Assembly: GCA_051362555.1 (NCBI GenBank)
Contig: CM120646.1
Span: forward strand, 3,782,001 to 3,846,000
Source of the DNA: Lingula anatina
Taxonomy: Eukaryota; Animalia; Brachiopoda
Length of the DNA: 64,000 nucleotides
Reading direction: 5' to 3'
How positions within the stretch are numbered: the first letter of the stretch is position 1; each line of letters begins with the position of its first letter. The translations under genes and the position numbers were made by a program. The notes beneath the pieces are model-generated. The model was not told the origin of the DNA. It did not search any database and worked only from the letters and a program-made list of their open reading frames with translations. This document shows, in pieces, positions 1 to 64,000 of the stretch.

Positions 1-416
1 ACTTCACTGGGCTGAAAACATCCTACGTAATATCCAACCGCCATTGCAAAATCTGGAAATTGGTGGATATTTGCATAAACACTCAATATATACTTCCGTG
101 AATAAAAATGGGAAGCAAAAATTGGAAATACCGTCTGTTTTAATATTTTACCAAGAGTCAAATACAAGATTATGCAATAGCATTATGAATTACCTTTGTC
201 AAAATATCTGTTCTCCGGCCTAGTTAAATTGGTCATTCCCAATAATTGTATATGTATGGGCATTATATTTTCGTAAATTACATTGCAAGGCCCCCAGCCC
301 ATATTTTATTTAACGTGTCAAGGGCTATTCCAAGTCTATATATATGTAATAAAGGTATGTGTTTTCCCCCAATATAACGCCTCATTTAATTAAGACGCAA
401 AAAGAAAAAATAATCA

Positions 417-466
<50 letters not shown>

Positions 467-2531
467 AAACTATAATAAAATAATTGGCACCTTTAGTCAG
501 GGTATAGCCGGATCTGATGGCTGTTGCAGCGACCAGAGGAGAACCCCCGTCATACCAAAGTAGACGGCGACTTATATTATCCGGCAATGGTTCTTCTAAA
601 ACGGAAAAAGTCTCACAATCATGAAGCACATACACAAAACATGTAAGATACCTGAAAAAAGAGCATTTCGTTTCTAAAGAGACAACGTTTTTTTTTATTT
701 AGGATGCACGACGTTTCACTTTTTCACCATCATACAAGCTACATCACCAATAACGATACAGTTTACTCAAATTGACTGTACACTCAGATTCAAATGTACA
801 ATATTTCAATATTATGTCGAACGATTGCTCGTTATTTTTCTTATATAAAGGGTAAAAAAATTCTTACAATCCCCACACTGTTCAACAGTCTTAATGAAGA
901 ATAGAGAATAATGAAGGGAAAATAGGAAAGAATCCAAAAGCGTTACATTGATCTCATTGCTCATAATAGGATTAACTGTAAAATGAAACTTTAGAACTTT
1001 AAGAAGTATTCATTTAAAGTTTTCGTGTACGTGTACAATTAAAAATTTCCCCCATTATTCGTAATTTATTTTTTATTAAAGTTAAACTGAGGATGGTTGC
1101 ACAACTGCCCCACCTGTCAACTGATAAACTTTGTCCAAATTGTTTTTGTGTGGCTCCTAGCTAGTTTGCGTTAAGTTTGATACACGTTACAACTGAAACA
1201 GCAGTTATTAAATAGCTTCTATTCCATTGACTTTAATATAACTCACTCCGTTGTCCAGGCATTATAAAGTTGAGGTAGGGTGGGACATTGGAGAACAGAC
1301 TGGGTGTGAGTGCCGGCAGTAACGGCTCCGATACCTTGTCTGGAATCAGAATATATTTAAATATAGACAACTGATCAGATTATTAATTGACGCAAATATA
1401 TCATTACTAAAATGCTCAGTTCATCACTATAATGAGGTGATTCTTATACTTGTTTTGGGACAAAAATATTTTTATAGTGTATGTCAACAGTCTAAGAATG
1501 ATAAACCGAATATGCTGACCAAATTCAAATAAGACTCCTTCGTGTTCAGTTAACCTATTTCGGAACTTTACCTTTCACTGACGTCAAACTGACTTCTTCA
1601 CAGACACCTCCATTAGTTGCTGTGACACAGTCAATGAAAGTTTGGGCACTGTCACTTAAACCGTATGTTGCTCTTTTAGGACAATGCGCAGCAATGTGGG
1701 TCGAGCCTGAGCATTTGACTGCAAGAGAAACTGTTTAAAATAATTATATTTAATAAAAAAAAAGATAAATTACTTAACTGTGCAAATGCTGTCCCTAATT
1801 GATAAATACACGCGGCATGGAACCGAGGTGGGTTGTTATATTTCACAAACGATTTTTATGAATAACCTTGTAAGTGTTTTGTTTTTAATTCTGCCCGCAT
1901 AATTTACATATAATCATTTTAGCCGTGGATGACTGACCGCAGTAAAGTGAATACTCGAGATAGACCATGGCCCATATGCTACTTGCGTGAAGATATACAT
2001 GTAGGTGATTATGTTTTAGATTGACTAATATTGTATAAATACATGCTTTTGCTATACTACCGTACAGTATATAAATTAATTATCTACCAGCATCCCTTCA
2101 ACCATATTAACGTAGTAAATGATTAAGATCGGGTCCGAGTTATAGGTATTTCAGTTTAATCGGCTTTATACCAGAGCTAAAATGTTAACCTTAGCCATCT
2201 TCCCTACCTTTTTTTCAGTTTTTAGTTTTCAATTTACTTATCGAAATGCATTTAATCCATGTTACACAAAACAAAGTTTTATAACTAAAACACACGACGT
2301 GACACCTGGTAATAAAAATATTAACTACTGGCCTTGATTTACAAGTGCTTGCCCGTCTTTTCAAATAGCTTTCACAACCAGAAAACTTACACAGGTCAGG
2401 GAATAATAAAAGTTAAAAATACTTATGAAAGGAATTTATCAAACGGTCTACGTACCTGTTATGGAGATGGAAGATACCACCATCCAAATAGCCCACGTAG
2501 TCCAATTATTCAATAGAATCATGTCGTTCAT
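1..2531 (-). CDS. TTLL4-like ATP-grasp ligase, type A copy A1 (5' part; 3' end beyond the left edge), signal-peptide-like N-terminus
   Basis: GT-AG exons 2531-2456, 1718-1572, 1339-1247, 595-491, 52-<1 splice in frame: MNDMILLNNWTTWAIWMVVSSISITVKCSGSTHIAAHC...[17 protein letters not shown]...EPLPDNISRRLLWYDGGSPLVAATAIRSGYTLTK. Exon-for-exon paralogue of A2. The PSLFSNVPP and LPxxxRRLLW segments resemble the start of the TTLL4 core. Confidence 0.85.
418..464. repeat. (AAT)n microsatellite, intronic
   Basis: Perfect AAT run; produces the poly-Ile tail of ORF 414..635. Confidence 0.95.
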
Positions 2532-2644
2532 ATTTACTTCAAGGATACACTAACTGGTAGCTTGTCCCCGCGCGCTCTCATTTCACCTAATTGTGGTAAA
2601 TCTACGCCATCTATAAATCATGAGGCACCAGTGGAGCTCGGCTA

Positions 2645-2893
2645 GGGACTCATTCCCAATGAAAATATCGTTCCACGCAGATCGATCCAAGACTTTCGCT
2701 GATTGCGATTAGATAAGCGGATTAACACTAAACCACTTGTTTCCATCGCTTTCGTACAATCACCACCTTTTCTGTGGTCTAATCAATACCAGGAGATAGC
2801 GCATTTATATGGTAATCTGCTTGCATTTAGCGAGAGTCCCCTCGATGCTGGGTCGATCTACATGTAACCATAAATTCATTGGGAATGAGACCC
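2645..2893. mobile_element. MITE, possibly PIF/Harbinger (Tourist)-like, upstream of A1
   Basis: Terminal inverted repeats GGGACTCATTCCCAATGAA ... TTCATTGGGAATGAGACCC (1 mismatch), ~250 bp, no coding capacity. A related element lies at 13690-13925. Confidence 0.7.
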
Positions 2894-3794
2894 TAGGATG
2901 TGACCTTATAAGGCTTTCGTATGCGTATTCAGCCTTTTCTTTCATTTATGAAGAATTATCTATTTTAAACCATGTTTTATCACTAATTTTGATTTATTTA
3001 ATCTTATAGTTTGCTTTTTTTAAAAACGATGATGAAGGAATTAAATACCGGTAGCTGTTGTTCAAAAGTAAGCTTCATTTGTAGCAATTTTGCTGTGTAA
3101 GTTTTATGACACGTTACTCGACCTGCCTCCAGGCGTGGCCCAAGACGTGCCTCAGGGCGTGGCTCAGGGCAGGGCTTAAGGCGTGGTCTGGGCTCTTTGT
3201 GGACCACTGATTGTCAACACATTACTTTGAGTATGTACATTTATGTACGTTTCGAGAGAGAGAGAGAGAGAGAGAGAAACTACCGGTCTCTGTAGATCGA
3301 TGCAACTATCGATGGATGCAATCAGATAAACAGATTAACAAAAGTGTCTATGCATAACCCTGATGACAAGTATATCAACATAATTTCAACATCACTTTAA
3401 TAGTCTTCGAGGAGATATTGGAATTTATTACCGGACAGACGAATGAACAAATGGGCGCATGCGCACGGATGGGCATGATAACATGATCCCCGACATCTGT
3501 CACAGAAATGCGGGAATAAAGTATAAGTTTCAGTGCCATTTATTTACACATTACATACTGTTCCCTTTTTTGCTTCATAATACCTTTCAAGTCACGTTTA
3601 GTTATGATTATTAGCGCCATGTAGCTATTTATTTGTTATGCACTTTAGTTCTTCATGTTGTTTACTTCCACAGTTTCAAACCACATGTTCAGTCAAGATT
3701 ACCAACCAACAGTGCAAGATCCACTAGAGCTGCGGCAATAAGATAATCCCCAAAGAAGCTAAAGCATTGATGTTGAACATCCGTTGTTTCATCT

Positions 3795-6700
3795 TTAGTC
3801 TGCAAGGTGCTTTAGATCTTTACAATGAGCTTCCACTAGAGATATGCCCTCAGTTTCGTTTTTATGGAATCGTTTTAACCACTGGTGAATTAGAATATTG
3901 TGGTACCTGTAAAATAAATATTTCTTACGGTCCCTAAAATAAAAAATTGTGTTTTCAAGCAAAACAGCGTTACTGAATAGTTTCGTTCAATTAAATCCCA
4001 CAATAAATGTAATATACATTTGCCTATAGCCCAGAAAACGAACGAAATTTCCCCTTTTCAGTTAAAAAATGTTTAAAAAAAAAAGCTTCTCAACTGAACC
4101 AGGTCCAGTAATGGACGAATGCATCCCAGATAATTTACGCCACAACCAAACGGTAGGGTAGATATTTTCTTCTGCTTCGACAAATATTGCTAAAATCACC
4201 GCCAGATTGGACCTCTTCGAAAACAACTCGATACCTTACCTCGGCTTTTGGAAAAACTGGAAATATTTGTCTGTGTCTAATCTTGGGAAGATCCTGTCGA
4301 ATCCTCCCCGCCTGCTGTTCTCGTCTATGGTGTCAACGAGGACCCGGATGTCATCCGGTGTTAAATTGTCCAGGATAGTAGACAGAATCGTCTGGAAAAT
4401 CAAAAAAAATATTGGGACAATGCAAGTGATCAGATCTACACTGGAACACGTTTGTTCAGTTTCGCACCCGGGACTTAGAAAACAACAAAGTAACAAGATT
4501 GAAACGACCCAGAAAAAGAGCACATAAAATCACATATCCAGATATTCAATATGATGAAAACCTTACAATTTGTAACACTGTAACTCTTGGCAGCAAAATG
4601 GATGACACGGAATTATTTTATGTCAGATATACAGTAAAATCCTAAACGTGATGCGAAGGCCTTCTTTCACATTTTTTAAAATGGCGTTCTGTTTGTCAAA
4701 AAAACCTTGAACCCCACTTCAATCTGTGCTGCATAGACATGAGTTCGATAAAATACAAACCTCGTTCTTGTAGTTATCACAATAATATTTCTGTTTTGCT
4801 TTCTCTTCGCCAGACAACGTTTGTGACCACCACCGTTTGTCCAGCAGTAAGTGGTCAGGAACGTCAGACCCACTGGAATAGAAGTATTCGGCTTTCTTCA
4901 CCATGATACAAATGCAAATTCCCTCTTTATAATCTAGGCGTATTTTCCCTTTCGAGTCATGACATTTTTGCCCCTGACAATAGAGAGCCTTCCCCAAGAT
5001 GAACGATCGAAACGTGATGCTTCATACACTGTAAAAACAGTGTTTAGCTCTGAGACACATTTCTAAGCGCCTGTTTTGTCTCATTTTTTCCACGCGTGTA
5101 GCACCTAAGCACGTTTAGCCTATTAACATGTTACACGCTTTGACGTGCTTGACGCCTAATAAATGTAGGGTGTATTTGTTTAACTTTAAGGTTGTAACGT
5201 TTTCAACTGTTTCAGTCAATCTCTCACACACACACGCGCGCGCGCGAAGTCACGGTCACCTTTAACTGCTATAGCTATCTCTATCTATAACAGGGTACCG
5301 TGAACTGTCAACATAGTTGATTCACACCATCATCTTTACAGCGGGACTTATTCATCTTTGTGTTAGCTGACCTTGCGAGGAAATTAATTGGAATATATTT
5401 CTGAAAAACAAGTTAGGAAAATACACTAGTTTACTAAAGACTAAAAACAACTATCACTTTTACTTTAAAACATTTTTTTCATATTTTGATAAAATGCGTT
5501 AAGGTATTGATGTTCATTTATTTTTTCCGGAAGTAATGAACAATAGAACATCAGGATGATGGTGGGGTATTCATTATAATGGTTTTATTTAAGCTTTCAT
5601 CACATGCTGGTTATTTTGGTAACGATAGTCCGAATATTTTTCAAATCGCACCGCTCTAGTCGCCGACTAACCCAAGCCCATTTTGGAATTAACCGCTAAC
5701 TGTAGTTCATACAGCATAAGACGTGTTTTGGTGATTAATAAAAAAAGGTTCAAAACATTAAATTATGTTTTTCCAGAATGTTATAAAACGCTTATAAAAC
5801 TGCAAGGACATCATTTTGCATGGAGTTAAAAACACCCATAACGTTACCATGACGTTATTCTATACCATCACCATCATGTAACCAGCTGATAACGTCGTGA
5901 AAACGTTATTTGTTATTTGGATTATTACTTTATAGGCCTATTTTAAATAAGCACACGTTACTGCAAGGAAGGACACAACGCATTCGAGCAGGCTGCTTCT
6001 CGCCTCCAACTGCCCCATATGTTTACAAAGGGAAGTGTTAAGCAAAATTTTTGAGTCTTGTAATAAACTTGTTATGGGATCGTATATATGGGATTGTGAA
6101 GCATTTTTTTCTGTGACGAGCTTGAAAAGCTAAACATGTTGTTTAGCAGCTCCACGCGTTAAGGAATTCCACACCTATAGCAGCTCCATATGTTTAGCAG
6201 CCTCACGCGCTTAGCAGAGGAAGTGCTTAGCCAATGTGCTTAGCTTGTGATAGACTTGTTATAGAATCATATGCCGGTGAAGCTAAACACATAGCTAAAC
6301 GTGTAACAATGCCAACGTGTCTAGCTTTTTCTTCTGTGAAACGTTTGAAAAGCTATACGCGTTTAGCATTTACACAGATTTCTAAATGCGTATAGGTGCC
6401 TAACGTGTGTTGTATGTATTTAAATGCTAAACACTGTTTTTACAATGTAGGTATTATATATTTAGTCATTTTTAGAAACCACTTTTACCATCATTACGCT
6501 TGAGACAGCGAATTGTTTGTATTGTAGCAATGAGGATATTAAGAACAGATCAATATGCAATGTGATAAATGTTTACATTTTTTTCTATTACTACTAGATA
6601 ACTTGTAAGTCGTTTTCAATAGAGGCTGTCATTTAAACACAATTCATAAATATAGTAAGCTTTACCAACAAATGAAGAACAGTTTGTAGCTAGTTCAAGT

Positions 6701-9700
6701 TAAAATATCCCAGTATTATGAGAAGATGATTTACACAGTTGTCCAGAGCGGAATGTCTTACCTAGTGTTACTATTCTCTTTGTCTGTACTCTGATCACCA
6801 GGAATTCTGAACCCGGCCAAATTCAGCATGTCCTTGGCCATAGGGTCATTGACCGGGCGGAAGTGACCGGAGTGTGGGTATAACCTGTATAATGTAAAGG
6901 AGTAGATTCATTCAGTAAGTCTGATATCAAAAGATACATCGTAGCCGATGAAAGTCTCAAAATAAGCTTCTTAATACCCTGTGTGCCGAGGTTGCGACCA
7001 CGTGGAATACTAATTTTTGTCGACTTTCACATCCTTAAAAGTTAAGTTGGGGCTTTGACAATAATTGAAAGCCAACATCAAATTCATTCATCAGAGTTAA
7101 ATAACTTTAAATATTACAGCCCTTTTCTTTTATTACATATTTTGAAAAACTCTTACCCAGGTGCTATGTTGACCTCTAGGACCCAAGGCTTCAAGTTCTG
7201 GTCCAGAAGTATATCAAAACCGAACAGCTCATGCCCGCTGTATTTGCTCTGCAGGTAAATTTGTACTCCCTCATTTATCTCGGACTCTCCGCTGTTTTGA
7301 GGGAAAAACAACAGTTACTTTATGCATACGAACAATGGGATTTTATGGAAGAGAGAGCATGACCTTTTTCGAAACATACTTCTTGTTAGCAGCTGTTAAT
7401 GAAAGAACTGGCCACTAAAACTGTAAATGCGTGTGGGGCTATTGAAACAAAGTAAATATAAATCCTGGAAGATATGGGAAAAAACTTACCTACTTTTGGG
7501 CATGGCTAATTTTCATTTACTGCGAATATAGCAGACTTTACAATTTCAAACGCCAAACAAGGATACCCTATTTGTTTTCCATCGCATATAGGTCATTGTC
7601 ATAGCTCCAAAATAGTTCATTGTCTAAGTTTCAAAATTACGTAGCTTAATTCACCGTTAGTATTATATAAAGATTCATCTCTTACTCATACTTATGTAAG
7701 ATACATGTTACATTCTTTTAGGTTTGTTCGATTCCAATTCACTTCCTCATACACAGCAATGTTTTCGTATGAGATGGTGCCAGAGAGGTAAACGGGTGAA
7801 TTTACCTGATAATCGTTTTAAGGACGATATCTTTGATTTCCTCCCATATTGGCATCCAGTAGGTCCCGTTGTTTGTTTTAAGATATTCCTTTAATGCACT
7901 TAGTGACCTGAAGAAGAGAACACTATTCGTAGGCAAGCACAGGGAAATACAAATTCTTTTTTTACAAGGTTGCATCATTAAATGTTTGATAAAAAAGAAA
8001 ATAATGATAATAATAAAGAGACACTTATGTTTGACCAAAAAAAGCAATAACGAATTAGTTCAAAATATGCAGCCTCATCAATTTATGATGCTGGTGACCC
8101 CATAGTTAAAGTCCAAAAGGATGCCAAACCTGTGTAAACGTACTATTTCTTTATGTTGAACATGCTACCAAACATTGACTTACAGCAGTGAAATGGATAA
8201 ATCGTTACCTTTTGTGTCCTGTTTTCAGTGAATAATCCAATGTATATTCCGGATTCTTGGCGTTTACCTCAATATTGGTGAGGTGGACCATAGTGTCAAG
8301 GTCGTCCGTTGAAAACCTAGATAAGAAATGATATAATATTGAATTAAGTCATGATACATGTAAATGCGTACACTTTCATTCGCTTAGACTTTCCATTAAT
8401 TTAATAAGTCTACATCACAGTGCATCGCATACAGTCTATTTTTTACAAGAACAACAACAACAGTTACATACTTCTTTGTAGCAAACTTGACCACACCATC
8501 AGGGTACAGGTACACTCTTAGTGGGTTTATACTGGGGACGTAGGCGTAGATCCTCATGTCAAACTTATAACCATCTATGAGGTAAGGATTGGATATATAT
8601 CTGGAAGTGAATAAAACCAAGGTGTTATAAGACAGAAATCGACGATGTATCACGATGAGGTAGGTAGAAGCAATGATTATTGTTTTAACAAGTTTTTTAA
8701 TTTTAAATAGAAAAGTAAATATACTGTACGTGACGTGCACCTCTTGAATTTTCAAAGTGTTTTTCTCATAAAACAATTCATTAAAATTACTTATACCAAC
8801 TATTTTACACACACAAAAACATAGGCACACAAGCACACACACACCAACGCACGAACGAACACACACACCAGCCAAAAGTTTTACTGTTGACAAGATAACA
8901 TTCTACCTTTGTACCACAATCCTGGTGTAAGCAGGGATCTCTTCCTGTCGTCGTATCACTTCAATGCCCCTTCCTCCATGAAAACATGGCTTCCCATAGA
9001 CAAAAACATTATTTGGTGTAGATAAGTGTGATATTTATGATATAACTCCCACCCCACCACATTCGACATTAAATATTACATTACATTGCATTGCACTGCA
9101 CTGCACTGCACTGCACTGCACTGCACTGCATTACATTACATTACATTACATTACATTACATTAAATACAGTTATATCCTCTCGTCAAAACCTTGCCTACG
9201 ATTGCATATGCATGGATACGGTAAATTTTATCTTACAGGTTTAAGAATCCACAGATTGCCCTTCTGCTTGCTACCCCATGCTTTCTTGAGTAAGTCGGTT
9301 TCCTCTGGAAGGAGAAAGGTCGGTGGGAGAAAATCAAAGTTCTTTCTGCCATGTGCTTTCTTCATTTTGCGCACAGCGAGCTCCAGTCTGTCCTTGCAGC
9401 CAATACTCCAACTGCCTGGGAAGTGATTATACTGAAACATAACGTTATTTTATCTATTCCCTTAAAATATGCTTTTACATTGAATGTGCATTTTGCAATG
9501 CGTTTTAAAACTATAGTGACGATTGTCAAATATGTCCACAATAAGATTAATGTTCGTTTACAATTGCAATCAAGGTACTTAATTGTATTGGGAGACTATG
9601 TGAAAGTCGGTTTAGAGGCTGCAACTTTGTGTTTTTCAGTGTTTCTATCGGTTTGTCCAATCTTTTATATCTTATGAACTTTTCAATATTTTAAATCCTT

Positions 9701-12700
9701 TAGTACGTTTAAAACATACGATATGGTGTGTGCACAATTAGGGACAGTGGTACAGGTGACATGCTTGGAAGAGAAAGATGTATGAGATAGGTAAGAATAG
9801 GCCTACTAGTATTGTTTTTATCAGAACAGAGTGGTAGGCCTCCCTACAGGATAATCTTAAATTTTCTCAAGATTTTATCCCTTATTCCTTAAATCACCGA
9901 GTTATACCAGACCAAAGATATACAGAATCTATACAGGATCACAGTCTATACACTCGATTTTGAGTCTCAAAATTCTAGCTTTGAGTCATGCTAGAAATGG
10001 TGAAATGGTGAATTGCATTCGTGATGATAAATAATAGAGATTTGGAGCTAAAAAAAACTGGATAAATTATATAAAGAAAATTTTCTCATCATACCTTAGT
10101 TGGTAAAGGTAGTTAATTAGCAGTAATTTCCAGTAGACTGACATATTCTATTTAGACATCTACATATACATACCTAGGGATGTTATATGACCGTGGCGAT
10201 ATGATGATCACTGAAGCTTGTCCATTTAGCCAAGCTTCAGTGAAGATCGAGGGCAACCTCGAGCCGCTACCCAAAAAATGTCTCGCTTCACTCGACATTC
10301 CTGCGTAGCGTTTCTCGGAAAACTCGGATTTAACCTCGATGTAGTCTAGAATTTCACGACCACATCTTGGTTAAATCAGTCGAGGTATCTTAAATGCTGA
10401 AAGCCAAAGACAGAGTGATCATGTGACCTTCTTGGCATCAAGAGAATAGTGACGTTGCTTACGTTATATGGGGTCAAACGGCTGAAAGGTCATACTGGGT
10501 GAAAGTTGGGGGACAATTCAACACCCAGCTAGAGACAGAGAGGAGTGGAGGACCTTTGTTGACGCCCTAGACGCCCAACGGCGTAATAGGAGATAGTAGT
10601 AGTAGTAGTTACGTTATATACCTACCAGTAGACAAATTTAAAATCTCTCACACTCTTAAATAAATTAGCATAAACTTTTCACGTTTAACAATTATTATTT
10701 ATCATTTTATTACAATAAGTCATATCATATGGGTATGGTTTGAAAACGGGAATTAGTTTACATTTAAGCCTCACGTGTATACAAATTATTTGTAAATCTA
10801 TAACTTTTTAACGAGGGTTGTGTTATTTACCTTTTGTTTTTAAGCTGTTCATTCCTCCTCTTTATCAGATATATCGGTAAAAATCAAATGTATTCCCCCT
10901 TTGAACTTGTAATTACATGTAGCACATGAATGCTATGAAAACCAGCACATGTATATTCCGAAACCGTCTCGTAGCAAAAAATGTCACCAAAACGTAGAAT
11001 TATTACTCCTGTGGACTTGAAATAAACATCCGTTTGATTTTGACTATATTCCCTAACCGCTTCGTCGTCAGAAATAACAATAAAAAAACTAGAATTATTA
11101 CTCCCGTGAACTTGTAATAAACATCCGTCGATTTTGACTATATTCCGAAACTGCCTCGTTGTCAGAAATATCACCAAAAAGTAAATTTCTTTCTCCTTTG
11201 CACTTGTGAAAAATAAGTTTGACTATATTCCGGTCCGACGCTCCTTTCTTATCAGAAATGTCACTAAAAAGGAGAGGTTTTGCCTTGGGACCTTTTTTCC
11301 GCAGCAGTCCCAGCTAGGTGTGGCTCAGCTGAGACGCGCATGGTCAGTGTCGACGGTTGATTAAATACCTTTCAAGCCAGATGAACGTCCACGACAAGTA
11401 TTTAGCAAAAATTGACCAAATTGGTCAGACATTACGTAAGAATTTGGCGGGAGGTGACTAAGCGCACGTGGACGAGTTTACTCCGTATAACATCTCTAGA
11501 GCGTGATATAGGGTCACTTTATTCGGTTTTAGGGGTGTTTTAGGATGAAATGACTTCTTTTTTCTCGGTATGTATGTCAAATAATACACTGTCACCCTCT
11601 TGCGATATATGCCATGAAGTTATGGCATATATCGCTCGGGTGACAGTGTATTGTCTCACACGTAGCTCGGACCACATGCTTTTAAAATTGTAAGATATTA
11701 TATACAAAAGTTTGGGCAAATGTTCACCTTTTGACTGGGTCTCAAATTCTGGAACTTGTAGGTTTCACTGGGTTGTAAACATCCTACGTAATATCCAACT
11801 GCCAGAGAGAAATCTGGAAATAAATAGTAATAATAATTATATATTTAAGTATGGATTCAAAATTACGTGCACATACATGTATGCGCATTGGTTAAATATG
11901 AAGAGTAAAAATGCTGTCCATTTTAAACTTTGACCAAGAATCCAATGCACTATTATTGAATAGCGTTTTGAATTACGACCGCGAGACATGTTCTCCGGCC
12001 TATTACCGATTCATGTTAAATTGCCCATTTCCAATAATGGTATATAGTTTCCCAAATACAATATTATGACTTATTTTATGAAGATGCTAAAAAGAAGAAA
12101 CCAGCTAGACAGAAAATACAATGGAAGAAAAATCTCAGCGAAAATTTTAAAAACTTATTCATAAGATAAAATAATACTCTATGAAGACTATGGGTACTTT
12201 TAGTCAGGGAGTAGCCGGATCTGATGGCTGTTGCAGAGACGAGAGGGGAACCCCCGTCATACCAAAGTAGACGACGACCTATATTCTCCGGAAATGGTTC
12301 TTCTAAAACGGAAAGAAGTCTTACTATCATAAGAAGAATACATTAAAGAGAAAAGATACCAGTAAAGGATCCTCAGCATTTTGATTCTAATGAGACCTAA
12401 CGTATTTTTTATCAAGATGAATGACGTCTTCACTATTATACAAAAAAAAATCACAAAAAAAAACGATATATACGATTCACTCAAATTGAATATTCATCCC
12501 AATTCATATATACAATATTTCAGTATTATGACACGTGATTCCCGATTTTTCGTAATTTACTTATTAAAGCTACACTGAAGATGGTTGCACATCTGCCCTG
12601 CCTGCCTACTGTTAAAAATCCTATTTGCTTTGTTTTCGTGTTGCTCCTAGTTTGTGTCATGTAACAACTGAAATAGCTTCTTTGATATAACTCACTCTGT

Positions 12701-13484
12701 TGTCCAGGCATTATAAAGTTGATGTAGGGTGGGACATTGGAGAACAGGCTGGGTGTGAGTGCCGGCAGTAACGGCCCCGATACCTTGTCTGGAATCAGAA
12801 TATATAAAATATTTATACAACTGATGAGATTATTAATTGAAGCATACGCAACATGACTAAAATGCTCAGTTTACTAATGCCAGTTAACTGGCAAAAAATA
12901 TTATTTGAAGGGTATTGGATATACTACACGTATACTACATGATTGAAACCAAATATGTTGACAAAATCCAAAAAGGATCTCTTTGAATTTAGTTAAACGT
13001 TTTCAGGAGTTAACCTTTAACAGACTTCAATCTGACTTCTGCACAGATACCTCCATTAGTTGATGACAGTGTGACACAGTCAATGAAAGTTTGTGAACTG
13101 TCACTTAATCCATATGGCCCTTTTGGAGTTTGTTTTAGACAATGTACATCTGCTTGGGTCGAGTCTGAGCAATTGACTGCAAACGAAATTGTTTAAAATT
13201 ATTTTCAATAAAAAAGAAAAAAATGACATAATTGTACAAATGCTGTCCCTATCAGAGAAATACATGCTGTATGGAATCGACATGGGTGGTTAAATTTCAC
13301 ACACGGTTGTTATAACTTACCATTTTTAGCGTTTTGTCAAAATACAGTAACAAAAACGTCCTTATTTCAAGAGGTATATTTCAAAATAGAAATACAGAGA
13401 TGAGATACCTGTATTATAGCTGTGGTCGCAGAAAATCATAAATATCAGCACAGCCGATGTTGTCCACCCCTTCTTCCCAGCCAT
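3795..13484 (-). CDS. TTLL4-like ATP-grasp ligase, type A copy A2, 15 coding exons, 590 aa, signal-peptide-like N-terminus
   Basis: Exons 13484-13409, 13176-13015, 12788-12696, 12302-12198, 11813-11728, 9431-9237, 8989-8907, 8600-8472, 8316-8209, 7907-7806, 7291-7157, 6884-6762, 4872-4761, 4391-4240, 3906-3795 total 1773 nt in frame. TTL-family motifs: [70 protein letters not shown]4-type tail LDNLTPDDIRVLV...RRGGFDRIFP...PRYHNILIHQW. The acceptor at 8990 is weak but gives the same 83-nt exon as in type B. Confidence 0.9.
5027..6447. mobile_element. Non-autonomous CACTA/EnSpm-type DNA transposon in A2 intron 12
   Basis: TIRs CACTGTAAAAACAGTGTTTAGC ... GCTAAACACTGTTTTTACAATG flanked by TA on both sides (5025-26, 6448-49); many subterminal GCTAAACRCGT-like repeats; no long ORF. 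Confidence 0.75.
9075..9162. repeat. Compound pentanucleotide microsatellite (CATTA)n/(CACTG)n
   Basis: Directly visible in A2 intron 6; generates the MHCTALHCTALH ORF. Confidence 0.9.
10950..11270. repeat. Degenerate ~90-bp tandem repeat, about 3.5 copies, in A2 intron 5
   Basis: TATATTCC...CAGAAAT.TCACCAAAAA.GTAGAATT...ACTTG.AATAAACATCCGT recurs at ~10953, 11045, 11139 and 11224. Confidence 0.7.
11583..11652. repeat. Near-perfect hairpin, probably part of a non-autonomous DNA element
   Basis: AATACACTGTCACCC..GCGATATATGCCAT-gaagtt-ATGGCATATATCGC..GGGTGACAGTGTATT. A similar ACACTGTCACCC-bounded inverted repeat occurs in the type B spacers (~24505-24680, 33280-33440, 42932-43090). Confidence 0.65.
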
Positions 13485-13689
13485 GCTTTTTGCTGTCGGT
13501 GCATTGGCCTAATTTATCTGACCTGAGGCTTAATATTGTACGATCGTTGGTGCTATATACAGGTGTGAACATTATTAACGACATTCCAAGCACTGTAGGT
13601 CTCTTGGGTAGTCAATACTATGTGGACAACAATCCGCTCGATGTGTATTTAAGTGGTCTTGTGTAACCGCAGAATGGTGGGAAGAGTTA

Positions 13690-13925
13690 GAGCCCATTCC
13701 AGATGAAACTTTCGTTCTACGTAGATCAATCCAATGCAATCACTATTAACACGCCTCCTCCTGGCGTTGATTAGAACACCAAAAAGTTGGTGATTATAAA
13801 CGAGTACGTTGGAAATAAAAGGAGGCGTGTTGATCTTCTAATCTGATTGTATTCAGCGAGGGTCTCCGCGGACTTGGATCGATATACATGACGTGGAGTG
13901 ATACTTTCATTGGGAATGAAACCTG
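13690..13925. mobile_element. Degenerate MITE related to 2645-2893, upstream of A2
   Basis: Starts GAGCCCATTCCAGATGAAA..TCGTTCTACGTAGATC and ends TTTCATTGGGAATGAAACC; similar to both ends of the 2645-2893 element. Confidence 0.6.
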
Positions 13926-14166
13926 ACGGAATGTGGTAAGTAGTTTTCCTTGGTTTGTTTTACAGCCAGGCACCCGTGCAGTTTGGGTCAGCATCTTCTT
14001 GTTGTTCGTATAATTCTATTCGGTTGAGTGAAGTGAATTAGATTGGAATTATTTTCTTCTAGGTAGAGGCACTGTATATATTGTGCTAGTTGTTTTATTT
14101 GGAAGAGTAGTGGGTAAGTTACGACAGGTGTTCATTCGACCAGTTAGTGTAGTCCAGTCGACACGT

Positions 14167-14197
<31 letters not shown>

Positions 14198-14685
14198 GTC
14201 TTTCGTTTTTGTTTTTTGGTTATTTTTGTTTAAATTTGTTAAGTATATATGATTGTTTTTATATTATAATAACATTTGTTTTTTGGTGCGGTGATTGTTT
14301 ATATTTTTCAATTTTGGTTAGAACGCAAGTGTGTGTGTGTGTGTGTGTGTGTGTTAGTGCGTGTAAGCCAACAGTGTACCATAGAAGTGCTACTACTTCT
14401 ATGAGTGTACATGCATATGTATGTTCTGTTTTATGTTAGTATGTTTACGTTTATGTATTTATGTATGAATACCTGCGTGAATATTGATATTTCTATGTTG
14501 TTTCACTTTCAGCATTTGCTAGTGCAAGTTGGGGTACATTAATGTTCATAAATATATTAAATATATTAATAAATATAGTTTTGCTCAGTAAGAGTTGGTT
14601 TCCCCGTGTTTCCCATTCACAATAAGCAGAAATCCAGATAAAACACCTTTAATAAATTTTAATTATGCAATAAAAGTGACTTGTT

Positions 14686-14691
14686 TTTATT
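14686..14691 (-). terminator. Putative polyadenylation signal AATAAA of B1
   Basis: TTTATT on + strand about 45 nt past the stop codon; conserved at the equivalent position in B2, B3 and B4. Confidence 0.6.
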
Positions 14692-14735
14692 CCCAAGAAC
14701 ACTGTCAAAGTAGCACTTATGGCAGTTAGTTGAAA

Positions 14736-16643
14736 TCATGCTTCAACATGTTTGAACTGGCGGCACAGCGACTCCAGAATGTCCCTCCCTGCTTCTCGGT
14801 TGTCATGGTAACGACTGATCCACTTGTGAAGAAGTAGGTTGTAGTACCTAGGAGACATGGTTTTACGACATTAACGAGAGTCGAAAATAAATAAATAAAT
14901 AGATAAATAAATATAAAAAGCAATCCGTTGTTGGAAGGCCTGTAGCCAGCAATTTAAGGTTGAGGGAGGAGATCTTTTACTGAAAAAGTGGACCTTTTAC
15001 CAACAACCTACGTGTACCTAGATAAGTGTTTACCCAGAGGGGACCTAAACCCTAGAAAAGGGGCGGTTCATTCGACCCCCCCTCCCCCCGAACACCCCTG
15101 GCTACGGGTCTGGTATTCCTACAATGATATTTCATTGAATACTTGTGTCTCTCAACTTTTTACGGAATTAATGCATTACTTTTAGTATTATTTTGATGTA
15201 AGATTATATATAAAGTAAATCCGTTTGAGAAAATCGTTTTAATAAAAAAAAATACATATTATTAACGTTGAAGACTAATCTATTTTTAAAATTCTGATTT
15301 AAAAAGTCGTAGAGTAAAACTTTCTTGACCTTGGTTGTTCAAAGAATCGTAGGTATTTCCCGGTATCTGGACCAGGAAATATTCTTTCAAACTGTCCTTT
15401 TCTGTTGTCTTCGTCTATTGTCTCTATCAGCATCCGCACGTCATCTGCTGCCAGGTTGTCTAATATGGTTTGTTGTTGGGTCTTGTTAATATAAAGAAAA
15501 ACCTTTCTTTCAATAGTTTAAAAAGCACAGATGAGTGCATAGTTTTTTTTACCCAAATTGTCGATCAACTTTTGAGACATACTGATATAAAGGTGTCCCT
15601 TTTCAGGGTACGGCGAGAATTTGGGAAGGTGGACAAGAGCAACCGTATTAGGAGTTCAAAAGGGTTACAGTGAGGTATGTCAATTATGTCCATTATAATT
15701 ACAATAATAATAGTTGTTATAGTTTATAACACTTTTTTATAAACGAGTATCATCGCCGAATTAAAATCTCAATTTCTTCACTCCCCCCCCAACTCTACCC
15801 ACCTCACTAAGATTTTGCGTGTAGTATTCATGCTTCTCCTGGGCCTCGGCGGACAGTGTCTGCACCCACAGCCTGTGGTCCATAGTAAGGTGTTTAGGAA
15901 CGCTTGACTTTCTGAAATATAACCACTTACATGTGCTTCAAATGTGCGTTTGTGCAAATATCGACGGGTAAAGTGCAATTGTTTCTTGTAGATGTAACAT
16001 GAATAGGCAAAGGAAACGATTGACTGTTAGAGGGTAGAACTTTACAAATTAAACATGACTGTTTAGATTTTAAATCGGGTGTTTACAAAGATTTATGTAC
16101 GAGCTAGAGCGACAAGTCTACCTTTCCGGTCCCAACTGCGATCGAAACTCCCTGTTCCCCAGAAAGGGAACCTGTATACCAACAAGGTTCAGCACATCCT
16201 TTAACAACGGTACGTGTACCTTGGTGAAGTTACGACCCAAGCTGAAAGTTCATATGAAAGCAATTGGCTGCCGTCTGAGGCCTAGCAGAGAATGAACAAT
16301 GCCAACATCAAGCACTGGAATTGTTTAATGGTTATTTCATAATACCAGGCGCTACAAAATTTATCAATAAAAACATTAAACTTCCAGTGGCGCCCCCTTT
16401 AATTGACAAGCCAGTCACTTCGCCAATAGTAAAAAAAATCCCTGTCAGCATCTGATTAATTGAAGTATCGCATTGCGTCATCACACTTACTCATGCGTAT
16501 GATAAATCTAATCTAACGAAAAACATGCTTAAAATATGCTAAATATTATGATCAATAGGTGAAAGATATTCTTTAGGAGATGCTTATTCTGTAAAAAGAA
16601 GAAAAGAGATAATATTGAAACAGAAATCGTTAATGAATTTTCT

Positions 16644-16686
<43 letters not shown>

Positions 16687-19600
16687 CCAAAAATGTCCAA
16701 AGATAAAAATCATAACACGTGGATACATTTTTAGAATGTTCACTTACTTAGGATAAACGTTGACCTCTAGCACCCACGGTTTAAGGTTAGCGTCCAGAAG
16801 AACGTCGAAGCCAAAGAGTTCATGGACGCTGTATCTGCTCTTTAGGTAGGACTTGACTGCTTTGCGCATGTCAGCCTCCCCGCTACAATATGTGATCAAA
16901 CCATATCAATTATATACAGATATCTGACATTAAGTCTATACCAGTGCAATAGCCAAAGGCAATCACAAGTTCGAAATTCAGGCTTAATAGAACATTGACT
17001 TGCGGTGGGAACCATATCGGTTTGCAAAATGTTTGTATATACAAACCATCCATGGCTGCGCCACAGTGAAAAAACGCTTAAAATACCTCTCCAATTCCAA
17101 AACTGCATCTGGCATACAGTGTATATACCTTCTTGATGTACCCGTTTCGACTAGCTGAAAAGGTCAACATTTTAGACCAGATGCTTACCTTATGATTGTC
17201 TTAATAATTATATCTTTTATGTCCTCCCAAACTGGATTTCGATCTATTCCGTGGTGCCGTTTTAAATAAGCCCAAAACGTAGAATGGGACCTACAATGGA
17301 ATTCATGGAGATTATGCTATGTCATGCTATGTCATGTCATACTACGTCATGTTGCGGCAAGTCATGCTGCGTCATGTTGTGATGCCATGCTATGCTATTC
17401 CATGTTATGCTATGTCATGCTTTGCTATGTTATGCTATGTCATGTTATGTTATATGTCATGTTATGCTATGGCATGTATGTCATGTTAAGCTATGCCATT
17501 TTATGTGATGTTATGATATGTGATTTCATATCATTTCATGTGATGTGAGATGTTGGTATAATAGCCACCCTTCGACTATAAAGGGGGCCCTTTTCGAATT
17601 ATGTAAATTTTAAACATGTATTTAGAATAACATTTAAGTTCATTTTACCACTAACCGATGCAACATGGCCCGTTTATTTGAACATTGTCACGAAACTACT
17701 AGTAATTATAATGGAGGCATTGCTATTTCATTTGGAGTTATTCTTACCAAGTGTGTCCTTCTTGCATCTCACGATCGATGCGGAAACCCTTCTTCTCACT
17801 ATTGACAAGAAAGTTTGTTAAATGTGCGAATTTATTGTTGACGTTCTTCATCGAAAACCTGAAATTGAAAAAGATTAACGTGATTGTGGAGATAATCTTT
17901 GCCAAAACTTCAATGTACAATACTGAAGATGATGATCGAAAACGCAACCGCCTTTAGACACCACGAGTTTTATGAGATGCTATAGATTCGGTAAAATGCT
18001 GATTATCGAGAACTGTTTTCAGCGAACTAAGAAAATCGGGTTAACACATGATCGACACGCTGGTTAATTAATTTTCATTTATTTCCAATGTGTGTGTGTG
18101 TGTGCTACCATTGGTTTCTTGGACATTATGTTGTAAAATATGGTGTGCGAAAATGGCTCTCCTTTTGTTGACAATCTCTCTTAGCTGCAGTTTCGACTAC
18201 TAAAGAATTAAATTTTGTCGACAGTCGCTATTAGCTGTAGTTTCAACTACGAAACAATTAATTTGTGCAAAATTGACTCACTTTTCGGAGGCAAATCTAA
18301 CTAGACCTTCTGGATATATGTATATCCGTAATGGGTCCACCGAAGTCACTTCCACGTAAATCCGCAAATCGAACTTGTACCCTTTGATGAGGAAAGGGTT
18401 GGGGACATACCTTGTGAAATTTAAAAAAAAAGTGCAATGCAACAAATTATTATCATAGTTTCACTAAACTTCAATACAGGGCACGAGCGTATTTGGGAAC
18501 GAAGGAAAAACGTACTCGAGCAACAGCGATGACATAGATTTTAAAACGGATTACAGTTTACATTTGATGTTATATTTGGTCTGGACTGATAGTGAGAATA
18601 AGAATAATAAATAAATGATATCTTCAGATACCCATTCGTCATTAAAAACAGTAATCAATGCAGTTCAACAACACGCATGCAGGCACCATTGCCTAAATTG
18701 ATCTACTGTTTATAGCAAACTACTTGCCTTTGTACGACAGCATTTCTGTACTTGTTGGCGTCTTGCCACTTTTGTGTCATATATATTCCCCTTGCTTTAC
18801 TGTAACAATACTTAGAGCAAGGGGTGAAAATAAACATTGCGTTACATAATGGCTGATCAGCATGTTTCAGGCAAGAAAACAATGAATCAATATTTACTGA
18901 TTCAAATTCCTCTTTTACAAAGGTCATGGCTTAAAAATTGCATCGTCGAACAATTTCATGTGCTAATTAATAATGAACATAGATTTATACGAAAGATATC
19001 CTGAAACTATAATTTCAAAATCCATACAACGTTTGTTAAAATTAAAAAGAAAGAAACATTATTCAAGGAAGATGACTGAAATGATACTGATTTCAATTGC
19101 ATACTTAGCAGGTAACCTTCTCGTGGTCAGTTGATTTTGAAAAAAGGTTACAGTAAATCACTGTTAATGGATAAAAACAGGCACCGATTTCATCATTTAC
19201 CGGTTTGACAATCCAGACATGGTCTTCAGTGCTGCTGTGTGAAAACTGTCGAAGCTGGTTGACGTCAGCAGGAAGAAGGAAGGTAGTTGGATAAAAGTCA
19301 TATTCTTTTCCCCCGTGAATCAGCGCCATGGTTTGTAAATTCCGCGTCAGTCTGTCTTTGCATCCGATTGTCCAACTGTCCGGAATGAATCTGAACTGAA
19401 GGTAGATATACATCAATCGTAAAACATTCAATTCATTTACTTTATTCATTCAACCAAGAGTCAATATATCATGAAAATGAAATGGCTGTATTTGATCGGC
19501 AGTTACTGTCCACTTTTCCTGTCCTTATTCAAAGACGCTTGGGGGTTGTTATCAATCGAACTAAGCCTAAATCCCCTTTTTGCTGAAATCATACGTTTTT

Positions 19601-21384
19601 TTTTTCAGAGATATTTTGATTGCCAATTTCAATTGCAACAGGAAGATTGTATTCCCTAAATATTATTCATTTACCTTCTGTTGCGGAGAAACGTTTAGAT
19701 ATTTTTCCATTTCCTCAGATTTGATTGGTTCATGAAAATACAACGTCCATTTCTGAACATCTGGAACCATAAAACATACTTTATATACTACGAAGCACTT
19801 TCCTTACTTAATAATTACAGACAGATACAGAAACAATCACAGAAAATTATACAAGGTCAATTACGGACAGTTACAAGGGCAGTTACAGGGACAATTACAG
19901 AAAGTTACAGGAACAATGATAGTTACAGGAACAATAATAGACAGTTACAGCAACAATGATAGACAGTTACAGCAACAGTGATGGACGGCTATAGAACAAA
20001 TACAGAAACAGGAACAGAATTCACATTCCGAAATCATTCATTTCTTAAATTTTCTTTAAAACAATACGAGAGATTTTGAAAGATGAGAATTTTAAATGTT
20101 ATATGACATGGATGTTAATTCCATAAACGTGACTCACCTTTGGTAGGTGCGAAACCAACTGTGAGAGCCAGCTCTAAAGCAATATCGTTCCTCTTGCCAT
20201 AAACCTTCAACAGGTCTCTTATCCGAGGATTCAACATATCAACTGAAGTCAAGGAATGTGATAGATAAAAAGAAGAAATGGAACGAACTTTGGTATGTTT
20301 TCCACAGGAGAAAAGACAGCAGCTACGGGTTTTATCTGTGAAATTTCTAATCTATTTTAATGTTGCCCTTTCTTTCCTTTCCCGATCACACAGAATCAAC
20401 CCGTTTAACCCCCCCCCTCCCCCACAGCTACCAGAGAGCGCATTCAGAACAGCGGACTAACTGATCCGCGGATCAAATATGACCGACCCAATTGAATGCT
20501 TGTTGCAATAATCCCCGTAATCTATTCAGTGTCTAATTGGGAATTCAGCGCCAAGCTTTTTAGTGGTTCCCCATATTTGATCCGCAAAATAGTAAGTCCA
20601 CTGTTGTGAATGTGCTCAAACTCTTTTCAATGGGAATTTTACGCATGTCAGTAAACAACCTCGACCAGCTTACCATCTTCATCCGGCAGCACGAAGTTGA
20701 TGGTCGGTGGCACGTTTGAGAACAAGCTGGGAGTCAGGGCTGGATGCACGTAGTTTTTTTCTTCATCTGGATATTCCTCCGGGTGAAATGGAACCCTTCT
20801 CTTGGGACAACTCTCTGACGGTGTTTCCAGAGGTCCTGTGTCGCTTGAAGTAGGGTCAGTGATTGCTTGTTTCTGACAAACATCAATGTCCAGCCGATTT
20901 GGTTGGTGGCAATTGTCCGCTAGGAACAAATTATAAATTTAATGGTTAGTCTTAACAACATGAAGGCGCAGCTTCAAGCCTTGGGTCACATCTATTGCTT
21001 AGGTGCCATGTCACTTCCCAAGACGATAAAACTCTCCTTTTTTCAAAAAAATAACTCTCTGTTTAAAACTGAGTGCACTAGCATATCTTTTCTAAACAAA
21101 ATGGGCGGGAATGCCCTGTGTCACAATTGTCAATTTTACGCATAAGCGCTTTTTTCCACAAAAACAATATTTTGTATTCATAATAATTACAGTGTTCACA
21201 CTTCATTATTTTTCCGACATAAACAAAAATGTCTTGATATATGCAGCGAGGAGACATCATTATATCATCATCAATTATATTATTGAAAGTAAAGCAAGGT
21301 TTACTCACTTAACTCGATCTTATCTGCCGAAATCTGACGAAGAAATCCTATCGTACAAACAAGCAGAATCGTTCTGAAGGCCAT
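14736..21384 (-). CDS. TTLL4-like ATP-grasp ligase, type B copy B1, 14 coding exons, 586 aa, signal peptide
   Basis: Exons 21384-21309, 20919-20674, 20242-20138, 19760-19675, 19395-19201, 18810-18728 (GC donor), 18410-18282, 17858-17748, 17290-17189, 16882-16748, 16241-16122, 15911-15803, 15481-15330, 14847-14736 total 1761 nt in frame. [25 protein letters not shown]...IGCKDRL...[14 protein letters not shown]...KFDLRIYV...HLTNFLVN...[25 protein letters not shown]...[10 protein letters not shown]...[10 protein letters not shown]. Confidence 0.9.
14935..15112. mobile_element. Short non-autonomous element in the last intron of every type B copy
   Basis: Inverted ends AGGCCTGTAGCCAG ... CTGGCTACGGGTCT with an internal poly-C tract; paralogous copies at ~25033, 33773 and 43427. 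Confidence 0.55.
17313..17525. repeat. Degenerate (TATGY)n pentamer repeat in type B intron 8
   Basis: TATGC/TATGT/CATGT array, also at ~27495-27715, 36265-36490 and 45860-46020; source of the MLCYVMLC ORFs. Confidence 0.85.
19815..20015. repeat. Degenerate ~11/22-bp repeat (TTACAGRAACAA-like), expanded only in B1 intron 3
   Basis: Repeated GTTACAG.AACAAT units; B2-B4 have only the short ACAGATACAGAAAC seed at this position. Confidence 0.65.
20436..20617. mobile_element. MITE in intron 2 of all type B copies
   Basis: About 45-bp imperfect TIRs GAGCGCATTCAGAACAGCGGACT..GCGGATCAAATATG / CATATTTGATCCGC..AGTCCACTGTTGTGAATGTGCTC; paralogous copies at ~30811-30997, 39569-39756 and 49276-49465. 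Confidence 0.7.
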
Positions 21385-21735
21385 CTTAAACTGATAAAGC
21401 AGTGTCTTGGTGTACATGTACATGTAGTAGTCTTTTTAATACTCTGCAACTGGGTGGATGTATGTTCATGGAAAAATATGCAGTGTTTTAAATGAATACC
21501 AGCAGTATACAAATTGGCCAAAGACGTTTATACAGATTTCATCATATGCAGCACCACATGCTTCTGTATATCGTGCAACAATGTATTCAGGTTTTAAGGC
21601 ATTATTCATATCTTGTCATTTCAGGTGAAAGACAAGTCCTTCTTTAAATGCAAACATTCTGTTTCCTTCTATAATGCAAACTGTTTGTAGCTATAAGTTT
21701 GGGAACCCAGTTCAAACATGCTGAAGCATAGACTG

Positions 21736-21986
21736 GGTTCCCATACCTATATCGATCTAACAGGATCGCTCCATCTTCTAGCGGTTTCTCGCTATATTGC
21801 TTTCAGCTTCAGCTGCTTAGATGTCTGACACGCCTACTGAAGCTGCTAAACGATAATTAATTTTCCCCTAGCAGCTTCAGTAGGCGTGACAGACATCTAA
21901 GCCGCTTTAGTTGAAAGCAATTTTGCGAGAATCCCCTCAGTGATAGATCGATCTACATTTAGTACGATAGGGTCTGGGGATGGTCC
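21736..21986. mobile_element. Palindromic MITE upstream of each type B gene
   Basis: Arms of ~63 bp at 21786-21848 and 21869-21931 around an AT-rich loop. The right end reads GGACCATYCCCAGACCCT on the minus strand, like the TIRs at 2645 and 48418. Copies at ~32122-32371, 40908-41157 and 51325-51571. Confidence 0.7.
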
Positions 21987-22712
21987 AATATTTAACACTA
22001 ACTGTAATAACTGCAACGATGACACTGCTCTTGGAAACAAAATAACAATTTAATCGCAAAATAATAATCTGAAGTCCCTCCCCCCCCCCCCCCCCCCCAC
22101 CACCACCACCACCACCACCACCACTGTGAGCGGTATTGTATAATGATGTGACCTCCAAGTAACTGACGTTAGCCTTAATGTAGAAACTGTAAAGTTGTGG
22201 ATTTAGAATTGTTTTGTTGCATTGACGTTAATAAAAGTAAGCTGTTGCTACACTGCTACATCAAAGGCACACCGTGGGCTGAGAAACTGATCCGTGTTCA
22301 AGCTTAGTATTAAAACTTTAAGTAACAATCATCACAATTTATTTTTACTGTAACACTAGCACTTTCTCGATACATGACTGCTTTGAGCTACGCCATAGAA
22401 TCGTTCATTTTAGTCCTTAAATGAACGCCTGTAAGTGTTTGGTACTCCTTACCGGATATAATTATCAAAGCAACTTAAAGGCACTGACATAAGAAAAATA
22501 TTTATTTTGCTTTATCAAAAGTAAAAAAAAAACGCATATACAACTGTGAAATATCAGGATGTTGAAACTATCACATTGCTTTACTTCAAATTAGCTGTCC
22601 CCGTTTTAACTCAAGCTCCCTCATAGCGTGGTACCATGGTTCTTATGTTGCTAGAACGATGCTGCAGTACCCTTTACCAAGGCGATTGATTTTCACAAGA
22701 TATTCACAGGTA

Positions 22713-24100
22713 CACACACTGGACAATAGAAGTGTCACCCCCTAACTCAGAGTAATAAAAGTAAGCAGATCTTGGGTACTTATAATGCCTGGTCTACTTA
22801 TAATGTGACTATTGAGTATAAAACCACTATACCATGGAATTGTATTGTTGGTCTTGTACATGTACAGCAAATGTTATTCCTGTCTTCCTCCAATATGGCA
22901 AGATACAGGCAATTATCTAACGGTTATAGGTGCAAGTTATTAACCTGAAGAGGCGGAATATAAGCAATGTCAGAATATCGATACAATTGAATTGTTCAGT
23001 CAGAACCGTGCAGAGGGTCTGGTTTCGGTATAGAAACATTGGGTCAAGAGACAAATTGCCTCTGATGGGTCGTCCAAGAAAAACTACTGGCCGTGAAGAC
23101 CGACAACTGATTTTGATGTCCAGCTTGTCAAAGTTCGACACTGTTTGTCAGTTGACAACACAGTGGAACTATTTCACACATAAGAATGTGTCTGTGAAAA
23201 TTGCTAGGCGTCGGTTACATGCTCATAGAGTTTACAGCAGGGTAGCAAGACTGAAACCTCTTATATCGTTACAAAACAGGAAACGTAGAGTTAACTAGGG
23301 TCAACAGGATCTGGAACTGGACAGTCCATGACAATTGGACCTATATTTTTTTTTTCTGATGAGTGTCGCTTTGGTCTGACCTCTGATGACAGACGGGTAC
23401 GATGCTGGCGAACTGCTGGTAAAGCATTTGAACCACATGCACTGAATTTTCGAACCCGGAGCAGCATATTCATCATGGTGTGGGGCTGCATCAGCATCCA
23501 TGGTGTGGGCGAATTGATAGTGGTTGATGGAAACATGAATCACTAGAAATGTATCGATGTTTTGGAGTCAGGCTTGCTACCATCTATAACTAACATGTTT
23601 GGTGACAGGAATTATCCATTTGTTCACCAGGATGACAATGCCCCTTGTCACAAGCCCAGAGCATTTGATGATTGGTTTGACCAACAGGACATTCGCACGG
23701 TGATGTGGCCTGCCCAGAGTCCGGATGCAAACATAATAGAAAATGTGTGAAATGATATGTCAAAACTTTTGACAAATGCCCGTCTAACCAGCAGAGAAAC
23801 TCTGTTGTTTTCAGTGTTTCATGCTTTGGCCAGCATAAGCCCTGAACGCATCAGACAATTATATGAATCCTTGCCTCGTAGACTGGCACCTATTATAAGG
23901 TCACGTGGCTATGCCACTAAGTACTAATTTTGGACTTGAACTGCATATTTTGGTAGAATGTATATTTTGTTCTCATTTTGTGATTTTTTTGTGAAAGTTG
24001 ATGTTAATAAAATGATACCAGGAGCATATCATTCCATAATCATTTATCTCCCCCATAGTATTGGTCCAGTAGGGGTGACACTTCTATTGTCCAGCGTGTG
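22713..24100 (+). mobile_element. Tc1-family (DD34E) DNA transposon, full length, decayed
   Basis: 29-bp TIRs CACACRCTGGACAATAGAAGTGTCACCCC; TA duplication at 22711-12 and 24101-02; empty paralogous sites CAGG-TA-TATCTTTA at 32885 and 41670. Confidence 0.95.
22895..23927 (+). pseudogene. Tc1 transposase pseudogene
   Basis: HTH region with GRPRKTT, then FSDE, MVWGCIS, HQDDNAPCH and WPAQSPDANIIE (34 residues between D and E); ends ..GYATKY*. Interrupted by a frameshift near the start and by stops at ~23296, 23544 and 23748. Confidence 0.9.
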
Positions 24101-24820
24101 TATATCTTTACATAAATAGACAGCCATTCTGGCTTTTTTAAATTTTGCCTGCAATATCTGCCAGAGGGTAATGCAGTAGTACAGTTGACTCGTTTTGCAC
24201 TTTTGGAATGCTTAAAAATTGAAGCACGTACCTCCTTAAATAGTAGACCGTGTTTTAATAGATAACGAAAAAAAAGACTTATGTATGTTCGTGTTGGTGT
24301 GTGTAGGCCTATAATGTACCACACAAGTTCTACTAGTACTACTTCTATGAGTGTACATGCATCTGTTGCGCAGTTTTATGTTAGTATGTTTACGATTATA
24401 TATGTATTTATGTATGAATACTTTTATGAATAATGATAATAATGATATGTTGTTTAATTATATATCATTGGTCGTATATTTGTAAAGGGGTACGTGGGAT
24501 ATAACACACTGTCACCCGGGGCGATGTTATTTGACATATACACACCGACAGCAAGTACTCGCATTTTACCGAGCCCCCCCCCCCCCCCCCCCCCCCTTAA
24601 GCCGACTACTTTAAGGAGCACCGGTATATCAGCAGGGTCAAATAACATCTCTCGCTCTGTATAAGTAACTTACAGTGTCTCACACGGTGGGTACAACATT
24701 CACAATAGGCATAAATCCCAATAAAACAACTTTAACAAAGTTTAATTTTGCAATAAAAGTGACTTGTTTTTTATTCCCAAGAACACTGTCAACGTAGCAC
24801 TTCTGACATATAAGTTTAAA

Positions 24821-24972
24821 TCATGCTTCAACATGTTTGAACTGGCGGCACAGCGACTCCAGAATGTCCCTCCCTGCCTTTTGGTTGTCATGGAAACGGC
24901 TGATCCATTGGTGAAGAAGTAGGTTGTAGTACCTAGGAGACATCATTTTACGACATTAACGAGAGTCGAAAA

Positions 24973-25007
<35 letters not shown>

Positions 25008-28000
25008 ATATAAAAAGCAATCCGTTGTTGGAAGGCCTGTAGCCAGCAATTTAAGGTTGAGGGAGGAGATCTTTTACTGAAAAAGTGGACCTTTTACCAA
25101 CAACCTACATGTACCTAGATAAGTGTTTACCCAGAGGGGACCTAAACCCTAGAAAAGGGGCGGTTCATTCGACCCCCCCTCCCCCCGAACACCCCTGGCT
25201 ACGGGTCTGGTATTCCTACAATGATATTTCATTGAATACTTGTGTCTCTCAACTTTTTACGGAATTAATGCATTACTTTTAGTATTATTTTGATGTAAGA
25301 TTATATATAAAGTAAATCCGTTTGAGAAAATCGTTTTAATAAAAAAGTACATATTATTGACGTTGAAGACTAATCTATTTTTAAAATTCTGATTTAAAAA
25401 GCCGTAGAGTAAAACTTTCTTGACCTTGGTTGTTCAAAGAATCGTAGGTATTTCCCGGTATCTGGACCAGGAAATATTCTTTCAAACTGTCCTTTTCTGT
25501 TGTCTTCGTCTATTGTCTCTATCAGCATCCGCACGTCATCTGCTGCCAGGTTGTCTAATATGGTTTGTTGTTGGGTCTTGTTAATATAAAGAAAAACCTT
25601 TCTTTCAATAGTTTAAAAAGCACAGATGAGTGCATAGTTTTTTTTTACCCAAATTGTCGATCAACTATCGAGACATACTGATATAAAGGTGTCCCTTTTC
25701 AGGGTACGGCGAGAATTTGGGAAGGTGGACAAGAGCAACCGTATTAGGAGTTCAAAAGGGTTACAGTGAGGTATGTCAATTATGTCCATTATAATTACAA
25801 TAATAATAGTTGTTATAGTTTATAACACTTTTTTATAAACGAGTATCATCGCCGAATTAAAATCTCAATTTCTTCACTCCCCCCCCCCCAACTCTACCCA
25901 CCTCACTAAGATTTTGCGTGTAGTATTCATGCTTCTCCTGGGCCTCGGCGGACAGTGTCTGCACCCACAGCCTGTGGTCCATAGTAAGGTGTTTAGGAAC
26001 GCTTGACTTTCTGAAATATAACCACTTACATGTGCTTCAAATGTGCGTTTGTGCAAATATCGACGGGTAAAGTGCAATTGTTTCTTGTAGATGTAACATG
26101 AATAGGCAAAGGAAACGATTGACTGTTAGAGGGTAGAACTTTACAAATTAAACATGACTTTTTAGATTTTAAATCGGGTGTTTACAAAGATTTATGTACG
26201 AGCTAGAACGACAAGTCTACCTTTCCGGTCCCAACTGCGATCGAAACTCCCTGTTCCCAACAAAGGGAATCTGTATACCAGCAAGGTTCAGCACATCCTT
26301 TAACAACGGTACGTGCACCTTGGTAAAGTTACGGCCCATACTGAAAGTTGATATGATAGCAATTGACTGCCGTCTGAGGCCTATCAGAGAATGAACAATG
26401 CCAACATCAAGCACTGGAATTGTTTTAATGGTCATTTCACAATACTAGGCGCTAATAAATTGATCAATAAAAACATTAACCTTCCAGAGGAACCCCCTTA
26501 AATTGACAAGCCAGGCACTTCGCTAATAGAAGAAAAAAGATCGCAGTCAGCATCTGGTTAATTAAAGCATAGCATTGCATTATCACACTTACACATGATT
26601 AATCAAATGTAATTACTGAAGAACGTGCTCAAAATATGGTAAATATTATGATCAACAGTCATAGCTATAAGATATTCTATAGGAGATGCTTATTTTGTAA
26701 AAAAAAAAAAAAAAAAGAGAGAGATTATTGAAACAGAAATCGCCAACGTTTTTTCCTTGTTTTTTTGGCCCAAAGATGTCCCAAGATAGAAACCATAACA
26801 TGTGGATTTATTTATAGAATTTAAACTTACAAAGGAGACACGTTGACCTCAAGCACCCACAGTTTGAGGTTAGCGTCCAAAAGAACGTCGAAGCCAAAGA
26901 GTTCATGAACGCTGTATCTGCTCTTTAGGTAGGACTTGGCTGCCTTGCGCATGTCAGCCTCTCCGCTACGATATGTGATCAAACCATATCAATCATATAT
27001 AGATATGTGATATCAAGACTATACGTGCATGTATAAGATAACTAAGCGAACCGCTATGATAACCAAATACATAAACAAGCCACAGATTCAGGCTATACAC
27101 AGAAAGTTAACCTGCTGCAAAAATCATATCAGTTTGCAAAATGTCAGAAGATTAAACTTACTGTCAGCAGGTCATGCATGGCTGCGCAACAGTTTAAAAC
27201 GTGCCAAAGTGTTTCCGTCAAACCAATATATCAATTTTTTTTAGATATTTGAAATATCTTTCCAACCCCTCGGACTGCATCAAGCATACAGTATATATTC
27301 CTTCTTTGAGTACCCGTTTTGAAAGCAACGGTCAATGTTTTAGGCTAGATGTTTACCTTATGGTAGTCTTGATAATTATATCTTTTATGTCCTCCCAAAC
27401 CGGTTTTCGATCTATTCCGTGGTGCCGTTTTAAATATGCCCAAAACGAAGAATGCGACCTGCAATGGAATTCATGGAGACCCAGCTTTGTCATATAATGT
27501 CATGGTGTGGCACGCCATGCTATGTCATGCTATGTCATGTTGTATCGTGCCATATTATATCGTACTTTGCTATGTCATGCTATGTCACGTTATGCTATGT
27601 GATGCCCTGTTATGTTATGTTACGCTTGTCATGATACGTTATTTCATGTTATGTCATTTTAGGATATGTTATCTTATTCTATGTTACGTTATGCTATGGC
27701 ATGTTTTATCATGTTAAGGTATACCATGTTATGTGCTTTTATGTGATGGAAGATGTTTTATCATTTCATATGATGTAAGATGTTTTTATGATAGACATCC
27801 TTCGACCATAAAGGGCCCCCTTAATTATGTACATTTTAAACATGTATTGAGAACATGTATTGCAACATTGCCGTTTATTTAAACGTTGTCACAAAGCTAC
27901 TTATAATGGAGGCATTGTCATTTCATTTGAAGTTATTCTTACCAAGTGTGTCCTTCTTGCATCTCATGATCGATACGGAAACCCTTCTTCTTACTATTGA

Positions 28001-28289
28001 CAGCAAAGTTTGTTAAATGTGCGAATTTATTATAGACGTTTTTCATGGAAAACCTGAAATCGAAAAAGTTTAACGTGATTGTGGAGATACCCTATGCCAA
28101 AACTTCAGTGTAAATTAAGAAAGATTATTTATTACCAGAAAAGCAACCGCCTTCAGCCACCAAGAGTTTCATGAAATGTTATAGATTCGGTAAAGTGCTG
28201 ATTATCGATGTTTGTTAACATCGAACTTAGAAAACCGGGTAAACACATGATTGACACCCTGGTGGGTTAATTAATTTTCATTTATTAAC

Positions 28290-28334
<45 letters not shown>

Positions 28335-31300
28335 ACCATTTGTTTCTTGGACTTTATGTTGTAAAATATGGTGTGGGAAAATGGCTCTCCTTTTGTTGAC
28401 AATCTCTCTTAGCTGCAGTTTCGACTACTAAAGAATTAAATTATACAAAATATACTCACTTTTCGGAGGCAAATCTAACTAGACCTTCTGGATATAGGTA
28501 TATCCGTAATGGGTCCACCGAAGTCACTTCCACGTAAATCCGCAAATCGAACTTGTACCCTTTGATGAGGAAAGGGTTCGGGACATACCTTGTGAAATTT
28601 CGAAAAAGTGCAATGCAACAAATCATGTTAATAGATTCTCTTAACTCCAATACAGAACACGAGCGTATCTGGGAACCGGGAAAAACACTCGAGCAACAGC
28701 GATAACATAGAATTAAAAAACGGATTAAAGTGTACATTTGATGCTTTGATTTGATCTGGAATGATAGTGAGAATTAGAATAATAAAAAATTATCTCTTCA
28801 GATACTTATTTGTCATAAAAAGAGAAATCAATGCAGTTCGACAATACACAGGCACCATATATGTCTCAATAGTTTTAGTGCTTATAGCAAACTACTTGCC
28901 TTTGTACGACAGCATTTCGGAACCTGTTGGCGTCTTGCCACTTTCGTGTCATATATATTCCAACTGCTTTACTGTAACAGTACTTAGAGCAAGGAGTGAA
29001 ATGTACGTTACAATACATGATGGCAGTGCAGCATGTTTCATTCAATTAAACAATGAATCAATCAATATTTATTATCGATTCAATTGCCTATTTTACAAAG
29101 TCCATTGCAGAAGAATTTCATCGTGGAACAATTGCATGTGCTAACTTATAATCCATTTATAGGAAAGATATGCTGTAATGATAATTTAGAAATCTACAGA
29201 AAATGTGTTAAAAGATAAAAGAAAGAAACATTACACAAAGATTAAGGCTCAAATGATACCAACTTCAATTAGCAGGCAGCCTTTCGGTGGTCAGTAGATT
29301 TTTAAAAAGTCGATAGAGATAATTTAAACAAATATTTATAGTGCATTTATAGTGCACTGGTTTAATCAGTATAATTGGATCAAATAACAGGCGCCGATTT
29401 CAACATTTACCGGTTTGACAATCCAGACATGGTCTTCAATGCTGCTGGGTAAAAACTGTCGAAGCTGGTTGACGTCAGTTGGAAGAAGGAAAGTAGATGG
29501 ATAAAAGCCGTATTCCTTTTTTCCGTGAATCAGCGCCATGTTTTGCAAATTCCGCGTCAGTCTGTCTTTGCATCCAATTGTCCAGCTGTCCGGAATGAAT
29601 GAGAACTGAAAGAAAACTTCCACTAATTGTAAAACATCCAATTCATTCACTTTATTCATTCTACAAAGAGTTAAATCGACAAAATGTATATCATGAAAAT
29701 GAAATAAATTAATGGCTGTATTTGATCGGCTTTTACTGTCAACTTAGCCTGTCGATATTCAAGAATGATAAGGGGTTGGTGCCAATCGAACTAAACTCAA
29801 TTCCCCTTTTTTTTCTGAAATCATATGGGCTTTTTTTCAGAGATATTTTGATGGTCCATTTCAATTGCAACAGGAAGATTGTATCCCCTAAATATCATTC
29901 ATTTACCTTCTGCTGTGGTGAGATGTTCAGATAAGATTCCATTTCCCTAGGTTTGAATGATTTATGAAAATACAACGTCCATTTCTGAACATCTGGAACC
30001 ATAAAACATACTTTATATACTACAAAACACTTTCCTTACTTAACCATTGCAGACAGATACAGAAACAGAATGCACGTTTCAATTTGATTTTTTTTCACAG
30101 TAAGATGCACTGCTAAGGTAATACGGAACATTTGTTTTTTTGAAATTGCTCAGATTGGAAAAGATGAGAATTTTCAATTTTGGTATGTTACCTGGATGCT
30201 AATTTCATAAAATTGACTCACCTTTTGTAGGTGCGAAACCAACTTTAAAAGCCAGCTCTAAAGCAATATCGCTCCCTTTGTGATAAATAGTCAATAGGCT
30301 TCTTATCCGAGGACTCAACATACCAACTGAAGGCAAGGAATGTGACATATAAAAAGAACATATAGAACGAAGTTCAGTTTGGTTCTTCTGTAATGCACTG
30401 TAGGTTTTTGTATATATTGTATTGTACGTTCTACAATATTACATTGATATTTCAGTGACTGTGCACCTGCGAGTGTGTATGCATTGTATTAAGTCACACA
30501 ACTATACTGATGCAGTGTATCATATTGTTTTTGTAACGTAATGTGCTTTCTGATTCTGTGATGTCTTTGTATGTTTGTATATATTGTAATAGCATGTATT
30601 GTATTGTATTGCTTAATAAAAAAATGTATTGTATTGTATTGTATTGCTTAATAAAAAAAAGGTTTGGTATGTTTTGCGAGGAAGAAAAGACAACAAGTAC
30701 GGATGCTGTCCATGAAATTTCTAATCTTTTTTAATGTTAACCTTGGTTTTCCTTCCTGACCACACAGAATCAACCCGTTTTACCCCCCCCCCCTCCCCCA
30801 CAGTTACCAAAGAGCGCATTCAGCATAGCGGACTAACAGATCCGCGGATCAAATATGACCGACCCACTTGAATGTTTGTTGCATTAATCCCCGTGGTTAA
30901 TCTATTCAATGTCTAATTGAGAATTACGTGCCAAGCTTTTTAATGGTTCCCCATATTTGATCCGCGGACAAGTAAATCCACTGTTGTGAATGTGCTCAAA
31001 CTCTTTTCGATGGGAATTTTACGTATAGCAGTAAACAACCTCGACCAGCTCACCATCTTCATCCGGCAGCACGAAGTTGATGGTCGGTGGCACGTTTGAG
31101 AACAGGCTGGGAGTCAGGGCTGGATGCACGTGGTGTTTTTCTTTACCTTGAGACCCCTCAGGCTGTACTCGAACCGTGGTCCTGGGACAACTCTCTGATG
31201 GTGTTTCCCGGGTTCCTGTGCCGCCTGGAGTAGTTCCAGTGATTGCTTGTTTCTCACAAACATCATTATCCGGCCCATTTAGTTGGTGGAAATTGTATGC

Positions 31301-31747
31301 TATGATCAAATTATAAATTTAATGGTTAGTCTTAACAACATGAAGGTGCAGCTTTAAGCCCTTAGGTGGGGGGAAGGTGGGCGTCCGCTCTGGGTCGCTT
31401 CTATTGCTTTAGGCACTATGTCACTTCCCAAGACGATAAAAAACTCTCTTTTCAAGACTGAGTGCACTGTCTTAACTTTTCTAAATAAAGTGGGGAGGGA
31501 ATACCCTGTATCACAATTGTCATTTTTAAGCATAAGATCTTTTTTTCCCCAAAACAATATTTTGTATTTCCGATATGGAAAACAAAATGTCTTAATATTG
31601 GCAGCGAAGAGACATCATATTATCATCATCAATTATATTATTGAAAATAAAGCGAGGTTTAATATACTCACTTAAATCGATCTTGTCTGCCGAAATCTGA
31701 CGAAGAAATCCTATCGTACAAACAAGCAGAATCGTTCTGAAGGCCAT
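24821..31747 (-). CDS. TTLL4-like ATP-grasp ligase, type B copy B2, 14 coding exons, 586 aa, signal peptide
   Basis: Exons 31747-31672, 31299-31054, 30326-30222, 29992-29907, 29605-29411, 28982-28900, 28588-28460, 28053-27943, 27458-27357, 26965-26831, 26340-26221, 26010-25902, 25576-25425, 24932-24821. Same lengths as B1; no stops seen. Confidence 0.88.
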
Positions 31748-33576
31748 CTTAAACTGATAAAGCAGCGTCTTGGCGTAGTAGCCTTTTTTAACACTCTGCA
31801 ACTGGGTGGATGTATGTTCATGGAAAAATATGCAGTGATTTAGAAGAATACCAGCAGTATTCAAATTGATTATAGACGTTTATACAGAATTCATCATATG
31901 CAGAACCATATGCTTCTGTATATCATGCAATAATGTATTCAGGTTTTAAGGCATTATTCATATCTTTTCAGGTGAGAGACAGGTTAGGAGGAATCGACGG
32001 GGCTATCCCATTTGTCCTTCTTTTAATGCAAACATTCTGTTATCAAGTTTCTTTCAATAATGCAAACTGTTGGTAGCTATAAGTTTGGGAACCCAGTTCA
32101 AACATGCTGAAGCATAGACTGGGTTCCCATTCCTAGATCGATCTACAGCATCGCTCCATCTTCTAGCGGTTTCTCGCTAAATTGTTTTCAGCTTAAGCCG
32201 CTTAGATGTCTGGCACGCCTACTGAAGCTGGTAATCGATAATTAATTACCCCCTAGCAGCTTCAGTAGGCGTGACAGTCATCTAAGCCGCTTTAGTTGAA
32301 AGCAATTTAACGAGAATCTCCTCGGTGATAGATCGATCCACAGTTAGTACGATAGGGTCTGGGAATGGTCCTAAAATTTACGCTAACTGTAATAACTGCA
32401 ACGATGACATTGCTCCTGGGAACAAAATAACAATGTAATCACAAAATAAAAATCTGAAGTTTTACCCCACTGTGTGAAGTATTGTATAATGATGTGACCT
32501 CCAAGTAACTGGTGTTAGCCTTGATGTAGAAACCATAAAGCTATGGAATTAGAATTGTATTGTTGCATTGGCGTTAATAAAAAGTAAGGGGTTGCTACAC
32601 TGCTACATCTAAGGCACACCACGGGCTGAGAAACTGCTGCACTGCCATCATGTATCGTAACGTACATTTCACTCCTTGCTTAAAAAGTAAAAAAAAAAAT
32701 AACGCATATACAACTGTAAAATATTAGGATGTAGAAACTGTCACATTGCCATACTTCAAATGAGCTGCCCCCGTTTTAACTCAAGCTCCCTCATAGCGTG
32801 GTACCATGGTTCTTATGTTGCTAGAACGATGCTGCAGTACCCTTTACCAAGGCGATAGATTGATTTTCACAAGATATTCACAGGTATATCTTTAGATAAA
32901 TAGAAAGTCATTCTGGCTTTTTGAAATTTTGCCTGCAATATCTGCCACCCTGGTAGAGGGTAATGCAGAAGTACAGTTGACTCGTTTTGCACTTTTGGAA
33001 TGCTTAAAAATTGAAGCACGTACCTCCTTAAAAAGTAGACCGTGTTTTAATAAATAACGAAAAAAAAGACTCATGTATGTTCGTGTTGGTGTGTTTAGGG
33101 CTATAGTGTACCACACAAGTACTACAACTTCTATGAGTGTACATGCATCTGTTGCGCAGTTTTATGTTAGTATGTTTTCGATTATGTCTTTATGTATGAA
33201 TAATTTTGTAATATAATGATATGTTGTTTAATTACATATCATTGGTCGTATATTTGCAAAGGGGTACGTGGGATATAACACACTGTCACCCGGGGCGATG
33301 TTATTTGACATACTGACCGACAGCAAGTACTCGCATTTCACCGAGCTCCCCTCCCCCCCCCCCCCCTTAAGCCGACTACCGGTATATCACCAGGGCCAAA
33401 TAACATCTCTCGCTATGAATAAGTAACTTACAGTGTCTCACACGGTTGGCACAACATTCACGATACGCATAAATCCCAATAAAGCAACTTTAACAAAGTT
33501 TAAGTTTGCAATAAAAGTGACTTGCTTTTATTCCCAAGAACACTGTCATAGTAGCACTTATGGCAGTTAGTTGAAA

Positions 33577-35438
33577 TCATGCTTCAACATGTTTGAACTG
33601 GCGGCACAGCGACTCCAGAATGTCCCTCCCTGCCTCTTGGTTGTCATGGTAACGGCTGATCCACTGGTGAAGAAGTAGGTTGTAGTACCTAGGAGACATC
33701 ATTTTACGACATTAACGAGAGTCGAAAATAAATAAATAAATAAATAAATATAAAAAGTATTCCGTTGTTGGTAGGCCTGTAGCCAGCAATTTAAAAGGTT
33801 GAGGGAGGAGATCTTTTACTGAAAAAGTGGACCTTTTACCAACAACCTACGTGTACCTGGATAAGTGTTTACCCAGAGGGGACCTAAACCCTAGAAAAGG
33901 GGTGGTTCATTCGACTCCCCCCCCCCCCCGCCCCCGAAAACCCCTGGCTACTGGTCTTGTATTCCTACAATGATATTTCATTGAATACTTGTGTCTCTCA
34001 ACTTTTTACGGAATTAATGCATCACTTTTAGTATTATTTTGATGTAAGATTATATATAAAGTAAATCCGTTTGAGAAAATCGTTTTAATAAAAAAAAAAT
34101 ACATATAATTGACGTTGAAGACTAATCTATTTTTAAAATTCTGATTTAAAAAAGTCGAAGAATAAAACTTTCTTGACCTTGGTTGTTCAAAGAATCGTAG
34201 GTATTTCCCGGTATCTGGACCAGGAAATATTCTTTCAAACTGTCCTTTTCTGTTGTCTTCGTCTATTGTTTCTATCAGCATCCGCGCGTCATCTGCTGTC
34301 AGATTGTCTAATATGGTTTGTTGTTGGGTCTTGTGAATATAAAGAAAAACCTTTCTTTCACTAGTTTAAAAAGCACAGATGAGTGCATAGTTTTTTTACC
34401 CAAATTGTTGATCAACTATCAAGACATACTGATATAAAGGTGTCCCTTTTCAGGGTACGGCGACAATTTGGGCAGGTGGACAAGAGTAACCGTATTAGGA
34501 GTTCAAAAGAAGGTATGTCAATTATGTACATTATAATTACAATAATAATAGTTGTTATAGTTTATAACACTTTTTTATAAACGAGTATCATCGCCGAATT
34601 AAAATCTCAATTTCTTCACTCCCCCCCCCCCCCCAACTCTACCCACCTTACTAAGATTATGCGTGTAGTATTCATGCTTCTCATGCGTCTCCGCGGACAG
34701 CGTCTGCACCCACAGCCTATGGTCCATAGTAAGGTGTTTAGGAACGCTTGACTTTCTGAAATATAACCACTTACATGTGCTTCAAATGTGCGTTTGTGCA
34801 AATATCGACGGGTAAAGTGCAATTGTTTCTTGTAGATGTAACATGAATAGGCAAAGGAAACGATTGACTGTTAGAGGGTAGAACTTTACAAATTAAACAC
34901 GACTTTTTAGATTTTAAATCGGGTGTTTACAAAGATTTATGTACGAGCTAGAGCGACAAGTCTACCTTTCCGGTCCCAACTGCGATCGAAACCCCGTGCT
35001 CCCAACAAAGGGAATCTGTATACCAGCAAGGTTCAGCACATCCTTTAACAACGGTACGTGCACCTTGGTAAAGTTACGGCCCATACTGAAAGTTGATATG
35101 ATAGCAATTGACTGCCGTCTGAGGCCTATCAGAGAATGAACAATGCCAACATCAAGCACTGCAATTGTTTTAATGGTCATTTCACAATACTAGGCGCTAA
35201 TAAATTGATCAATAAAAACATTAACCTTCCAGAGGCGCCCCCTTAAATTGACAAGCCAGGCACTTCGCTAATAGAATAAAAAAGATCGCAGTCAGCATCT
35301 GGTTAATTAAAGCATAGCATTGCATAATCACACTTACACATGATTAATCAAATGTAATTACTGAAGAACGTGCTCAAAATATGGTAAATATTATGATCAA
35401 TAGTCATAGCTATAAGATATTCTATAGGAGATGCTTAT

Positions 35439-35486
<48 letters not shown>

Positions 35487-37072
35487 AGAGATTATTGAAA
35501 CAGAAATCGCCAACGTTTTTTCCTTGTTTTTTTGGCCCAAAGATGTCCCAAGATAGAAACCATAACATGTGGATTTATTTATAGAATTTAAACTTACAAA
35601 GGAGACACGTTGACCTCAAGCACCCACGGTTTGAGGTTAGCGTCCAAAAGAACGTCGAAGCCAAAGAGTTCATGAACGCTGTATCTGCTCTTTAGGTAGG
35701 ACTTGGCTGCCTTGCGCATGTCAGCCTCTCCGCTACGATATGTGATCAAACCATATCAATCATATACAGATATGTGATATCAAGACTATACGTGCATGTA
35801 TAAGATAACTAAGCGAACCACTATGATAACCAAATACATAAACAAGCCACAGATTCAGGCTATACACAGAAAGTTAACCTGCTGCAAAAATCATATCAGT
35901 TTGCAAAATGTCAGAAGATTAAACTTACTGTCAGCAGGTCATGCATGGCTGCGCAACAGTTTAAAACGTGCCAAAGTGTTTCCGTCAAACCAATATATCA
36001 ATTATTTTTTAGATTATTGAAATATCTTTCCAACCCCTCGGACTGTATCAAGCATACAGTATATATTCCTTCTTTGAGTACCCGTTTTGAAAGCAACGGT
36101 CAAAGTTTTAGGCTAGATGTTTACCTTATGGTAGTCTTGATAATTATATCTTTTATGTCCTCCCAAACCGGTTTTCGATCTATTCCGTGGTGCCGTTTTA
36201 AATATGCCCAAAACGAAGAATACGACCTGCAATTGAATTCATGGAGATCCAGCTTTGTCATATAGTGTCATGGTGTGGTATGCCATGCTATGTCATGCTA
36301 TGTCATGTTGTATCGTGCCATGTTATATCGTACTTTGCTATGTCATGCTATGTCACGTTATGCTATGTCATGCCCTGTTATGTTATGTTATGTTACGATT
36401 GTCATGATACGTTATATCATGTTATGTCATTTTAGAATATGTTATCTTATTCTATGTTACGTTATGCTATGGCATGCTTTATCATGTTTTAACATGTCTT
36501 GAATGGTATACCATGTTATGTGCTTTTATGTGATGTGATGTTTTATCATTTCATGTGATGTAAGATTTTTTTATGATAGACATCCTTCAACCATAAAGGG
36601 ACCCCTTAATTATGTACATTTTAAACATGTATTGAGAACATGTATTGCAACATTGCCGTTTATTTAAACGTTGTCACAAAGCTACTTATAATGGAGGCAT
36701 TGTCATTTCATTTGAAGTTATTATTACCAAGTGTGTCCTTCTTGCATCTCATGATCGATACGGAAGTCCTTCTTCTTACTATTGACAGCAAAGTTTGTTA
36801 AATGTGCGAATTTATTATACACGTTTTTCATGGAAAACCTGAAATCGAAAAAGTTTAACGTGATTGTGGAGATACCCTATGCCAAAACTTCAGTGTAAAT
36901 TAAGAAAGATTATTACCAGAAAAGCAACCGCCTTCAGCCACCAAGAGTTTCATGAAATGTTATAGATTCGGTAAAGTGCTGATTATCGATGTTTGTTTAC
37001 ATCGAACTTAGAAAACCGGTTAAACACATGATCGACACCCTGGTGGGTTAATTAATTTTCATTTATTAACCA

Positions 37073-37115
<43 letters not shown>

Positions 37116-40100
37116 ACCATTTGTTTCTTGGACTTTATGTTGTAAAATATGGTGTGCGAAAATGGCTCTCCTTTTGTTGACAATCTCTCTTAGCTGCAGT
37201 TTCGACTACTAAAGAATTAAATTATACAAAATATACTCACTTTTCGGAGGCAAATCTAACTAGACCTTCTGAATATAGGTATATCCGTAATGGGTCCACA
37301 GAAGTCACTTCCACGTAAATCCGCAAATCGAACTTGTACCCTTTGATGAGGAAAGGGTTCGGGACATACCTTGTGAAATTTCGAAAAAGTGCAATGCAAC
37401 AAATCATGTTAATAGATTCTCTTAACTCCAATACAGAACACGAGCGTATCTGGGAACCGGGAAAAACACTCGAGCAACAGCGATAACATAGAATTAAAAA
37501 ACGGATTAAAGTGTACATTTGATGCTTTGATTTGATCTGGAATGATAGTGAGAATTAGAATAATAAAAAATTATCTCTTCAGATACTTATTTGTCATAAA
37601 AAGAGAAATCAATGCAGTTCGACAATACACAGGCACCATATATGTCTCAATAGTTTTAGTGCTTATAGCAAACTACTTGCCTTTGTACGACAGCATTTCG
37701 GAACCTGTTGGCGTCTTGCCACTTTCGTGTCATATATATTCCAACTGCTTTACTGTAACAGTACTAAGAGCAAGGAGTGAAATGTACGTTACAATACATG
37801 ATGGCAGTGCAGCATGTTTCATTCAATTAAACAATGAATCAATCAATATTTATTATCGATTCAATTGCCTATTTTACAAAGTCCATTGCAGAAAAATTTC
37901 ATCGTGGAACAATTGCATGTGCTAACTTATAATCCATTTATAGGAAAGATATGCTGTAATGATAATTTAGAAATCTACAGAAAATGTGTTAAAAGATAAA
38001 AGAAAGAAACATTACACAAAGATTAAGACTCAAATGATACCAACTTCAATGGCATACTTAGCAGGCAGCCTTTCGGTGGTCAGTAGATATTTAAAAAGTC
38101 GAAAGAGATCATTTAAACAAGTATTTATAGTGCATTTATAGTGCACTGGTTTAATCAGTATAATTGGATCAAATAACAGGCGCCGATTTCATCATTTACC
38201 GGTTTGACAATCCAGACATGGTCTTCAGTACTGCTGGGTAAAAACTGTCGAAGCTGGTTGACGTCAGTTGGAAGAAGGAAAGTAGTTGGATAAAAGCCGT
38301 ATTCCTTTTTTCCGTGAATCAGCGCCATGTTTTGCAAATTCCGCGTCAGTCTGTCTTTGCATCCAATTGTCCAGCTGTCCGGAATGAATGAGAACTGAAA
38401 GAAAACTTCCACTAATTGTAAAACATCCAATTCATTCACTTTATTCATTCTACAAAGAGTTAAATCGACAAAATGTATATCATGAAAATGAAATAAATTA
38501 ATGGCTGTATTTGATCGGCTTTTACTGTCAACTTAGCCTGTCGATATTCAAGAATGATAAGGGGTTGGTGCCAATCGAACTAAACTCAATTCCCCTTTTT
38601 TTCTGAAATCATATGGGCTTTTTTTCAGAGATATTTTGATGGTCCATTTCAATTGCAACAGGAAGATTGTATCCCCTAAATATCATTCATTTACCTTCTG
38701 CTGTGGTGAGATGTTCAGATAAGATTCCATTTCCCTAGGTTTGAATGCTTTATGAAAATACAACGTCCATTTCTGAACATCTGGAACCATAAAACATACT
38801 TTATATACTACAAAACCCTTTCCTTACTTAACCATTGCAGACAGATACAGAAACAGAATGCACGTTTCAATTTGATTTTTTTTCACAGTAAGATGCACTG
38901 CTAAGGTAATACGGAACATTTGTTTTTTTTTTTGAAATTGCTCGGATTGGAAAAGATGAGAATTTTCAATTTTGGTATGTTACCTGGATGCTAATTTCAT
39001 AAAATTGACTCACCTTTTGTAGGTGCGAAACCAACTTTAAAAGCCAGCTCTAAAGCAATATCGCTCCCTTTGTGATAAATAGTCAATAGGCTTCTTATCC
39101 GAGGACTCAACATACCAACTGAAGGCAAGGAATGTGACATATAAAAAGAACATATAGAACGAAGTTCAGTTTGGTTCTTCTGTAATGCACTGTAGGTTTT
39201 TGTATATATTGTATTGTACGTTCTACAATATTACATTGATATTTCAGTGACTGTGCACCTGCGAGTGTGTATGCATTGTATTAAGTTACACAACTGTACT
39301 GATGAAGTGTATCATTTTGTATTTGTAACGTAATGTGCTTTCTGATTCTGTGATGTATTACATGTCTTTGTATGTTTGTATATATTGTAATAGCATGTAT
39401 TGTATTTGTATATGCTTAATAAAAAAAGGTTTGGTATGTTTTGCACAGAAGAAAAGACAAGTGTGTATGCATTGTTGTCCTCGAAATTTCTAATCTTTTT
39501 TAATGTTAACCTTGGTTTTCCTATCTGACCACACAGCATCAAACCGGTTTACCCCCCACAGTTACCAAAGAGCGCATTCAGAATACCGGACTAACAGATC
39601 CGCGGATCAAATATGACCGACCCACTTGAATGTTTGTTGCAATAATCCCCCTGGTTAATCTTTTCAGTGTCTAATTGGGAATTAAGCACCAAGCTTTTTA
39701 GTGGTTCCCTATATTTGTTCCGGGGACAAGTAAATCCACTGTTGTGAATGTGCTCAAACTCTTTTCGATGGGAATTTTACGTATGTCAGTAAACAACCTC
39801 GACCAGCTCACCATCTTCATCCAGCAGCACGAAGTTGATGGTCGGTGGCACGTTTGAGAACAGGCTGGGAGTCAGGGCTGGATGCACGTGGTGTTTTTCT
39901 TTATCTTGAGACACCCCAGGCTGAACTCGAACCGTGGTCTTGGGACAAATCTCTGATGGTGTTTCCCGGGTTCCTGTGCCGCCTGGAGTAGTTCCAGTGA
40001 TTGCTTGTTTCTCACAAACATCATTATCCGGCCCATTTAGTTGGTGGCAATTGTATGCTATGATCAAATTATAAATTTAATGGTTAGTCTTAACAACATG

Positions 40101-40527
40101 AAGGTGCAGCTTTAAGCCCTTAAGTGGGGGGAAGGTGGGCGTCCGCTCTAGGTCGCTTCTATTGCTTTAGGCACTATGTCACTTCCCAAGACGATAAAAA
40201 AGTCTTCCTTTTTTCGAATAATAACCCTCTTTTCAAGACTGAGTGCACTGTCTTAACTTTTCTAAATAAAGTGGGGAGGGAATACCATGTATCACAATTG
40301 TCATTTTTAAGCATAAGATCTTTTTTCCCAAAAACAATATTTTGTATTTCCACTATGGAAAACAAAATGTCTTAATATTGACAGCGAAGAGACATCATAT
40401 TATCATCATCAATTATATTATTGAAAATAAAGCGAGGTTTAATATACTCACTTAACTCGATCTTGTCTGCCGAAATCTGACGAAGAAATTCTATCGTACA
40501 AACAAGCAGAATCGTTCTGAAGGCCAT
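33577..40527 (-). CDS. TTLL4-like ATP-grasp ligase, type B copy B3, 14 coding exons, 586 aa, signal peptide with G13E
   Basis: Exons 40527-40452, 40057-39812, 39118-39014, 38780-38695, 38394-38200, 37763-37681, 37369-37241, 36838-36728, 36226-36125, 35732-35598, 35085-34966, 34755-34647, 34329-34178, 33688-33577. Same lengths as B1. Confidence 0.88.
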
Positions 40528-41887
40528 CTTAAACTGATAAAGCAGTGTCTTTGCGTAGTAGTCCTTTTTTAATACTCTGCAACTGGGTGGATGTATGTTC
40601 ATGGAAAAATATGCAGTGATTTAGAAGAATACCAGCAGTATTCAAATTGATTATAGACGTTTATACAGAATTCATCATATGCAGAACCATATGCTTCTGT
40701 ATATCATGCAATAATGTATTCAGGTTTTAAGGCATTATTCATATCTTGTCATTTCAGGTGAGAGACAGGTTAGGAGGAATAGACGGGGCTATCCCATTTG
40801 TCCTTCTTTTAATGCAAACATTCTGTTATCAAGTTTCTTTCTATAATGCAAACTGTTGGTAGCTATAAGTTTGGGAACCCAGTTCAAACATGCTGAAGCA
40901 TAGACTGGGTTCCCATTCCTAGATCGATCTACAGCATCGCTCCATCTTCTAGCGGTTTCTCGCTAAATTGTTTTCAGCTTAAGCCGCTTAGATGTCTGGC
41001 ACGCCTACTGAAGCTGCTAAACGATAATTAATTACCCCCTAGCAGCTTCAGTAGGCGTGACAGTCATCTAAGCCTCTTTAGTTGAAAGCAATTTAACGAG
41101 AATCTCCTCGGTGATAGATCGATCCACAGTTAGTACGATAGGGTCTGGGAATGGTCCTAAAATTTACGCTAACTGTAATAACTGCAACGATGACATTGCT
41201 CCTGGGAACAAAATAACAATGTAATCACAAAATAAAAATCTGAAGTTTTACCCCACCGTGTGAAGTATTGTATAATGATGTGACCTCCAAGTAACTGGTG
41301 TTAGCCTTGATGTAGAAACCATAAAGTTATGGAATTAGAATTGTATTGTTGCATTGGCGTTAATAAAAAGTAAGGGGTTGCTACACTGCTACATCTAAGG
41401 CACACCACGGGCTGAGAAACTGCTGCACTGCCATCATGTATCGTAACGTACATTTCACTCCTTGCTTAAAAAGTAAAAAAAAAATAACGCATATACAACT
41501 GTAAAATATCAGGATGTAGAAACTGTCACATTACCATACTTCAAATGAGCTGCCCCCGTTTTAACTCAAGCTCCCTCATCGCGTGGTCCCATGGTTCGTA
41601 TGTTGCTAGAACGATGCTGTAGTACCCTTTACCAAGGCGATAGATTGATTTTCACAAGATATTCACAGGTATATCTTTAGATAAATAGAAAGTCATTCTG
41701 GCTTTTTGAAATTTTGCCTGCAATATCTGCCACCCTGGTAGAGGGTAATGCAGTAGTACAGTTGACTCGTTTTGCACTTTTGGAATGCTTAAAAATTGAA
41801 GCACGTACCTCCTTAAATAGTAGGCCGTGCTTTAATAGATGACGAAAAAAAGACTTATGTATGTTCGTGTTGGTGTGTGTAGGCCCA

Positions 41888-42751
41888 TAGTACAGTGTAG
41901 TAGTCTGGAGTCATTGTGTTCCATTGTGGCAGTATAGTCCTGTGCCTCCTAGTACAGTGTAGTAGTCTGGAGTCATTGTGTTCCATTGTGGCAGTATAGT
42001 CCTGTGCCTCCTAGTACAGTGTAGTAGTCTGGAGTCATTGTGTTCCATTGTGGCAGTATAGTCCTGTGCCTCCTAGTACAGTGTAGTAGTCTGGAGTCAT
42101 TGTGATCCATTGTGGCAGTATAGTCCTGTGTCTCCTAGTACAGTGTAGAAGTCTGGAGTCATTGTGTTCCATTGTGGCAGTATAGTCATGTGTCCCCTAG
42201 TACAGTGTAGTAGTCTGGAGTCATTGTGTTCCATTGTGGCAGTATAGTCCTGTGCCTCCTAGTACAGTGTAGTAGTCTGGAGTCATTGTGTTCCATTGTG
42301 GCAGTATAGTCCTGTGACTCCTAGTACAGTGTAGTAGTCTGGAGTCATTGTGATCCATTGTGGCAGTATAGTCCTGTGACTCCTAGTACAGTGTAGTAGT
42401 CTGGAGTCATTGTGTTCCATTGTGGCAGTATAGTCATGTGTCCCCTAGAACAGTGTAGTAGTCTGGAGTCATTGTGTTCCATTGTGGCAGAATAGTCCTG
42501 TGCCTCCTAGTACAGTGTAGTAGTCTGGAGTCATTGTGTTCCATTGTGGCAGTATAGTCATGTGTCCCCTAGTACAGTGTAGTAGTCTGGAGTCATTGTG
42601 TTCCATTGTGGCAGTATAGTCCTGTGTCTCCTAGTACAGTGTAGTAGTCTGGAGTCATTGTGTTCCATTGTGGCAGTATAGTCCTGTGCCTTCTAGTACA
42701 GTGTAGTAGTCTGGAGTCATTGTGTTCCATTGTGGCAGCATAGCCCTGTGT
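41888..42751. repeat. 62-bp minisatellite, about 14 near-identical copies
   Basis: Unit TAGTACAGTGTAGTAGTCTGGAGTCATTGTGTTCCATTGTGGCAGTATAGTCCTGTGCCTCC starts at 41888, 41950, 42012 ... 42694. Confidence 0.97.
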
Positions 42752-43228
42752 ACCATACAAGTACTACTACTTCTATAAGTGTACATGCATGTTTTGTGCA
42801 GTTTTATGTTAGTATGTTTAGTATACAGTTTACGATTATGTCTTTATGTATGGATACTTTTATGAATAATGATATGTTGTTTAATTATATATCATTGGTC
42901 GTATATTTGCAAAGGGGTATGTGGGATATAACATACTGTCACCCAGGGCGATGTTATTTGACGTACACACCGACAGTACTCGCATTTTACCGAGCCCCCC
43001 CCCCCCTTAAGCCGACTACTTTAAGGCGTACCGGTATATCAGCAGGGTCAAATAACATCTCTCGCTATGTATAAGTAACTTACAGTGTCTCACACGGTGG
43101 GCACAACATTCACAATAGGCATAAATCCCAATTAAACAACTTTAACAAAGTTTAATTTTGCAATCAAAGTGACTTGTTTTTATTCCCAAGAACACTGTCA
43201 AGGTAGCACTTATGGCAGTTAGTTGAAA

Positions 43229-46200
43229 TCATGCTTCAACATGTTTGAACTGGCGGCACAGCGACTCCAGAATGTCCCTCCCTGCCTCTTGGTTGTCATG
43301 GAAACGGCTGATCCACTGGTGAAGAAGTAGGTTGTAGTACCTAGAAGACATCATTTTACGACATTAACGAGAGTCGAATAAATAAATAAATAAATAAATA
43401 AATATAAAAAACAGTCCGTTGTTTGTAGGCCTGCAGCCTGTAATTTAAAAGGTTTGGGGAGGAGGTCTTTTTTCTGAAAAAGAGGCCCTTTTACCAACAA
43501 CCTACGTGTAACTAGATAAATGATAAATACTTAATCCGGGAAAAGGGGCGGTTCATTCGACCCCCCCCCCCCCCCCCCCCCCACAACAACCCTGGCTGCG
43601 GCTCTGGTATTCCTACAATGATATTTTATTGAATACTTGTGTCTCTCCACTTTTTACGGAATTAATGCATCACTTTTAGTATTATTTTGATGTAAGATTA
43701 TATATAATGAAAATCCGTTTGAGGAAATCGTTTTAATAAAAAATAAATATCATTGACGCCGAAGACTAATCTATTTGAAAACTTCTGATTTAAAAGGTCG
43801 AAGAGTAAAACTTTCTTGACCTTGGTTGTTCAAAGAATCGTAGGAATGTCCCGGTATCTGGACCAGGAAATATTCTTTCAAACTGTCCCTTTCTGTTGTC
43901 TTCGTCTATTGTTTCTATCAGCATCCGCACGTCATCTGCCGTCAGGTTGTCTAATATGGTTTGTTGTTGGGTCTTGTCAATATAAAGAAAAAGTGTTTGC
44001 TTCTTTAGTTTATAGGGTAAAGATGAGTGTGTAGTTTTTACCCAAAGTGCTGATCAACGAGGCTTATTGATATGAAAGAGATCCACTTTCAGAGTACTGT
44101 GAGAAAATTTGGGAAGGTGGACAAGATTAACCATATTAGGAGTTCAAAAGCTTAAAAGGAAGTATGTCAATTATGACCATTATAATAACAGTAAAAATAG
44201 CCGTATAAATGTTAATATCGAATTAAAATCTTCTCCCCCTCCCCAACCCCAACTCTTCCCCAACTCTACCCACCTCACTAAGACTTTGCGTGTAGTATTC
44301 ATGCTTCTTATGCGTCTCCGCGGACAGCGTCTGCACCCACAGCCTATGGTCCATAGTAAGGTGTTTAGGAACGCTTGACTTTCTGAAATATAACCACTTA
44401 CATGTGCTTCAAATATGCGTTTGTGTTAATATCGACGGGTAAAGTGCAATTGTTTCTTGTAGATGTAACATGAATAGGCAAAGGAAACGATTGACTGTTA
44501 GAGGGTAGAACTTTACAAATTAAACATGACTGTTTAGATTTTAAATCGGGTGTTTACAACGATTTATGTACGAGCTAGAGCGACAAGTCTACCTTTCCGG
44601 TCCCAACTGCGATCGAAACTCCCTGTTCCCCAGAAAAGGAACCTGTATACCAGCAAGGTTCAGCACATCCTTTAACAACGGTACGTGTACCTTGGTGAAG
44701 TTACGGTCCATACTGAAAGTTGATATGAATGCAATTGACTGCCGTCTGAGGCCTATCAGAGAATGAACAATGCCATCATCAAGCACTGGAATTGTTTTAA
44801 TGGCCATTTCATAATACTAGGCGCTAATGAATTGATCAATAAAAACATTAACCTTCCAGAGGCGCCCCCTTAAATTTACAAGCCAGGCACTTCGCTAATA
44901 GTAGAAAAAAGATCGCAGTCAGCATCTGGTTAATGAAAGCATAGCATTGCATCATCACACTTACACATGATTAATCAAATGTAATTACTGAAGAACGTGC
45001 TCAAAATATGGTAAATATTATGATCAATAGTCATAGCTATAAGATATTCTATTGGAGATGCTTATTCTGTAAAAAAAAAAAGAGAAAGAAAAGAGATATT
45101 AATGAAACAGAAATCGCCAACGTTTTTCTTTCCTTTTTTTTTTGGCCCAAAGATGGCCCAAGATAGAAACCATAACATGTGGATTTATTTATAGAATTCT
45201 CACTTACAAAGGAGACACGTTGACCTCAAGCACCCACGGTTTGAGGTTAGCGTCCAAAAGAACGTCGAAGCCAAAGATTTCATGGACGCTGTATCTGCTC
45301 TTTAGGTAGGACTTGGCTGCCTTGCGCATGTCAGCCTCTCCGCTACGATATGTGATTAAACCATAATCATATATAGATATCCGATATCAAGACTATACGT
45401 ACTTGTATGAGATAATTGAGCGAACCGCTATGATAGGCAAGCTACTGTTTCAGGCTATACACAGAATGTTAACCTGCTGCGAAAATCAATTTACAAAATG
45501 TCAGAAGATTCAACTTATGGTCAGCAGGTTATGCACGGCTGCGCAACGGTTAAGAAACGTGCCAAAATATTTCTGTCAAACCAATATATCAATTTTTTAA
45601 ATTATCGAAATACCTTTCCAACCCCTCGGACTGCATCAAGCATACAGTATATATTCCTTCTTTGAAGACCCGTATTGAAAGAAACGGTCACAGTTTAAGG
45701 CCAGATGTTTACCTTATGATAGTCTTGATAATTATTTCTTTTACATCCTCCCAAACCGGCTTTCGATCTATTCCGTGGTGCCGTTTTAAATATGCCCAAA
45801 ACGTAGAATACGACCTGCAATGGAATTCATGGAGACCCAGCTTTGTCATATAGTGTCATAGTGCGGCATGCCATGCTATGTCATGCTATGTCATGTTATG
45901 CTATGTCATGTTATGCTATATTATGTTACGCCTGTCATGATACGTTATATCATGTTATATCATTTTAGAATATGTTATCTTATTCTATGTTACGTTATGC
46001 TATGGCATGCTTTATCATGTTTTAACCGTAAAAGGTATACCATGTTATGTGCTTTTATGTGATGTGATGTTTTATCATTTCATGTGATATAAGATGTTTT
46101 TATGATAGACATCCTTCAACCATAAAGGGACCCCTTAATTATGTACATTTTAAACATGTATTGAGAACAAGTTCATTAAAAGTTCATTAAAACCGATGAA

Positions 46201-46627
46201 ACATTACTGTTTATTTTTAAAAAACGTTGTCACAAAGCTACATATAATTTAGGAATTGTCATTTCATTTGAGTTATTCTTACCAAGTGTGTCCTTCTTGC
46301 ATCTCATGATCGATACGGAAACCGTTCTTCTTACTATTGACAGCAAAGTTTGTTAAATGTGCGAATTTATTATTGACGTTCTTCATGGAAAACCTGAAAT
46401 CGAAAAAGTTAAACGTGATTGTGGAGATAACCTTTGCCAAAACTCCAGTGTAAATTAAGGAAGATTACTGCCAGAAAAGCAACCGCTTTCAGCCACCAAG
46501 AGTTTGATGAAATGTTATAGATTCGGTAAAATGCTGATTATCGATGTTTGTTTACATCGAACTTAGAAAACCGGGTAAACACATGATCGACACCCTGGTG
46601 GGTTAATTAATTTTCATTTATTAACAA

Positions 46628-46662
<35 letters not shown>

Positions 46663-49600
46663 TGTGTGTGTTTGCTGCCATTTGTTTCTTGGACTTAATG
46701 TTGTAAAATATGGTGTGCGAAAATGGCTCTCCTTTTGTTGACAATCTCTTTTAGCTGCAGTTTCGACTACTAAAGAATTAAATTATACAAAATATACTCA
46801 CTTCTCGGAGGCAAATCTAACTAGACCTTCTGGGTATAGGTATATCCGTAATGGGTCCACCGAAGTCACTTCCACGTAAATCCGCAAATCGAACTTGTAC
46901 CCTTTGATGAGGAAAGGGTTCGGGACATACCTTGTGAAATTTCGAAAAAGCGCAAAGCAACAAATCATGTTAATAGATTCTTTATACAGATACACGAGCG
47001 TATCTGGGAACCGGGAAAAACACTCGAGCAACAGCGATAACATAGAATTAAAAACGGGTTACAGTGTACATTTTGATGCTTTTAATTGGTCTGGAATGAT
47101 AGTGAGAATAAGAATAATAAAACATTATTTCTTCAGATAGTCATTTGTCATAAAAAGAGAAATCAATGCAGTTCGACAACACCCAGCCACCATTGTCTCA
47201 ATAGTTTTAGTGCTTATAGCACACTACTTGCCTTTGTGCGACAGCATTTCGGTACTTGTTGGCGTCTTGCCACTTTCGTGTCATATATATTCCCGCTGCT
47301 TTACTGTAACAGTACTTTAAGCAAGGAGTGAAATGTATGTTACGATACATGATGGCAGTGCAGCATGTTTCATTCAATTAAGCAATGAATCAATCAGTAT
47401 TTATCGATTTAATGGCCTATTTTACAAAGCCCATTGCAGAAAAATTTCATCGTGGAACAATTGCATGTGCTAACTTATAATCCATTTATAGGAAAGATAT
47501 GCTGTAATGATAATTTAGAAATCTACAGAAAATGTGTTAAAAGATAAAAGAAAGAAACATTTCACAAAGTTTAAGGCTCAAATGATACCAACTTCAATGA
47601 CATACTTAGCAGGCAGCCTTTCGGTGGTCAGCAGATTTTTAAAAAGTCGATAGAGATAATTTAAACTGGTGCACTGGTTTAATCAGTATAATTGGATCAA
47701 ATAACAGGCGCCGATTTCAACATTTACCGGTTTGACAATCCAGACATGGTCTTCAGTGCTGCTGTGTGAAAACTGTCGAAGCCCGTTGACATCAGTGGGA
47801 AGAACGAAGGTAGTTGGATAAAAGTCGTATTCCTTTTTCCCGTGAATCAGCGCCATGTTTTGCAAATTCCGCGTCAGTCTGTCTTTGCATCCAATTGTCC
47901 AGCTGTCCGGAATGAATTTGAACTGAAAGAAAAACTTCCACTAATTGTAAAACATCCAATTCATTGACTTTATTCATTCTACAAAGAGTTAAATTGACAA
48001 AATGTATATCGTGAAAATGAAATAAATTAATGGCTGTATTTGATCGCCTTTTACTGTCAACTTAGCCTGTCGATATTCAAGGATGGTTAGGGGTTGATGC
48101 CAATCGAACTAGACTCAATTCCCCTTTTTTCTGAAATCATATGGGCTTTTTTTTCAGAGATATTTTGATGGTCCATTTCCATTTCCATTGTATCCCCTAA
48201 ACATCCTTAATTTACCTTCTGCTGCGGTGATATGTTCAGAAAAGATTCCACTTCCCTGGGTTTAAATGGTTCATGAAAATACATCGTCCAGTTTTGAGTA
48301 TCTGGAACCATAAAACATACTTTATATATTACAAAAGACTTTCCTTACTTAACAATTACAGACAGATACGGAAACCGAATGCATGTTTCGATTCATTTTT
48401 TTTTTTTTTCATAGTAAGACCCCATTCCCAGAGATTAGATGGATCCAACTAGATCGGCCTAACTCCCTGGGGGGTCACGCTAACTAGCTGTCAGCCGAGC
48501 GGGCACGAAAGTTAATTACCCCCTTACAGCTTGTAGTAGGCGGGACGGACATTTAAGCCAGATTATCTAACAGTAATCTAGTGAGACTCCCAACAGGGAC
48601 AGATCAATCTAAAATCTATGGGATTGCGCCCTAAGATGCACTGCTAAAGTAATGCAGAGCATTTTTTTTCTTGAAATTTTCAATTTTGTTATGTAACCTG
48701 GATGCTAATTTCATAAACTTAACTCACCTTTTGTAGGCGCGAAACCAACTTTAAATGCCAGCTCTAAAGCAATATCGTTCCCCTTGTGATAAACAGTCAA
48801 TAGGTTTCTTATCCGAGGACTCAACATATCAACTGAAGGCAAGGAATGTGAAAGATAAAAAGAACATATAGATCGAAGTTCAGTTTGTAATGCACTGTTG
48901 GTTTTTGTATATATTGTATTGTACGTATTACAATATTATATTAATATTTCAGTGACTGTGCACCTGTGAATGTGTATGTATTGTATTAAGTTACACAACT
49001 GTACTGATGTAGTGTATCTTTTTGTATTTGTAACATAATGTGCTTTCTGTTTCTGTGATGCATTGCATGTTTTTGTATGTTTATATATATATTGTAATGT
49101 GTTGTATTGTGTTTGTATATGCTTAATAAAAAAAATGGTTTGGTATGTTTTGCACAGAAGAAAAGACAACAAGTACGTTTCTGTCCATGAAATTTCTAAT
49201 CTTTTTTTATGTTAACCTTGGTTTTCCTTCCTGACCACACAGCATCAACCCGTTTTACCCCCCACAGTTACCAAAGAGCGCATTCAGAATACCGGACTAA
49301 CAGACCCGCGGATCAAATATGATCGACCCAATTGAATGCTTGTTGCAATAATCCCCTTGGTTAATCTATTAAGTGTCTAATTGGGAATAAAGCGCCCAGC
49401 TTTTTAGTGGTTCTCCATATTTGATCCGCGGACAAGTAAGTCCACGTACTGTTGTGAATGTGCTCAAATTCTTTTCGATGGGAATTTTACGTATGTCAGT
49501 AAACAACCTCGACCAGCTCACCATCTTCATCCGGCAGCACGAAGTTGATGGTCGGTGGCACGTTTGAGAACAGGCTGGGAGTCAGGGCTGGATGCACATG

Positions 49601-50268
49601 GTGTTTTTCTTCATCTGGATATTCCTCAGGCTGAACTCGAACCGTGGTCCTGGGACAACTCTCTGATGGTTTTTCCCGGGTTCCTGTGCCGCCTGGAGTA
49701 GTTCCAGTGATTGCTTGTTTCTCACAAACATCATTATCCTGCCCATTTAGTTGGTGGCAATTGTATGCTATGCTCAAATTATAAATTTAATGGTTAGTCT
49801 TAACAACATGAAGGTGCAGCTTTAAGCCCTTAGGTGGGGGGGGGGGGGGGGAAGGTGGGCGTCCGCTCTGGGTCGCTTCTATTGCTTTAGGCACTATGTC
49901 ACTTCCCAAGACGATAAAAAAATCTCCCTTTTTTCGAAAAATAACTCTTTTCAAGACTGAGTGCACTGTCTTAACTTTTCTAAATAAAGTGGGGAGGGAA
50001 AACCCTGTATCACAATTGTCATTTTCAAGCATAGGGGCTTTTTCCCCAAAACAATATTTCGTATTCATAATAATGACATTTTCACACTTCATTGGTATTT
50101 CGATATGAAAAACAAAATGGTTTAATATAGGCACCAAAGAAACATCATGTCAATCATATTATTGACAATAAAGCGAGGTTTAATATACTCACCTAACTCG
50201 ATCTTATCTGCCGAAATCTGACACAGAAATCCTATCATACAAACAAACAGAATCACTCTGAAGGCCAT
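43229..50268 (-). CDS. TTLL4-like ATP-grasp ligase, type B copy B4, 14 coding exons, 586 aa, signal peptide
   Basis: Exons 50268-50193, 49767-49522, 48832-48728, 48301-48216, 47922-47728, 47314-47232, 46930-46802, 46393-46283, 45814-45713, 45342-45208, 44712-44593, 44382-44274, 43972-43821, 43340-43229. N-terminus [25 protein letters not shown]. Confidence 0.88.
48418..48631. mobile_element. PIF/Harbinger-like MITE unique to B4 intron 3
   Basis: TAA duplication at 48415-17 and 48632-34; empty site AG-TAA-GATGCACTGC in B2 (~30100) and B3 (~38888); imperfect TIRs GACCCCATTCCCAGAGATT / AATCTATGGGATTGCGCCC. Confidence 0.85.
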
Positions 50269-50512
50269 TTGAAACTGACATAAAGTACTGGTGTAGCAGT
50301 CTTCTGTAATACTCTGCAGTTGGGTGGATGTATGTTCATGGAAAAATATGCAGTGTTTAAAAAGAATACCAGCAGCATGCAAAATTAGCCGTAGAAGTTT
50401 ATACAGAATTCATCATATGCAGCACCATATCATGCAATAATGTGTTCAGGTTTTAAGGCGATCTACATATCTTGTCGTTTCGGGTTAGAGACAGGTCAGG
50501 GGGTATAGAGGG

Positions 50513-50718
50513 CAGGGGCGGATCCAGGATAATTTGAAGGGGGGCTCCGAGGATCCGAAGCCGACCCCCCTCCCTTGGCGTATGGTTCGGGACAAGCTGA
50601 AGGGCCCCGAAAAAAAATGGTGTTGTAGAGGGCGAACGGTGCCATTTGGCACGGTTTGGAACTATTATTCAGCTAGTCAAAATTCAGGACCCCCTTTGCC
50701 CCCCTAAATCCGCCATTG
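50513..50718. mobile_element. Short GC-rich non-autonomous element upstream of B4
   Basis: CAGGGGCGGATCCAG ... CTAAATCCGCCATTG inverted ends, flanked by a GAGGG direct repeat; absent at the paralogous sites upstream of B2 (~31995) and B3 (~40780). Confidence 0.7.
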
Positions 50719-50864
50719 GAGGGGGGTGCTATCCCAGCTGCCGCTCTTGAATCCAAACATTTTATATCAACTTTCCTTCTATAATACAAACCGTTGGTAG
50801 CTATAACCAGCTCCATGGAGCTATGAGAGGCACCGATTGTTAGCTTAGAGTTATTGGGGTCACA

Positions 50865-51319
50865 GCCAAAAAAATTAACGTCGGTGAATTAATTCTGTTT
50901 CAATATTATCTCTTCTTTTCTACAAACAAGCATCACGTATTATATAAACATGTATCTTACAGCCATTAGTTTTGATCACAATATTTATATTTTCAGCACG
51001 TTATTCAGGAATTATATTATCTTTATCATATGTAGCCTATATTTAGTTGGGTAATGACGCAATACGATACTTTAACAAGATGTTGACTGGCCCGGGCCTT
51101 GTGAATACTATTGGCGAAGTGCCTTGCGTGTCAATTAAAGGGGGAGCTACTGGGAGGTTAAAGTTTTTATTTGTCAAATTTAGCGACTAATATTATGGAA
51201 ACTTCCTCAAAAACAGCCCCAATGCTCGCCTCCGGCACTGCTCTTACTCTGATAGGCCTCAGACTGCAGCATATTGCTTCGAGTCGCTGCGCCGCCAGTT
51301 CAAACATGTTGAAGCATAG
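50865..51319 (+). pseudogene. Inverted, internally deleted remnant of a type B TTLL gene (intron 10 joined to the end of the last exon)
   Basis: 50865-51277 is a diverged reverse complement of intron 10 (16242-16747 / 26341-26830). It is followed at 51281-51319 by GAGTCGCTGCGCCGCCAGTTCAAACATGTTGAAGCATAG = [12 protein letters not shown]. Confidence 0.8.
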
Positions 51320-52456
51320 ACTGGGTTCCCATACCTAGATCGATCTAACAGGATCGATCGATCTCCTAGGGGTTTCTCGCTAAATTGCTTTCAGCTTAAG
51401 CGGCTTAGATGTCTGTCACGCCTACTGAAGCTGCTAAACGATAATTAATTACCCCCTAGCAGCTTCAGTAGGCGTGACAGACATCTAAGCCGCTTTAGTT
51501 GAAAGCAATTTAGTGAGAATCCCCTCGGAGATAGAGCCACAGTTAGTACGGTAGGGTCTGGGAATGGTCCCATAATTTACACTCACTGAAATAACTGTTA
51601 CGATGACAGTGCTCGTGGGAACAAAATAACAATTTTATCGCAAACTAAAAATCTGAAGTCTTCCCCCTAATGTGATAAGTATTGTATAATGATGTGACCT
51701 ACAAGTAACTGACGTTTGCCCTGATGTAGAAACTAGAAAGTTGTGGATTTAGACTTCTGACGTTGCATTGAAATTAGTGAAACATAAGTGGCTGCTGAAC
51801 TACTACACCTAAGGCGATCCGTGTATAAAAGGACTGCTGAGAATGTGATCTGTCTTCAAGCTTGGTATTGAAACTATAAGTAACAATTATAACAATCTAT
51901 TTTGAAACAATCTATGCTGTAACACTAGCACTTTCTCGTTACACGACTGCTTTGAACTACGCCATAGAACTTTCATCTTAGTCTTACAATGACCACCTGT
52001 AAGTGTTTGGTACTCCTTACGGAAAATAATTATCAAAACCAACTTAAACACATTGACATAAGAAAAATATTTATTTTGCTTTATCAAAAGTAAACAAACG
52101 CATATGCAATTATAAATACACACATATCAGAATGTTGAAACTGTCACACAGCCGTAGTTCAAATAATAGTGGCCCCCGTTTTAACTCATTGACAAACTCC
52201 CACATCGCGTGGTACGGTGGTTCTTATGTTGCTAGAACGATGCATTAGTACAGTTGATTCGTTTTGCATTTTTGGAATGCTTAAAAAATGTTTCAATACA
52301 GGACTTAAAAAAAGACTAAACATTCATCACGGTTGAGGCCACAACTGTGTGAAATACAGTATATAAAACAGCTATCTGGACGGCAGAAGTTTTAATTCCA
52401 TTATAAAGATATTAATTTTGTATATGAGGAATCCATCTTTCATAGCATCTGCTGAC

Positions 52457-54246
52457 TTAGAACAACTCTTCTTCTCCCTCATATTCAGTCTCTTTAAACT
52501 CATCTCCCAGCTTTCTATACCATGGTTGCCGTAGTAATCTTAACTCATGCTGGTGATTAAGCCTAGCTTTGGTTGCTATGGGGACAGACTTGGAACTAAA
52601 CACATCAATGTCCTTTTCGGTCACGTCTTTCAAACTGGTAGCATCTGTAAATGTAATACTTTCAGATACAGCCCTCAGTCTTATTATAAAATGCTTTTTC
52701 AAATATGACTGACTGTTTTACGTTGTTACTGACTCCTTAGCCATTAATGCTTTAAGATACATTTTTTTGGCATTTTATCAGTTGCCTCTCCCATCAACAA
52801 GCAAAAAATAAAAATAAAATAATAATTACACCTATTTACTGCGATTTCATACTCACTGAGAAGCAGATCACAGTCAGTTTCTATCATGGCCAAAAGGGCT
52901 TCTCTCTCTAGATGTTTCTTGCGTGTCACCCTGTTCAACATCTGGTTCCTCTGGATAAGCTCCTGGGCTTTGTTGTGGATTTCTTCTTGCTGAGCCCTTG
53001 TCTTGCATTTTGTCTGAAAATATAACATTATAGTTTCAATTTCAGACAGACAGACAGACAGTTAGGCATAAATGTATAAGCAAATAATATGCAACTGTAA
53101 TTTCCCATAAATTCCAAACATTGCATTTATATCAATAGGCAGCATTTCATTATTATTGTACTACCAGCATAAGCGCTGGGTGAACTAATATTTTCTTTTC
53201 GTTTTTGTATTTTTAATTTCCAGGTATTCATAACTTTCTGCCATCATGAAGCCATCAGTGATTACTATCATGAAGCATCATTAATCTAAGACTGATCTTA
53301 TCTTTTCTAAAACTGATCTACGTACAGGATGGTCTTCCCTCCACCTTGTAATGTGCTGTTGAATTTCCACCCTCCTCTCATCTGTCAGACCAGGAGGGCG
53401 CTGGAACGCCAGTGGCTCCCTCTTCTTTCTCTCTCTTCTTGCAGACCAATGTCTGAACTGTGGAGTAAATTAATTGAAAAGTGTTTTTCACATTTACCTA
53501 CAATTCCATTTATGCATATATTTCAGTGATCTCATTTGGTGCACTCTACCATAACATTATACTTTTTCTATTATCAATAGTTATTAAATCAGAGTATAAT
53601 CACTATTTAAGTTATACTTCCTGGCATTGACTTGACCTTACAGTGACCTTTACCTTTCTCTGTATGGCCACTGCAGCTCTGACTCTCTTCATATTTGCCT
53701 GTCTCTCTGTTAGCTGTTTTCTGGCTCTATGACCCTTCCACGATGTCTGAATCTTGAGAGCAGCGTTTTCCTGGACACTTTCCAGATACTTCTGAGACTT
53801 GGCTGTAAACACAAATCATGTTGGAACTAATTTGGTAATTTTATAATATGATAAATTTACATAGTGTCTTAATTTTTTTACTAATATTCTGAAATCTTGA
53901 TTCAAAAGTTTCGAAAAATAAGTTGGCTTTGCATAAGAAAGGGCATTTCATGAGTGTCAGAAAATGATCAAAAAAGCAAAAATATTCAGACAATGCTATT
54001 CAAAACAACATACATGGATTTTTTCTAAGCAAGTGTGTGGTACTCATACTTACTAGGTTATCCAGTTAAATGAAATGATCACTTTCATTAAAAATGCAAA
54101 TACTTACTTGTACAAACACAAACAACACACATATACCCACTTCACCTAGGCTAAAAACCCCATTTTGATTCACACACAGAAAGTTACACACGCAAACACA
54201 AATAAAACTGCACCCGTCCAAATGTGTACACATGCATGCATACTTG

Positions 54247-54277
<31 letters not shown>

Positions 54278-57200
54278 TAACACTAACCTGCTGGCATTAT
54301 AGAGAGCAGCTCCAGCTGTTTCAACCTGGATTCTCTGATGGCTTTTCTCCTCACCAATAATAACTGATGCTCCAGTTCTGACTGCAGCTGTTCATTTTCA
54401 CGTTCCTTCTGTGTCCTCTCCCGCTTTACTCTGTGAACCACAATAAATAAATAAATAAATAAATAAATAAATGAGAAGTCATCTAGAAATATCATACAAA
54501 TGAACTGCTCTTCAGGAATTGTTCTAAACAGAAGTTTTCTGCTTACCTAGTGTGCTACACTTCTTTTAATCAAATGAAAAAAAGAGTTTAAAAATTCTAA
54601 TGTACGAATTGAAAATCACCTAAAACTTCTCTGCAACTTTGCAAATGCTCTGTCTGCTTTCTTCAGTTGGTTTCTTGTCTGGAAGCTCCTCCACATGGCC
54701 TGTATAGTGGTGGCTGCTCTGTGGAGCCGCTACAATAGGCAGACACATGGTAAACATAAGAATTTGAGAGGAATAGGAAAAGATTGGTTTTCATGAGGTG
54801 TATTTATAGCTGTTCTTAATTAAAATACATGGAAATATATTTCAGTAACAAGTAATGAAATGTTTCTAGAGTGTGCTTGTGTGTGTGTGTGCACAACTAT
54901 ATGTGTGAGTGAGAGATATACATAGATTACCTCCATTTTAGCCCTATGAGCACTGCCAGACTCAAGTAAAAGGATCAACTGCTTCAGATCCTTGCCAAAA
55001 CCTTTTCCTGTCCACTTGCTAAGTAAAGGACGTAAACCTCTGAAAAATCACACAGAAACAGGTGTATATGTTACTCCATAGTCTGTGCTCATCTGAATAA
55101 TGCCTTCAGGTGTGATGTACCCCAAGTGTGCATTTTGCAATGCGCTGACAAGATTTGCTGGATTATGGAGTAACCAGCTCAAGACAGGTACAAAGCAACT
55201 GATATCTTTTTTAGACAACCCAACATTCACACTGGCAATTATGAGAAAATTTGCCTCACCAAAGGCCTTTCGACTGACTGACCGTAAATTCAATGTGATA
55301 GCCCCTAAAACTGTTGCTAGTCCCTTGGATGAACTGGAACGATTATCATTCATGACCAGTAGGGCAACCAGTTAAAGGGATAAGAACTCTTCGTATGAGG
55401 TCTATATTTCACAATAAAAACATTGTGAATAACTCATACAAATATTATATATTCTGTTTTATGACAAAAACAGCAGTTATAGCTATTATTCTGATATCTG
55501 AGCTTGTCTTCAGACTACGTGACCTCCATTGACGGCTATACTCTGTTATAATCTCTTAAGAGATTTTAACAAAAAACCAAACTTTTTAGAAAAAAAACCA
55601 AGGACTAACTTTGAATGTAAAAATCGATTCATTAAGCATTGGTAAGTATGGGAAAATTGTTGTTTACTCCAGGAAAATTCATTTTTTGGCCAAAATGAAG
55701 AGTTATTATCCCTTTAAAGTAAGTCTGCAGATTGCATGTAGTGCTGGTACGCTTTCTGTGACATTTGTATTAGGTGGTCCATGACATTGCATTAGGTGTT
55801 CAGTGACATTGTGTTAGGTGTTCAGTGACATTGCATTAGGTGTTCAGTGACATTGTGTTAGGTGTTCAGCTACATTGCATTAGGTGTTCAGTGACATTGT
55901 GTTAGGTGTTCAGTGACATTGTGTTAGTTGAGAATAGGGCACAATGAACTGACCTGTATCTGATACAAATCTGTTCCACCATTGGAGGGTTGGTATCACA
56001 AATGGTAAGGAGAATTCTGGTGGTAGCACTGGAAGACAACACAGTGGACTGGTGTTGAATATATAATTAAGGTGGACGCTTATAATTAAAAGCAGAAAAG
56101 AAAAAAAGAAAGAATAGCATTTTAAAGAACAAAATATGAATATGCATTTCATGATCATCTGAGATGACAGTAAGTCAATTATTTGTGGAAAATTCAGAAA
56201 CACATCGTTTGTAAAGTTGTATCCAATGTTCTGAGGATAAGTGAGGGAATGTGCCACTTTTCTTATTATTTTTTTGTATCAATTTGAAATTATATTTCTA
56301 TACATCTGTTTTGCTCAATGTGCCATAATATACACATACAGTAATTATAATAAAACTCCACTGCCACAACTGACCTTCCTATGTCCATGTTGGTGCTAGC
56401 TGATAACTTGTAGACTAACTCATCCAGGATACTGTTCACCAGTCTCTCACTCAACGTACTAAATACGTCTCTGCAGGAAGATAAAGGAAATCACAGCATA
56501 TAAACCAGGCTTAACACTTAGTCAATATACTAGAATATTATACACTACTGCCATAATACAATCAAGTACTTTTTATCAATGGAATTTACAGAGACTCATT
56601 TTTCTTTTGCAATAGCTATAATGCTGTTTTTAAGTTAGTATAACTGTTACTTTGAATCAAATGTCGAAAAAAACCTCAAAACTGTCAAAGCAGAGTTTAC
56701 CATGTCATATATAAATCTAACATAATTTTCAAGACAATACATTTTTCACATTTTCAAGTACTTAAACAGTGATATTGAATGTTCAACCTAGTCTCTTAAT
56801 ATTTTGCTGATAACTGTTAACATTAAGTCTATGAACACAATCACCTATTGACACGTGTGCAGTTCAAGATGAGTGTCATACAGGACAGGGCGGTGTCAAC
56901 GTCATCAGTGATCAGCAACTGTAGGAGCCACTGGGACTTCAGCACTGGAGAATAACAAAGAAGGTGGGAATGTGAACACTTAATTATTAGTAAATAGTTA
57001 AGCCCTTAATTTGGTAGTAATAAAAAATCATTCAAATCAATTACTGCTATAAAAGACATGTCACAATGTTCGATTGATAAACATTTAAAACAAGTTTACT
57101 GGTATGTATTCAGTGGAAAAAACTTCAATGTTTGGGAAAGAAACTTCATTTACTCTGTTCAGTTTATGTAAAATATGTGTGAAATTCTTATCAAGAGCTG

Positions 57201-58947
57201 AGAAATTGTAAGTTCTGACATCTGCAGAAATATAGGAGGTTATACCTTACATTCTATTAAAGCTCTTCATTAGAAGAATATCATGTCCGTTTACAGCAGG
57301 TTTAAGTTAGTGTTATTTTATTACCCATACACTCACCATTAGTGGTAAGGAAGACATGTCCACTAAACAAGTATGTCACAGCCTCCAGAACACCACGGAA
57401 ATGGTCCAACAGGTCTCTTCTCATGTTTGTCATATTCTGCCAATACACAAAGTGAAAATGTCTTATTGCTGCTATGCATGTATATACCTGTATATTCATA
57501 TGCATATTATGTGATATTTTTCTTCAAAATTCATTTGCACAAAGGTAGAAGGAATTTTCAATGCTGTGTCTGTCAATATACAAAATCAGCATTTTATACT
57601 TATACACACACACAGCATTTTTTTCTAATCTCTTTTGCATAATGATACTAGGAAGTGAAGATTAAAATGCTCTTGAAGGGAAATAGTGCATTATGGTATT
57701 TATTCATTTTTCTTTTCAGAAATACTAAGGAATGGCCTGGAATCATGTAATCAAGTCATACCTCATCTGTTTTCAGATACTTTGTCTGAATTTTTCTGCT
57801 CAACATCAGCTGGTTTTCTACAGCTTCTGGCAGCGAGAGTTGGTAAAACTCCTGGCTGTCTGGCGGATCTAATCCTGTACAGCAGTGGCTAGGATGTACA
57901 AATAATATAACTCATAACTATGTGGGTATCATAATCAGATAATGAACAATTAAAAACAATGATGTCTTGGGTAAATTGCCTGCATACAGCATGACCCCAC
58001 TGCAGCAGCTGTTTTTGTCGCAAATCTTACTAAATTTAATAAAGTTTTAGTAAACTTTTTTACATAATTTTATGAAACTTTGAATCTGATAATATTTCTT
58101 AAAAATTGAAAATTTGATCCAAAGATCAGTCACTTAATTTCTTTTAAATCACTAACTAGTATATACCGGTATAAATCTTGTTTTTATAATTCAGCATCCA
58201 AAAGACTATTTTCGAAAGTTACCCTCCCCACCCACCCACCCCTCCTAGCAAATTTTATCAATGCCTACTTATATTCTGTTAACTATTTATGTTAACTAAA
58301 AGTGCCAAGTTAACATGCAGTGGATAGCCTCAGCATTCCAGACAGCTGGACAACCCCCCCCCACCACCACCACCACCACCACCACCACCACTGTACAAAC
58401 TCCATGAAGGTCAATACATTCAGAATAGTATGTAAAATACATGAGCTCTATACAGTTTGTGTACCTCAGCAGATTAGCCAGCTTGGTAGCTGTCCCCCAG
58501 CCCCCTCGCACTCTGTCAAAGTCCTGCTTAAGGACCAGAATGAGCACCTGTAGCAAGTCATAGGTCCAAATCTCATTCTTGATCCTGGTGGCTTCCTTGC
58601 TGCCTACAGGGACACTGTCTACAATCTCTGAAATAGTATACACATCATAATTTGACACACTGCTCTTTCCTCAACTACTTGATACACAGTTTATTGACCG
58701 GGGTACAGGATTGGGGGGGGGCTTTTCTAGGGTTTTAAGTACATATCAAACTAGTAGCGTTAAAGAAATAAATGAGATTTGAAGGCGACCAAGGCAAACA
58801 TGAACGTACATGTATTACTTATTTTTTGACATCTTTACCTTGTAAATCTAAGAGTAAAATTGGCACAGTTCTGTCTTTTGTTTCCGCTACTTCCGCAGCC
58901 AAGGTCAGCACCCGCCTGTCCTTACTACCCTTCCCTGTAGCTGTCAT
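52457..58947 (-). CDS. IQCB1: IQ calmodulin-binding motif protein 1 (nephrocystin-5), 14 coding exons, 585 aa
   Basis: Exons 58947-58839, 58627-58465, 57888-57762, 57436-57337, 56944-56845, 56470-56375, 56028-55954, 55039-54931, 54729-54620, 54430-54288, 53802-53654, 53457-53326, 53013-52857, 52644-52457 total 1758 nt in frame. RVLTLAAEVAE, YDLLQVLILVLKQDFDRVRGGW, SHCCTGL, IQ motifs IQAMWRSFQTR and IQTSWKGHRAR, and C-terminal QPWYRKLGDE match vertebrate IQCB1 as recalled. Confidence 0.93.
55782..55927. repeat. 22-bp minisatellite, about 6.5 copies, IQCB1 intron 7
   Basis: TGACATTGYRTTAGGTGTTCAG units, alternating GCA/GTG variants. Confidence 0.9.
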
Positions 58948-59162
58948 TTCTAGGGGGAAATATCTGCAAAAACATCACAGATACTTCAAACTCAAATGTT
59001 TCATATCAACCCGCCATTTTGGTTATCGACAAGAAGTGAACTTCCGCCCTATTTCTAGTTCTATTTTTAGATTATCACATGTACAGAATCCCCAATAAGC
59101 ACAATTCAGCCAATCAGATCATTGCGTTCACATGATTTTCAAACCCAAAATGGCTGCCTCCA
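58948..59162. promoter_or_regulatory. Compact bidirectional promoter between IQCB1 and SLC25A12/13
   Basis: Divergent ATGs about 200 bp apart; YY1-type motifs in opposite orientation (CCGCCATTTTG ~59011; CAAAATGGCTGCC ~59146); ETS-like ACTTCCG ~59040; CCAATCAG ~59110. Confidence 0.7.
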
Positions 59163-62100
59163 GGGTTCGAGATGTGAGTACACAGCAATAAATCAGATAA
59201 TTATCACTGGAATATTGAAACAATCTTTCTTTGCTTGCAGCGTTCTTTCAGACTTGTATTGATACACCTCTCCTTTAATTTTCAGGGTGAGCCATTGAGT
59301 ATGGTGTCCAAAATCTGGCCCAACAAGTTTAAGGCACAGTGTGAATCGAGATCGGAACCTACTTCGGTTTGTGATTGCGTCGACCTTGTTTATAAAACGT
59401 GGCCTTATTTTCTCACATGTGTGGCCTACAAATGTCTCAGTATCATTAGTTTGAAATTTCCCTGGTATATTTGTTGAAAGATTTTCTTTTCCTCTTGTTT
59501 GCAATTGCTTTTAAACAAATTCAGTTTTATAAAATTTAATGTTATGTAATTTAAGTTAATTAGTGCCAACGTAACAGTAGAAAATAATTGAGCTTGTGAG
59601 ATCCTTGGTCTTTGCCATGGGACTGTTAGATTAATACGGGACTCTATAATCAGACTAGTATAGCAATAGGACTTGTCTTGTTTTGAGAAAAAATAACCTT
59701 TAATTTTCAAAACACAAAGATGTCTTAGCTTGATGATTTAGTACAGTATGTGATATGGGAGTGTCTTAAATAATTTAGTTCTTTGGAAGGGTTTAGCTTG
59801 CAAGCCATCCGGCCATCATTTGGACAGCCACTTTAATAGAGGATGGCCAAATTTCAGACTGTAAGGCTTATTAGAACTGTTATGGCTATAAGTACTGATG
59901 GGTTTTTATAATCAATTTATGCCATGTGCTTAATGTGTGCATTTATTTCATGACTTACTATAGGTATGATTTCTTAGTTATGATCGGTTGATACTTACAG
60001 ACACAATGGATCAAAAGAGCTGACACAGAAAGACTGAGAGAAATTTTTATGAAGGTCAGTAATTTTTTTCAAAGCTATGACCAGAGATGAAAACATTAAA
60101 ACATGCATGCTTGCAAGTACACACACACATACTCACTGTATCAGGACAATTTGTTTTAATTTTTTTTAATGAAAGTAATTTGAAGGGCTAATTTTTCTGT
60201 GTGTTATTGTTTCTGTTTGACATTTTATTTATTTGTTTGTTTGTTTGTTTGTTTGTTTGTTTGTTTGTTTGTTTATTTGTTTGTTTGTCTACTTAGTTCT
60301 GTGAAATATCCTCCTGGCATGATAATAATTTTTTTTTAAATATTTTCCATTATTATGCCTTCCAGTATGCCAGTGTGGAAGTCAAAGGAGAGAAGTACAT
60401 GTCGTACAGTGATTTCATCAGGAAATACCTGGGCATGTTACCAGAAGAGAACCACAATGAAGAAACCTTGAGATTACTGGGCAATGTCGTGGACACAACC
60501 AAGGATGGGTAGGTCATGGTCTAGAGGCAGTTTTTTTCCCCCTCATACTTCTGTTGATTGTGAACTGATATTATATTTCATCATAAATGGTTATTGGTTT
60601 GTGCAGTTGTTATAAGTTTTAATTTAAAGTATTTTCTGGTAGTGTTAATTTTCACTTTATTTATTATTTTTAGTGTTCAGTTAAAGCTTTTAATGGTACA
60701 AATTGAAGAGCACCTTAATGTAGTTGTGTTGATTACTAGTGCTACAGTTATTTTATTGGTTTTATATTTTATAAAGTTATTTGGGGATTTGATTTTGGCT
60801 AGTCAGTATTAAATATTTGGGCTAGGTCTTAGAAAAATGGGTTTCCAGACAATAGATAATTACTGTACAAAAAGTTTTTTACTGGCCTGCTTTTTTATTT
60901 AGACAATGTTTGAAATAACCTCTTGCCTCCTTCATGTTGATTACGAGCACAATGGCCTGGATGACCAGACTTTGGTCAAAATCTCACTTTTTAAACTGTA
61001 ACTTCAGTTAGATATGTGGCTGATTGTTATTGTTTTCTTATACACATAAATGTAAATTTTTTCATTATTTTGAAGTTTATGCCCTTAATCTGTATAGCAA
61101 AGTCAGCTGCAAATGTTTTAATTTCTGCCTTGAATGGTCTTTGTTGGAAATGGAAAGTCTTACTGATAATTTCTAAACTTTCTTCTTTGATTTCAGTTTT
61201 ACGAATTATGTCTGTATGTTTGATATATTTTTTTCTTGAATGGCACACATTTTTGTATCATTGGTGCAGTTTCAAATTTCAGTCACAGAAGAACTTTTTT
61301 TTCCATTTTTTATTTTCATTATTTTTTGCTACAATTTGAAAGTTTCCATCTTTCTCCATTAATGTTTTGGCATTTTCAGCTTTCAGTCCAAAGGTTCTTG
61401 TGCATTTATAGCTTTGGAAATAAAATAAATCTGCTCATCCCACCTCAGGTATATCTCCTTCACCGAGTTCTCAGCCTTTGAGTCGTTGCTTTGTTCTGCT
61501 GACTCTATGTATGCCATCGCCTTCCAAATGTTTGATACCAATGGTTCTGGTGAGGTAACATATGGTAGGTGGTCCTCTCATTGTGTTAGGTGTGACAGCC
61601 TTCAGCTTGATTGTGTTGGTTGTGACACTGTGGCCCATTGTGTTAGGTGTGACAGCCTACACCTTGATTGTGTTGGTTGTGACAACATGGCCCATTGTGT
61701 TAGATGTGCTAGTCTGCAGCATTGGTGTGTTAGCTGTTACAGCAGGCTGTCAGCATAGATTGTTATGACCAGTTATAACTGGGACATAACTCAGTTTGAT
61801 TGTGACTGCTTAGAGCATGTTGTTGTGTCTTTGGTCCAGGTGGATGTGATAGAAGTGATATCATATCTTCCATTGTGGTCATTAAGACGATCTGTGCTTT
61901 TATCGCTTAATTTCTCAGTCTTGTTGACTGTTACAACAGCCTGTCAATTATTGTTTGGGATGTGTTGGCAATAAATGCATCACTTTTATTGTTCTCTACA
62001 CATTTTTGGCATGTTTTACCATACATGGGATTTTCAAAGTTCATCATCATAGTTATTGGTCTTGCAGCTTGCCAGGGTTTGATTGCATGATTTGTTTCAT

Positions 62101-63511
62101 TCACTGAGAGTTTCTGCAGATCTATATTTTTGGAAAGAGACCCCTATACCGAAGGTGTACTTTCTCTTAAGAGACCCAATTTCATGATCTGATCCGATGT
62201 TTATCTGAAGATGCGAGGTTACTCTCTGATCTTGCATATGGCTGTGTGAAGTGACATCAGAATAAGATTTAACAGGAAGCACATTTTCTGCCCTTTCCAC
62301 CCCAGGATACACCAGTGACCACAATTGTGAAAAAAAAAACTTGTTCTTATATTTTACGTTACTTTATGTTATATCTATTTATTCTTTATTTCTTTGTATC
62401 TCTTTTTTTAATAAATGAAACTGTTGAACCTAACCCATCATTTTTTGAGTGAAGTCCTCTTCTTTTTCAGATATGATCACAGTTTAAGCCAAGTATTAAA
62501 TATAAGAAAAACTAGTTGCAGTTTAATTTTTGTCACTGTTAACAGTGCCTTATACACAGCAAAACATACATGGTCTGTTGAATACTATTGTTTACTGTCA
62601 GTGGTAGAAGAGAGGTCTCCATGGCAACAGTGAAGGAAAAACTTTGAAGGCGCTAGATCAGTGTCCTTTAGGCACGATATTATACATACAAATGCATGTT
62701 CTCTGTATAAACAGTGTCAGCCAGGTTTATCACTGAACAAAACTCCTCTATTTTCTTACTTAGCCAGTCAATCAGATGTTTATAGATCATTGCAGCTTTG
62801 TTGACACATGTTACGTAGAGGTTGAAAGCTTTAATGAAGTTGGCGTTACTGTATTGATGTCTGCAATCTGACTGTGGTAGCAACTGCATGCTTTGTTTTT
62901 CCTCCCTCCCTATTAGGAAGATTTCCTTCACGGAGTTCCAAGCATTTGAAGCTCTTCTCTCACTGCCTGATGCCATGTACGAGCTTGCTTTTCAATTGTT
63001 TGACACCAATGGTACAGGGGCTGTGTCGTATGGTAAGTGAGCATTTAGGGAAAGGGGAGTGTATTGTTGGTTTACACTACAACAATGAACAAGATTTTGA
63101 TCATAATGTACACCCAAGTGTCTTATAAAATTCACTGTCAACTTTCCGTTCAAAATGATACATGTACTGTTCTATATGTTGTTATTTTTGGTAATCCAGG
63201 CAAAGTTTCTTTTCTGTCTCTTGCATAGTAAGAGCCTTCATACATTGAACAGTTGTGTAGTATGCTTTTCACAATTGTTTTATATAATATTATTTTAAGC
63301 ATGGCATGTTTAAATGGTTAATGAATGTAAATTATATAATAATCTGCCACAAAACTTAATTTAAATGTGCATTTTGACATGGCTGGCTTACCCTTATTTG
63401 AAATATCCTTTTATTGCTAGTTTTGATCATCTTACTAGTAACCTACTAGTCAGATTACATAAAATAATTTAGTTAAAGGTAAATGCTTTGAAGTGTGCAG
63501 AATCAGTTGAT

Positions 63512-63546
<35 letters not shown>

Positions 63547-63997
63547 TTTTGTTAATTAGAAGGAATAAGTTAATCAGAAGGCAACAGCAGATCAGGCATA
63601 CTGTCTTTAAAAGCTGAGATTCTAAAGTTGTATCTTTATTATTATTATTTGTAGCTTTAAGTACACTTTATTTGATTTTTAGTTCAGAAGTAGACACTTA
63701 ACAAGAAATTTTCTGCTTTTCAGTATGTAACTCTTGTTTTGTTTAGAAATTAACCCTAGTAAGTGAATTCATATAAGAGGCTAACTCTTTGATCTATTCA
63801 ACTCAGATTTTATTCCATGATAACTTGATATCAGATGCTATGTATTTCTCTTCACAGACGAGTTTGAACAGGTCCTGAGCCATACTACACTTCATCAGTA
63901 TATTCCCTTTGACTTTAAGACAGACTTTGTCAACTTGCACTTTGGCAGGGACAAGAGGAGGGAAGTGAGCTATGCAGAGTTTACCCAGATTTTACAT
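59150..63997 (+). CDS. SLC25A12: Calcium-binding mitochondrial aspartate/glutamate carrier (aralar/citrin, SLC25A12/13 homologue), 5' exons; continues beyond the window
   Basis: Exons 59150-59173, 59286-59366, 60001-60054, 60366-60508, alternative 61449-61564 or 62917-63032, then 63858-63997. [37 protein letters not shown]...[22 protein letters not shown]...AFQxFDTNG...[20 protein letters not shown] is the aralar EF-hand domain. The first two exons are less certain. Confidence 0.9.
61579..61735. repeat. 57-bp tandem repeat, about 2.7 copies, just after aralar exon 5A
   Basis: CATTGTGTTAG recurs at 61579, 61636 and 61693; source of the CVRCDSL and IVLGVTA ORFs. Confidence 0.8.
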
Positions 63998-64000
63998 GTA

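What the first reader, a model, noticed from the sequence alone, without database searches (positions are those of the whole stretch)
1..50268. Tandem array of six TTLL4-derived ligases, each with a signal-peptide-like first exon: candidate secretory-pathway protein-modifying system
Seen: every copy starts with a 76-nt phase-1 exon (2531-2456, 13484-13409, 21384-21309, 31747-31672, 40527-40452, 50268-50193). It encodes [22 protein letters not shown] (B1, B2), [22 protein letters not shown] (B3), [22 protein letters not shown] (B4), MAGKKGWTTSAVLIFMIFCDHSYNTVNC/S (A2) or MNDMILLNNWTTWAIWMVVSSISITVKC/S (A1). Each has a short n-region, a hydrophobic core and small residues at -3/-1. Exon length and character are kept between A and B although the sequence is not. 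A 50-70 aa Cys-containing linker leads straight into the TTLL4 core, and the protein ends soon after the last conserved helix. Established: TTLL4 is a cytosolic tubulin/protein glutamylase with a long disordered N-terminus and no signal peptide. ATP-using enzymes do work in the ER/Golgi lumen (Fam20C kinase), and CPED1 is, as I recall, a secreted protein with an ATP-grasp domain. Inference: a TTLL4 duplicate acquired a signal exon and was amplified into a family that ligates amino acids or amines onto Glu side chains of secreted proteins (matrix, shell, mucus, adhesive or defence peptides). I know of no description of this, but cannot check the literature here.
Basis: partly seen in the sequence, partly recalled or inferred. 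Interest (0 to 1): 0.95.

Follow-up and report, generated by a model that had tools for sequence, protein, structure and literature searches.

The report
Secreted tubulin-ligase family in a brachiopod
In the lamp shell Lingula, a row of transcribed copies of the tubulin-modifying enzyme TTLL4 lacks the usual long front end, starts instead with a short exon predicted to be a secretion signal, and keeps its ATP site but has a rebuilt amino-acid pocket, so these enzymes likely attach amino acids other than glutamate to proteins in the secretory pathway, a chemistry known mainly from the cytosol.

Summary
All six 76-nt first exons are present. Five genes are complete and free of stops; A1 is cut by the window edge. 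The proteins match Lingula anatina RefSeq models at 98-99%. RNA reads show the exon 1-2 splice for both types (A: 25 reads in 6 of 8 runs; B: 17 reads in 2 of the 4 runs laid at 82%). RefSeq models on other scaffolds carry further paralogs with different signal-like starts, and the paralogs tested form one clade inside TTLL4. All keep the ATP, Mg and phosphoryl-transfer residues. B copies lose both lysines that hold donor glutamate, A2 loses one, and the initiase arginine is gone. All gain a cysteine pair found in 0 of 304 other TTLLs. Best reading: lumenal or secreted amide ligases with paralog-specific donors (about 0.5). Entry into the secretory pathway (about 0.8), activity and substrates are inferred. 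SignalP was not available, and the family was not found in the published shell proteome. Precedent: CPED1, a predicted secreted TTL-like enzyme. The scan noted similar genes earlier on other DNA (an arthropod-like genome and a protist). New variant of a known kind.

The parts
1..2531 (-). Gene A1, partial (exons 2531-2456, 1718-1608, 1339-1247, 595-491, 52-window edge); signal-like exon 1, Cys linker, start of the TTLL4 core
2456..2531 (-). A1 first exon, 76 nt, weakly hydrophobic signal-like segment
   Evidence: scored just under the cut-off of the crude rule
3795..13484 (-). Gene A2, 15 exons, 578 aa: 13484-13409, 13176-13051, 12788-12696, 12302-12198, 11813-11728, 9431-9237, 8989-8907, 8600-8472, 8316-8209, 7907-7806, 7291-7157, 6884-6762, 4872-4761, 4391-4240, 3906-3795
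   Evidence: 11 of 14 introns shown as exact read joints, 1 with other letters between, 2 not among the joints displayed; 98% identical to XP_013413700.1 over 301 aa
13409..13484 (-). A2 first exon, 76 nt; in-frame stop 9 codons upstream
   Evidence: joint 13176/13409 in 25 reads over 6 of 8 runs; zero depth in stranded runs X1 and X2 at 13644-14911
14736..21384 (-). Gene B1, 14 exons, 586 aa: 21384-21309, 20919-20674, 20242-20138, 19760-19675, 19395-19201, 18810-18728, 18410-18282, 17858-17748, 17290-17189, 16882-16748, 16241-16122, 15911-15803, 15481-15330, 14847-14736
   Evidence: 5 of 13 introns among the displayed read joints at 82% likeness; 98% identical to XP_013388994.1; Pfam TTL on exons 5, 7 and 10
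21309..21384 (-). B1 first exon, 76 nt, signal-like with predicted cleavage after residue 20
   Evidence: joint 20919/21309 in 7 (X8) and 10 (X9) reads, 0 in X3 and X5; reads cannot be assigned among B1-B4
24821..31747 (-). Gene B2, 14 exons, 586 aa; first exon 31747-31672
   Evidence: 87% identical to B1
33577..40527 (-). Gene B3, 14 exons, 586 aa; first exon 40527-40452 (Glu in the hydrophobic core)
   Evidence: 95% identical to B2; part of a 9-kb tandem duplication at 95% DNA identity
43229..50268 (-). Gene B4, 14 exons, 586 aa; first exon 50268-50193
   Evidence: 98-99% identical to the split RefSeq models XP_013413703.1 and XP_013413702.1
21385..21640 (-). Conserved non-coding region upstream of each B ATG (B1 copy): TATA-like GTATAAA in all four copies, frameshifting indels 30-45 nt before the ATG, and a TCAG 6 nt before the ATG that could be an initiator or a splice acceptor
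   Evidence: alignment; the promoter reading is inference

Best explanation
These genes are a Lingula family of TTLL4 duplicates that lack the long N-terminal region and start with a transcribed exon predicted to be a signal peptide, so they likely fold in the ER and likely act as ATP-dependent amide ligases that join amino acids other than glutamate to carboxyl groups of secreted proteins. Mechanism, step by step. (1) Shown: a spliced signal-like exon, then a 45-65 aa poorly conserved Cys-bearing linker, then a complete TTLL4 core with no C-terminal tail. (2) Inferred: the signal is cleaved, and a new Cys pair closes a disulfide that ties the phosphate-binding loop to the N-domain at a site used to grip the tubulin tail. 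(3) Inferred from kept residues: ATP and two Mg ions phosphorylate an acceptor carboxylate to an acyl-phosphate, as in all TTL and TTLL enzymes. (4) Inferred from changed residues: the donor is still an alpha-amino acid, but its side chain differs between paralogs, because the two lysines that clamp donor glutamate are lost or altered. (5) Unknown: the acceptor proteins, the tissue and the linkage type.
For: Exon 1-2 joints in reads for A (25 reads, 6 of 8 runs) and B (17 reads, 2 of the 4 runs); sense strand in stranded runs; no sense coverage in the 1.3 kb upstream of A2. The N-terminal regions of 11 canonical-type TTLL4 hits give no credible tblastn hit in the window (one hit at E 0.66), while the full protein P0006 gives 32 hits, all on modelled exons. 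RefSeq paralogs on other scaffolds (XP_013397583.1, XP_013397584.1, XP_013398234.1, P0166, P0208) have hydrophobic starts of unlike sequence; 7 of 11 pass the crude signal rule against 4 of 274 controls. In TTLL6 numbering (bioRxiv 2020.06.07.139295), K125, K174, R219, T263, N264, D346, E359 and N361 are kept wherever covered, and R241 is kept in all but A2 (Lys). The donor lysines K283/K377 are T/H in B1-B4, K/N in A2 and R/T, R/I or R/M in others, whereas 297 of 305 other hits keep both. Cys stands at both the R124 and S177 positions in every family member that covers them and in 0 of 304 others. In TTL, Arg73 and Ser152 (one residue before the S177 position) bind the same tubulin Glu, so the two sites are near each other (PMC3563685 passage). 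The core has 2-5 Cys and net charge -9 to +14 (12 rows), against 6-12 Cys and +21 to +36 in 13 named mollusc, echinoderm, chordate and Hydra TTLL4. Core dN/dS is 0.29-0.46 in all 6 B pairs. An AlphaFold model of paralog P0004 is a confident TTLL fold (pLDDT 83.9; best match TTLL6, E 2.9e-30).
Against: No SignalP or DeepTMHMM, no localisation and no activity data. B3, A1, P0004 and P0208 fail the crude signal rule. B1-B3 have an AG just before the ATG and all four B copies have a TCAG 6 nt upstream, so an upstream exon is not excluded for B (12 and 18 joints were not displayed). Most laid reads are under 95% alike, so they come from another population or paralog. B is barely covered in 4 of the 5 runs X1-X5, and at low depth in the others. 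Most copies carry no ER-retention signal, and sequon counts are no higher than in cytosolic TTLL4. Low core charge also occurs in canonical arthropod TTLL4 (+2 in Daphnia, +5 in Sipha). The disulfide distance was not measured, because no coordinates were available. P0004 may keep both donor lysines. The family is not in the shell proteome supplement searched. A supply of free amino acids in the ER or Golgi lumen is not established (own knowledge).
Confidence: 0.5

Rival explanations
1. The proteins are secreted or lumenal but no longer ligate. They bind or hydrolyse ATP, or bind acidic matrix proteins, for instance releasing phosphate in an animal that mineralises apatite.
For: The donor pocket and the initiase Arg are degraded in different ways in different paralogs, which could be relaxed constraint. 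Some CPED1 orthologs were judged inactive (PMC2824669 passage).
Against: The arginines that stabilise the transferred phosphate and the donor alpha-carboxylate are kept (R219 in all; R241 in all but A2), and core dN/dS is well below 1. The family is not in the shell proteome supplement.
Confidence: 0.18
2. The family enters the secretory pathway but remains a set of glutamylases that add Glu or poly-Glu to secreted proteins.
For: P0004 may keep both donor lysines and A2 keeps one; several paralogs have Arg at the K283 position. Polyanionic chains would suit mineral binding (inference).
Against: Mutating either lysine abolishes TTLL6 activity, and B1-B4 lack both.
Confidence: 0.12
3. The hydrophobic start is a membrane anchor or is not used, and the catalytic core stays in the cytosol, acting on tubulin or other cytosolic proteins.
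For: Some signals are weak (A1, B3). An upstream exon is not excluded for B. Reads do not define the 5' ends.
Against: The hydrophobic core of B is only about 11 residues, short for an anchor. The tubulin-tail Arg is replaced by Cys, basic charge is reduced, and a unique Cys pair is gained while other Cys are lost.
Confidence: 0.14
4. The B-type start is a mitochondrial presequence.
For: B1-B3 have arginines at positions 4 and 16 and no acidic residue before the predicted cleavage site, except in B3.
Against: B4 lacks the second Arg, and the other paralogs have plainly hydrophobic starts.
Confidence: 0.04
5. The copies are assembly artefacts or decaying duplicates.
For: B2 and B3 are a recent 95% duplication, and repeats lie between the copies.
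Against: No stops, purifying selection, spliced reads and matching models in an independent RefSeq annotation.
Confidence: 0.02

Closest known systems
TTLL4, tubulin monoglutamylase of the initiase type (Pfam PF03133)
   Same: Whole core homologous (42-46% identity to Haliotis TTLL4), nested in the TTLL4 clade, shared intron positions, same ATP and Mg residues.
   Different: No long N-terminal region and no C-terminal tail; signal-like first exon; initiase Arg replaced by Lys or Gly; donor-glutamate lysines lost or varied; new Cys pair; multigene family.
CPED1/C7orf58, predicted secreted TTL-like ATP-grasp enzyme (PMC2824669)
   Same: A TTL-related ligase domain in a secreted protein, predicted to add amino acids to cell-surface polymers.
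   Different: CPED1 is a multidomain protein with cadherin-like and PC-esterase domains and is only distantly TTL-like; the Lingula proteins are single-domain and derive directly from TTLL4. No direct sequence comparison with CPED1 was run.
TTL and the TTLL3/8/10 glycylases
   Same: Same fold and chemistry with non-glutamate donors; they too lack the two donor lysines.
   Different: They are cytosolic and form separate subfamilies; the Lingula residues at the two positions (T/H, K/N, R/T and others) do not match the TTL Glu/Tyr pair.
Secreted AID/APOBEC-like deaminases (SNADs), as an evolutionary analogy
   Same: An intracellular enzyme family with members that gained a signal peptide (abstract listings PMC5889660 and PMC11004436).
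   Different: Unrelated fold and chemistry.

Membership tests
TTL/TTLL family (PF03133) | TTL domain by profile and fold | tested here: met
   Pfam TTL above the curated cut-off on three B1 exons; the model of paralog P0004 matches TTLL6 at E 2.9e-30
TTL/TTLL family (PF03133) | ATP, Mg and phosphoryl-transfer residues (TTLL6 K125, K174, R219, R241, N264, D346, E359) | tested here: met
   all kept in B1-B4; R241 is Lys in A2
TTLL4 subfamily (descent) | Groups with TTLL4 to the exclusion of TTLL5 | tested here: met
   SH-aLRT 99 for the TTLL4 side and 96 for the metazoan clade, quick tree with long branches; no canonical Lingula TTLL4 was available
TTLL glutamylases (function) | Two invariant lysines that bind the donor glutamate gamma-carboxylate (K283, K377) | tested here: not met
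   T/H in B1-B4 and K/N in A2; both kept in 297 of 305 other hits
TTLL4-type initiases (function) | Arg at the TTLL6 Q180 position | tested here: not met
   Lys in B1-B4, Gly in A2 and the other paralogs
TTLL4-type initiases (function) | Ile at the TTLL6 H362 position | tested here: inconclusive
   Val in B, Ile in A2, Thr in P0004
TTLL glutamylases (function) | Glutamylation of tubulin in the cytosol | not testable with these tools
   needs an enzyme assay
CPED1/C7orf58 family | Fusion to cadherin-like and PC-esterase domains | tested here: not met
   the 578-586 aa proteins consist of signal, linker and TTLL core only
Secretory-pathway proteins | Cleavable N-terminal signal peptide | tested here: inconclusive
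   crude rule only: 7 of 11 family members pass against 4 of 274 controls; SignalP was not available
Secretory-pathway proteins | ER translocation, glycosylation, disulfides | not testable with these tools
   the conserved Cys pair is indirect evidence only

The most novel reading that the evidence does not exclude
Lingula runs a secretory counterpart of the tubulin code: ten or more TTLL4-derived enzymes, each with its own donor pocket, write different amino acids onto, or form ATP-driven amide cross-links between, acidic secreted proteins of the shell, pedicle, chaetae or mucus. Animals and protists have recruited TTLL enzymes into the secretory pathway several times, which would make lumenal amino-acid ligation an unrecognised class of protein modification.
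Probability: 0.25. Interest if true: 0.92.

Novelty: new variant of a known kind. Interest (0 to 1): 0.78.

Why it matters
TTLL enzymes are treated as cytosolic and nuclear writers of the tubulin code (own knowledge). The only secreted TTL-like enzyme found in my searches is CPED1, which was predicted in 2010. A compact, transcribed, single-domain family with intact catalytic residues and naturally varied donor pockets makes two questions directly testable: whether ATP-dependent amino-acid ligation happens in the ER, Golgi or outside the cell, and how TTLL donor specificity is encoded. If true, secreted proteins of brachiopods, and perhaps arthropods, carry mass adducts that standard proteomics would miss.

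Tried and rejected
No whole genome was held, so the family was counted from RefSeq proteins, and no canonical Lingula TTLL4 turned up among the named hits. No RNA holder was listed by the run index; the runs laid were same-species additions. A hidden upstream TTLL4 N-terminal coding region was rejected by tblastn. The open frames upstream of the B2 and B4 ATGs, and the in-frame upstream Met in B1 and B3, are not conserved across the copies because of 10-11 nt indels. Non-Lingula members of this clade: none was found among 150 phmmer hits or 118 + 47 profile hits; P0107 (Logan, N-terminus missing, no Cys pair) is a weakly supported sister (SH-aLRT 86). Independent origin of the signal-bearing P0341 is favoured by the tree but not proven: forcing it into one clade with the Lingula proteins gave p-AU 0.093. 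N-glycosylation sequons were uninformative. My recollection that invertebrate TTLL15 has a membrane anchor was not confirmed by the passages of PMC5051658, and the search returned only Golgi papers. The disulfide geometry could not be measured because the fold tool returns no coordinates. The Atlas gave only TTL clusters for P0004 and nothing above 0.9 for the neighbouring gene's exon. A search of earlier findings by sequence was blank.
Full report
Observation. The six 76-nt exons are at the stated places on the minus strand, each from ATG to a phase-1 GT donor. I modelled the genes from the DNA. B1-B4 have 14 exons and 586 aa, with no stops and with GT-AG introns except a GC-AG intron 6 shared by all four. 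A2 has 15 exons and 578 aa; A1 is cut by the window edge after exon 5. The B proteins are 85-95% identical to each other, and A2 is 45% identical to B1. B2 and B3 lie in a 9-kb tandem duplication at 95% identity.

Source. B1 exon 5 is identical to part of XP_013388994.1, 'TTLL4-like [Lingula anatina]'. RefSeq models match B1, B4 and A2 at 98-99% and start at the same Met where they include the start. The window is therefore from the brachiopod Lingula anatina or a very close form. No whole genome was held.

Transcription. Eight of the nine listed RNA runs were laid. The exon 1-2 joint has 8, 5, 2 and 0 reads in X1, X2, X7 and X4 and 6, 2, 2 and 0 in X3, X8, X9 and X5. The stranded runs X1 and X2 read the minus strand and have zero depth at 13644-14911 and 15546-19983, so no upstream exon is seen for A2, which also has an in-frame stop 9 codons before its ATG. 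For B, the exon 1-2 joint has 7 reads in X8, 10 in X9 and none in X3 or X5, and 5 of 13 introns are displayed (12 joints not shown); one search displayed no B joint. Limits: most reads are under 95% alike, so they come from another population or paralog and cannot be assigned among B1-B4; depth is low; 5' ends are not defined. An AG just before the B1-B3 ATG leaves an upstream exon possible, but the region has frameshifting indels between copies, and the N-terminal regions of 11 canonical-type TTLL4 hits give one hit in the window at E 0.66, against 32 hits for the core, all on modelled exons.

A larger family. Some may be alleles or fragments of one gene. The five whose starts I scored begin with hydrophobic segments of unlike sequence. 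A crude signal rule passed 7 of 11 family starts and failed B3, A1, P0004 and P0208, against 4 of 274 other hits of at least 500 aa that start with Met. This is not SignalP. In a 38-row tree (B3, B4 and three fragments left out; quick IQ-TREE, LG+C20), the 8 Lingula rows form one clade (SH-aLRT 97) inside metazoan TTLL4 (96) (FastTree on 63 rows agrees). Exon-skipped models of canonical TTLL4 break at B1 introns 4/5 and 7/8, which points to DNA-level duplication.

Active site. I took residue roles from bioRxiv 10.1101/2020.06.07.139295 (parts 2-4 of 8 read) and mapped them through the TTLL6 alignment. K125, K174, R219, T263, N264, D346, E359 and N361 are kept in every row that covers them among 12 family rows; R241 is kept in all but A2, which has Lys. 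The paper states that K283 and K377 hold the donor glutamate, are invariant in glutamylases, differ in TTL and the glycylases, and are each essential. They are T/H in B1-B4, K/N in A2, and R/T, R/I or R/M in other paralogs; P0004 may keep both. Among other hits, 297 of 305 keep both (323 proteins examined, including redundant isoforms). The Arg that favours isopeptide initiation is Lys in B and Gly elsewhere. Every family member that covers the sites has Cys at the R124 and S177 positions, against 0 of 304 others. In TTL the matching Arg73 and the neighbouring Ser152 bind one tubulin Glu (PMC3563685, one passage), so a disulfide is plausible but unmeasured. Core Cys (2-5) and net charge (-9 to +14) are lower than in 13 named mollusc, echinoderm, chordate and Hydra TTLL4 (6-12; +21 to +36), though some arthropod TTLL4 are as low in charge. 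Core dN/dS is 0.29-0.46 in the 6 B pairs and about 1 or more in the linker. An AlphaFold model of P0004, a paralog outside the window, has mean pLDDT 83.9 with residues 28-98 under 50 and matches TTLL6 best.

Mechanism. Shown: gene structure, splicing of the first exon, kept catalytic residues and a remodelled donor and acceptor site. Inferred: ER entry (about 0.8), a disulfide, acyl-phosphate chemistry as in TTL and TTLL, and donors other than glutamate that differ by paralog; jointly about 0.5. Unknown: acceptors, linkage and tissue. Rivals are a secreted ATPase or binder (0.18), a cytosol-facing enzyme (0.14), a lumenal glutamylase (0.12), mitochondrial targeting (0.04) and artefact (0.02). 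Lumenal ATP import and use by Golgi kinases is recalled, not checked here. The shell is not a supported site: no TTLL entry and no family motif was found in the supplement of the 2026 shell proteome paper PMC13425148 (passages and supplement searches) or in that of PMC4595640 (abstract listing and supplement search). A lumenal enzyme need not be deposited in the shell.

Recurrence. P0341, from marine JGI, ENA and Logan records, has a signal-like start, a TTL domain and an altered donor pocket but no Cys pair, and it groups with arthropod TTLL4 (SH-aLRT 95). Forcing it together with the Lingula clade was not rejected (p-AU 0.093), so separate origins are favoured but unproven. P0269 and P0270 (ENA) have hydrophobic starts and C-terminal TTL domains. 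Two earlier AI notes of this scan describe similar genes in an arthropod-like genome and a protist; they are unchecked leads, not support.

Literature. [quoted passage not shown] My searches (listings and abstracts only) found no description of signal-bearing TTLL4 in Lingula or elsewhere. The library holds only open-licence PubMed Central papers and bioRxiv, and bioRxiv supplements are closed, so a mention elsewhere is possible.

Verdict. It descends from TTLL4 but fails the glutamylase and initiase tests, so it should not be filed as a functional TTLL4. New variant of a known kind; interest 0.78.

Noticed in passing
window 52457-58950, minus strand: Multi-exon gene upstream of B4 with its own stop near 52457. 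It looks like IQCB1/NPHP5 (name recalled, from no call; the Atlas gave only ARM-repeat clusters under 0.9). It leaves about 2.2 kb before the B4 ATG.
   Followed up: partly
window 22930-23295, plus strand: Tc1/mariner-type transposase remnant between B2 and B1 (Pfam HTH_Tnp_Tc3_2, E 1.2e-07).
   Followed up: partly
window 41888-42750: Tandem array of a 62-bp unit, 13.9 copies at 95% identity, between B4 and B3.
   Followed up: no
window 21738-21953, 32150-32365, 40936-41151, 51326-51564: About 200-bp palindromic, MITE-like element upstream of each B copy; many repeat-derived RNA reads land on the copy that was laid.
   Followed up: no
window 18727-18411 and the matching intron 6 of B2-B4: GC-AG intron kept in all four B copies and seen as a read joint; the RefSeq model XP_013413703.1 reads through it and ends early.
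   Followed up: yes
window 60000-61800: Exon-like frames of another gene, probably on the plus strand, one with a weak EF-hand match under the curated cut-off.
   Followed up: no
P0341 / P0104 cluster (JGI, ENA, Logan): Signal-bearing, strongly diverged TTLL4 that groups with arthropod TTLL4; R241 position is Phe, both donor lysines are lost, and there is no Cys pair.
   Followed up: partly
P0269, P0270 (ENA): 830-850 aa proteins with hydrophobic starts, a long unannotated middle part and a C-terminal TTL domain; an Atlas cluster of TTL proteins with Peptidase_M8 in 18% of members may be related.
   Followed up: partly
window 13000-21400, runs X1-X9: A-type and B-type genes differ across runs: A2 is covered in X1-X3 and hardly in X4-X5; B joints appear in X8 and X9, and one in X5. 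This hints at different tissues or stages.
   Followed up: no

What the first reader, a model, noticed from the sequence alone, without database searches (positions are those of the whole stretch)
6762..19395. ATP-grasp catalytic core retained but the glutamate-donor pocket rewritten differently in types A and B
Seen: ATP/Mg-related motifs are intact in all complete copies (GxKD, WIxKP, QRY, KFDxR, HLTN, GFD, EVN). Positions I recall as contacting the incoming glutamate in glutamylases are changed. GLVRFA becomes GVVKFA in A and is kept in B. HLTNYSVN becomes HLTNIEVN (A), HLTNFLVN (B1) or HLTNFAVN (B2-4). GHKW becomes GHKR (A) or GHTW (B). The Lys of DISIKGQMIRD aligns to Asn (RPVNDPMAKD, A) or His ([11 protein letters not shown]). 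EVNISPSLH becomes EVNIAPGLY (A), EVNVYPNLG (B1) or EVNVSPFMG/D (B2-4). Inference: these are probably active ligases whose donor is not glutamate. B has lost both basic contacts and gained hydrophobic residues, suggesting a neutral donor; A gained an acidic residue, suggesting an amine or basic donor. TTL (Tyr) and TTLL3/8/10 (Gly) are precedents for donor switching.
Basis: partly seen in the sequence, partly recalled or inferred. Interest (0 to 1): 0.8.

Follow-up and report, generated by a model that had tools for sequence, protein, structure and literature searches.

The report
Secretory TTLL4 offshoots with rewired pockets
The brachiopod Lingula carries a tandem set of genes descended from an enzyme that adds glutamate to tubulin; they keep the ATP-using residues, have changed the glutamate-binding residues and begin with a hydrophobic stretch predicted to be a secretion signal, so they likely attach other amino acids or amines to secreted proteins.

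Summary
The residue changes are real. The window (Lingula anatina) holds five complete TTLL4-derived genes on the minus strand (A, B1-B4) and the start of a sixth. All five read open, A is spliced in RNA reads, and the B cores are under purifying selection. On the TTLL6 numbering, the ATP/Mg residues are kept. Of the two lysines that bind the donor glutamate, B loses both (K283T, K377H) and A loses one (K377N) and also has R241K. Corrections: A keeps K283, so GHKR is uninformative and a basic donor is doubtful, and the EVN-loop changes are on the acceptor side. The paralogs form one Lingula-only clade with varied pockets. Best reading (0.5): secretory-pathway amide ligases with non-glutamate donors. 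No donor, location or activity has been shown.

The parts
3795..13484 (-). Gene A: 15 coding exons, 578 aa, TTLL4-derived ATP-grasp protein. TTLL6-numbered changes: R124C (9398), S177C (8986), Q/R180G (8977), R241K (8488), Y265I (8273), S266E (8270), K283 kept (8213), K377N (6850)
   Evidence: Open frame with AG/GT ends; 13 of 14 introns among the joints shown in RNA reads; 98% identical to RefSeq P0002 over 226 aligned columns; codon positions
13409..13484 (-). First coding exon of A: Met plus hydrophobic, signal-peptide-like segment
   Evidence: In-frame stop shortly upstream and best 11-residue hydropathy 2.48; joint 13176/13409 in RNA reads; same start in RefSeq P0002
14736..21384 (-). Gene B1: 14 coding exons, 586 aa. 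R124C (19362), S177C (18807), 180K (18798), R241 kept (18298), Y265F, S266L, K283T (17752), K377H (16216); signal-peptide-like first exon 21309-21384
   Evidence: Open frame, one GC-AG intron; RefSeq P0016 99% identical but lacking one exon; almost no RNA reads over its core exons in 4 of 4 runs laid
24821..31747 (-). Gene B2: 14 coding exons, 586 aa; same pocket as B1 except S266A
   Evidence: Open frame; key codons
33577..40527 (-). Gene B3: 14 coding exons, 586 aa; 94.9% identical in DNA to the B2 unit over 9.1 kb (very recent duplicate, or an uncollapsed haplotype)
   Evidence: dS to B2 0.032
43229..50268 (-). Gene B4: 14 coding exons, 586 aa; same pocket as B2 and B3
   Evidence: Open frame; RefSeq fragments P0218 (99%) and P0304 (98%) match it
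1..2522 (-). Start of a sixth, A-type copy (A2) with a hydrophobic first exon; it runs off the left end of the window
   Evidence: tblastn hits at 80-94% identity for three exons; first exon read

Best explanation
These genes are a Lingula-lineage expansion of TTLL4 that keeps the ATP/Mg catalytic residues but has changed donor and acceptor residues, and the proteins are likely secretory-pathway amide ligases that would attach non-glutamate amino acids or amines to carboxyl groups of secreted proteins. Inferred mechanism: the N-terminal hydrophobic segment routes the enzyme into the ER/Golgi lumen, and Cys124-Cys177 would form a disulfide that staples the phosphate-binding loop where R124 once helped bind an acidic tail. 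ATP phosphorylates an acceptor carboxylate (K125, K174, R219, N264, D346, E359, N361 kept), and an amine donor attacks the acyl-phosphate as in all TTL/TTLL enzymes. B types (R241 kept, K283T, K377H) would take a neutral alpha-amino acid. A types (R241K, E266, K283 kept, K377N) would more likely take an amine that lacks an alpha-carboxylate but carries a distal anion (beta-alanine, GABA or taurine-like) than a basic one; this last step is speculation. Shown: gene structures, residue changes, their rarity, the clade, splicing of A, purifying selection in B. Inferred: location, disulfide, activity, donors, acceptors.
For: Catalytic residues are kept in 5 of 5 window models. The donor lysines are called invariant in glutamylases and changed in glycylases and TTL (10.1101/2020.06.07.139295). 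Here, both lysines are present in 128 of 135 non-Lingula relatives, neither position is basic in 1 of 135, none of 140 has an acid at 266 and none of 141 has Lys at 241. Hydrophobic start of 2.2 or more: 5 of 5 window models and 8 of 10 Lingula database N-termini, against 0 of 229 other TTLL proteins. Cys124 plus Cys177: 5 of 5 window models and all 12 Lingula database rows that cover both positions, against 0 of 112, 0 of 141 and 0 of 78 others. TTL Arg73 and Ser152 bind the same tubulin glutamate (PMC3563685); if they match positions 124 and 176, the two cysteines are neighbours. The long C-tail is gone (3 residues against a median of 85.5) and the core is less basic. The 14 Lingula rows form one clade (SH-aLRT 99) with different pockets in each subclade. 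B core dN/dS is 0.29-0.46 against about 0.9-1.2 in the N-terminal part for five of six pairs. A is spliced in RNA reads. The fold of paralog P0003 matches TTLL6.
Against: No activity, donor, acceptor or location has been measured. The signal-peptide call is a hydropathy score, not a trained predictor, and P0003 (1.43) and P0267 (2.15) fall under the cut-off. The Cys-Cys distance could not be read from the model, and the Arg73-to-124 match was not aligned directly. K283A, K377A and R241 mutants of TTLL6 are inactive with glutamate, which fits dead enzymes equally well. B1 has almost no reads in 4 of 4 runs. dN/dS of 0.3-0.46 is only moderate constraint. TTLL terms were not found in the searched supplements of the two Lingula shell-proteome papers, so there is no link to the shell. 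P0005 keeps Lys at both donor positions in the alignments, though with gaps nearby.
Confidence: 0.5

Rival explanations
1. They are secreted pseudo-ligases or simple ATP-binding/ATP-hydrolysing proteins. Substrate-binding residues drifted once ligation was lost, and the nucleotide site is kept for structure.
For: Each single change seen here (K283, K377, R241, Q180 positions) lowers or abolishes TTLL6 activity. Pockets differ widely among paralogs. B1 is nearly silent in the runs laid. Inactive secreted TTL-like domains are predicted for some CPED1 orthologs (PMC2824669).
Against: K125, K174, R219, N264, D346, E359 and N361 are kept in the 5 window models and in the full-length paralogs P0003, P0005, P0006, P0268 and P0282, which are only 41-48% identical between subclades. 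R219 and R241 serve the transferred phosphate, and position 241 stays basic in every Lingula row that covers it.
Confidence: 0.2
2. They are ligases with changed specificity that stay on the cytosolic side; the hydrophobic start is a membrane anchor or targeting signal, or the true start lies in an unseen upstream exon.
For: No trained signal predictor was run. B genes have a possible splice acceptor just upstream of the ATG and an open frame for some codons. The known TTLL substrates and free ATP are cytosolic (own knowledge).
Against: A has an in-frame stop close upstream and no RNA depth at 13924-14587. RefSeq models start at the same Met. The family-wide cysteine pair arises together with the hydrophobic start.
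Confidence: 0.13
3. They still add glutamate (or aspartate), to secreted acidic proteins, using a rearranged pocket.
For: A keeps K283. B keeps R241 and has His at 377 and a Lys two residues upstream beside a 3-residue deletion. P0005 has Lys at both positions and other paralogs have Arg near 283.
Against: Loss of either lysine inactivates TTLL6. B's K283T is gap-free and shared by 4 of 4 copies. Only 1 of 135 relatives lacks a basic residue at both positions.
Confidence: 0.12

Closest known systems
TTLL4 (tubulin monoglutamylase, branch initiase)
   Same: Best sequence hits (39-43% identity); same domain span from the [12 protein letters not shown] segment to the final helix; placed with TTLL4s against TTLL2/6/11 (SH-aLRT 98); ATP/Mg residues kept.
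   Different: R180 becomes G or K, R124 becomes C, K377 becomes N or H, K283 becomes T in B, R241 becomes K in A; short N-terminus with a hydrophobic start; no C-terminal tail; new cysteine pair; tandem multi-copy.
TTLL6 (solved with donor/acceptor analogs, PDB 6VZU and relatives)
   Same: Top Foldseek match for the P0003 model (E 8.7e-31, TM 0.82 by target); source of the residue numbering.
   Different: Cytosolic glutamate elongase with Q180, H362, K283 and K377; of these only K283 (in A) is kept.
Glycylases TTLL3/8/10 and TTL
   Same: Precedent for donor switching by replacing K283 and K377; B's Thr/His fits the 'polar or hydrophobic' description.
   Different: Much more distant in sequence (TTLL3 entry 5VLQ E 2.5e-22 and TTL about 1e-12, against TTLL6 about 1e-52), so any similarity would be convergent; all are cytosolic tubulin enzymes.
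CPED1 / C7orf58
   Same: [quoted passage not shown]
   Different: A multidomain protein (ATP-grasp, cadherin-like, PC-esterase) only distantly TTL-like; the Lingula proteins are single-domain TTLL4 descendants with only TTL and ATP-grasp Pfam matches.

Membership tests
TTL/TTLL family (ATP-grasp, PF03133) | PF03133 above its curated cut-off | tested here: met
   P0016 (B1 RefSeq) 201.5 bits, P0003 240.9 bits, one exon of A 38.5 bits; cut-off 20.1
TTL/TTLL family (ATP-grasp, PF03133) | Nucleotide and Mg residues K125, K174, R219, N264, D346, E359, N361 | tested here: met
   5 of 5 window models
TTL/TTLL family (ATP-grasp, PF03133) | Invariant R241 | tested here: inconclusive
   Kept in B1-B4; Lys in A, P0002, P0003, P0004; 140 of 141 relatives have Arg, none Lys
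TTL/TTLL family (ATP-grasp, PF03133) | Three-domain TTL fold | tested here: met
   Model of paralog P0003 (70% identical to A), pLDDT 79.9, pTM 0.83; top match TTLL6. The window's own spliced proteins were not folded
TTLL glutamylases | K283 and K377 binding the donor gamma-carboxylate | tested here: not met
   A: K283 kept, K377N. B1-B4: K283T, K377H; definition
TTLL glutamylases | Glutamate ligation onto a protein glutamate | not testable with these tools
   Needs an assay
TTLL4 (initiase) | Descent from TTLL4 | tested here: met
   Best hits; quick tree groups the clade with TTLL4s (98), but its place inside that group is unresolved and TTLL5 was not knowingly included
TTLL4 (initiase) | Arg at position 180 and Ile at 362 | tested here: not met
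   180 is Gly (A) or Lys (B) against Arg in 112 of 112; 362 is Ile (A) or Val (B)
Glycylases TTLL3/8/10 | Polar or hydrophobic residues at 283 and 377 | tested here: inconclusive
   B fits the paper's wording; the residue-level alignment is in a supplement that was not seen; A does not fit
Glycylases TTLL3/8/10 | Orthology to TTLL3/8/10 | tested here: not met
   Best hits are TTLL4s; TTLL3 scores far lower than TTLL6/7; glycylases were not in the tree
CPED1/C7orf58 | Cadherin-like and PC-esterase domains fused to the ATP-grasp domain | tested here: not met
   Only TTL and ATP-grasp Pfam matches in 5 of 5 long Lingula proteins scanned
Secretory-pathway protein | Cleavable signal peptide or signal anchor | tested here: inconclusive
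   Hydropathy 2.27-3.15 in window models against no value of 2.2 or more in 229 others; no trained predictor or experiment

The most novel reading that the evidence does not exclude
Lingula has moved the tubulin-code writer TTLL4 into the secretory pathway and multiplied it into a dozen or so enzymes, each adding a different amino acid or amine to extracellular proteins (shell, chaetae or mucus matrix): an extracellular side-chain code, possibly re-invented independently in an arthropod lineage.
Probability: 0.25. Interest if true: 0.85.

Novelty: new variant of a known kind. Interest (0 to 1): 0.62.

Why it matters
Only three donors (Tyr, Glu, Gly) are known for TTL/TTLL enzymes, and all act in the cytosol; the one secreted TTL-like protein found in print, CPED1, is a prediction. 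A family of luminal TTLL4 descendants with intact catalysis and a different pocket in each subclade would add new donors, a new compartment and a new kind of modification of secreted proteins. It is directly testable with recombinant enzyme, and it is a natural specificity series for engineering peptide ligases. These genes are annotated in RefSeq simply as tubulin polyglutamylase TTLL4, which is probably wrong.

Tried and rejected
No whole genome is held for this window, so the full family size and the ordinary Lingula TTLL4 were not seen; paralogs come from database proteins only. Expression of B2-B4 was not measured and stays open; only B1 was covered. No RNA run was listed as holding the stretch; the raw-read runs were laid instead. 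The ESM Atlas gave only TTL-family clusters and no structure. The model of the B4 C-terminal half (P0218) is of low confidence around the His/K377 segment and did not settle the register. Structure outputs give no coordinates, so the Cys-Cys distance and the pocket geometry could not be measured. The careful tree did not finish; the quick tree is reported. No non-Lingula member with the cysteine pair was found, but brachiopod genomes are scarce and those searches were length-limited. Rejected: pseudogenes (open frames, dN/dS below 0.5 in the core); free variation at these positions; GHKR as a donor change; membership of the glycylases or CPED1. A shell role has no support: searches for TTLL terms in the single supplement file held for each of PMC4595640 and PMC13425148 found nothing; the separate data tables of those papers may not be in those files. 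Earlier-finding look-ups by place, by sequence and by the first word set were empty.
Full report
Setting. The window is AT-rich, intron-containing DNA with no long ORFs. One exon of gene A is 97% identical to a RefSeq protein of Lingula anatina named tubulin polyglutamylase TTLL4. A motif scan and tblastn show six tandem TTLL-like units on the minus strand: B4, B3, B2, B1, A and the start of A2, which runs off the left end. The finding's coordinates cover only parts of A and B1.

Gene models. Gene A has 15 coding exons (13484-3795, 578 aa). 13 of its 14 introns appear among the joints shown for RNA reads, mainly in runs X11 and X13 of the 4 runs laid; 9 further joint rows were not shown. At 93% likeness some reads may come from close paralogs, but several N-terminal read variants give the residues of P0002, the RefSeq form of A. 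B1-B4 each have 14 coding exons, 586 aa, no internal stop, GT-AG introns and one GC-AG intron. RefSeq models match B1 (P0016, 99%) and B4 (P0218 99%, P0304 98%). B1 has almost no reads over its core exons (depth 0-0.53); the tissues are unknown. B2-B4 expression was not measured. Pairwise dN/dS among B copies is 0.29-0.46 in the core and 0.88-1.19 in the first 83 residues for five of six pairs (2.53 for B2-B3, on one synonymous change) (Nei-Gojobori). B2 and B3 are 94.9% identical over 9.1 kb and could be haplotypes.

What the positions do. I read parts 1-5 of 8 of the TTLL6 structure preprint 10.1101/2020.06.07.139295 (introduction, results, discussion); its supplement, with the family alignment, was not seen. 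[quoted passage not shown] TTLL6 numbering was carried over through the alignment of paralog P0003 to TTLL6 and then to the window models.

Result. All five models keep K125, K174, R219, N264, D346, E359 and N361. A has R241K, Y265I, S266E, K283 kept and K377N. B1-B4 have R241 kept, Y265F, S266L or A, K283T and K377H. On the acceptor side R180 of TTLL4 becomes Gly (A) or Lys (B).

Do these positions vary freely? No. Of the 120 proteins listed, I set aside 6 Lingula proteins and 2 divergent unnamed ones (P0039, which has Asn at 377, and P0067). In the remaining 112, mostly vertebrate with 15 named invertebrates, R124, R180, R241 and K377 are 112 of 112, K283 and Y265 111 of 111 with a residue, S266 110 of 111. 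Among 141 non-Lingula cluster representatives at 50% identity (145 new rows of the 150 listed, less 4 Lingula rows; mostly unnamed and probably including other TTLL subfamilies): K283 133 of 138, K377 133 of 137, R241 140 of 141 with no Lys, no acid at 266 in 140, both lysines in 128 of 135, neither position basic in 1 of 135. Position 180 is looser there (Arg 118 of 139, Cys 13), and Phe at 265 occurs in 8 of 140, so B's Y265F is unremarkable.

Every copy begins with a Met and a hydrophobic stretch, then a 40-60 residue linker that is disordered in the P0003 model (residues 1-61). The best 11-residue Kyte-Doolittle mean in the first 40 residues is 2.27-3.15 for the 5 window models and at least 2.2 for 8 of 10 Lingula database N-termini (three of which are the same genes as A, B1 and B4), against 0 of 229 non-Lingula Met-start proteins of 450 aa or more (median 0.51). 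This is a crude score, not a signal-peptide predictor. Two cysteines, at TTLL6 positions 124 and 177, are in all 5 window models and all 12 Lingula database rows covering both positions, and together in none of 112, 141 and 78 other rows. In TTL, Arg73 and Ser152 bind the same tubulin glutamate (PMC3563685, section 8 read). Ser152 corresponds to position 176 by the match ranges; Arg73 to 124 is my inference from the motif. The two cysteines are therefore probably neighbours, and a disulfide is plausible but unmeasured. The proteins end 3 residues after the last conserved His (median 85.5 in the 112) and have 61-69 Lys+Arg in the core against 77-82 in six ordinary TTLL4s, as expected if microtubule binding was lost.

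Family. Further paralogs with these features are all labelled Lingula anatina. In a quick IQ-TREE of 49 hand-picked rows (14 Lingula, 22 ordinary TTLL4, 5 divergent rows, 8 outgroup or other rows; all other fetched proteins left out) the Lingula rows form one clade (SH-aLRT 99) with three subclades, grouped with the TTLL4s (98) but not placed among mollusc TTLL4s. Pockets differ by subclade: 265-266 read IE, NE, VE, FL, FA, FD, KD, RD, EN or LA, and position 377 reads N, H, K, R, M, I or T, the last five next to alignment gaps. An acid at 266 is thus common in the family and not special to A. The P0003 model (pLDDT 79.9, pTM 0.83) matches TTLL6 best.

Mechanism. Kept catalytic residues in paralogs only 41-48% identical between subclades argue for chemistry. 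The hydrophobic start and the cysteine pair argue for the secretory pathway, where ATP is available to luminal enzymes (own knowledge: ER ATP import and Fam20 kinases). Loss of R124 and R180 argues against tubulin tails as acceptor. Loss of one or both donor lysines argues against glutamate. I put 0.5 on luminal ligases with non-glutamate donors, 0.2 on pseudo-ligases, 0.13 on cytosol-facing ligases with changed specificity and 0.12 on glutamate or aspartate ligases. A neutral alpha-amino acid for B follows the glycylase precedent. For A, R241K with E266 and a kept K283 suggests an amine without an alpha-carboxylate but with a distal anion; this is speculation.

Literature. No paper in the library holds 'Lingula' with 'TTLL4' or 'brachiopod' with 'tubulin polyglutamylase'. 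[quoted passage not shown] PMC4595640 and PMC13425148 (passages; one supplement file each searched) gave no TTLL hit. PMC12340829 (passages) added nothing on the pocket. Subscription journals are mostly not covered.

A possible parallel. P0246/P0274, unnamed proteins, have a hydrophobic start, R241F, K283T and K377D, lack the cysteine pair and fall among arthropod TTLL4s on a long branch. An earlier unchecked note of this scan (e1-7392149) describes tandem TTLL4-like genes with signal-like starts in an arthropod-like genome. This is a lead for convergence, not support.

Verdict.

Noticed in passing
P0246 / P0274 (unnamed database proteins): TTLL4-like proteins with a hydrophobic start, R241F, K283T and K377D and no cysteine pair, placed among arthropod TTLL4s on a long branch: a possible independent secretory offshoot.
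   Followed up: partly
P0039, P0229/P0280, P0254 (unnamed) and P0187 (Megachile): Divergent TTLL4-like proteins without a hydrophobic start that have K377N, or K283M in P0187, and Cys at position 180.
   Followed up: no
window 22930-23298 (+): Tc1/mariner-type transposase fragment between B2 and B1 (PF01498, E 1.2e-07).
   Followed up: partly
window 41888-42750: Tandem array of a 62-base unit, 13.9 copies, 96% matches, between B4 and B3.
   Followed up: no
window 21764-21953, 32150-32337, 40936-41123, 51358-51535: A roughly 190-base self-complementary element upstream of the start codon of each B copy; MITE-like, by inference.
   Followed up: no
window 14847-16010 and 24932-26010: Two late exons of B1 and B2 are 100% identical with their flanks while earlier exons differ by about 8-15%: likely gene conversion or unequal crossing-over.
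   Followed up: no
window 12696 and 12789 (loose read ends): Reads that leave gene A at these exon ends translate to the paralog P0003, so that paralog is also transcribed and spliced at the same positions.
   Followed up: yes
window 18728, 28900, 37681, 47232 (-): A GC-AG intron is kept after the sixth coding exon in all four B copies.
   Followed up: no
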